Shown here: piece by piece, positions 1-15,922 of the stretch
Numbering within the stretch: position 1 is the first letter of the stretch
How the letters are laid out: each line of letters starts with the position of its first letter
IMG/VR virus record: IMGVR_UViG_3300025360_000021
Location: 1 to 15,922 of that record
Direction: 5' to 3' (one strand)
DNA length: 15,922 nt
Position numbers and translations under genes: made by a program
Notes under the pieces: generated by a model
What the model saw: the letters and a program-made list of their open reading frames with translations, nothing else
What the model was told of the DNA's origin: nothing
Databases searched by the model: none

Positions 1-2
1 GT

Positions 3-356
3 TTAATCGTTAATTTCCGTGTCTTTCAACACGCAACTGAGGATTACGCTCATTAGTTCGGCATCGCTCATTTTTGATATTGTACCGTGTGGCAATGCGA
101 ATACCCAACCGTGGTGTAGTTTTGCGTACCAACCACCTAGGTTTTCAGAGACACATAATAACGTCTTATAGATGTCTAGGATCGTTCTAGGGCTAATCCT
201 TTTACCACGTGTTTCCCATAGTCGTTCGTTGAATTTAACGACCTTGTATGAATTGATGTACGTCATGTTGCCACGGTTGTTGGTATCGAAGTAACGAATG
301 ATGTGTAGTGTCCAATACGCAATTTTCTTAACACGCTTGCTATACCTTATCGCCAT
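3..356 (-). CDS. Hypothetical protein, possibly winged-helix DNA-binding
   Basis: Basic ORF of about 117 aa (ATG at 356, GTG at 359), co-oriented downstream of the GT gene. Helix-helix-hairpin pattern (INSYKVVKF...ISPRTILDIYKTL...WYAKLHHGWVFAL) only weakly suggests wHTH. Confidence 0.6.
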   Translation of the reverse strand: MAIRYSKRVKKIAYWTLHIIRYFDTNNRGNMTYINSYKVVKFNERLWETRGKRISPRTILDIYKTLLCVSENLGGWYAKLHHGWVFALPHGTISKMSDAELMSVILSCVLKDTEIND

Positions 357-397
357 CACGTCTTGATCAATTTAAAATAACTAAAAACGTGTAACGC

Positions 398-1477
398 TTA
401 GGATGGGAAGTATTTCTCATGGATCTGCCACAAACGTGGCTTAATGGCTTCCCAAGTGTAGTTTTTCTTGATCCAATCAACGCCTTCCTGAACCTTAGCC
501 CTTACTTCCCTATAATTATTATATATTATTAGGAATTTAATGCAAGCATCATCGGGATCCCACTCGGCGCCTAAGCCATCATGGATCTCATTCCCTGGCA
601 AGACCGTAACCATTTTCTTAGTCTTAACCCACAAGTAACGATCAAGCCCTGGTGGTGTGTACTCGATCCAAGCACCAACGTTGGGCATAAGAACGGGAAC
701 ACCACGACCGAGTGCTTCGAGTCCGCTCATTTCGAAACTACCACCACGGCTTGGTAGTAGAACTAGATCGGCAACATCATAGAGATCGATCAACCAATCC
801 CTGGTTAATTTCCCTTCCACAATGAATGTTTTGTACTTCGTGAAAAACCTAAGCCCTGGATCAGTAAGATCCATTTTCTTAACGACCAACATGTAGTTAA
901 TGTTCAATTTATCGATACAATCAATCAACATTGACGCTAAATCAGCACCTTTACGCCAACCACTATGCCATAAAAAATACAATATCGTGAACACATTCTT
1001 CCGTTGCTTGATTTCGTACAAAAAACGAATCGTTGGATTCTCAGGCTTCCGAGACTCCCTAAACCAATCATTCTCTAATCCATGTGGCACTACATACACT
1101 GGAACCTTAACGCCACTTTGTACATACGCATCGTAAGACCACTTAGAATTCACGATAAAGGCAGTGGCATAATTAGCCATTTCAACTGCCCACTTGGACA
1201 TGTGGTTACTGTCCGCAACATCAACGCCTATTAACACATCAATCTTATCAGTATGGTGCTTAAGCACGGCTTCCTTGATTTCGCCATTCGTTGTCAATGG
1301 ATAAAAGTACGGATGAACATACCCACTGAATTTGCTGTAAGCTGTAATGGAAGGGAAGGCAGTTAGGTGCAATGGTTGCACGTTGTATCTCTCACGAAGC
1401 AACTCGATGTGTTTTTCAGCGATGTATGTAAACGATATCTCACGTTTCATAGGGTACATGTAATACGTAATCCTCAT
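398..1477 (-). CDS. Glycosyltransferase, GT-B fold, family 4 (rudivirus-type)
   Basis: Motifs FIVNSKWS, VYVVPHG, WRKGADL and LYDVADLVLLPSRGGSFEMSGLEALGRGVPVL. ATG at 1477 lies 25 nt from a motif variant at 1503-1515. Confidence 0.92.
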   Translation of the reverse strand: MRITYYMYPMKREISFTYIAEKHIELLRERYNVQPLHLTAFPSITAYSKFSGYVHPYFYPLTTNGEIKEAVLKHHTDKIDVLIGVDVADSNHMSKWAVEMANYATAFIVNSKWSYDAYVQSGVKVPVYVVPHGLENDWFRESRKPENPTIRFLYEIKQRKNVFTILYFLWHSGWRKGADLASMLIDCIDKLNINYMLVVKKMDLTDPGLRFFTKYKTFIVEGKLTRDWLIDLYDVADLVLLPSRGGSFEMSGLEALGRGVPVLMPNVGAWIEYTPPGLDRYLWVKTKKMVTVLPGNEIHDGLGAEWDPDDACIKFLIIYNNYREVRAKVQEGVDWIKKNYTWEAIKPRLWQIHEKYFPS

Positions 1478-1502
1478 CAACGATAGCCATAATAAATAAT
1501 CA

Positions 1503-1515
1503 ATTTGTTTCTAAA
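1503..1515 (-). promoter_or_regulatory. Variant of the conserved upstream motif (TTTAGAAACAAAT)
   Basis: 2 mismatches to ATTAAAAACAAAT; 25 nt before ATG 1477. Confidence 0.6.
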
Positions 1516-1540
1516 AACGAAGAAAAAAGAAAAAAAGAAA
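1513..1540 (-). terminator. Oligo-T terminator of the RHH gene
   Basis: Minus strand reads TTTCTTTTTTTCTTTTTTCTTCGTTTTT about 35 nt after the RHH stop codon, typical of archaeal intrinsic terminators. Confidence 0.6.
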
Positions 1541-1575
1541 GGATGATTTTGACGTGGGGCTAGGGGCTAGGGAAC

Positions 1576-1788
1576 CTACCTACCAGGAATCAATATTTGT
1601 CGTAACTCCATTTCATGTTGTTTCAGTCCACTCTCCCTAAAGATCAGATCCCTCACGGCTATCCTAATGGCTTCACTCCTGCTAGGGAACCTACCCTGCC
1701 TAACGAGTTCATCTAACTCTTGCAACATTTGTTTTGGCAGGTGCACGCTTATCAGTATCATTTTATCTTTTGACACCATTCTAGGCAT
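1576..1788 (-). CDS. Ribbon-helix-helix (CopG/Arc/MetJ) transcriptional regulator
   Basis: LISVHLPKQMLQELDELVRQGRFPSRSEAIRIAVRDLI is a textbook archaeal CopG-type RHH. A TATA-like CTTAAAAAT lies about 22-30 nt upstream. Confidence 0.92.
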   Translation of the reverse strand: MPRMVSKDKMILISVHLPKQMLQELDELVRQGRFPSRSEAIRIAVRDLIFRESGLKQHEMELRQILIPGR

Positions 1789-1809
1789 CGAAGAACAATA
1801 CTACATTCT

Positions 1810-1818
1810 ATTTTTAAG
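1810..1818 (-). promoter_or_regulatory. TATA box of the RHH gene (leaderless spacing)
   Basis: CTTAAAAAT on the minus strand at about -30 to -22 from ATG 1788. Confidence 0.5.
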
Positions 1819-1885
1819 CATTACCCATTTATATACCGCAAGCAAGATATCTAAGAAGTAACGATTAAGGTAACCCAAAAGGGAA

Positions 1886-1900
1886 GAAAGATTTATAAAT
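1886..1900 (+). promoter_or_regulatory. Canonical archaeal BRE-TATA promoter
   Basis: GAAAG-ATTTATAAAT upstream of a GGTGA Shine-Dalgarno (1922-1926) and ATG 1932; divergent from the RHH gene. Confidence 0.7.
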
Positions 1901-1931
1901 AAGTGGGTGCACCTTAGTCTTGGTGAAAAAG

Positions 1932-2384
1932 ATGGCAAACCAAACCCAAACAAACAACGTACAAACCCAAACCCAGTGGAAGCGAATTAAAATACCTGCC
2001 AACGCCTTCGAGTTTGTTAAATCGAGAGCGCAAGCCAGGAAGATGCCAATGTGGCAGTATATAACATCATGCATTAACTTTTATGAGACTTCGATGTCTG
2101 ATAAAATAGTGGCAGATAAAACGAAGTTACAAAACGCTAGTTACTATAGCGTTAAGTTGATATTAGCCGTTTCCCAATTCATCCACGAACCAAACGACAA
2201 AACATATGAGAACGCCAGGAAAATAATCAATCAAATAGCCACCAGGAAGCACATTGACGTTAAAGCCTTATCCCAATTAGTGGACATGTATAGGGCACGT
2301 AGAAAGAGATCATATGTACGTGCTATGGAACAAGAACTCATTAGGATTAACGTAGAATTGATGGCAGGTGGTGGGAATGCGTAA
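1932..2384 (+). CDS. Protein with N-terminal RHH-like DNA-binding domain and helical C-terminal domain
   Basis: WKRIKIPANAFEFVKSRAQARKMPMWQYITSCINFYE fits a strand-helix-helix RHH pattern. GGTGA precedes ATG 1932, so the start is shortened from 1920. Confidence 0.75.
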   Translation: MANQTQTNNVQTQTQWKRIKIPANAFEFVKSRAQARKMPMWQYITSCINFYETSMSDKIVADKTKLQNASYYSVKLILAVSQFIHEPNDKTYENARKIINQIATRKHIDVKALSQLVDMYRARRKRSYVRAMEQELIRINVELMAGGGNA

Positions 2385-2643
2385 GGTTAAAGAGATTGAC
2401 ATAACCAGTGATGGGCTTTACTTTGTGGTAAAGACTAAAGAGGGCTTATGGGCTTTTGTTGATGCTGAAGATAGGGAAGTTGTCTTGGGTAACAGTATTG
2501 AGGATGTTATTGCTAAGTTCTATAGTTCAATATCTAGTGATGTTGTGAAACGTGAGGATGTTAAGATCAACGTATTGGATAATGATAAGGCAATAGTTTG
2601 CGTAAAAGATGATTGTTGGGAGTGTAGTGTTGAATTAGAGTGA
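2377..2643 (+). CDS. Small acidic hypothetical protein (HicB-like beta-beta-beta-alpha motif possible)
   Basis: GGTGGTGG SD before ATG 2377; overlaps the upstream stop. VVLGNSIEDVIAK resembles the GxTxEEA motif; three C-terminal Cys. Confidence 0.7.
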   Translation: MRKVKEIDITSDGLYFVVKTKEGLWAFVDAEDREVVLGNSIEDVIAKFYSSISSDVVKREDVKINVLDNDKAIVCVKDDCWECSVELE

Positions 2644-2652
2644 GTGGTTATT

Positions 2653-2946
2653 ATGGATGTTAAATTCAAAATATTCCTTATTTCCACAATCCTTAACCTT
2701 ATGGATTTATTAACGTCATTCGTTGCGTTTAGGCTAGGTTTTGTTGAATTGAATAAGTGGATGGCTATGTTCCACAATAGTTATGTATCTGCCACGGTGG
2801 CAGTAGTATTGTTTGAACTAATCCTGTTAGGATGGTATGTACTATCCAGGTATATCGATCAGGCAAAGTACGGGATGCTTGTGTTTGGTTTGACTAAGCT
2901 TTACCCTATCATTAACAATATACTACTGATCCTTACTTCTTTTTGA
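2653..2946 (+). CDS. Small membrane protein with three hydrophobic segments, DUF5658-like
   Basis: Three hydrophobic stretches and the motif LNLMDLLTSFVAFRLGFVELNKWM (D..T......G..E.N), recalled as the DUF5658 signature. Confidence 0.72.
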   Translation: MDVKFKIFLISTILNLMDLLTSFVAFRLGFVELNKWMAMFHNSYVSATVAVVLFELILLGWYVLSRYIDQAKYGMLVFGLTKLYPIINNILLILTSF

Positions 2947-3163
2947 GTGAAACCATTATCGCCAGTCCATTCTGTTGTATCTGTGTTTTTACGTCAAAGT
3001 CATTCCCAAGCATTTCCTTGATCACGGTTTCCAACTTACCTGGATCTATGCCGTCCAACTTAATGAACATGTACCCCTGGTGCAACCTGAAGATGTTCAC
3101 TACGAAGTTCGCTATCATGTTCACATGCATGTCCTGGATTATACCACTCAAATCGATACTCAT
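2933..3163 (-). CDS. Small alpha/beta hypothetical protein
   Basis: 76-aa ORF; ATG 25 nt downstream of an exact motif copy; converges on and overlaps the membrane-protein gene by 14 nt. Confidence 0.75.
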   Translation of the reverse strand: MSIDLSGIIQDMHVNMIANFVVNIFRLHQGYMFIKLDGIDPGKLETVIKEMLGNDFDVKTQIQQNGLAIMVSLKKK

Positions 3164-3188
3164 ACAGTTTTCACCACAATTAATTATT

Positions 3189-3201
3189 ATTTGTTTTTAA
3201 T
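3189..3201 (-). promoter_or_regulatory. Conserved upstream motif ATTAAAAACAAAT
   Basis: Exact copy; overlaps the stop of the upstream gene; 25 nt to ATG 3163. Confidence 0.8.
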
Positions 3202-3427
3202 CAAGTCTTGGTATCTTATCAGCAACGTTCCTAATCCTAATGACAATCACAACATCGTTGTTATCATACGATACATCTATGTTGTGATCCACGGAATACA
3301 AGTACTTATGTGCATACGATACTAAGCCTGTTATCAAGTTTTTGTACGAAGTAATCATTCCAGACAGCACGTACACCTTATCCCTTGTGTTGATCATATT
3401 GTTTGTCTTATCGTTTATCTTCCTCAC
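3197..3427 (-). CDS. Small alpha/beta hypothetical protein
   Basis: ORF flanked by motif copies on both sides. GTG at 3427 gives a 23-nt spacing; TTG at 3433 would give 17 nt. Confidence 0.68.
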   Translation of the reverse strand: MRKINDKTNNMINTRDKVYVLSGMITSYKNLITGLVSYAHKYLYSVDHNIDVSYDNNDVVIVIRIRNVADKIPRLD

Positions 3428-3450
3428 AAGCAATGTGTACGTAACTAATT

Positions 3451-3463
3451 ATTTGTTTTTAAT
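3451..3463 (-). promoter_or_regulatory. Conserved upstream motif ATTAAAAACAAAT
   Basis: Exact copy; 3448-3467 is identical over 20 bp to 3186-3205. Confidence 0.8.
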
Positions 3464-3500
3464 CAAGACAGTGCTAGGGTTCGTGTTCTGTATCGTGTAG

Positions 3501-3570
3501 GTAACTATGTGTAACCTATAGTTACTACGTATTACTACGTATTATATTGTATAACTACGTGTGTATTTGT
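3501..3570. repeat. Degenerate 10-bp-period tandem array (consensus RTWACTAYGT)
   Basis: gtaactatgt/gtaacctata/gttactacgt/attactacgt/attatattgt/ataactacgt/gtgtatttgt in the non-coding gap between divergent promoters. Confidence 0.7.
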
Positions 3571-3593
3571 AAAAATGAGGATTGGACACGTTG

Positions 3594-3606
3594 ATTAAAA
3601 ATAAAT
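3594..3606 (+). promoter_or_regulatory. Motif variant ATTAAAAATAAAT upstream of the capsid gene
   Basis: 1 mismatch to consensus; 29 nt to ATG 3636. Confidence 0.72.
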
Positions 3607-3635
3607 TAATGTTTGCCTATGGAAACGTGACCAAT

Positions 3636-4022
3636 ATGGCTAGAGGGAGAGGCCTACCTAAGCCTGGAAATTCGAGGCTAGCGAAGTGGCAGGCTAAGTA
3701 CGATCCAACGGTAGTGCAAACAAGGTTCACTGAGGTACAGCCAGTTGCCGTAAGTAGGGCACAGGAGGGTATAGTAAGTATCGCAAACGTGCAATCTCTG
3801 ATAGGTGGCGTACTTGATCAGTACGGTATCGCAGGTCCAATGAGGGCAACATACATCGCCTTCGGCGAAAAGGTTTGGCACGCAACACAAAGGCTAACTG
3901 GGCAAGCGCTTGCTAACGAGGTGAATGGTCTCACGTCATACTTCCAAACCGCATTCGGTGCTAACCCAACAATACTACAGGCAATAGCCCAAGCCCTTGG
4001 CGTCAGCGGTTTGACTTACTAA
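3636..4022 (+). CDS. Major capsid protein, rudivirus (SIRV2 P134-like) fold
   Basis: 128 aa. R.AKWQAK, VL.QYGI.GP.RA.Y..FG.KV, G.AL.N..NGL..Y...AF.ANP.IL match the SIRV coat protein as recalled. Start set at MARGRG. Confidence 0.92.
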   Translation: MARGRGLPKPGNSRLAKWQAKYDPTVVQTRFTEVQPVAVSRAQEGIVSIANVQSLIGGVLDQYGIAGPMRATYIAFGEKVWHATQRLTGQALANEVNGLTSYFQTAFGANPTILQAIAQALGVSGLTY

Positions 4023-4051
4023 TGACGTAATATAGCGTAAATCGTTTCAAA

Positions 4052-4064
4052 ATTAAAAACAAAT
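4052..4064 (+). promoter_or_regulatory. Conserved upstream motif ATTAAAAACAAAT
   Basis: Exact copy; 24 nt to ATG 4089. Confidence 0.8.
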
Positions 4065-4084
4065 TTTGTTTTTTCCTTTTTCCT
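4064..4084 (+). terminator. Probable oligo-T terminator of the capsid transcript
   Basis: TTTTGTTTTTTCCTTTTTCCT about 40 nt after the capsid stop, nested within the next gene's promoter region. Confidence 0.5.
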
Positions 4085-4088
4085 CACG

Positions 4089-5138
4089 ATGAAGGTACTC
4101 ATAATACACGCTAAATCACCTAGCCTAGCCACAGTAGCTAATCACTTAGCTAAGGTTGGTAGATCAATAGGGCACGATGTTAGGGTAATGAGTGACTACG
4201 TCCACCAGGACTTTCTTTTCTACAGACCAGACTCAATAATATGGATCGAACCTGTCAATGTTCCTATGAGTTCACGTTATGCAGGGCAGTATTCAACGAA
4301 CAAAATCTACGCAAAGTGGTTAAAGCAATTGTGGTATGGTACGTGTGAGGGTACGCCTTATGGCGAACCTGCCAAGTACCCTGCCTGGTATCAAATAGAC
4401 TTTATTGCAAACAGCTTATTCACGGCTAATAAGCTTACGGAAGTCAATTACCACGTGATTGACATTGTTCATCACGCTTATGATCCAGATGAAAATAAGG
4501 AAGCGATTGAGTATGCGGATTTCCTTAGGAAAAAGGTTGAGCGTGATTTTTCGGGTAAGGTTATATTTGCAATTGCGGAAGGTGCTCATAAGAGAAAAGG
4601 ATGGGAGAAATTGATCCAAGCACTAAAACTAATACCAGACAACATTAGGGAGAAATTCGTGATATTGGCGATAGCACATAAATCCACGATTGATAAGGTA
4701 CTTCCAGATGCGCCTAAAAAGTCAATCTATGTTGTTGGGCAGTTTGGCGAAATGGCTAGGAAGCAAGTCCTAGCCTTATTCGCAATCGCCGATTACGTCT
4801 TGGTTCCATCGCTTGCGGAAGGGTTTGGACTGCCCGTGTTGGAAGCCAATAGTTTGGGCAGGTTGGGTATTTTCGTGAACATGGAACCATACAACGAATT
4901 TGCCGATACTAAAGCCAACATCACATTCCCTTGGGATACAATCAAGGAAGTGATTGACAACGGCGTTGAATTTGAGTTACACGACTACGATCCACAGTAC
5001 CTAGCTGATGCCATTATCGAGGCAGTGGATATGGCTAAGAGCGGTGAATATGAGGAAAGAGCTAAGCGTGCTTACGAAGCCGTTAAGGACATGACAATTA
5101 CAAACTTATACAGCAAAATCATTAAGTACATCGAGTGA
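4089..5138 (+). CDS. Glycosyltransferase, GT-B fold, family 4
   Basis: FIANSLFT, HKRKGWEKLIQA and ADYVLVPSLAEGFGLPVLEANSLG with an intact EX7E motif; adjacent to the capsid gene as in SIRV-type viruses. Confidence 0.93.
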   Translation: MKVLIIHAKSPSLATVANHLAKVGRSIGHDVRVMSDYVHQDFLFYRPDSIIWIEPVNVPMSSRYAGQYSTNKIYAKWLKQLWYGTCEGTPYGEPAKYPAWYQIDFIANSLFTANKLTEVNYHVIDIVHHAYDPDENKEAIEYADFLRKKVERDFSGKVIFAIAEGAHKRKGWEKLIQALKLIPDNIREKFVILAIAHKSTIDKVLPDAPKKSIYVVGQFGEMARKQVLALFAIADYVLVPSLAEGFGLPVLEANSLGRLGIFVNMEPYNEFADTKANITFPWDTIKEVIDNGVEFELHDYDPQYLADAIIEAVDMAKSGEYEERAKRAYEAVKDMTITNLYSKIIKYIE

Positions 5139-5144
5139 GTAGTC

Positions 5145-6404
5145 GTGTCCGTAGTCCAATCGTACAGTCTCTTCGAGACAGGTGGCGTGGATCAACCAAA
5201 AGTCATCCTGAACAATAAGCAGTATGCACCGATACTACCGCTCAGGTTCCCAATACAGTTCTTCCCGTTCAACTTCGTGATGGAAGTATCATTACTGCTT
5301 GATTTTTTGTTCAACATTAATTTCAACGTGTTGATAGAACTCAATCAATACACGTTACAAGGTATTCAGTTAATGATCCCACAGTTCCAGGTACCACAAA
5401 TCAGTTTACCATCAACTGAGCAATTGAGTAAGTGCTATTACGGACAATCAACATTCGATAATTGCTATTATGATCCAGGTTTCACAATCAATAAGGTAAG
5501 GGATTACCTACGTAGTGCAATCAACAAAGTCAGTAGGAACATGTCCACTCCCAACTTCCTAAGCGGATTGGACTACCCTGATTGGTTCCAGTACTACGCA
5601 AATAGGATACTAAACACGGCAATACAGACGTTAGAGAAAACCGTGATTCTTGATCTAGCGTTGTTTGATTTCTCGGAGTTTAGTTCCGAGACTGAGGATG
5701 GTAATACGTACTTGCCGTTTCAGTGGCTAACAACGAATCCCGAGTTGAACCAACAAATTGAGTATCCCGAATTTGTTTTTGTGGATGACTTGATGTGGGG
5801 CACGGTACTCGATTGGATGTACCTTGATCTATCGATTTTCACGTCACACGAAACATCAATCCTTGGCGAACCGTATGCGCAATTCATGGATGCCGTAATC
5901 GATGCAATAATGAGTAACTACAACCCGTTCCGAACGGCAACGAAGCTTGCGTTCATTGATCCATCGATACCATCCATACCCATACCACCAACGCTAACGG
6001 AATTATTCGCCGAAGCGTTTCCACAGATCATGGAGAATGCACCATTTGCGCCATTAACGGCACGTGCTGAACGTTGGGGCAGGGCTATGGATCTAATCAA
6101 GACAATCAGGAGGACTGTTAGGAATATGTTGATGAACGTGGTTGCTAACCCAATCTTGATCAACGCCTATGAGGACGCTAGTGTTGAGTATTGCATGGCT
6201 TTTCATCACAACCACAATAGGACACGTTACCTGGCGTGGAAGGGTGTTGGTCTTGAAACGTTTAATAAGGCATGGCTTAGTAAGTGGGTAGGGATGGGTT
6301 TAGATCCGAATATCTTAAATAACTTGTTAAATATACTGAGCACAGTATGTCCGAGACAAATAGCGGGATTCAAGGGAGTGGACAGCCCGTTAGCCAATCA
6401 ATAA
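5145..6404 (+). CDS. Probable minor virion protein with a C-terminal capsid-protein-like helical domain
   Basis: 419-aa acidic/aromatic ORF in the structural operon. Contains CYYGQSTFDNCYYDP, two LDxxx(F/L)DxSxF repeats and a C-terminal KWVGMGLDPNILNNL resembling the capsid's FQTAFGANPTILQAI. Confidence 0.72.
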   Translation: MSVVQSYSLFETGGVDQPKVILNNKQYAPILPLRFPIQFFPFNFVMEVSLLLDFLFNINFNVLIELNQYTLQGIQLMIPQFQVPQISLPSTEQLSKCYYGQSTFDNCYYDPGFTINKVRDYLRSAINKVSRNMSTPNFLSGLDYPDWFQYYANRILNTAIQTLEKTVILDLALFDFSEFSSETEDGNTYLPFQWLTTNPELNQQIEYPEFVFVDDLMWGTVLDWMYLDLSIFTSHETSILGEPYAQFMDAVIDAIMSNYNPFRTATKLAFIDPSIPSIPIPPTLTELFAEAFPQIMENAPFAPLTARAERWGRAMDLIKTIRRTVRNMLMNVVANPILINAYEDASVEYCMAFHHNHNRTRYLAWKGVGLETFNKAWLSKWVGMGLDPNILNNLLNILSTVCPRQIAGFKGVDSPLANQ

Positions 6405-6616
6405 TACCACCAATAACGCAACCACAGACGCCAATTGATCCAAAAGCCAAGGCGTTTACGGACAAGCTTATGGAACTCATCGGCGAAGTCTATACGTTGT
6501 CCTTAGAGATAGCATCGATAGATGATCCAAACCTACTTAATCACCCAGTCGTAAAGCAAGCCCGTAAAGTTGTGGCTAAGGTTAAGGAACTTAAGGATGT
6601 GTTGGGTACTAAGTGA
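6347..6616 (+). CDS. Small helical-hairpin hypothetical protein
   Basis: 89 aa; Pro/Gln-rich N-terminus overlapping the upstream gene by 58 nt, then two amphipathic helices; followed by a motif copy. Confidence 0.78.
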   Translation: MSETNSGIQGSGQPVSQSIIPPITQPQTPIDPKAKAFTDKLMELIGEVYTLSLEIASIDDPNLLNHPVVKQARKVVAKVKELKDVLGTK

Positions 6617-6630
6617 TTGATTCCTTACCT

Positions 6631-6643
6631 ATTAAAAACAAAT
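6631..6643 (+). promoter_or_regulatory. Conserved upstream motif ATTAAAAACAAAT
   Basis: Exact copy; 25 nt to ATG 6669. Confidence 0.8.
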
Positions 6644-6668
6644 TATAATTAATTGTTTTTTCCACTCG

Positions 6669-7310
6669 ATGTCAATATTTGGTGTTCCATTTAAACAGCC
6701 ATTCCAACGACTCAGGGCTAGTGATTGGAATGCGGTAGTCATGGCACTCGATTATTTATACATGATTGATTCACAATTATTCTACGACCTAACGTCTGGA
6801 ACATTCACACCATACTTCGATGAACTATACACAGCTAGTAGTGCATTCTTTGGGAATGAAATCTACGTGGAAGGGTATAAGGTGTTGCACGACTTGGATC
6901 CAATCTACATTGCATCATTCTTACAGGGTGCTGTCAATCAAATCTACAACTACATATCCGTTTACTTAATCAACATACAGAACACGGTTCAACAAATACA
7001 ATCAACGGTTCAAAACATCAAGCTTTATGCTAGCCCAACGGCATTACAATCATTCGTACTTGCCGTAACGACTACGCCAACGACGTTGGTTAGTTCATCA
7101 ACACCGATTAAGCGTGCATTGTTGTTCGTTACTACGGATACGACTTATGTGGTCTATATAGGTGGCGCAAGCGGACAGCACTTCCCAATACCACCAGGTG
7201 GGCAGATTGAGGTTGATGTTTGTGATGCAATACAGATCTATCTTAGGTCTGAGAACTATAGTTACGTCAGGGTGTTGCTTGAATTAACGAGTCAATCAAC
7301 GTGTAATTAA
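6669..7310 (+). CDS. Putative fibre/terminal-structure protein (SDWN motif, short coiled coil, C-terminal beta-sandwich)
   Basis: LRASDWNAVVMAL near the N-terminus, heptads IQNTVQQIQSTVQNI, and a beta-rich end (VVYIGG...FPIPPGGQIEV...IYL...VRVLLE). Confidence 0.72.
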   Translation: MSIFGVPFKQPFQRLRASDWNAVVMALDYLYMIDSQLFYDLTSGTFTPYFDELYTASSAFFGNEIYVEGYKVLHDLDPIYIASFLQGAVNQIYNYISVYLINIQNTVQQIQSTVQNIKLYASPTALQSFVLAVTTTPTTLVSSSTPIKRALLFVTTDTTYVVYIGGASGQHFPIPPGGQIEVDVCDAIQIYLRSENYSYVRVLLELTSQSTCN

Positions 7311-7321
7311 GGCGATAGCTG

Positions 7322-8002
7322 ATGGGTATTCCGTTGCCGTTGGTATCGTGTAGTGATAGTACTCTTTCACTATCCAGTTTTTCGGGAAGCGTTACTCTAA
7401 CATTGCACTGCCCTGGCGATTTGATAGAACCAACGCTGTGGAACAATAGGCGATTATGCTTGGAATACCAGTTGTGCTATCTCGGTTTGTTGATTCAGCA
7501 AATAAGTAATCAAAACCTTGGCGTTGGTGATTCATTAACGAATCAGTACAATAATGTCGTTAGTGAGTTATCGAGTTTGCCACCTGTGACGGCAGGACAG
7601 CCAGTCACTCACGAACAATTCAATGCGATTTGGGATCACATCAACCTTGCGTACAACGTATTGACTAATTTCTTCAGTATCGTGTGGGGCTATGGATCAT
7701 TACAACCTGCCCAGGTCGTTCCATATGAGAACCAGTTATTGTACGTCATCAACAACATACCGAAGAAAAAAACGATGGATCTGATGAAATCGAGTGACTG
7801 GAACGCATTGACACAAGCGTTGTACGCAATTGATCAAATATTACAATACATAAAGCAAAATTGGTTGTTACCTGCCATGCAAGGGCAAGTAACGTTTGCA
7901 GGGGTAAACGTGATTGCGACTACATCATTTAGTTCACCATCGATAACCACATCTATCACTAAGGCATCTACGTCAATGACTACGTCGGCAGGTACTGGAT
8001 AA
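7322..8002 (+). CDS. Putative fibre/structural protein with two SDWN-like repeats and a Ser/Thr-rich C-terminal tag
   Basis: PVTHEQFNAIWDHI and LMKSSDWNALTQAL; ends TTSFSSPSITTSITKASTSMTTSAGTG. Confidence 0.75.
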   Translation: MGIPLPLVSCSDSTLSLSSFSGSVTLTLHCPGDLIEPTLWNNRRLCLEYQLCYLGLLIQQISNQNLGVGDSLTNQYNNVVSELSSLPPVTAGQPVTHEQFNAIWDHINLAYNVLTNFFSIVWGYGSLQPAQVVPYENQLLYVINNIPKKKTMDLMKSSDWNALTQALYAIDQILQYIKQNWLLPAMQGQVTFAGVNVIATTSFSSPSITTSITKASTSMTTSAGTG

Positions 8003-8010
8003 TTACCGTG

Positions 8011-8023
8011 ATTAAAAACAAAT
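8011..8023 (+). promoter_or_regulatory. Conserved upstream motif ATTAAAAACAAAT
   Basis: Exact copy; 25 nt to ATG 8049. Confidence 0.8.
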
Positions 8024-8048
8024 GAGTGATTACGATTCATTGTTTTGT

Positions 8049-8222
8049 ATGAGTAACACGGTGGGCAGTGCAACGTGTAATGTAAAGGATTTAATGACTA
8101 AGCAACAACCATTCATCAAATTCCCAATAGTAACTACGTCCACATCATTTAGTTCACCATCAATATCGGTGGTTATTGCCAAGGCATCCACATCAATGAC
8201 TACGTCGGCAGGTACTGGGTAA
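8049..8222 (+). CDS. 57-aa protein consisting largely of the shared Ser/Thr-rich C-terminal tag
   Basis: ATG 8022 lies inside the motif, whereas ATG 8049 fits the 25-nt spacing. Ends TSFSSPSISVVIAKASTSMTTSAGTG with synonymous divergence from the upstream copy. Confidence 0.75.
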   Translation: MSNTVGSATCNVKDLMTKQQPFIKFPIVTTSTSFSSPSISVVIAKASTSMTTSAGTG

Positions 8223-8230
8223 CTATCGTG

Positions 8231-8243
8231 ATTAAAAACAAAT
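8231..8243 (+). promoter_or_regulatory. Conserved upstream motif ATTAAAAACAAAT
   Basis: Exact copy; 23 nt to GTG 8267. Confidence 0.8.
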
Positions 8244-8266
8244 GATTAAATGCCATTTACATCGAT

Positions 8267-9133
8267 GTGTCAATAGCAATTGAGGAAATAGCAAGGAATT
8301 ACATTAGGTACGGTGCAAAAAGGCTAGGCATCGAGGATAGGTTAAATCGATTCACGGCATACATAAAATCGCTAGATAAATCATGTGCAAGGAATGATGT
8401 TGTATCTCACTACGTGGATTCGGTCTTCCTACCAATCCTGGAAAATAGCGAACAATTAGCCGTTGCCGTAAGCAAAAAAGAAATCCCTAGATATTATAGA
8501 AATAGATTTACTAGGGCACTTAGTACTAGGGATAGGGCTTTCATTAGGTGGTTCCTAAAGAATTACGTAATGAATTACACGGATGTTGATGCTGTGGTTA
8601 GCAATAACTACCAATTACTCCCGTGCTTCTTCGGTTACTGCTTTAATGTTTGCCCTATTGGTGGTGGTACATGTGCCAGCAATGCGGTTTATACATGCCT
8701 ATCCCTCACTGAGTTGCCTCAGACACAGCCTTGCTGTACTGGGACTTATTTTAATGCCTATGGTAAGGTTTTTGACCTGGTTGATAATGCACCATGGGTT
8801 AGTAGCTACAGTACTGGTGGGTTTGGCATTAATACCCAAGTACCTCAATCCGCAGGAACGTTTACACTAACTGGGAGTGTAACGGGACCATCCTGCTTTC
8901 CATCAAGCGGTGTAACCCTTAACCTAGACCTTATTGTGAGTGTTACTGGTTCTACTAGTGGTACATGTGCCAGTAGTTGCCCAAGTGGTGCACCGTGTAT
9001 TACTACAGGTGTTCCGTATTGCCCAGGTACAGTGTATAGTGTAGCTTATTTCCCAGTGCTTTACTACAGCGTTAATCAAACCGTATTGCCTAACTCATCA
9101 TATAGTGTTTGGTGGCAGGTTTCTGTTTCATGA
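8267..9133 (+). CDS. Cys-rich probable virion/attachment protein
   Basis: 288 aa with a basic helical N-terminal third and a Gly/Ser/Thr/Cys-rich beta C-terminal region; 13 Cys; GTCAS occurs twice. Confidence 0.72.
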   Translation: MSIAIEEIARNYIRYGAKRLGIEDRLNRFTAYIKSLDKSCARNDVVSHYVDSVFLPILENSEQLAVAVSKKEIPRYYRNRFTRALSTRDRAFIRWFLKNYVMNYTDVDAVVSNNYQLLPCFFGYCFNVCPIGGGTCASNAVYTCLSLTELPQTQPCCTGTYFNAYGKVFDLVDNAPWVSSYSTGGFGINTQVPQSAGTFTLTGSVTGPSCFPSSGVTLNLDLIVSVTGSTSGTCASSCPSGAPCITTGVPYCPGTVYSVAYFPVLYYSVNQTVLPNSSYSVWWQVSVS

Positions 9134-9145
9134 TTAAAAACAAAT
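9133..9145 (+). promoter_or_regulatory. Conserved upstream motif ATTAAAAACAAAT
   Basis: Exact copy overlapping the upstream TGA; 24 nt to ATG 9170. Confidence 0.8.
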
Positions 9146-9169
9146 TTTTTCGTTTCCTGTGTCAAATCG

Positions 9170-9946
9170 ATGGGTAAGTACAAAATCCTTTTTGAGGGGG
9201 ATCGAACGATTGTGGTTCAACTGAAGGATGGGATTAAGGCGCAAGACTTGGTTGAAAAAGGCGTTTTCATTCAGAAGGCAGATGGTCTTTATGATAAGAA
9301 AGGTAGGAAGGTGATCATCAGCGATAGGGAGTTTTTTCGCATAGGTGAACCGAGACTTGTTGGTTCATGCGGTGGTTCCGTGTATGAGATATTTGATAAC
9401 GTAGTCGTTAGTGCAGGGCATGTGATGGATTGCGTGGACAGTCTCATTGTGGATAACACGAATTATAAACTAGTGAATAAGGAAGTAATGCTTCCTGGCA
9501 CTTATCCGCAATGGTTGTGGTATATATTCGATTTGTTTGGTTACGAACCCTATAGCCCTTATGACTACGGCATAGCCACAATCCAAGCTAATCAATCGAT
9601 CAAGTACAATGCTGATAAGCCGTATCCACACGCTATCTATGTGGCAGGTAATTGCATGTCCAAGTACGATCAGAATTGTTTAGGGATTGCACTTGCAACA
9701 CCGAACATGGAAATATCAGACCTAAATGCCTTAATCGATAGGCAGTTAATGCTTGATTGCACATACTGGAACTACCAAGCAGTTGCGGTTGGTGTTGATG
9801 TAGGTAAAGTATTCGTTAATTACGGCGATGGTGAGTACGCATTACTGAGACCTGCCCTACTAATGCGATTCCTGAATTTATCGGGAATACCAGGTTGTTC
9901 GGGCAGTATGGTTTACCCAACGACGTCGTACCCAGACTTTCCATAA
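9170..9946 (+). CDS. Putative chymotrypsin/trypsin-like serine protease (clan PA)
   Basis: CGGSVY...VVVSAGHV (H84), YDYGIATI (D132) and PGCSGSMV (S244) in canonical H-D-S order. Confidence 0.72.
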   Translation: MGKYKILFEGDRTIVVQLKDGIKAQDLVEKGVFIQKADGLYDKKGRKVIISDREFFRIGEPRLVGSCGGSVYEIFDNVVVSAGHVMDCVDSLIVDNTNYKLVNKEVMLPGTYPQWLWYIFDLFGYEPYSPYDYGIATIQANQSIKYNADKPYPHAIYVAGNCMSKYDQNCLGIALATPNMEISDLNALIDRQLMLDCTYWNYQAVAVGVDVGKVFVNYGDGEYALLRPALLMRFLNLSGIPGCSGSMVYPTTSYPDFP

Positions 9947-9958
9947 TTAAAAACAAAT
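9946..9958 (+). promoter_or_regulatory. Conserved upstream motif ATTAAAAACAAAT
   Basis: Exact copy overlapping the upstream TAA; 21 nt to ATG 9980 or 27 nt to ATG 9986. Confidence 0.8.
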
Positions 9959-9979
9959 TATTCGTTGTGGATTTTCAAA

Positions 9980-10618
9980 ATGACTATGGACATCCCATCT
10001 GTGATTAGGACTATGGGATGGAAGAAAACACTACCGATAATGCTGTTACTACTAACTATAACGCCAACGGTCTTTGCACAGAGTGGTGGCGATCAAATCA
10101 TATACATAGATCCGTACTCATTGATAATGCTGTTAATATTCCTAGCCATCGGATTAGCACTTATTGCTTTCGTGTTCGGTTTTATCTACAACGCAAGTGC
10201 GCAAGATAAGTTTATTTCTGTTTATCAACAAACATCACAAGCACAGACAACGATCATGAATTCCATGGCACAGGCAATAACGACAAACCTAAATGTACAA
10301 ACAGGCGTTATGTTAGAGGAAGCAAGACACAGGATGAATATGGATGATAGGTGGTATAATTTGATGGCACAGCAACAAGCCTTTATGCAATACTTAGAGA
10401 ATAGGCAAGAAAACACGTACGAAAAGCAAGTTGATGCTAACATACAGTTCATGAACAACGTGTTCAACCTGCTAGCCATGCAAACGGCATTTAGTGATAT
10501 ATCGCAACTCAATACGACTAAGCTTAAGGCTATGGCTATACAGTCCGCCAAGCCTTACGAGATTGAGGTCGTAACGACGGAAACGCCTGAGAAAAAGGAA
10601 ACGACCACGAAGACGTGA
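9980..10618 (+). CDS. Membrane protein: signal-peptide-like N-terminus, one TM helix and a long Gln/Met-rich helical domain
   Basis: KKTLPIMLLLLTITPTVFA-Q resembles a Sec signal; SLIMLLIFLAIGLALIAFVFGFIY is a TM segment. Start 9980 or 9986. Confidence 0.78.
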   Translation: MTMDIPSVIRTMGWKKTLPIMLLLLTITPTVFAQSGGDQIIYIDPYSLIMLLIFLAIGLALIAFVFGFIYNASAQDKFISVYQQTSQAQTTIMNSMAQAITTNLNVQTGVMLEEARHRMNMDDRWYNLMAQQQAFMQYLENRQENTYEKQVDANIQFMNNVFNLLAMQTAFSDISQLNTTKLKAMAIQSAKPYEIEVVTTETPEKKETTTKT

Positions 10619-10643
10619 TAACGATTGATTATTGACTATCCTT

Positions 10644-10656
10644 ATTAAAAACAAAT
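10644..10656 (+). promoter_or_regulatory. Conserved upstream motif ATTAAAAACAAAT
   Basis: Exact copy; 27 nt to ATG 10684. Confidence 0.8.
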
Positions 10657-10683
10657 TGTTTCTTTACAATCAAAATCCTTGAT

Positions 10684-10923
10684 ATGAGTACTAACGTGAG
10701 TGTTATCATTAGGGAGATACATAGGGCAGACGTTCCTGGGAACACACACTACATAGCAAGCGTGCAATTACTTGATGGCGAAGACGGTTGGGTAAGCCCT
10801 GCCTTTCCAGTTGATTTTCACGACAAACACGAACTAGAACGAAAAATAGCACAGGAAGTAACAATGTACGTCATGGCTAAGCAGAACTTCGGTAAGCACA
10901 TAGCCAGGGGCAGGTGGTTATGA
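10684..10923 (+). CDS. Small hypothetical protein (three strands plus helix), coupled to the large gene
   Basis: 79 aa; its TGA overlaps the next ATG (ATGA at 10920-10923). Confidence 0.78.
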   Translation: MSTNVSVIIREIHRADVPGNTHYIASVQLLDGEDGWVSPAFPVDFHDKHELERKIAQEVTMYVMAKQNFGKHIARGRWL

Positions 10924-13900
10924 GTTACATACCATTCAACATAGATGAAATCAAGGTATTAATCCAGGACAACCTAGCCAACGGCGTAATCGAGAAATCA
11001 TTATCAGAACTGAAGGAAACGGATCTAGCCAAGGCAGTCATCGAGTATGGTGGTTTAACCGATCCAATAGGGCAGTTGGAATCATGGATAGCACAGCAAT
11101 TACAATCGTTCGGTAATTGGTTGGTTCAATCATTCCAGGCAATCATTAGCCCTATCGTTTCGGCTATCAACACGGTATCGAGTTATGTGGCACAGGGGTT
11201 TGCATCGTTATCATCAATGATTACGCAATCGTTCCAGTCATTCGCATCGCAAATAACTAGTGCATTATCGAGTATCCAATCGGCATTCCAATCCTTGGGA
11301 TCAACATTCCAATCATTCGCTAGCCAATTGGGATCAACGTTACAGTCATTCTTTAGCCAAATATCGTATGCATTGACTACGGCATTCTCTCAATTATCGA
11401 GTGCATTCCAGAGTTTGGGATCACAGATCCAAGGTGCATTCTCGGGCATTGTTTCGGCATTGAGTTCCTTAGGATCCCAAGTACAATCGGCATTGAGTAA
11501 CTTCGCCAACGTACTAACACACGTTGTTTTTCCGAGTATCCAGAATTGGATCACGTCAGTCGTTAATTCTGTAATAAGTGGCTTACAGTCATTCGCAAGC
11601 CAGGCACAGACTGTCTTTAGCAACATCGTGAGTGGGATAGAGTCATTCGGCAAGACATTGGAAGGTGTACTAGGCACGTTCTGGAATGATTTACAGAATG
11701 CGTTTAGCACGATCGGTAAGTACGTAACTGGTTTCGTATCATCGATAGAGAAAGGGTTTGAGCAATTCATCAAGGATGTCCAAGCATTCGGTGGCATGAT
11801 ACAATCAACACTATCAAGCATTGGATCCCTCATTCTAAAGGGTTTCGTGGATATCGGCAGGGGATTTGAGTCGTTATTTAGCGATATTCAGAAGGTGTTT
11901 GCGGGATTCGTAAAGTTCATGGAAGGGATACCGAAGATGCTAAGTGAGATCCCAAGTAAGGTCTTTGAGGCTGTGTATAAAGCATTTTTAGACTTCCTAA
12001 AGATCACGGGCATCGATAAGGCGTTTACAATCATTGTTGATTTCTTTAGGAACGTGGCTAAGTTCTTCGAGAATTTGGGAAATAACCCAATCATTAAGGC
12101 GATAATTAAGGACTTTGAGTTGTTCGCATCGGGCATCGAAAATGCATTCACTAATTTCTATAATATATTAATAGGAATATATCACTGGATAGCTAAAGCA
12201 TTGCAATCCTTGGCAACTGATTTCATGAACACCGCTAAGTCGTTGGCAAGCAGTTTCTTGGGTTTGGGTAAGGGATTTACGTCGTTCGTTGTTGATATTA
12301 CTAAGTTCGGTGTTTCATCGCTTTACCTACCTGTGGCGATTGAGACGTTGCCGTTACTAATGACAATGAGTATTTTCAAATCGGAACCGTACATAATCAT
12401 AAAGAGTGGTGTGGATCCCATCAAAGTTGCGATTCCCGATCTAATTAATGCGTTCGGTGCTATATCGCTGATTTCGGCATCCGTGTTCGGTGTCGTGTAC
12501 GGCATAGGTGCATTGATTGAGAAAATCGGATCAGCAACTGGATCCCAAGAAATAGATTTGTCACCATTGGGATTAGGTGTAAAGCTAAGGCTTAACCTAG
12601 GCAAGCTATTGGAACCAATCGGTAACCTACTCGAAAAGGTTGGTGATGAAATAGGCAGGGGCTTAGCACTAAGCGGTTCGTTAGCGTTTATGGAACCGTT
12701 ACGTTATATATGGCGTTACGTGTGGTGGTTGGTGTTCTACGCCATGGGTATGGGAAACATGCCGTTCGAACTACCTGGACATCACGAATTGTTTGACATT
12801 GCCAGGAGGTTCGATGTTACACAAAACATAAACTATATAGCTAACACAATGATATATAGAGGCTTCCCGTACTGGTATATAGCAAAAACAATAGCATTGC
12901 CAACCACGTTCACATCTATAGACGTGGCTAATCAAGCGTTAGGTGATTTCAAAAAGGAAATACAGAATAACTACATCACGGTGGTTGATAAGTTCGGGAA
13001 TACCAGGATCATACCGATTGCACCATTGTTTGAATTGCCAACGACACACGACTTGGTTGAATTCATGCTTAGGGATTTGTTCCTACCTGCCAGGGCACCG
13101 CCTGCCGAACAACCTGCATTAGCATATCAATCATTTATCAAGGCTATGTGGGCACGTGGTGTACCACCAGACGTTGCGTACATGTACTATCTCAGGGCTT
13201 ATGAACTTCCATCAGCAACGCAAGTGTGGGATTTCACAATGAGGGCATTGTCAGGGTTTGCATGGTACGTACCACCGCAGGAAGTACAAACGTTCGCCGA
13301 ATCCGAAGCCAAAATAATCAACGCATTCGTTCCGCAGGTGCCTGCCAAGCTTAACTTCCAGTATAACCTTGTGTTGTTAGCATTGGCAGAGTATCAAAAG
13401 TGGCACGGTAGGGCTCATTTTGCTTGGATTAATGATCCAACGACTGGGAAATCATATACATCTGATGCGTGGTTGATTATTGATCAATCAGCTCACTTAC
13501 TCGATAGGACTGACATTGAGCACCTGGTACGTCATGGCATTTGGGATTACTATCAGAGGAAGTACGGTATTACTAACGAAACAACTATGTACGATGTGTT
13601 GGGTAAGGTTGTGGAACCGCAACCAACGTCACCGATTCAAATATACACGGACTACGTCACGAACGTGTTGATGGCTAGGGGCTTCCATCCGTACGTTGCA
13701 CCGTTGATAGCATTACGTAATGTCTTTGACGTAACGACTGGTGCAAAGACCTTGCTAAGGACAGGTTTGCTGAATCTGATTAGGGAGAATATTGAGTTGA
13801 TACCGATTGCGTTGCAATTAATGAGTCATTTCTTCGATGTGTCCGTGCACGTTGCTTACTTCGATATGTATAACCAAAAGTGGGTAACGGGATGGCTTAA

Positions 13901-15230
13901 TGCACCAGTCCGTTACCTGGATCCCGAGGCTAAGTTACTAGTGCTCAGGGCATTGATGGACAAAGTCAATACGTTTATGAGGTATATGTTCCGTGCACTG
14001 GAATACGGCGTTAGGGATTACCTGGTTGGTGTTAATGACTCAATAAACTACATGGTAGGGTACGTAAAAGACGTGTTGGATAAGTACTATGCACCGCTCT
14101 ATAAATCCATAACAGGCGTTGAAATGCACCTAACATGGGATTCAGCATTTAACGACGCCATAGCTAAGTACTTTGAGATAGAGCAACTGATTGGTACATT
14201 CCGTAGAATTAGGTATTATGCCAGGTATGCGTTATATAGGATCCTAGGGATCATAGGCATGGGGCTTATTCCAAAGACAGAGATTCCTAAGTATATTGAT
14301 GAATTAACAACATTAATGAAAGAAACACCACAAGCAAAGGAAGTATTCATGTTCATTTCAGACCTGGTTTATCACAGATACTTGCTTAGGAACTATGAAA
14401 CGATGGTTAGGGTTTGGTTGGGCAGGCATGCAATGACAATCGATCAAGCCTTGCAAACATTGTTGGCACAGAACATAGATCCAGACTACGCAAAAGCCTT
14501 AGTCAATGCATACGCTAGCCCGTATTATCCAACGATTGTGCAATTGATTGTAATGAGTGAGTACAACCCTGCCTTTTTGGGTAAGCTAGGGCAGGTAATA
14601 CAACTAATGAGGATTCCACAAGATTGGGCACAGATTTGGCAAGATTACGCATACATAAGGGCTTATGTTAGGTGGTTCATACGTGCATTGAATGAGGTCG
14701 TTACTGTGGTTTCCAGGATACCACTGACTGTGAAAATAGTCATGCCAATGACGCAGGGCAATAAGACGGTTACATTGCAGGATGTTGTGAATGATATGTT
14801 TAAGCAAGCACAAGCGTTTGGTTTTGATAGTACTAAGCTTAGCTTCGTTAAGGAACTAATAGACTTTAGGTACGTACTTACTCAATACAGGAATTCAATC
14901 CCAACGCCGTGGCATGCATTGAATTTAACATACTACCTGCCAGACCCTGACACGTTCATAGACAACCTATCACAGAACTGGATCATATCGCAATACGGAG
15001 TATCACTAATCAAGACACTGGCAAGGTTTAGGAAGTACGGCAGGTGGATGTTCGAGACCGTGTACTGGGCAGTCAGGGCTTATGCACGTGGTTACATGGC
15101 AGGGCAAGACCTATACCAATTCTTGCAATCCCTACAATCGTTTGGATTGTCTAAGTACGACATCGAGATGATTAGGAACTGGGCATTCGCAATGAGTTGT
15201 TACTACGGTGCATGCCAATACCCATGGTAA
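10920..15230 (+). CDS. Large virion protein with tape-measure-like amphipathic repeats, candidate terminal fibre/end-structure protein
   Basis: About 1436 aa; GGTGG SD before ATG 10920. N-terminal 7/11-residue F/L-Q-S repeats, a hydrophobic middle segment and a helical-repeat C-terminal half. Size and position are analogous to the largest rudivirus protein (SIRV2 P1070). Confidence 0.8.
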   Translation: MSYIPFNIDEIKVLIQDNLANGVIEKSLSELKETDLAKAVIEYGGLTDPIGQLESWIAQQLQSFGNWLVQSFQAIISPIVSAINTVSSYVAQGFASLSSMITQSFQSFASQITSALSSIQSAFQSLGSTFQSFASQLGSTLQSFFSQISYALTTAFSQLSSAFQSLGSQIQGAFSGIVSALSSLGSQVQSALSNFANVLTHVVFPSIQNWITSVVNSVISGLQSFASQAQTVFSNIVSGIESFGKTLEGVLGTFWNDLQNAFSTIGKYVTGFVSSIEKGFEQFIKDVQAFGGMIQSTLSSIGSLILKGFVDIGRGFESLFSDIQKVFAGFVKFMEGIPKMLSEIPSKVFEAVYKAFLDFLKITGIDKAFTIIVDFFRNVAKFFENLGNNPIIKAIIKDFELFASGIENAFTNFYNILIGIYHWIAKALQSLATDFMNTAKSLASSFLGLGKGFTSFVVDITKFGVSSLYLPVAIETLPLLMTMSIFKSEPYIIIKSGVDPIKVAIPDLINAFGAISLISASVFGVVYGIGALIEKIGSATGSQEIDLSPLGLGVKLRLNLGKLLEPIGNLLEKVGDEIGRGLALSGSLAFMEPLRYIWRYVWWLVFYAMGMGNMPFELPGHHELFDIARRFDVTQNINYIANTMIYRGFPYWYIAKTIALPTTFTSIDVANQALGDFKKEIQNNYITVVDKFGNTRIIPIAPLFELPTTHDLVEFMLRDLFLPARAPPAEQPALAYQSFIKAMWARGVPPDVAYMYYLRAYELPSATQVWDFTMRALSGFAWYVPPQEVQTFAESEAKIINAFVPQVPAKLNFQYNLVLLALAEYQKWHGRAHFAWINDPTTGKSYTSDAWLIIDQSAHLLDRTDIEHLVRHGIWDYYQRKYGITNETTMYDVLGKVVEPQPTSPIQIYTDYVTNVLMARGFHPYVAPLIALRNVFDVTTGAKTLLRTGLLNLIRENIELIPIALQLMSHFFDVSVHVAYFDMYNQKWVTGWLNAPVRYLDPEAKLLVLRALMDKVNTFMRYMFRALEYGVRDYLVGVNDSINYMVGYVKDVLDKYYAPLYKSITGVEMHLTWDSAFNDAIAKYFEIEQLIGTFRRIRYYARYALYRILGIIGMGLIPKTEIPKYIDELTTLMKETPQAKEVFMFISDLVYHRYLLRNYETMVRVWLGRHAMTIDQALQTLLAQNIDPDYAKALVNAYASPYYPTIVQLIVMSEYNPAFLGKLGQVIQLMRIPQDWAQIWQDYAYIRAYVRWFIRALNEVVTVVSRIPLTVKIVMPMTQGNKTVTLQDVVNDMFKQAQAFGFDSTKLSFVKELIDFRYVLTQYRNSIPTPWHALNLTYYLPDPDTFIDNLSQNWIISQYGVSLIKTLARFRKYGRWMFETVYWAVRAYARGYMAGQDLYQFLQSLQSFGLSKYDIEMIRNWAFAMSCYYGACQYPW

Positions 15231-15236
15231 TTACCC

Positions 15237-15249
15237 ATTAAAAACAAAT
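15237..15249 (+). promoter_or_regulatory. Conserved upstream motif ATTAAAAACAAAT
   Basis: Exact copy; 26 nt to ATG 15276. Confidence 0.8.
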
Positions 15250-15275
15250 TATACATATCATTCTATCTAGGATGT

Positions 15276-15386
15276 ATGGGTAAGTCAGGACTACCTAAGG
15301 ATGGTAAGTCCAGGTTCGAAAAGTGGTTAGCAAAGTATGATCCAGAGGTGATAAGGAAACGTTTTGAGGAATCAATGCAGGGATAA
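15276..15386 (+). CDS. 36-aa mini-paralogue of the major capsid protein N-terminal DNA-binding arm
   Basis: MGKSGLPKDGKSRFEKWLAKYDPEVIRKRFEESMQG; 18/28 identical to capsid residues 6-33; has its own motif copy; absent from the supplied ORF track. Confidence 0.8.
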   Translation: MGKSGLPKDGKSRFEKWLAKYDPEVIRKRFEESMQG

Positions 15387-15392
15387 AGGATA

Positions 15393-15407
15393 GAAAGGTT
15401 TTTAATA
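15393..15407 (+). promoter_or_regulatory. Canonical BRE-TATA promoter
   Basis: GAAAGG-TTTTTAATA ending 23 nt before ATG 15431 (leaderless spacing). Confidence 0.65.
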
Positions 15408-15430
15408 CCTGGATTTCTATTTTTCATAGT

Positions 15431-15595
15431 ATGAACACCAGATGGCTAATGAAAAAGGCACTTGATTTAGTCCTATATGGTAGATCAGCTAGGGATGTAA
15501 AGACCAAAAACGATGCATTTGATGCCCTATGGGAAATACTAATAAACATGGAATACGAACTACGCAAGAAAAACCAAACAATAAGCCCTAACTAG
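15431..15595 (+). CDS. 54-aa helical hypothetical protein
   Basis: MNTRWLMKKALDLVLYGRSARDVKTKNDAFDALWEILINMEYELRKKNQTISPN; correctly spaced promoter; below the ORF-track cutoff. Confidence 0.65.
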   Translation: MNTRWLMKKALDLVLYGRSARDVKTKNDAFDALWEILINMEYELRKKNQTISPN

Positions 15596-15740
15596 GTTAG
15601 CATGATTGTTTGTTGTTTTTAAAGAGCATTTCTCTGTGGTATTATTTCTGTGATGTTTGTTTCCTTGCTGATTGGTGATGTGCCTGGTCATCGCTGACTC
15701 AGGCGTTAGGAATAAATCTCTGTGTTTCTTTGTTGTGTTT

Positions 15741-15920
15741 GTGAGTGGCAAAAAACTGATTGTTGTTGTGCCTGGGGATGCTGTTGTGAAAAAGCCTGGC
15801 TGTGTCTTTGGTGAGTCGTGGTGCGTCACAGTGACTTACACAACACACGGTCTTTGGCTTCAGCACCCAAGCTGTTACGTAAGCGGAACTTTTTCCAACA
15901 CGTTCGTGTTTCTCGAATGA
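15741..15920 (+). CDS. Possible small beta-rich, Cys-containing protein
   Basis: Open frame 15672-15920. GTG 15741 is 23 nt after a degenerate motif (GTTAGGAATAAAT, 15705-15717). Composition is atypical for the window. Confidence 0.35.
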   Translation: MSGKKLIVVVPGDAVVKKPGCVFGESWCVTVTYTTHGLWLQHPSCYVSGTFSNTFVFLE

Positions 15921-15922
15921 GG

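What the first reader, a model, noticed from the sequence alone, without database searches (positions are those of the whole stretch)
1503..15249. A 13-bp element, ATTAAAAACAAAT, precedes almost every structural-module gene at fixed spacing
Seen: exact copies at 3189(-), 3451(-), 4052, 6631, 8011, 8231, 9133, 9946, 10644 and 15237, with variants at 3594 and 1503(-). All are in the sense orientation of the next gene, 21-29 nt (mostly 23-27) before its start, and several overlap the previous stop codon. Structural genes lacking it (5145, 6347, 7322, 10920) are closely coupled to the upstream gene. The genes at 1932 and 15431 use ordinary GAAAG-BRE/TATA promoters instead. Known: archaeal TATA boxes are degenerate and normally need an upstream BRE; no consistent BRE precedes these copies. 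Inference: a virus-specific late promoter class read by a viral activator or altered initiation factor. It could be a TTAAAAAC TATA box with a fixed AAAT extension and a short leader, or a BRE/TATA replacement on leaderless mRNAs.
Basis: partly seen in the sequence, partly recalled or inferred. Interest (0 to 1): 0.8.

Follow-up and report, generated by a model that had tools for sequence, protein, structure and literature searches.

The report
Uniform core promoter of a rudivirus-like virus
A 13-base sequence repeated exactly before nearly every gene unit of this uncultivated rod-shaped archaeal virus is most likely the virus's own standardised version of the ordinary archaeal promoter, a known kind of feature in this virus family, here unusually exact and changing in step across relatives.

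Summary
ATTAAAAACAAAT occurs 10 times exactly, where 0 are expected, plus 2 variants. All 12 copies point at the next gene and end 23-29 nt before its start codon.

The window is a complete IMG/VR contig of a divergent rudivirus-like virus; its coat protein is about 40% identical to those of SIRV and ARV.

In about 90 related hot-spring contigs, 99 of 101 unique RTTAAAAAYAAAT sites precede a start codon by 22-32 nt (mode 25), against 10.5% of random positions. The motif is about 90% conserved between lineages and its flanks about 40%.

The element spans -38 to -26 from the start codon, the BRE/TATA zone of leaderless archaeal genes. An A/T-rich tail and a T-rich proximal element follow it. I read it as the core promoter of separate, leaderless transcription units.

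It is the counterpart of the SIRV1/2 TATA+GTC consensus, next to two canonical GAAAG-BRE/TATA promoters of the rudiviral early type.

New here are the exactness and a one-branch switch of position 9 from T to C at 7-10 promoters per long contig, sparing the coat-protein promoter.

No viral TFB was found. No activator, "late" timing or transcription start site is shown. Which bases form the TATA box is unresolved.

The parts
1503..1515 (-). Variant copy TTTAGAAACAAAT, 25 nt before ATG 1477 (GT4 glycosyltransferase 398-1477, followed by ORF 3-356)
   Evidence: same variant at the orthologous site in contig B
3189..3201 (-). Exact copy, 25 nt before ATG 3163 (76-aa ORF); the TAA stop of the upstream gene lies inside the motif
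3451..3463 (-). Exact copy, 23 nt before GTG 3427 (76-aa ORF); divergent from the coat-protein promoter
3594..3606 (+). Variant ATTAAAAATAAAT (T at position 9), 29 nt before the coat-protein ATG 3636; the leader-like GACCAAT at 3629-3635 is conserved
4052..4064 (+). Exact copy, 24 nt before ATG 4089 (glycosyltransferase; unit 4089-6616); the spacer has T6 and T5 runs
6631..6643 (+). Exact copy, 25 nt before ATG 6669 (213-aa protein; unit 6669-8002)
8011..8023 (+). Exact copy, 25 nt before ATG 8049 (57-aa ORF); lies in a 128-nt direct repeat
8231..8243 (+). Exact copy, 23 nt before GTG 8267 (288-aa protein); second copy of the direct repeat
9133..9145 (+). Exact copy, 24 nt before ATG 9170 (258 aa); its first base is the last base of the upstream TGA stop
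9946..9958 (+). Exact copy, 21 or 27 nt before ATG 9980/9986 (about 210 aa); its first base is the last base of the upstream TAA stop
10644..10656 (+). Exact copy, 27 nt before ATG 10684 (79 aa, then the coupled 1436-aa P1070-like protein 10920-15230)
15237..15249 (+). Exact copy, 26 nt before ATG 15276 (conserved 36-aa ORF 15276-15386)
1886..1899 (+). Canonical promoter GAAAGA|TTTATAAA for the unit starting at 1920/1932 (the other promoter class)
   Evidence: conserved in relatives
15393..15406 (+). Canonical promoter GAAAGG|TTTTTAAT, 24 nt before ATG 15431 (54-aa ORF); serves as the spacing yardstick
1806..1818 (-). Possible degenerate copy CTTAAAAATAGAA, 17 nt before the first and 26 nt before the second ATG of the ribbon-helix-helix (RHH) gene
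   Evidence: sequence read directly; RHH identified
1576..1788 (-). RHH (CopG/NikR-like) DNA-binding protein, the only recognisable candidate viral regulator in the window

Best explanation
The 13-mer is the core promoter of this virus, in a standardised form specific to its lineage. It sits where the host TBP/TFB/RNA polymerase pre-initiation complex assembles, at -38 to -26 from the start codon. Three further features follow it: an A/T-rich tail (positions 14-17), a T-rich proximal element, and a pyrimidine-G step about 24 nt downstream. Each copy therefore starts a separate leaderless or nearly leaderless mRNA. Genes without a copy are translated as coupled downstream cistrons. Shown: occurrence, orientation, spacing, selective conservation, and lineage-specific states. 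Inferred: that transcription starts about 23-25 nt after the motif, and that the 3' part of the motif (AAYAAAT plus the next bases) is the TATA box while the 5' A-rich part (RTTAAA/AAAAAY) takes the BRE position. I put that register at about 0.55 and promoter function as such at about 0.85. The virus then has two promoter classes, as SIRV2 does: a few canonical strong GAAAG-BRE/TATA promoters, which is the early or anti-defence type in rudiviruses, and the uniform class for everything else.
For: Occurrence and spacing:
- 10 exact copies against 0 expected.
- 12 of 12 copies are sense-oriented, 23-29 nt before a start codon.
- In relatives, 99 of 101 unique sites precede a start codon by 22-32 nt (mode 25), against 10.5% of random positions.

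Conservation:
- In orthologous promoters of the window and contig C, motif columns are 89% identical. The flanks are 44% and 37% identical, and the spacing is kept while the spacer sequence diverges.
- In the divergent intergenic region 3463-3594, the two motif copies are the only shared elements.

Position:
- Canonical promoters have 24 nt (window 15393), 20 nt (L071) and 20-22 nt (18 sites of the sister clade) before the ATG.
- SIRV2 leaderless genes have 17-22 nt after GTC, so 20-25 nt after the TATA end.
- This places the TATA box of the 13-mer class in its 3' part.

Variants:
- Variant copies keep AACAAAT but carry G at positions 5 or 6, which is BRE-like and bad for a TATA box. Position 1 is A or G.
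- Aligned on the ATG, C9 coincides with the C of GAAAC in sister-clade promoters.

Other signals:
- The logo shows A/T at positions 14-17, a T-rich stretch at the proximal-element position, and G at the 24th nt after the motif in 61 of 105 sites.
- Archaeal core promoter layout and the leaderless norm in Sulfolobus are described in bioRxiv 10.1101/2025.11.20.689296.
- No Shine-Dalgarno site precedes these genes, whereas the coupled gene 10920 has one.
Against: No transcription start site, TBP/TFB binding or expression data exist for this virus, and its host is unknown. TTAAAAAY on its own resembles a consensus TATA box more than AAYAAATW does. In the favoured register, C9 of the window's lineage falls inside or next to the TATA box. 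Some weaker putative promoters in relatives keep GTTAAAAATC without AAAT. The conserved block, including T and G just upstream of the motif, is longer than BRE plus TATA, so an extra factor may be involved. Many of the 101 sites are orthologues and not independent.
Confidence: 0.8

Rival explanations
1. TTAAAAAY (positions 2-9) is the TATA box, and AAAT is a fixed downstream extension like the GTC of SIRV1/2 or a downstream BRE. No upstream BRE is used, and the mRNAs carry 5-8 nt leaders without a Shine-Dalgarno site.
For: TTAAAAAY resembles consensus archaeal TATA boxes. Position 9 (C or T) would be the tolerant last TATA position. SIRV2 promoters share a TAAAAAT core followed by a fixed extension. 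Some other putative promoters in relatives have GTTAAAAATC without AAAT.
Against: The distance from TATA end to start codon would be 27-31 nt, against 20-25 nt in every canonical comparator. Variant copies put G inside this supposed TATA box but keep the 3' half. Nothing BRE-like lies upstream to set direction.
Confidence: 0.28
2. The invariant block is primarily the binding site of a dedicated sequence-specific factor that recruits or replaces TFB. That factor could be a viral protein, such as the RHH protein or an early small protein, or a host activator like Sta1. The factor and its sites co-evolve. This is compatible with promoter function but adds a required reader.
For: The exactness exceeds what TBP/TFB need: 10 identical 13-mers. 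Conservation extends upstream to T(-1) and G(0). Position 9 switched from T to C on a single branch at 7-10 promoters per long contig, while the coat-protein promoter stayed T. Partial inverted copies in the spacers covary with position 9. There is precedent in Sta1 and SvtR acting at SIRV promoters.
Against: No candidate was shown to bind. No TFB homologue was found. A change of host, with different TBP/TFB preferences, could produce the same concerted switch.
Confidence: 0.2
3. The element acts at the RNA or structural level, as the 5' arm of a terminator hairpin or as a translation signal on polycistronic RNA.
For: Several spacers carry T-runs and a partial inverted copy of the motif core. 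The 6628-6668 stretch folds better than shuffles, z = -3.3.
Against: The predicted stems are only -1 to -8 kcal/mol at 37 C, and 5 of 6 are no better than shuffles. Most sites lack the inverted copy. The copies in the divergent region 3451-/3594+ have no upstream transcript to act on. The fixed distance to start codons is unexplained by termination.
Confidence: 0.04
4. The repeats are mainly recombination junctions that allow gene cassettes to be exchanged between related viruses.
For: The genomes are mosaic at gene boundaries: genes 8049 and 8267 are present in contig C but not in B, and 7322 is 45% identical in B against 75% in C. A 128-nt duplication carries the motif.
Against: Thirteen bases are too short for efficient homologous recombination. 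Orientation and spacing relative to start codons are not explained. This is at most a side effect of promoter uniformity.
Confidence: 0.05

Closest known systems
Virus-specific promoter consensus of SIRV1/SIRV2 (TATA box plus GTC; Kessler et al. 2004, as cited in PMC5569661 and PMC1635249)
   Same: Both viruses belong to the same family by coat-protein fold. In both, most transcription units carry one near-identical element at a fixed distance from the start codon, alongside a few canonical strong BRE/TATA promoters on other genes. SIRV2 has W7-N-GTC before 21 genes, and the exact 13-mer TAAAAATGTCATA occurs 5 times.
   Different: The sequence differs and has no GTC. Here the invariant part lies upstream of and within the TATA zone rather than downstream of it. 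The motif ends 23-27 nt before the start codon, against 17-22 nt after GTC. The copies are more exact: 10 identical 13-mers in 16 kb at 42% G+C. Lineage-wide switching of one position is documented here.
Canonical archaeal core promoter (purine-rich BRE, 8-bp TATA TTTAWATR, A/T-rich proximal element, leaderless mRNA)
   Same: Position relative to the start codon, sense orientation, the A/T-rich tail and the T-rich proximal region all match.
   Different: Host promoters are degenerate, while this one is almost invariant over 13 bases. It contains a C in the window's lineage and lacks the G-rich GAAAG-type BRE that the same genome uses elsewhere.
Conserved regulatory sequences of early or anti-defence genes in archaeal viruses (PMC11065993)
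   Same: Both are promoter-embedded consensus sequences specific to a virus and shared by many genes of one genome.
   Different: Those are built around a strong purine-rich BRE plus TTTAWATA and mark early accessory genes. In this window that type is seen only at 1886 and 15393. The 13-mer marks core, structural and glycosyltransferase genes.
Uniform late or middle promoters of viruses that bring their own reader (for example T4 late TATAAATA with gp55, or giant-virus promoter motifs); a comparison from general knowledge only
   Same: One short exact motif lies before many genes at fixed spacing, sometimes at gene-cassette boundaries.
   Different: Those are read by virus-encoded sigma factors or polymerases. 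No such factor is detectable here, and archaeal viruses are known to depend on host RNA polymerase.

Membership tests
Archaeal core promoter of a leaderless transcription unit | A/T-rich TATA element centred about 26-27 nt upstream of the start site, which for leaderless genes is at the start codon | tested here: met
   The motif spans -38 to -26 from the start codon, with A/T at the next 4 positions. The spacing matches canonical promoters in the same clade and in SIRV2. It was measured against start codons, not against mapped start sites.
Archaeal core promoter of a leaderless transcription unit | Purine-rich BRE directly upstream of the TATA box | tested here: inconclusive
   Nothing purine-rich precedes the 13-mer. 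If the TATA box is the 3' half of the motif, then RTTAAA or AAAAAY takes the BRE position, with a purine at -6 and A at -3. Variants with G at positions 5-6 fit this. The register is not determined.
Archaeal core promoter of a leaderless transcription unit | Sense orientation and fixed distance to the gene, with no Shine-Dalgarno site | tested here: met
   12 of 12 sites in the window and 99 of 101 in relatives. No Shine-Dalgarno-like site precedes these starts, except an internal one at 3163.
Archaeal core promoter of a leaderless transcription unit | Transcription start downstream, and binding by TBP/TFB | not testable with these tools
   No transcript or binding data are available.
SIRV-type TATA+GTC virus-specific promoter | GTC trinucleotide directly downstream of the TATA box | tested here: not met
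   No GTC occurs in or after the motif. SIRV2 shows it before 21 genes.
SIRV-type TATA+GTC virus-specific promoter | One consensus shared by most promoters of a rudivirus genome | tested here: met
   12 of about 15 putative transcription units carry it. The coat protein matches PF12193 at 1.9e-25.
Early or anti-defence regulatory sequence (PMC11065993) | Strong purine-rich BRE plus TTTAWATA core | tested here: not met
   This core is found only at 1886-1899 and 15393-15406, not in the 13-mer.
Promoter read by a virus-encoded TFB (a TFB is annotated in MRV1) | A TFB homologue encoded by the virus | tested here: not met
   tblastn with the MRV1 TFB against the window and all related loci gave a best E-value of 7.2. 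No TFIIB Pfam hit was found in the ORFs tested.
Intrinsic terminator or structured RNA element | A stable hairpin common to the copies | tested here: not met
   Six sites folded at -0.8 to -7.8 kcal/mol, and five were no better than shuffles.

The most novel reading that the evidence does not exclude
The invariant 5' block, together with the conserved T and G just upstream, is a dedicated recognition site for a still unidentified viral or hijacked host transcription factor that takes over the BRE/TFB step. That factor has co-evolved with its sites. On one branch of the virus tree its preference changed, and nearly all promoters followed with a T-to-C switch at position 9, along with partial inverted copies in the spacers. 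The coat-protein promoter did not switch. This would be a natural record of a whole promoter set being retuned in an archaeal virus.
Probability: 0.2. Interest if true: 0.7.

Novelty: new variant of a known kind. Interest (0 to 1): 0.45.

Why it matters
The motif gives a ready-made, sequence-defined promoter class for a widespread but uncultivated clade of hot-spring rudivirus-like viruses. It allows gene starts and transcription units to be annotated without culture.

It also separates the few genes with canonical strong promoters from the rest. In rudiviruses those are candidate early or anti-defence genes.

The clean two-state variation at position 9, C in one clade and T elsewhere, is a natural experiment. 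A simple in vitro transcription assay could test whether archaeal promoter strength and specificity are set by TBP/TFB alone or by an extra reader.

Tried and rejected
- **Phage collection search.** A megablast of the whole window found nothing. Only a protein-level search placed the virus.
- **Kessler et al. 2004.** The paper could not be read, as it is not held. I used what two later papers say about it and re-derived the SIRV2 motif from the genome.
- **IMG/VR scan with the 14-mer ATTAAAAACAAATT.** It cannot show whether unrelated viruses of the same host share the motif.
- **Genome-collection pattern scan.** I skipped it for the same reason.
- **Coat-protein search of 185,579 genomes.** No relative was found, so no host or provirus lead came from it.
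- **Viral TFB.** None was found.
- **Hairpin or terminator reading.** Rejected on folding energies.
- **PDB sequence search.** Searches with ORFs 1932-2384 and 3-359 gave nothing usable.
- **Literature search for the motif string.** Only irrelevant hits were returned.
Full report
**1. What the window is**

The 15,922-base window is an entire IMG/VR contig, UViG_3300025360_000021.
- The ORF at 3636-4022 matches the Sulfolobus virus coat protein family PF12193 at E = 1.9e-25.
- It is 38-44% identical to the major capsid proteins of SIRV, ARV, MRV1, SSRV1 and SRV.
- The window also encodes two GT4 glycosyltransferases (398-1477 on the minus strand, and 4089-5138).
- It also encodes a ribbon-helix-helix (RHH) protein at 1576-1788 on the minus strand.
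- A 1436-aa protein matches the PHROG that I take, from its 1078-position profile, to be the one containing the SIRV large minor structural protein.

It is therefore part of the genome of a divergent, uncultivated rudivirus-like virus with about 42% G+C.

**2.

ATTAAAAACAAAT occurs 10 times exactly, where no shuffle produced even one copy.
- No other 10-mer family is repeated comparably.
- Every copy points at the next gene and ends 23-29 nt before its most plausible start codon.
- Three copies overlap the previous stop codon.
- The genes without a copy abut or overlap the gene before them.
- One of those, 10920, has a GGTGG Shine-Dalgarno-like site.
- Two genes, at 1932 and 15431, are preceded by canonical GAAAGN plus TTTWWWWW promoters instead.
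- The RHH gene has a degenerate look-alike, CTTAAAAATAGAA.

The class also covers glycosyltransferase genes and, in relatives, a methyltransferase gene. "Structural module" is therefore too narrow a label.

**3. Comparative evidence that it is a promoter**

Four related IMG/VR contigs and 80 metagenome loci, some of which repeat the window and those IMG/VR contigs, were retrieved. Their coat proteins are 70-100% identical to the window's. Their record names (for example CisS_all, which I take to mean Cistern Spring) suggest Yellowstone-type acidic hot-spring metagenomes; no source metadata were seen.
- Across them there are 101 unique exact RTTAAAAAYAAAT sites.
- 99 of these are followed in sense by the start codon of an ORF of at least 30 aa at 22-32 nt. 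The commonest gaps are 25 nt (38 sites), 24 nt (24) and 23 nt (14).
- Only 10.5% of random positions meet the same test.
- In ten orthologous promoters of the window and contig C, motif columns are 89% identical. The 21 columns on either side are 44% and 37% identical.
- The spacer length is kept while its sequence is not.

This is the pattern expected of a cis-element under selection whose distance to the gene matters. In the divergent region between 3463 and 3594, where two promoters must exist, the two motif copies are the only shared feature.

**4. Where the parts of the promoter lie**

With a gap of 25 nt, the 13-mer spans -38 to -26 from the start codon. The logo of 105 sites shows several further signals:
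- T at -1 and G at 0, just upstream of the motif
- A/T at positions 14-17
- a T-rich stretch corresponding to about -12 to -8 from the start codon
- G at the 24th nt after the motif in 61 sites, usually after a pyrimidine

The textbook Sulfolobus core promoter is a 6-bp purine-rich BRE, an 8-bp TATA box (TTTAWATR) and an A/T-rich proximal element at -12 to -1, usually on leaderless mRNAs (bioRxiv 10.1101/2025.11.20.689296).

Yardsticks from this clade and from SIRV2 give the distance from the promoter element to the start codon:

| Promoter | Distance to ATG |
|---|---|
| Window 15393, GAAAGG\|TTTTTAAT | 24 nt after TATA |
| L071, GAAAGG\|TTTATAAA | 20 nt after TATA |
| 18 sister-clade sites, GAAACATTTAAATA | 20-22 nt after the element |
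| 13 SIRV2 leaderless genes | 17-22 nt after GTC, so 20-25 nt after TATA |

If TTAAAAAY were the TATA box, the distance would be 27-31 nt. All 12 genes would then have 5-8 nt leaders without a Shine-Dalgarno site. If the TATA box is AAYAAATW or AAATWWTT, the distance is 19-26 nt, which fits leaderless genes.

Three more observations point the same way.
- Variants at 1503(-) in the window, and at L002:1728(+) and 1739(-) in contig B, carry G at positions 5 or 6 but keep AACAAAT. G there is harmful in a TATA box but typical of the GAAAG-type BRE.
- Position 1 is A or G, as expected of the BRE -6 position.
- Aligned on the start codon, C9 coincides with the C of GAAAC in sister-clade promoters.

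Against this, TTAAAAAY looks more like a TATA box than the 3' half does, and some weak putative promoters keep it without AAAT. I therefore give the composite BRE-plus-TATA register about 0.55 and the TATA-plus-extension register about 0.28. Only start-site mapping or footprinting will decide.

**5. Comparison with what is known**

SIRV1 and SIRV2 promoters are reported to have a TATA box and BRE plus, in most cases, a virus-specific GTC just downstream of the TATA box (Kessler et al. 2004, as cited in PMC5569661 and PMC1635249).

I re-derived this from the SIRV2 genome.
- 21 annotated genes are preceded by W7-N-GTC.
- The exact 13-mer TAAAAATGTCATA occurs five times.
- The terminal genes instead have GAGAAAG plus TTTAWATA promoters. 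This is the early or anti-defence class described in PMC11065993.

The window shows the same two-class layout with a different consensus and no GTC. Its invariant bases sit upstream of and within the TATA zone rather than downstream of it. MRV1 and ARV1 show no comparably repeated 13-mer. So this is a new variant of a known kind, not a new kind.

**6. What is new**

The state of the motif follows the virus phylogeny.
- Position 9 is C in one well-supported clade: 16 rows, support 100/99, including the window.
- Position 9 is T in all other motif-bearing lineages.
- Within the C clade, 7-10 promoters in each contig longer than about 8 kb have C. The coat-protein promoter keeps T, the only exceptions being two short contigs with no T copy.
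- The 74-80% lineage ends the motif in AAAA.
- The 70-72% clade lacks the motif altogether. It uses another uniform cassette, GAAACATTTAAATA, often behind a small GC-clamped inverted repeat.

Nearly all promoters of a genome thus changed one base on a single branch. That suggests either a changed reader (viral factor, host factor, or a new host's TBP/TFB) or some form of homogenisation.

In a subset of sites, the spacer carries a partial inverted copy of the motif core that covaries with position 9.

| Site type | Unique sites | TTGTTT in spacer | TTTATT in spacer |
|---|---|---|---|
| C at position 9 | 55 | 11 | 1 |
| T at position 9 | 32 | 1 | 9 |

The predicted hairpins are too weak to matter at hot-spring temperature. 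I have no explanation for this covariation.

**7. What is not supported**

- No TFB homologue occurs in the window or in any related locus. MRV1 is annotated with one.
- Nothing indicates "late" timing.
- The host is unknown, and neither the genome collection nor pattern scans gave a lead.

**8. Verdict**

The element is best read as the standardised core promoter of separate leaderless transcription units in a rudivirus-like virus, functionally equivalent to the SIRV TATA+GTC consensus. The activator or altered-factor idea is possible but unsupported. The one-branch switch at position 9 makes it testable.

Noticed in passing
window 3629-3635; SIRV2 locus L012 just upstream of 14058: The 7-9 bases before the coat-protein start codon (GACCAAT-ATG) are conserved in all lineages of this clade. 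They reappear as TGACCAAAT-ATG before the SIRV2 coat-protein gene, although the proteins are only about 40% identical. The coat-protein promoter also has the longest gap (29 nt), so this gene probably has a short conserved leader.
   Followed up: partly
window 7910-8037 and 8130-8257: A 128-nt direct repeat (80% identical, 220 nt apart) duplicates the last 15 codons of gene 7322-8002 (ITKASTSMTTSAGTG) onto the 57-aa ORF 8049-8222, together with the promoter copy. Contig C shares identical flanks at its two corresponding promoters, which suggests the duplication is also there.
   Followed up: partly
window 6634-6660, 8015-8046, 4056-4075, 10649-10661; relatives L004:12669 and 16694: In a subset of promoters, the spacer holds a partial inverted copy of the motif core that covaries with position 9: TTGTTT with C, TTTATT with T. 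The predicted stems are weak. The purpose is unknown.
   Followed up: partly
window 4065-4083, 6654-6660, 9146-9151: Runs of 5-6 T lie between the promoter motif and the next start codon, a few bases to about 60 nt after the previous gene's stop. They could act as oligo-T terminators for the upstream unit, nested inside the next promoter.
   Followed up: no
L002:1728-1751 (contig B): Two variant copies overlap by two bases in a near-perfect 24-nt palindrome, GTTAGGAACAAATTTGTTTCTAAT. They face a methyltransferase gene and a 72-aa ORF, which looks like a bidirectional promoter sharing one central A/T box.
   Followed up: partly
loci L082-L094 (coat protein 70-72% identical): The sister clade has no 13-mer. 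Instead it has its own uniform promoter cassette, GAAACATTTAAATA, 20-22 nt before start codons, often preceded by a cgcc...ggcg inverted repeat. The palindrome ATGTATACAT occurs at four places in L094 (eight matches counting both strands).
   Followed up: partly
window 15431-15595; window 8049-9133; contigs B and C: The genomes are mosaic at gene boundaries. Genes 8049 and 8267 have orthologues in contig C but not in B. Gene 7322 is 45% identical in B but 75% in C. The 54-aa ORF 15431-15595, which has a canonical strong promoter, was found only in the clade with C at position 9.
   Followed up: partly
L004:1-63 and the end of L009 (contig IMGVR_UViG_3300026625_000003): The two ends of this 26.8-kb relative are inverted copies of each other over at least 63 nt plus the first gene. 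It is probably a complete linear genome with inverted terminal repeats, as in rudiviruses. The window is a partial genome.
   Followed up: no
window 15276-15386: A 36-aa ORF directly after the large structural gene has its own exact promoter copy and is conserved in all lineages (57-97% identity). It is likely a real small gene that ORF-length filters would miss.
   Followed up: partly
MRV1 record NC_074633.1, 19288-20136 (locus L013): Metallosphaera rod-shaped virus 1 is annotated with a putative transcription initiation factor B, so some rudiviruses may carry their own initiation factor. None was found in this clade.
   Followed up: partly

What the first reader, a model, noticed from the sequence alone, without database searches (positions are those of the whole stretch)
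7922..8245. Two adjacent proteins share a conserved C-terminal tag ending KASTSMTTSAGTG
Seen: both ORFs end TSFSSPSI-xxx-I-x-KASTSMTTSAGTG-stop. Coding differences outside a central 5-codon patch are synonymous (tcg/tca, tct/tcc, acg/aca, gga/ggg), and the second protein is little more than the tag. Inference: the tag is under selection as a portable signal. Options are a beta-strand that inserts into a common partner, a glycosylation acceptor for the two viral GT4 enzymes, or a substrate for the nearby protease. It is a second case in this window of a mini-gene copying one terminus of a structural protein.
Basis: partly seen in the sequence, partly recalled or inferred. Interest (0 to 1): 0.62.

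Follow-up and report, generated by a model that had tools for sequence, protein, structure and literature searches.

The report
Mini-protein copying its partner's tail
In an uncultured rod-shaped-virus relative from acidic hot springs, a tiny conserved gene next to a 226-residue protein carries a copy of that protein's Ser/Thr-rich tail; recombination keeps the two tails alike, and the small protein is predicted to dock on the large one, which is new but of specialist interest.

Summary
ORF A (7322-8002, 226 aa) and ORF B (8022-8222; probable start 8049, 57 aa) end in the same 27-residue tail. 22 of 27 residues are identical, and most differences outside a 5-codon patch are synonymous.

The window is about half of a rudivirus-like archaeal virus genome. 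It has a SIRV-type coat protein and GT4 glycosyltransferases, and a relative carries inverted terminal repeats.

B is a genuine gene:
- It sits directly after A in every related hot-spring locus with enough DNA, except one.
- Only its sense frame is open in all 49 distinct versions.
- Its N-terminal peptide is under purifying selection.

The A and B tails co-vary lineage by lineage. Some genomes hold 59-60 nt copies that are 100% identical, and in this window the two tail variants are swapped relative to the nearest relatives. This shows concerted evolution by recombination together with protein-level constraint.

B is more than the tag. Its N-terminal peptide, with one Cys, is predicted to dock on A's helical bundle (ipSAE 0.76, best control 0.00), next to A's Cys52 and next to where A's tail leaves the bundle.

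The tag is not portable: there are only two copies per genome. What the paired tails bind is unknown. Glycosylation, cleavage and expression could not be tested.

The parts
6669..7310 (+). p213, a conserved rudiviral protein (phrog_7221). It lies upstream of A with only a 12-nt gap and no promoter motif between them, so it is probably co-transcribed with A.
7322..8002 (+). Gene A, 226 aa. Residues 37-180 form a five-helix bundle. The N-terminal 37 residues and the tail (184-226) are predicted unstructured in the monomer. Four invariant Cys: 10, 30, 46, 52.
7919..8002 (+). Tail of A (residues 200-226) plus stop codon: the first copy of the shared tag.
7910..8037 (+). DNA direct repeat, copy 1 (tail, stop codon, promoter-like motif).
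   Evidence: D1: 128 nt, 80%
8011..8023 (+). Promoter-like motif ATTAAAAACAAAT serving B. It lies 38 nt before ATG 8049, matching the 36-40 nt spacing seen at the other genes.
8022..8222 (+). ORF B, at most 66 aa. The likely product is 8049-8222 (57 aa).
8049..8105 (+). B N-terminal docking peptide (residues 10-28 of the 66-aa ORF; invariant Cys19 at 8076-8078). Predicted to contact A residues 45-60, 80-84 and 174-185.
8139..8222 (+). Tail of B (residues 40-66) plus stop codon: the second copy of the shared tag.
8130..8257 (+). DNA direct repeat, copy 2.
8231..8243 (+). Promoter-like motif serving gene C, 36 nt before GTG 8267.
8267..9133 (+). Gene C, 288 aa: a helical N-domain plus a Cys-rich beta-sandwich. 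It is exchanged between lineages, either together with A's tail and B or on its own.
9170..9946 (+). p258, a candidate trypsin-like serine protease (motifs SAGHV and GCSGS).
   Evidence: lead only; no Pfam hit

Best explanation
SHOWN. A and B are two real, co-conserved neighbouring genes of an uncultured rudivirus-like lineage from hot springs. B has its own promoter-like motif. It consists of a conserved N-terminal peptide of about 20-30 aa with a single invariant Cys, followed by a copy of A's C-terminal tail. The tail is one to three hydrophobic, strand-like units followed by an S/T-rich end of the type STSMTTSAG and a few variable residues. The two tail copies evolve in concert. Non-allelic recombination or gene conversion between the adjacent direct repeats (tail, stop codon, promoter motif) repeatedly homogenises or swaps them. 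Purifying selection acts on the protein sequence of both.

PREDICTED. B's N-terminal peptide docks on A's helical bundle. B Cys19 lies against A Cys52, so a disulfide is possible. B residues 23-28 lie against A residues 174-185, which is where A's own tail leaves the bundle.

INFERRED. The A-B heterodimer therefore presents two matched tails side by side. These tails most likely act together as a paired strand or attachment element that joins the complex to a further partner, either another virion-end protein such as C or a host surface structure. The segment made of A's tail, B and C behaves as an exchangeable cassette, like the distal host-recognition modules of tailed phages.
For: B is real. 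It is present after A in 58 loci (plus L049) and in 7 more found by a motif scan. Only the sense frame is open in all 49 distinct versions; the other five frames have stops in 32-49 of 49. The N-terminal block has pS 0.65 and pN 0.29. The promoter spacing points to the 57-aa form, and that form was independently gene-called.

Concerted evolution. End-anchored tail identity is 0.56-0.58 within a genome against 0.24-0.26 across genomes, with 0 of 5000 permutations reaching the observed value. Within-genome tail repeats are 76-100% identical at DNA level: L018, L019 and L021 hold 59-60 nt at 100%, and L017 holds 97 nt at 96%. Paralogue pS is 0.30 against orthologue pS of 0.61-0.64. The window's B tail is nearest to the relatives' A tails (4-7 differences in 81 nt), and the window's A tail is nearest to their B tails (10-13 differences).

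Protein-level constraint. pN/pS is 0.25-0.38 on the terminal 9 codons.

Docking. Complex prediction gave ipSAE 0.76 (three runs: 0.73-0.79) against a best control of 0.00. That mark was reached by 58 of 80 solved complexes and 2 of 110 mismatched pairs. The runs share at least 56% of contacts, and the partner pLDDT is at least 56. The interface is B residues 10-28 with A residues 19-22, 45-60, 80-84 and 174-185, and the top pair is A:52 with B:19. B has exactly one Cys in 44 of 49 versions, and A has four in 46 of 49.

Natural recombinants agree. L016 shares at least 90% nt identity with the window up to A nt ~500, then 42-78% through A's tail, B and most of C. A residues ~177-190 and B residues 23-30 change together. 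In the A monomer the tail is unstructured (pLDDT below 50), as expected for a segment that folds only on a partner.
Against: The tails themselves are not in the confident part of the predicted interface, so pairing of the two tails is inference. No partner for the tails was identified. Tail lengths in A and B vary independently: all four long/short combinations occur. This argues against strict in-register pairing over the full length. The complex score is a model's own confidence, obtained with my own alignments, and it is not a measurement. One contig (L027) lacks B, so B may be dispensable, or that contig may be a collapsed assembly. Expression is untested, since no RNA run holds the region. 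That A, B and C are virion-end proteins rests on context only; there is no fold or family match.
Confidence: 0.5

Rival explanations
1. The tail is a Ser/Thr-rich acceptor for O-linked glycans, a mucin-like brush added by the viral GT4 enzymes or by host enzymes. A and B share it because both need to be glycosylated or shielded.
For: The tails are 60-64% Ser/Thr, the richest 25-residue stretches among the window's main ORFs. Two GT4 genes lie in the window. The tail is predicted unstructured.
Against: GT4 genes next to the coat protein gene are core rudivirus genes and are present in ARV1, which lacks A and B. So there is no specific co-occurrence. The tail contains no Asn and therefore no N-glycosylation sequon. 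The hydrophobic strand-like units (such as VVIAKA, IIQVY, IVVATV) and the nearly invariant Ala-Gly are not explained by a glycan acceptor role. This reading is compatible with the main explanation rather than exclusive of it.
Confidence: 0.2
2. The shared tail has no common function. A partial tandem duplication created B's 3' end. Gene conversion between the adjacent repeats, helped by the conserved promoter motif just downstream, keeps a loosely constrained linker alike in both genes.
For: The repeat includes non-coding DNA: the stop codon and the promoter motif. Some genomes hold 100% identical copies. Tails are swapped. Recombination breakpoints map to the tail regions. Tail length is highly polymorphic.
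Against: Replacements are strongly under-represented relative to synonymous changes both between paralogues and among orthologues. The terminal motif persists in the distant clade, where the DNA repeat has shrunk to about 20-40 nt at 76-97% identity. The ORF and the stop position of B are kept in all 49 distinct versions.
Confidence: 0.15
3. The conserved Ser-Ala-Gly near the end is a processing site. The neighbouring trypsin-like protease p258, or a host enzyme, trims or matures both proteins there.
For: Ala-Gly is nearly invariant, while the 1-5 residues after it vary in length and sequence (TG, VG, VK, TGKPP, WQTK, AKSA). p258 looks trypsin-like.
Against: No cleavage evidence exists. The protease assignment is only a lead, since Pfam and PDB sequence searches were blank. 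The post-AG residues also co-vary between A and B, which would be unnecessary if they were discarded, although gene conversion alone could explain it.
Confidence: 0.1
4. The conservation is at DNA or RNA level. The sequence would be an upstream promoter element or terminator for the next gene, or an antisense gene, and the peptide likeness is a by-product.
For: Each copy lies just upstream of a promoter-like motif. Antisense ORFs of 79 and 53 aa overlap the tails.
Against: The other nine promoter motifs in the window are not preceded by tail-like sequence. Variation falls mainly on synonymous sites. The antisense frame whose third codon positions coincide with those of the sense frame has stops in 32 of 49 versions, and the other antisense frames in 48-49 of 49. 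No terminator-like hairpin was found.
Confidence: 0.04

Closest known systems
Nested in-frame gene pairs of phages, in which a short protein shares the C-terminus of a longer assembly protein (for example lambda C/Nu3, phiX174 A/A*). Cited from my own knowledge.
   Same: A small protein carries the same C-terminal end as a larger neighbour, and so presumably the same interaction surface.
   Different: Here the short protein is a separate, non-overlapping gene in a different frame, with its own promoter and its own N-terminal peptide. The shared end is a duplicated DNA segment kept alike by recombination, not a single stretch of DNA read twice.
Tail-fibre distal part plus downstream small assembly or accessory gene cassettes of tailed phages (Tfa/gp38-type). 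Cited from my own knowledge.
   Same: A small gene sits immediately downstream. Its product is predicted to bind the upstream protein near its C-terminal end. The C-terminal part, the small gene and the next gene are exchanged between lineages as a cassette.
   Different: There is no sequence or family match for B. Tfa-type proteins do not copy the fibre's terminus. It is not shown that A is a fibre or adsorption protein.
Concerted evolution of adjacent paralogous repeats by gene conversion or unequal recombination (a general mechanism).
   Same: Within-genome copies are more alike than orthologues, including at synonymous sites. Identical tracts, swaps and a possible pop-out deletion occur.
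   Different: The converted tract is only about 20-115 nt. It spans the end of a coding region plus a promoter, and it links two otherwise unrelated proteins that are predicted to bind each other.
Donor-strand complementation (chaperone-usher pili; Sulfolobus 'thread' filaments). Cited from my own knowledge.
   Same: A terminal extension of mixed hydrophobic and small polar residues, unstructured on its own, that could complete a partner's beta-sheet.
   Different: This is purely an analogy. No acceptor groove, partner or homology was found or tested.
Rudiviridae (ARV1, SIRV, SRV, SMRV1), as the virus background.
   Same: SIRV-type coat protein (PF12193). A GT4 gene beside the coat protein gene. 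A homologue of ARV1 ORF318 (p213). A large protein that shares a region with the rudiviral large structural proteins. Inverted terminal repeats in a relative.
   Different: No DNA match to any deposited virus. A, B and C have no detectable homologues in deposited rudiviruses. There is an extra trypsin-like gene.

Membership tests
Rudiviridae / Ligamenvirales (virus background) | SIRV2-type major coat protein | tested here: met
   3582-4022 matches PF12193 Sulf_coat_C at 90.0 bits (cut-off 25.2), E = 1.9e-25.
Rudiviridae / Ligamenvirales (virus background) | Linear dsDNA genome with inverted terminal repeats | tested here: inconclusive
   The window is a fragment (CheckV 47%). The related record G001 (26,805 bp; A 75% identical) is classed as having inverted terminal repeats.
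Rudiviridae / Ligamenvirales (virus background) | Large terminal-fibre-type structural protein (SIRV P1070 / ARV1 ORF1115 type) | tested here: inconclusive
   10914-15230 matches phrog_7334 (E = 5.9e-24) and rudiviral structural proteins over residues ~283-663 only.
Rudiviridae versus Lipothrixviridae | One coat protein (Rudiviridae) rather than two paralogous ones (Lipothrixviridae) | tested here: inconclusive
   The half-genome window holds one full coat gene plus a 36-aa ORF that copies its N-terminal part.
Phage tail-fibre assembly proteins (Tfa / Caudo_TAP) | Match to the family profile | tested here: not met
   B has no Pfam or PHROG hit at E up to 0.1 and 0.01 respectively.
Nested C-terminal gene pair | The short product is read from the same DNA and frame as the long one | tested here: not met
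   B lies downstream of A's stop codon, in another frame, and has its own promoter-like motif.
Trypsin-like (PA clan) serine protease, for p258 | Family profile match and a His/Asp/Ser triad | tested here: inconclusive
   No Pfam hit and no PDB sequence hit. Language-model features give 0.93 to trypsin clusters, which is a lead only. The SAGHV and GCSGS motifs are visible in the sequence.
GT4 glycosyltransferase | Profile match above the curated cut-off | tested here: met
   4089-5138: PF00534 at 42.2 bits (cut-off 26.4). 398-1480 on the minus strand: PF20706 at 27.7 bits (cut-off 26), marginal.
Donor-strand complementation systems | An acceptor subunit with an open groove, and strand insertion | not testable with these tools
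   Only one complex job was available and it was used on A+B. No model coordinates are returned.

The most novel reading that the evidence does not exclude
B is a 'tail doubler'. This would be a dedicated mini-subunit that disulfide-locks onto A and adds a second, recombination-matched copy of A's C-terminal strand. The twin strands would together plug into a partner by strand complementation, either a host pilus or thread subunit or a virion-end protein. The module made of A's tail, B and C would then be the exchangeable host-recognition cassette of this virus lineage. This would be a previously undescribed way for a virus to build and diversify an attachment element.
Probability: 0.15. Interest if true: 0.75.

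Novelty: new variant of a known kind. Interest (0 to 1): 0.5.

Why it matters
Very little is known about the end structures and adsorption proteins of filamentous archaeal viruses. This work defines a conserved three-gene module (A, mini-gene B, C) in an uncultured lineage that recurs across many hot-spring metagenomes. It gives a concrete, testable heterodimer model, including a specific Cys52-Cys19 contact. It documents short-tract concerted evolution that joins the ends of two otherwise unrelated proteins predicted to interact. It also shows that gene callers mostly miss B: only 6 database entries were found, against about 50 distinct genomic versions. Mini-genes of this sort are therefore probably under-counted in archaeal viromes.

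Tried and rejected
Searches that gave nothing:
- No DNA match (megablast) and no tblastn match for A in deposited phage and archaeal virus records.
- Pfam and PHROGs are blank for A, B and C.
- PDB sequence searches with the A profile, C and p258 are blank.
- The AF2 model of A is a generic helical bundle with no significant PDB match. The atlas feature search for A gave 0.77, which is uninformative.
- C folds confidently, but the best PDB match has Z 3.8. There are only weak BFVD matches to uncharacterised lipothrixvirus proteins.
- No sequencing run recorded as RNA holds the region, so expression could not be examined and read laying was not used.

Ideas tested and dropped:
- B as a 'mini-A' (A's N-terminus joined to its tail). 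hhalign aligns only the tails (probability 88%), so this was rejected.
- A or B as homologues of ARV1 ORF318 or ORF74b. Rejected.
- A third tag copy elsewhere. None was found in the window. The DNA pattern for the terminal motif gave no third match in the 26.8-kb relative. No other small tagged protein was found.
- Antisense coding, or a DNA-level element. Rejected.
- Read-through from A into B. Rejected, because the frames differ.

Full report
WHAT THE WINDOW IS.
The window is a complete IMG/VR contig of 15,922 bp, estimated 47% complete. It encodes:
- a SIRV-type coat protein (3582-4022, PF12193, E = 1.9e-25);
- two GT4 glycosyltransferases;
- p213 (6669-7310), a homologue of a protein conserved across rudiviruses (phrog_7221; tblastn hits in 42 records of Sulfolobales rod-shaped viruses);
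- a 1438-aa protein that shares a region with rudiviral large structural proteins.

No deposited virus matches at DNA level. A relative (G001, 26,805 bp) has inverted terminal repeats. All related DNA comes from hot-spring metagenomes. The motif ATTAAAAACAAAT occurs 11 times against 0.13 expected. Every copy lies ahead of a gene in the correct orientation, and at eight genes it begins 36-40 nt before the start codon. I read it as the promoter (TATA-box region) of leaderless transcription units. That reading is inference from archaeal promoter architecture.

THE OBSERVATION.
It is confirmed. ORF A (7322-8002) and ORF B (8022-8222) end in the same 27-residue tail, with 22 of 27 residues identical.
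- Ten codons differ. Five are synonymous.
- Four replacements cluster in a 5-codon patch (TTSIT against SVVIA). One more replacement is at the first tail codon.
- Outside the patch there are about 5 synonymous changes on 18.7 sites, against 1 replacement on 47.3 sites.
- At DNA level the repeat is 128 nt and 80% identical (7910-8037 and 8130-8257). It includes the stop codon and the promoter motif of the next gene.

B IS A REAL GENE AND MORE THAN THE TAG.
A has 51 metagenomic homologues. They share a conserved body of about 195 aa and a tail of variable length, with insertions or deletions of 16-residue units. A scan of metagenome contigs returned 70 loci.
- In 58 of these loci a small ORF of 40-69 aa follows A after 11-47 nt. 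A motif scan found seven more.
- This holds down to the most divergent locus, L067, where A is 44% identical.
- Only L027 goes straight from A to C. That could be a pop-out between the two direct repeats or an assembly collapse.
- Among 49 distinct B sequences only the sense frame is always open. The other five frames carry stops in 32-49 of 49.
- The B alignment shows a conserved N-terminal segment with an invariant Cys, Leu and Thr (pattern ..C....L.TKQ) ahead of the tail. A 16-codon block around the Cys has pS 0.65 and pN 0.29.
- hhalign finds no likeness between B and A outside the tails.

Four things place B's real start at ATG 8049, giving 57 aa: the promoter spacing; relatives whose B begins at the equivalent Met; an independent 57-aa gene call; and the start of the predicted interface at residue 10.

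WHAT KEEPS THE TAILS ALIKE.
The tails differ between lineages, yet A and B of one genome match each other. Examples are endings of the types SSSVGWKTG, SSSAGWQTK, SSTASWEQK, TTAGTGKPS and TSAGTGKPP.
- End-anchored identity is 0.56-0.58 within genomes and 0.24-0.26 across genomes, with 0 of 5000 permutations reaching the observed value. Without concerted evolution, paralogues from an old duplication should be no more alike within a genome than across genomes.
- Within-genome repeats range from 100% identity (L018, L019, L021: 59-60 nt, running about 11 nt past the stop) and 96% (L017, 97 nt), down to about 20-40 nt at 76-97% in the distant clade.
- On the terminal nine codons, synonymous divergence between paralogues is 0.30 against 0.61-0.64 between orthologues. 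pN/pS is 0.25-0.38 throughout.
- The window's B tail is closest to the A tails of its nearest relatives (4-7 differences in 81 nt). Its A tail is closest to their B tails (10-13 differences). The two tail variants have therefore changed places.
- The last 15-20 nt are identical, or differ at one base, within each of five related genomes, and they differ between genomes.

The conclusion is repeated non-allelic recombination or gene conversion, together with purifying selection on the peptide. The tag is not portable. It occurs twice in the window. The DNA pattern for its terminal motif occurs twice in the ITR-bearing relative. No other small tagged protein turned up.

HOW A AND B RELATE PHYSICALLY (PREDICTION).
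The AF2 model of A gives a five-helix bundle at residues 37-180, with block-mean pLDDT mostly 63-92. The conserved Cys-bearing N-terminus and the tail both fall below pLDDT 50. No fold or family match exists.

The single complex job was run on A plus B and passed.
- ipSAE was 0.76 (runs 0.73, 0.79, 0.76) against a best control of 0.00.
- That mark was reached by 58 of 80 solved complexes and 2 of 110 mismatched pairs.
- The runs share at least 56% of contacts, and partner pLDDT is at least 56.
- My own alignments were used, so the calibration counts hold only roughly.

The confident interface does not involve the tails. It is B residues 10-28 against A residues 19-22, 45-60, 80-84 and 174-185. 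The best pair is A Cys52 with B Cys19. B has exactly one Cys in 44 of 49 versions; the rest have a second Cys only in the doubtful N-terminal extension. A has four Cys in 46 of 49. B residues 23-28 sit against A residues 174-185, where A's tail departs, so the two tails would emerge side by side.

Natural recombinants fit this model. L016 and the window are at least 90% identical in DNA from p213 to about nt 500 of A. Identity then falls to 42-78% through A's tail, B and most of C. A residues ~177-190 and B residues 23-30 change together, while the part of B that contacts the unchanged helix stays similar. Conversely, L055 is 47-78% identical to the window across p213, A and B, but 70-92% identical in C, with the breakpoint at the B/C junction. 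The tail-plus-promoter repeats thus sit at module boundaries.

FUNCTION OF THE TAILS (INFERENCE).
Each tail has three parts:
- one to three hydrophobic, strand-like units (for example VVIAKA, IIQVY, IVVATV);
- an S/T-rich stretch ending in a nearly invariant Ala-Gly;
- 1-5 variable residues.

The tail is unstructured in the monomer, under purifying selection, and duplicated on a docking subunit. My preferred reading is a paired strand or attachment element of an A-B complex that engages a further partner. The segment made of A's tail, B and C would be an exchangeable distal module. C folds confidently (pLDDT 89) into a helical domain plus a Cys-rich beta-sandwich. It has no PDB match and only weak matches to uncharacterised lipothrixvirus proteins.

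Independent length variation of the two tails argues against strict full-length pairing. O-glycosylation of the tails is compatible with this reading but is not specifically supported: the GT4 genes are core rudivirus genes also found in ARV1, which lacks A and B, and the tail has no Asn. Cleavage after Ala-Gly by the trypsin-like p258 is possible but untested. DNA-level or antisense explanations are rejected.

VERDICT.
The arrangement is a new variant of known themes, namely small accessory subunits, shared termini and concerted evolution. It is of moderate interest to archaeal virologists. Expression, binding and tail function still need experiments.

Noticed in passing
window 15276-15386 (+), compared with 3582-4022: A 36-aa ORF with its own promoter motif (15237) copies residues 24-51 of the coat protein (64% identity over 28 aa, E = 4e-13). 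It is conserved in the relative genome G001 (88% identity, open frame of 44 aa).
   Followed up: partly
window 3189-3201(-), 3451-3463(-), 3594, 4052, 6631, 8011, 8231, 9133, 9946, 10644, 15237 (+): The motif ATTAAAAACAAAT occurs 11 times (0.13 expected). All copies are intergenic and correctly oriented, and at eight genes the motif begins 36-40 nt before the start codon. It is probably the viral promoter of leaderless transcripts. A (7322) has none and probably shares p213's.
   Followed up: partly
window 7322-9133 compared with L016 and L055: Strong mosaicism. One breakpoint lies at the body/tail junction of A (about nt 500-560 of A). Another lies at the B/C junction. C can be 82% identical where A is 50% identical, and C can be 51% identical where A is 88% identical.
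   Followed up: yes
L027 960-1398: This is the only locus where A is followed directly by C, with B missing. It could be a natural pop-out between the two tail repeats or an assembly collapse of the repeat.
   Followed up: partly
window 7754-7840 (A residues 145-173) compared with 6681-6776 (p213 residues 5-36): A shared 'SDWNA..AL' motif between A and the N-terminus of the rudivirus-conserved p213 (41% identity over 29 columns, hhalign E = 3e-4, probability 39%). This may indicate a distant paralogous relationship.
   Followed up: partly
window 8267-9133: Protein C is predicted with high confidence (pLDDT 89, pTM 0.87) as a helical domain plus a beta-sandwich with 10 invariant Cys. It has no PDB match (best Z 3.8). 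Weak BFVD matches point to uncharacterised proteins of lipothrixviruses (AFV1 ORF274, SIFV gp54-like).
   Followed up: partly
window 9170-9946: p258 carries the motifs SAGHV and GCSGS, and its language-model features point to trypsin-like proteases (0.93). Pfam and PDB sequence searches are blank.
   Followed up: partly
window 10914-15230: The 1438-aa protein has an N-terminal ~400 residues of Ser/Gln/Phe-rich helical repeats that match phage tape-measure profiles. Residues ~390-660 match the rudiviral large structural proteins (phrog_7334).
   Followed up: no
window 7834-8073 (-) and 8030-8191 (-): Antisense ORFs of 79 and 53 aa overlap the two tails, in the frame whose third codon positions coincide with those of the sense frame. 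That frame carries stops in 32 of 49 related B sequences, so these are by-products of the Ser/Thr/Val codon usage and not genes.
   Followed up: yes

Follow-up and report, generated by a model that had tools for sequence, protein, structure and literature searches.

Bacterial chymotrypsin-type proteases of MEROPS family S1 (streptogrisins A/B, alpha-lytic protease, NAPase), together with Rv3671c/MarP and HtrA, share the two-barrel fold of clan PA, catalytic residues in the order His, Asp, Ser, a TN-x-HV-type His loop, and a G-x-S-G nucleophile loop. In these canonical enzymes the Ser lies between the third and fourth strands of the second barrel, and about 50 residues (three strands plus a helix) follow it. 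Rice NAL1 (PDB 7y77, 8pn1, 8has) has small N-terminal beta-rich domain(s) followed by a PA protease domain (PMC12012508), with canonical barrel topology (triad H234/D291/S385 of 458+ aa), an ATP-binding domain, and a hexameric cage. The alphavirus capsid protein (togavirin, MEROPS S3) is a chymotrypsin-fold serine protease that is also a virion structural protein; it has canonical topology and cleaves at its own C-terminus.

In filamentous viruses of archaea (realm Adnaviria), two groups of proteins are relevant here. The betalipothrixvirus “virion structural protein” family comprises AFV3/AFV6/AFV8 ORF267 and AFV9 ORF269 (phrog_18698), and also SSRV2 ORF53/ORF51 and SSFV3. The tristromavirus PFV1 structural protein VP3 (UniProt A0A140F3K9) is a major virion protein (PMC12662031, PMC7189273), described as a matrix/sheath or envelope-associated protein of an enveloped virion, and the TTV1 20.2 kDa protein (P19300) accompanies it in our comparisons. 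None of the lipothrixvirus proteins is annotated as a protease, and our literature search found no paper calling PFV1 VP3 or the AFV ORF267/269 proteins proteases. We describe a gene of a rudivirus-like hot-spring virus for a previously unannotated, predicted chymotrypsin-fold serine protease, in which the strands of the second barrel appear to be re-ordered relative to the canonical enzymes.

A predicted protease gene in a rudivirus-like genome

The window is the whole 15,922-nucleotide IMG/VR contig IMGVR_UViG_3300025360_000021. The gene, which has an ATG start, and the features discussed below are as follows.

9170..9946 (+), target ORF, 258 aa plus stop: N-terminal domain, linker, then a predicted chymotrypsin-fold protease domain
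9170..9334 (+), N-terminal beta-rich domain (residues 1-55; G10, G31, G45, V48 conserved), a candidate pro-domain or docking domain
9335..9349 (+), inter-domain linker (residues 56-60, FRIGE), inferred candidate processing site
9350..9583 (+), barrel 1 (residues 61-138) with canonical element order: strands, short His helix (83-86), two strands, an inserted helix (114-122), then Asp and the last strand
9368..9433 (+), C67 to C88, probable disulphide (inferred) bracketing the His loop, comparable to trypsin C42-C58
9419..9421 (+), H84, predicted general base
9563..9565 (+), D132, predicted triad acid
9626..9703 (+), two extra strands between barrel 1 and the A2-like strand (residues 153-178), proposed stand-ins for the missing post-Ser strands E2/F2, followed by helix 182-188
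9743..9871 (+), three strands preceding the Ser (residues 192-234), equated with canonical A2-B2-C2 through the lipothrixvirus family
9890..9907 (+), P-G-C-S244-G-S, predicted nucleophile and oxyanion motif (G-x-S-G-x as in G-D-S-G-G)
9908..9943 (+), C-terminal tail of 12 residues from M247: one short strand at 247-250, then disordered
9965..10618 (+), conserved neighbour: a membrane protein with a signal-like N-terminus, a TM segment at about 50-76, and a long coiled coil
3582..4022 (+), rudivirus-type major capsid protein (MCP)
10914..15230 (+), 1438-aa structural ORF with a coiled-coil N-terminus resembling tape-measure proteins

The first-pass annotation had noticed, from the sequence alone, a trypsin-like set of motifs in this ORF, and a residue-by-residue check confirmed that observation. 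The segment CGGSVYEIFDNVVVSAGHV is residues 67-85 and contains H84; YDYGIA is residues 131-136 and contains D132; PGCSGS is residues 241-246 and contains S244 (9899-9901). The stop follows residue 258, so exactly 14 residues follow the Ser, and the segment PHAIYVAG...LGIALATP, which had been singled out as resembling the missing strands, is residues 153-178. The N-terminal 60 residues, described as basic, are only mildly so (13 K/R against 10 D/E, net +3), while the rest of the protein is net -9. No TM segment or signal peptide was found in the protein.

The motifs are not chance. About 35 homologues exist, all on viral or metagenomic contigs, and in 21 homologues at 24-93% identity (mean column identity 38%) G69, S70, H84, V85, D132, A159, G160, C162, C170, A174, C197, Y218, and G242-C-S-G-S246 are invariant, including in members at only 24-26% identity. 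Conservation of H84, D132, and S244 had been set beforehand as a condition that could have overturned the protease reading, and it held. C67 and C88 are present together or absent together across the family. The chain ends 7-45 residues after the Ser across the family (median 12), and 7-14 residues after it in most members. The N-terminal domain, for which no Pfam match was found, is a separable module, as an HMM search recovered it as a stand-alone ORF of 56-63 aa at two other loci (L015 and L023).

By contrast, searches of Pfam, PHROGs, and PDB sequences with the protein and with the family profile gave no significant match. The target had no Pfam hit; among 17 family members tested, the best results were E 0.062 for Trypsin (PF00089) and E 0.26 at 12.5 bits for Trypsin_2 (PF13365), against a cut-off of 27.6, the latter in member P0030 over the barrel 1 region. 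Searches by blastn and tblastn against 50,697 phage and archaeal-virus records returned no match, so that classical rudiviruses lack a recognisable homologue. No relative was found in reference genomes of 185,579 species, and the gene is therefore not a host gene or a provirus in those genomes.

The genomic context is that of a rudivirus-like virus. The coat protein matches Sulf_coat_C (E 1.9e-25) and is about 40% identical to rudiviral MCPs, and the window also encodes two glycosyltransferases, a homologue of SIRV ORF268, and the 1438-aa ORF, which is related to the large structural protein of Stygiolobus rod-shaped virus, although the gene order differs from that of SIRV1. The target gene lies in a late/structural neighbourhood, but some family members sit in non-rudiviral contexts. 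The upstream 288-aa gene is not conserved, whereas the downstream membrane protein is found beside or near the target gene in 11 of 18 gene-carrying loci, upstream in some and downstream in others.

Predicted fold and relationship to other viral proteins

An AlphaFold2 model of the target (pLDDT 88.7, pTM 0.80) shows the N-terminal ~55 residues as a separate domain behind the linker, which is the only internal segment with pLDDT below 50. In Foldseek searches of the PDB, all significant hits are clan PA proteases: all 18 hits with E <= 1e-3 are the serine protease NAL1 (best E about 1e-4, TM only about 0.4, identity about 11%), followed by picornaviral 3C proteases, Rv3671c (TMt 0.44), and the S. 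fradiae proteinase (TMt 0.45). TM-scores to canonical proteases are low (0.25-0.45), as expected for a permuted barrel under a sequential aligner, but this is also compatible with a looser resemblance. Among viral models in BFVD, the top hits are PFV1 VP3 (E 1.3e-6, TM 0.56/0.61), the AFV6 ORF267b protein A7WKJ8 (E 1.5e-6), D9CGA1, and TTV1 P19300 (E 6.2e-5); for VP3 and the TTV1 protein, the link rests on the fold match alone.

The relationship to the lipothrixvirus family is supported by profile–profile alignment. Hhalign places H, D, and S in register over 166-171 columns, with E 7.7e-6 and a probability of 84% for small profiles, while the probability dropped to 29% (E 5.7e-4) with larger profiles in the same register. 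Sequence identity is about 17-18%, the target has no PHROG hit at E <= 0.1, and the family HMM finds no ORF in the window; the target family is a sister family, not a member. The lipothrixvirus proteins carry TA[WY]H, [DE]-x-A-I, and canonical PGDSGG, where the target family has PGCSGS, and end 6-14 residues after the Ser. They lack the four invariant cysteines and helix 182-188 of the target family. The AlphaFold2 model of the AFV6 protein (pLDDT 90.8) again hits only PA proteases, with NAL1 as the top PDB match, and has the same architecture as the target: N-domain, disordered linker, barrel 1 with the His helix, Asp, five strands, Ser, one short strand, and the end of the chain. Both families have been found only in viruses of hyperthermophilic archaea.

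The first barrel is canonical in its element order, and its His loop, of the TN-x-HV type seen in the bacterial enzymes, aligns with the catalytic His loop of HtrA (hhalign E 1e-3 to 1e-4), but over only 26-28 columns, and the chain leaves no room for a PDZ domain as in the HtrA/DegP family. The spacing of the predicted catalytic residues (H-48-D-112-S) fits the fold. The second barrel does not follow canonical topology, as five strands lie between the Asp and the Ser and one after in both models, compared to three and three in canonical enzymes, which is the count expected of a circularly permuted second barrel. The segment 153-178 is exactly the pair of extra strands.

Sequence evidence for the strand assignment is thinner. 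In the lipothrixvirus family the three pre-Ser strands align colinearly with residues 88-143 of S. griseus proteinase A (E 0.15). When separate segments of the target were aligned with an E. coli DegP/DegQ/DegS profile, segment 146-190 landed on the post-Ser strand GIGFAIP, but with E 0.2, and segment 189-258 landed on the A2 region with E 0.5. PDB searches with profiles of segments 148-190 and 189-252 gave only chance hits, and equating residues 153-178 with E2/F2 consequently has no significant sequence support.

Interpretation

We consider it likely, with fair though not full confidence, that the ORF encodes a soluble two-domain protein with a ~55-aa N-terminal beta-rich domain, a flexible linker, and a clan PA serine protease domain in which H84, D132, and S244 would form the catalytic triad and G242-C-S-G-S246 would supply the nucleophile and oxyanion loop. 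The second barrel is best read as a circular permutation that moved the last two strands ahead of the first: strands 153-178, then A2-B2-C2, then the Ser loop and one short strand. In this view, the protein is made late in infection, in the cytoplasm, is incorporated into or associated with the virion, and acts there as a serine endopeptidase, most likely processing itself (removal of the N-domain at the linker) and/or partner virion or membrane proteins such as the TM/coiled-coil neighbour. The ORF, its conservation, the model-based fold and element order, the homology to the lipothrixvirus family, and the gene neighbourhood come directly from our analysis, whereas catalytic activity, triad geometry, the permutation mapping, virion association in this virus, and the substrates are inferences; virion association is known only for distant relatives, from record annotation and reviews, and no isolate of the window's virus exists.

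The interpretation offered by the first-pass annotation is partly supported. Its trypsin-like fold, proposed triad, location in a structural module, separate N-terminal part, and rearranged second barrel agree with our results, and, as it suggested, no protease is listed among rudivirus core genes. Its proposed roles, a maturation protease for fibre or end proteins or an entry or exit enzyme cleaving S-layer or pili, remain conjecture. Because the structural relatives are annotated as virion structural proteins (PFV1 VP3, AFV9 ORF269) and the protein has no signal peptide or TM segment, a virion-associated or self-processing role is more likely than a secreted lytic enzyme.

A possible alternative, which we hold only tentatively, is that the chymotrypsin fold serves mainly as a building block of the virion (a matrix/sheath or envelope-associated layer), with catalysis absent or limited to one cis-cleavage during assembly, as in the alphavirus capsid protein, an analogy of function only from an unrelated virus realm; nothing here shows cis-cleavage. 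The best viral structural match is VP3, a major virion protein; the VP3 gene product is 230 aa, yet the virion protein is reported as 18 kDa, a difference of about the size of the N-domain that fits one self-cleavage, although this mass comes from SDS-PAGE as quoted in a review. The linker is disordered in both models. However, strict invariance of the whole triad and the G-x-S-G loop in two families fits an active enzyme, whether single- or multi-turnover, and does not fit a dead scaffold. In addition, the window's virus has a single rudivirus-type MCP and classical rudiviruses are non-enveloped, so a matrix role has no obvious place.

It is less likely that the protein is an entry or egress enzyme that cleaves host envelope proteins (S-layer, type IV pili) and works with the neighbouring membrane protein as a lysis or penetration cassette. 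The gene is linked to that neighbour, the window has no homologue of the rudiviral egress-pyramid protein P98, and rudiviruses that lack P98 are thought to use another release mechanism (bioRxiv 10.1101/2020.01.16.907410). On the other hand, without a signal peptide or TM segment the protein could reach the S-layer only as a virion component, the membrane neighbour is missing from several family-bearing contigs, and nothing here points to a host substrate.

A cysteine protease using C243 is very unlikely: although C243 is invariant in the target family and 3C cysteine proteases are among the fold hits, the motif register puts S244 at the nucleophile position, the equivalent of C243 is Asp or Glu in the lipothrixvirus family while the Ser is invariant, and C243 is more likely one of four invariant Cys (162, 170, 197, 243) that form disulphides. 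Chance resemblance, despite the lack of significant sequence hits and TM-scores below 0.5, can be all but dismissed, since two independent high-confidence models retrieve only PA proteases among significant hits and the order, spacing, and invariance of the three residues fit the fold.

A broader and more tentative possibility is that a circularly permuted chymotrypsin-fold serine protease is an ancient, shared virion component of rudivirus-like viruses, lipothrixviruses, and tristromaviruses, which would double as an abundant structural (matrix/sheath) protein after removing its own N-terminal pro-domain. That would make it an archaeal-virus counterpart of the alphavirus capsid protease, and the first protease and first natural barrel-2 permutant described in the realm Adnaviria.

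Archaeal filamentous viruses have almost no enzymes assigned to virion assembly. If the family is inactive, it would be a clear case of a protease fold exapted as a structural protein. If it is active, our results give a concrete biochemical function to a “virion structural protein” found in three families, add a shared non-capsid gene that links Ligamenvirales and Primavirales, and make proteolytic maturation of these virions directly testable, while offering a compact, disulphide-rich, hyperthermostable PA protease with an unusual strand order, useful for studying how the chymotrypsin fold tolerates permutation.

The predicted protease gene and its motifs

The window contains an ATG-initiated ORF on the plus strand that encodes a protein of 258 aa. 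The sequence features proposed for it in the first-pass annotation were checked by coordinate, and all of them were found as described:
9170..9946 (+), the ORF
residues 67-85, CGGSVYEIFDNVVVSAGHV, with H84 at 9419-9421
residues 131-136, YDYGIA, with D132 at 9563-9565
residues 153-178, PHAIYVAG...LGIALATP
residues 241-246, PGCSGS, with S244 at 9899-9901
Fourteen residues follow the Ser before the stop codon. The observation is correct as made, although the first 60 residues, which had been called basic, are only mildly so (net +3), while the rest of the protein is net -9. The protein has no TM segment or signal peptide, with a maximum 19-residue hydropathy of 1.08.

Genome context

The window is an entire IMG/VR contig, IMGVR_UViG_3300025360_000021, and carries the following features around the target gene:
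3582-4022, rudivirus-type major capsid protein (MCP; Pfam Sulf_coat_C, E 1.9e-25), about 40% identical to the MCPs of ARV3, SSRV1, MRV1 and the SIRVs
8267-9133 (+), 288-aa ORF just upstream of the target
9965-10618 (+), TM plus coiled-coil protein
10914-15230 (+), 1438-aa ORF related to a large ORF of Stygiolobus rod-shaped virus
15231-15383 (+), short ORF directly after the stop of the 1438-aa ORF and in the same frame
The window also encodes two GT-B glycosyltransferases and a homologue of SIRV ORF268. It showed no nucleotide similarity to any deposited virus, and its gene order differs from that of SIRV1. It represents a divergent rudivirus-like virus. The target lies in a same-strand block of putative structural genes, in agreement with the first-pass annotation.

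The N-terminal ~500 residues of the 1438-aa ORF gave many hits to phage tape-measure-protein families and to Baculo_PEP_C (coiled-coil-type similarity), while residues 393-1425 match the large ORF of Stygiolobus rod-shaped virus. The product of the short ORF behind it, taken from an internal ATG (about 36 aa), is 51% identical (E 7e-14) to the N-terminal ~45 residues of the MCP, and a corresponding ORF is present at 17034-17186 of L008, another contig carrying the family. The similarity extends upstream of the ATG, so the 5' end of the MCP gene and its leader appear to be duplicated. The 288-aa ORF has a Cys/Ser/Thr/Gly-rich C-terminal half and no detectable similarity to the gene at the same position in the colinear locus L001 (596 aa), and it is a variable slot in an otherwise conserved module.

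The TM plus coiled-coil protein lies beside or near the protease-like gene in 11 of 18 gene-carrying loci, upstream in some and downstream in others, which suggests a functional link. Its copies, of about 180-240 aa, share 27-32% identity with invariant Y-x-DP, Q-A, L-N and D-I-x-Q-L motifs, and occur in the window, at L003:3443-3988, L014:185-715 and L001:11945-12547, and in L008-L011; the copy in the window has an extra signal-peptide-like N-terminus. This protein could be a substrate, an anchor or an egress partner.

A family found in metagenomes and viral contigs

Two exhaustive protein searches and one profile search found about 35 clusters of homologues, all of them from metagenomes or viral contigs and none carrying a Pfam domain or an informative name. 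No relative was found in 185,579 reference genomes. In alignments reaching 24-26% identity, the invariant positions are G69, S70, H84, V85, P109, D132, A159, G160, C162, C170, A174, C197, Y218, A224 and G242-C-S-G-S246; conservation of the proposed triad in homologues, which had been set beforehand as a condition for the reading, therefore holds. C67 (9368-9370) and C88 (9431-9433) are present together or absent together across the family, which is the pattern of a disulphide bracketing the His loop. C162 (9653-9655), C170 (9677-9679), C197 (9758-9760) and C243 (9896-9898) are invariant in the target family but absent from the lipothrixvirus-type family treated below; together with C67 and C88 they suggest up to three disulphides, one of them next to the predicted nucleophile.

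Residues 1-55 form a separate beta-rich domain with no Pfam assignment. In two genomes the same module also exists as a stand-alone ORF of 56-63 aa (hmmsearch E 1.6e-4 and 0.01), at L023:4835-5026 (-) and L015:5641-5811 (-); these ORFs match only the N-terminal domain of the family (K-x-[IV]-G-E-G ... D-x-x-G-x-x-V-I) and occur in genomes that also carry the full-length gene.

The family occurs on contigs with a rudivirus-type MCP (the window, L001, L008-L011 and L022), but also on contigs with ParB/PD-(D/E)XK genes (L003 and L021) and beside a family-B DNA polymerase (L015 and L023). In the last two (JGI 3300045881; GCA_023270135.1), divergent members sit next to the polymerase, a DUF2153 protein and a MoxR-like AAA ATPase, and no Adnaviria-type MCP was detected on those contigs, so the family may extend beyond filamentous viruses.

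Predicted fold

No sequence library gave a significant hit, whether Pfam, PHROGs, or PDB sequences searched with a single sequence or a profile. When every member was scanned separately, only sub-threshold hits to Trypsin (E 0.062) and Trypsin_2 (E 0.26, on the His loop of the family member P0030) were obtained. In contrast, AlphaFold2 on the family alignment gave a confident model (pLDDT 88.7, pTM 0.80), in which only residues 56-60 and 254-258 fall below 50. Foldseek against the PDB returned 18 hits with E <= 1e-3, all of them the rice serine protease NAL1, followed by picornaviral 3C proteases, M. tuberculosis Rv3671c (TMt 0.44) and the S. fradiae proteinase (TMt 0.45). NAL1 is a canonical two-barrel serine protease preceded by small beta-rich domains (PMC12012508), an arrangement that explains why it ranks first. 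A profile comparison with E. coli DegP/DegQ/DegS aligned the family's G-S-V...V-T-N-W-H-V with the HtrA catalytic His loop (E 1e-3 to 1e-4).

Relatives in other archaeal filamentous viruses

Against predicted viral structures, the best hits were not RNA-virus proteases but proteins of archaeal filamentous viruses, namely PFV1 "structural protein VP3" (BFVD A0A140F3K9; E 1.3e-6, TM 0.56/0.61), A7WKJ8 of AFV6 (E 1.5e-6), D9CGA1 and the TTV1 20.2 kDa protein. AFV6 ORF267b aligns with the target family over its whole protease domain: TAWHN falls on TNWHV, YDVAI on YDYA, and a C-terminal IPGDSGGAVYI-stop on IPGCSGSMVYP. With small alignments hhalign gave a probability of 84% and E 7.7e-6 over 171 columns, whereas with larger alignments the register was identical but the probability fell to 29%, with E 5.7e-4. 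Sequence evidence alone is therefore borderline, while the fold match and the shared architecture make homology the reasonable conclusion.

The lipothrixvirus-type family comprises AFV3/6/8/9, SSRV2, SSFV3 and metagenomic members. Its His and Ser are invariant, the acidic position is D or E, the motif is PGDSGG, and the chain ends 6-14 residues after the Ser. Saccharolobus shibatae rod virus 2 (SSRV2, OQ473815.1) carries two tandem paralogues, ORF51 and ORF53, at 7948-8775 and 8779-9681, and ORF51 has a diverged H-G-E-S-G-S motif. The AlphaFold2 model for this family (pLDDT 90.8, pTM 0.90) again hit only PA proteases: NAL1, Rv3671c, streptogrisin B (TMt 0.48), NAPase (0.49), alpha-lytic protease, Mtb HtrA, V8 and chymase.

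These proteins are annotated as "virion structural protein" in GenBank and RefSeq records and in phrog_18698, and VP3 is described as an 18 kDa major virion protein forming a sheath or membrane-associated layer (PMC12662031, PMC7189273). We found no paper that calls any of them a protease, and a recent list of rudivirus core genes contains no protease.

Strand order in the second barrel

Barrel 1 of the model has the canonical order: strands 62-65, 68-75 and 78-81, the His helix 83-86, strands 89-94 and 97-107, an inserted helix 114-122, and then D132 directly before strand 133-138. After barrel 1 come strands 155-160 and 171-175, helix 182-188, strand 192-197, a long hairpin 202-217/222-234, the Ser loop, and one short strand 247-250. 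The AFV6 model has the same order. Canonical PA proteases have three strands before the Ser and three strands plus a helix after it, whereas here there are five before and one after, the total being unchanged. This is the arithmetic of a circular permutation that moves the last two strands (E2 and F2, with the C-terminal helix) ahead of A2.

There is independent support for calling the three pre-Ser strands A2-B2-C2. The only protease hits of the lipothrixvirus profile among PDB sequences are streptogrisins A and B and the S. fradiae proteinase, which align colinearly over 60 residues (profile 210-269 against SGPA 88-143) and end in PGDSGG; the E-values of 0.15-0.96 are not significant by themselves. 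The hhalign register transfers this mapping to target residues 192-250. The two strands that would be displaced are the segment 153-178 singled out in the first-pass annotation, and they hold five invariant residues. Their best hhalign placement on HtrA is the post-Ser strand GIGFAIP, but only with E 0.2, and segment searches of the PDB gave only chance hits. The low TM-scores to minimal PA proteases are what a sequential aligner would give for a permuted barrel. Taken together, we consider the permutation, as inferred from predicted models, somewhat more likely than not.

Inferred function

Most likely, the protein is an active clan PA serine endopeptidase with H84 as base, D132 as acid and S244 as nucleophile. 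In this view it would be made in the cytoplasm late in infection, would be associated with the virion as its relatives are, and would process itself at the flexible linker and/or other virion or membrane proteins. One observation fits the removal of a ~55-60-aa N-domain: the VP3 gene product is 230 aa (about 25 kDa), yet the virion protein is reported as 18 kDa, a difference of about the size of the N-terminal domain, although this is an inference from a mass quoted in a review. The ORF, the invariance of the triad, the predicted fold with its element order and the gene neighbourhood come from the analysis itself, whereas catalysis, self-processing, virion association in this virus and the substrates are inferred.

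Among the alternatives, a mainly structural or single-turnover role remains possible but is less likely, and an entry or egress enzyme acting on the host envelope together with the membrane neighbour is doubtful. A Cys243 nucleophile and a chance resemblance are both very unlikely.

The interpretation in the first-pass annotation is supported in part: its structural reading, a trypsin-like protein with a conserved triad, a rearranged second barrel and a separate N-terminal domain, is supported, while the biological roles it proposed stay hypothetical, and the data now lean towards a virion-associated protein. By HMM criteria the protein is not a member of any curated protease family, and in its predicted model it lacks the canonical topology of clan PA. 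It belongs to a sister family to the betalipothrixvirus ORF267/269 proteins, and it is apparently the first protease fold, as predicted here, to be recognised in this group of viruses.

Follow-up and report, generated by a model that had tools for sequence, protein, structure and literature searches.

An uncultivated group of rudiviruses, which are rod-shaped archaeal viruses, carries a genuine and strongly conserved gene for a peptide of 36 amino acids, which was copied from the DNA-wrapping front end of the group's own coat protein. What the peptide does has not been tested. The gene was found in a window of 15,922 bp, which is the whole of the IMG/VR contig UViG_3300025360_000021 (41% GC). 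A megablast search of this window against 50,697 deposited phage and archaeal-virus genomes gave no nucleotide-level match. Its gene content is nevertheless that of a divergent rudivirus. The coat protein of 128 aa is encoded at 3636-4022 (+); it matches Pfam PF12193 (E = 1.2e-25) and the PDB entries 3J9X (SIRV2) and 6WQ0 (E of about 1e-22), and is 38-43% identical to all 42 deposited rudivirus coat proteins (about 43% to those of SIRV). Two GT4 glycosyltransferases (GT349 and GT360) match SIRV2 ORF335 and ORF356, respectively, and a giant gene at 10914-15230 (+) encodes a protein of 1438 aa that matches SIRV2 ORF1070, a terminal-fibre gene (tblastn to SIRV2 20505-21518, E = 4e-11). The coat protein, the glycosyltransferases and the ORF1070-like gene are in the conserved rudiviral order. 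The N-terminal third of the giant protein also matches tape-measure and tail-protein PHROGs (for example phrog_1535, 2e-20) and the Pfam Baculo_PEP_C and collagen-middle models, which are probably compositional or coiled-coil matches, and its length ranges from 1424 to 1856 aa between lineages.

To examine whether the similarity between the small ORF and the coat protein is real, each element of the preliminary description was recomputed, and all of it was reproduced. The ORF (the mini-gene) lies at 15276-15386 (+), runs from ATG to TAA and encodes 36 residues. Residues 5-32 of the peptide (the mini) align without gaps to residues 6-33 of the coat protein (the arm segment at 3651-3734), with 18/28 identical residues and 53/84 identical bases. 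Nine of the 18 identical residues use different codons, and seven of the ten replacements introduce a charged residue (P>D, N>K, A>E, T>E, Q>R, T>K and T>E). The similarity is far beyond chance, as local tblastn of the mini against the arm gave E = 6e-9, and a profile of the mini family searched against 1.84 billion proteins recovered the coat proteins of this clade at whole-library E values of 5e-7 to 5e-6. Two qualifications should be made. The peptide covers about the first 35 residues of an arm that runs on as a long helix to about residue 62 of the modelled coat protein, so that it is the front part of the arm and not all of it. Besides, the gene had been called hidden, whereas JGI gene calling lists it as a 36-aa hypothetical protein on many contigs.

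The promoter that had been described upstream of the ORF was also confirmed. An exact TTAAAAACAAAT, which is TATA/BRE-like, lies at 15238-15249 (+) and ends 26 nt before the ATG, which implies a leaderless or very short-leader mRNA. The virus-wide motif, TTAAAAAYAAAT, has 14 sites between 1503 and 15622 on both strands, of which 11 are exact against 1.25 expected (the expectation allows one mismatch). Each exact copy lies 21-29 nt before a start codon, including that of the coat gene, where the T variant is found at 3595-3606 (+). This points to leaderless or very short-leader transcripts for nearly every gene. Two copies of the motif, together with the starts of adjacent small ORFs, are spanned by a direct repeat of 128 nt (7910-8037 and 8130-8257, 80% identical and 220 nt apart) that looks like a local duplication. 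The mini-gene is followed by a short spacer (15387-15430) with two T5 tracts (15399-15403 and 15421-15425), read directly from the sequence. It is a likely oligo-T terminator of the mini transcript and a TATA-like element for the next small ORF, but this is inferred only; T-rich or hairpin-plus-T sequences follow the stop in the other lineages as well. The next small ORF (15431-15595, +) is a second conserved small gene of 54 aa with its own TATA-like element and no Pfam or PHROG match. It is 80-91% conserved in seven related loci, and a roughly 50% identical homologue sits on the opposite strand, abutting the stop of the mini-gene, in six other loci, so the neighbour has been inverted. The right end of the contig (15600-15922) is G/T-rich and poor in convincing ORFs. 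TRF found no tandem repeats there. It may approach the genome terminus or inverted terminal repeat, but the other end of the genome is not in the window for comparison.

To find out whether the ORF is a gene, relatives were collected without reference to it, using the C-terminal 400 residues of the giant protein as the query. All 36 metagenome loci that reach far enough downstream of the giant gene contained the ORF, as did the three other IMG/VR contigs that reach that far; one copy is cut at codon 35 by a contig end. Three loci without it (numbered L005, L016 and L045 in the set of loci and contigs, to which the L numbers below also refer) are uninformative, as L005 ends inside the giant gene, and L016 and L045 end about 110 and 280 nt after it, L016 just inside and L045 just past an inserted accessory ORF. 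Across 35 distinct coding sequences (26 distinct proteins) the ORF is always exactly 36 codons, with ATG or GTG as the start and the stop at the same codon. Random stops or frameshifts in relatives had been put forward beforehand as an observation that would count against a selected gene, and none was found. A few database members of the mini family have other lengths (P0002, 40 aa; P0024, 39 aa; P0026, 31 aa; P0034, 80 aa), and P0002 diverges completely after the KYDP motif. These were not traced to their contigs and may be contig ends, assembly errors, different start calls or rare disrupted copies. The promoter motif sits at the same distance from the mini-gene in every relative, whatever lies upstream, and DNA conservation collapses immediately after the stop.

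The substitution pattern, which had likewise been proposed as a check, is that of a protein under strong purifying selection. Variable columns number 19, 18 and 34 of 36 at codon positions 1, 2 and 3. Fifteen residues are invariant although they are spelled with several synonymous codons; R13 and R29 each use five, across the AGR and CGN families. Nei-Gojobori counts gave 12.5 synonymous against 1.5 non-synonymous differences to the 93% relative (dN/dS about 0.016). To the lineage whose giant protein is only 60% identical they gave 16 against 10, with 22 synonymous and 86 non-synonymous sites (about 0.05, synonymous sites saturated). These ratios were computed pairwise and not on a tree. The possibility that this is not a protein-coding gene, but a decaying fragment of a duplicated coat gene, a chance ORF, a conserved DNA or RNA element or the result of selection on the overlapping antisense ORF (15263-15427, minus strand), is therefore effectively refuted. 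In its favour, the ORF is very short, several pipelines did not call it (it was not called in L059, and the L018 variant is not on record as a called gene), and an antisense frame that shares wobble positions stays open across the ORF in all lineages. The latter is expected for this frame relationship, and as the antisense frame has a stop at its 5' end in six lineages and no conserved start, it is a by-product.

To verify whether the ORF could be the first piece of a split, frameshifted or read-through second coat protein, as might be suspected because other adnavirus families have two coat-protein paralogues (PMC12282232), coat residues 34-128 were searched by tblastn against the region from 400 nt before to 1.2 kb after every mini-gene. 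Nothing better than 18 bits (E >= 5) was obtained, in agreement with the earlier remark that no capsid similarity follows the stop. Each near-complete contig has a single copy of the C-terminal domain, and the sequence downstream of the stop differs completely between lineages (a small ORF, a methyltransferase or convergent genes). A full-length second capsid gene in close relatives, which had been named in advance as a refuting observation, was thus absent from this site and from elsewhere in the contigs examined. This indicates that the split-gene reading is effectively refuted as well.

The mini-gene always lies downstream of the giant gene and runs in the same direction. The gap is exactly 46 nt, or 0.5-1.75 kb holding one to three accessory ORFs. 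The site is an insertion hotspot, with zero to three accessory ORFs of 146-337 aa (L002, L011-L018, L020, L021, L024, L026, L029-L033 and L041), among them a D12-class N6-adenine DNA methyltransferase in L058; a Methyltransf_23 gene follows the mini-gene in L054. The profile search also revealed a subfamily of 32-33 aa in the same position in relatives of 54-60% GC, although this rests on three short contigs. In L061 it lies directly after a giant-gene homologue of 45% identity. The peptide has therefore survived a shift from 41% to 60% GC with near-complete turnover of its codons. In contigs of 57-60% GC (L062 85-3238 and L061 2755-4883) the stop of the 32-aa mini-gene overlaps the start of a gene cluster encoding proteins of 173 and 106 aa, Csf2/Cas7 (TIGR03115, 5e-15), Csf3/Cas5 (TIGR03116, 1e-20) and a CysH-like PAPS reductase (PF01507, 4e-18). 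The layout is that of a type IV-B CRISPR-Cas module, here on a rudivirus-like element. L064 also starts with a PAPS-reductase gene.

In the searches made outside this group the gene was not found. A tblastn search of the deposited genomes with the mini gave no rudivirus hit at E <= 10, but that collection is too large for so short a query. The SIRV2 arm was therefore used instead, and a single arm copy was found in each of the 42 deposited rudivirus genomes. A mini-family HMM searched against six-frame translations of SIRV2 and of the part of ARV2 examined returned the coat protein itself as the best hit and no second copy. A degenerate DNA pattern in 185,579 species genomes gave only two chance hits (Clostridium and a Verrucomicrobia MAG), so there is no cellular or proviral copy, and the same patterns in IMG/VR returned only the four contigs already known. 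The mini shares the four-residue-shorter kink (KY-DP) that is specific to the coat protein of this clade, and thus derives from that protein through one old duplication. Minis resemble each other (mean 65% in the core) more than they resemble arms (mean 53%), and pairs from the same genome are no more alike than pairs from different genomes. An apparent shared Y at one position in L054 is simply the residue common in coat arms elsewhere (L054, L064, SIRV2 and ARV2). Hence, there is no sign of ongoing gene conversion or of co-evolution with the coat arm.

The peptide has a mass of 4.2 kDa, a pI of 9.6, nine K+R and six D+E. An AlphaFold2 model made with the 26-sequence alignment (pLDDT 82) predicts a disordered tail (1-9), a helix (10-19), a break at K-Y-D and a second helix (23-34). 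The model of the coat protein shows the same elements, i.e. helix 11-21, a break and helix 24-62, followed by three more helices. This also agrees with the literature, in which the N-terminal helical arm wraps the DNA and turns it into A-form (PMC7189273; PMC5517147), as the preliminary description had stated for SIRV2, through positive residues on the phosphates (PMC12282232). Residue-level DNA contacts in SIRV2 and SSRV1 were not compared. A PDB sequence search with the mini returned nothing, and neither did Foldseek of the 36-aa model against the PDB, as expected for a two-helix peptide. The arm residues that are invariant across nine aligned rudiviral coat proteins, including SIRV2 and ARV2 (R14, K17, W18, K21 and P24), are all invariant in the mini family, as R13, K16, W17, K20 and P23. 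In our reading the basic residues fall at i, i+3 and i+7 on one helical face, and the hydrophobic face is also kept. In the second helix T and Q of the coat protein become K, R or E, as expected for a surface left exposed when the bundle is missing.

Taken together, the earlier inference that this is a selected mini-protein rather than a decayed copy is supported. The analysis demonstrates the reality of the gene, its homology to the arm, the selection on it, its conserved promoter and synteny and the retention of the invariant residues, whereas DNA binding, presence in the virion and a role in assembly are our inferences. That it is a real protein-coding gene descended from the coat arm we hold with very high confidence. 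The gene arose by partial duplication of the 5' end of the coat-protein gene in the ancestor of an uncultivated rudivirus lineage and is, in our reading, independently transcribed. As a more tentative view, which we prefer but do not hold as more likely than not, the peptide binds double-stranded DNA, or docks against coat-protein arms on DNA, in the same way as the coat arm, and would act as an accessory factor of nucleoprotein assembly. It could nucleate coating, or fill or cap arm sites where full capsomers cannot sit, such as the virion ends next to the tail-fibre complex whose gene it follows. Its place at the end of the structural gene block and the promoter motif that it has in common with the coat gene are in line with this view. 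However, no transcript, peptide, binding or virion data were obtained here, and no multichain or DNA-complex structure was predicted. The motif precedes nearly every gene on both strands and does not single out structural genes, the neighbourhood borders on accessory or counter-defence functions, and the 42 deposited rudiviruses assemble rods without a second arm copy, so the peptide is not a general requirement of rudiviral assembly. Of the functions that had been suggested earlier (end cap, pre-coating of genomes, dominant-negative inhibition and decoy), none is shown or excluded by the sequence data.

A possible but unlikely alternative is that the peptide is a free intracellular DNA-coating or regulatory peptide and not a virion component. 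It would coat replicating or incoming viral DNA, possibly driving it toward A-form, and so protect it from nucleases or defence systems or regulate when the coat protein gains access. The DNA-facing invariant basic residues are retained while the bundle that makes rigid rods is absent, the peptide carries more charged residues than the arm (15 against 9) and is more hydrophilic (GRAVY -1.2 against -0.78), and the neighbourhood often holds DNA methyltransferases and, in high-GC relatives, the type IV-B-like Cas module. On the other hand, experimental support is lacking and the net positive charge is lower than that of the arm (+3 against +5). Moreover, the conserved hydrophobic face (F/L/Y14, W17, L/I18, Y21, V/I25-26 and F30) suggests a protein partner rather than a purely DNA-bound monomer, and the accessory neighbours vary and are absent in several lineages with the 46-nt gap. 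In its most far-reaching form, equally unlikely but not excluded, the peptide would be a stand-alone DNA coat of minimal size that by itself pushes dsDNA toward A-form, making it the smallest natural A-form-inducing module. The virus would use it outside the capsid lattice to shield replicating genomes from nucleases or CRISPR effectors, or to sabotage capsid assembly of competing rudiviruses.

Still more doubtful is the possibility that the peptide is directed at the coat protein. By mimicking an arm it would bind coat-protein arms, either as a chaperone that prevents premature DNA-free polymerisation or as a dominant-negative inhibitor of a competing rudivirus (superinfection exclusion). The conserved hydrophobic face would fit, the peptide evolves more slowly than the arm (about 75% against about 57% identity between the window and the L064 lineage), and many related lineages co-occur in samples of the same series, so that competition between viruses is plausible. 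However, a dominant-negative would also poison the virus's own coat protein unless timing or specificity differs. All five clade coat arms compared share the conserved core KW-KYDP-RF, which leaves little room for discrimination, and nothing shows early expression.

Rudiviruses are the textbook case of a rod built from one coat protein whose N-terminal arm forces DNA into A-form. That this clade has kept a separately expressed, arm-only copy under strong purifying selection implies that the arm has a useful activity of its own, apart from building capsomers. As a natural peptide of 36 residues can be made by chemical synthesis, the question whether the arm alone is sufficient to bind DNA and change its form becomes directly testable. 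The peptide also offers a handle on how these rods start, end or are regulated, about which little is known, and is a clear example of a functional gene below the size at which annotation usually pays attention. In IMG, ENA and NCBI metagenome gene calls the peptide of the window is an exact member of a cluster of 34 hypothetical proteins, with sister clusters of 10, 6, 1 and 1 members, nearly all of 36 aa. None carries a name, a domain or a published description, and a literature search for an arm-only or truncated capsid paralogue in rudiviruses found nothing.

Compared with the rudivirus major capsid protein (SIRV2 P134/ORF134; PF12193), the mini is homologous to the N-terminal tail, first helix, kink and start of the long helix of the arm; DNA wrapping itself was not assayed. 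[quoted passage not shown] It also stays below the Pfam gathering threshold, as the mini of the window gave no hit and that of L054 scored 14 bits (E = 0.055) against model positions 1-31, with a cut-off of 25.2. Alpha/beta-type small acid-soluble spore proteins (SASP) of Bacillus and Clostridium offer an analogy for a free DNA coat. They are small proteins that are disordered when free, become helical on dsDNA, drive it toward A-form and protect it, and the SIRV2 structure paper drew this comparison for the coat protein. They are, however, cellular and about twice as long, and there is no sequence similarity: no Pfam family other than the coat protein appeared for the mini at E <= 10. For an assembly role, a working analogy is provided by the minor coat proteins pVII (33 aa) and pIX (32 aa) of the inoviruses (M13/Ff), very small single-helix proteins, structurally like the major coat protein, that form the cap at one end of a filamentous virion and start packaging at the DNA signal (PMC10480500). 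There is no sequence relationship. pVII and pIX are membrane-associated proteins of an ssDNA bacterial virus with a hydrophobic membrane-spanning helix of about 19-25 residues, whereas the mini, with 15 charged residues in 36, is hydrophilic, has no such helix and derives from the DNA-binding arm of its own coat protein. Finally, in the Lipothrixviridae, Ungulaviridae and Tristromaviridae a duplication of the adnavirus coat gene was also kept under selection within one genome. Those paralogues (MCP1 and MCP2) are full-length and form heterodimeric capsomers, while rudiviruses are described by ICTV as encoding a single coat protein (PMC12282232). Here, only about a quarter of the gene was kept.
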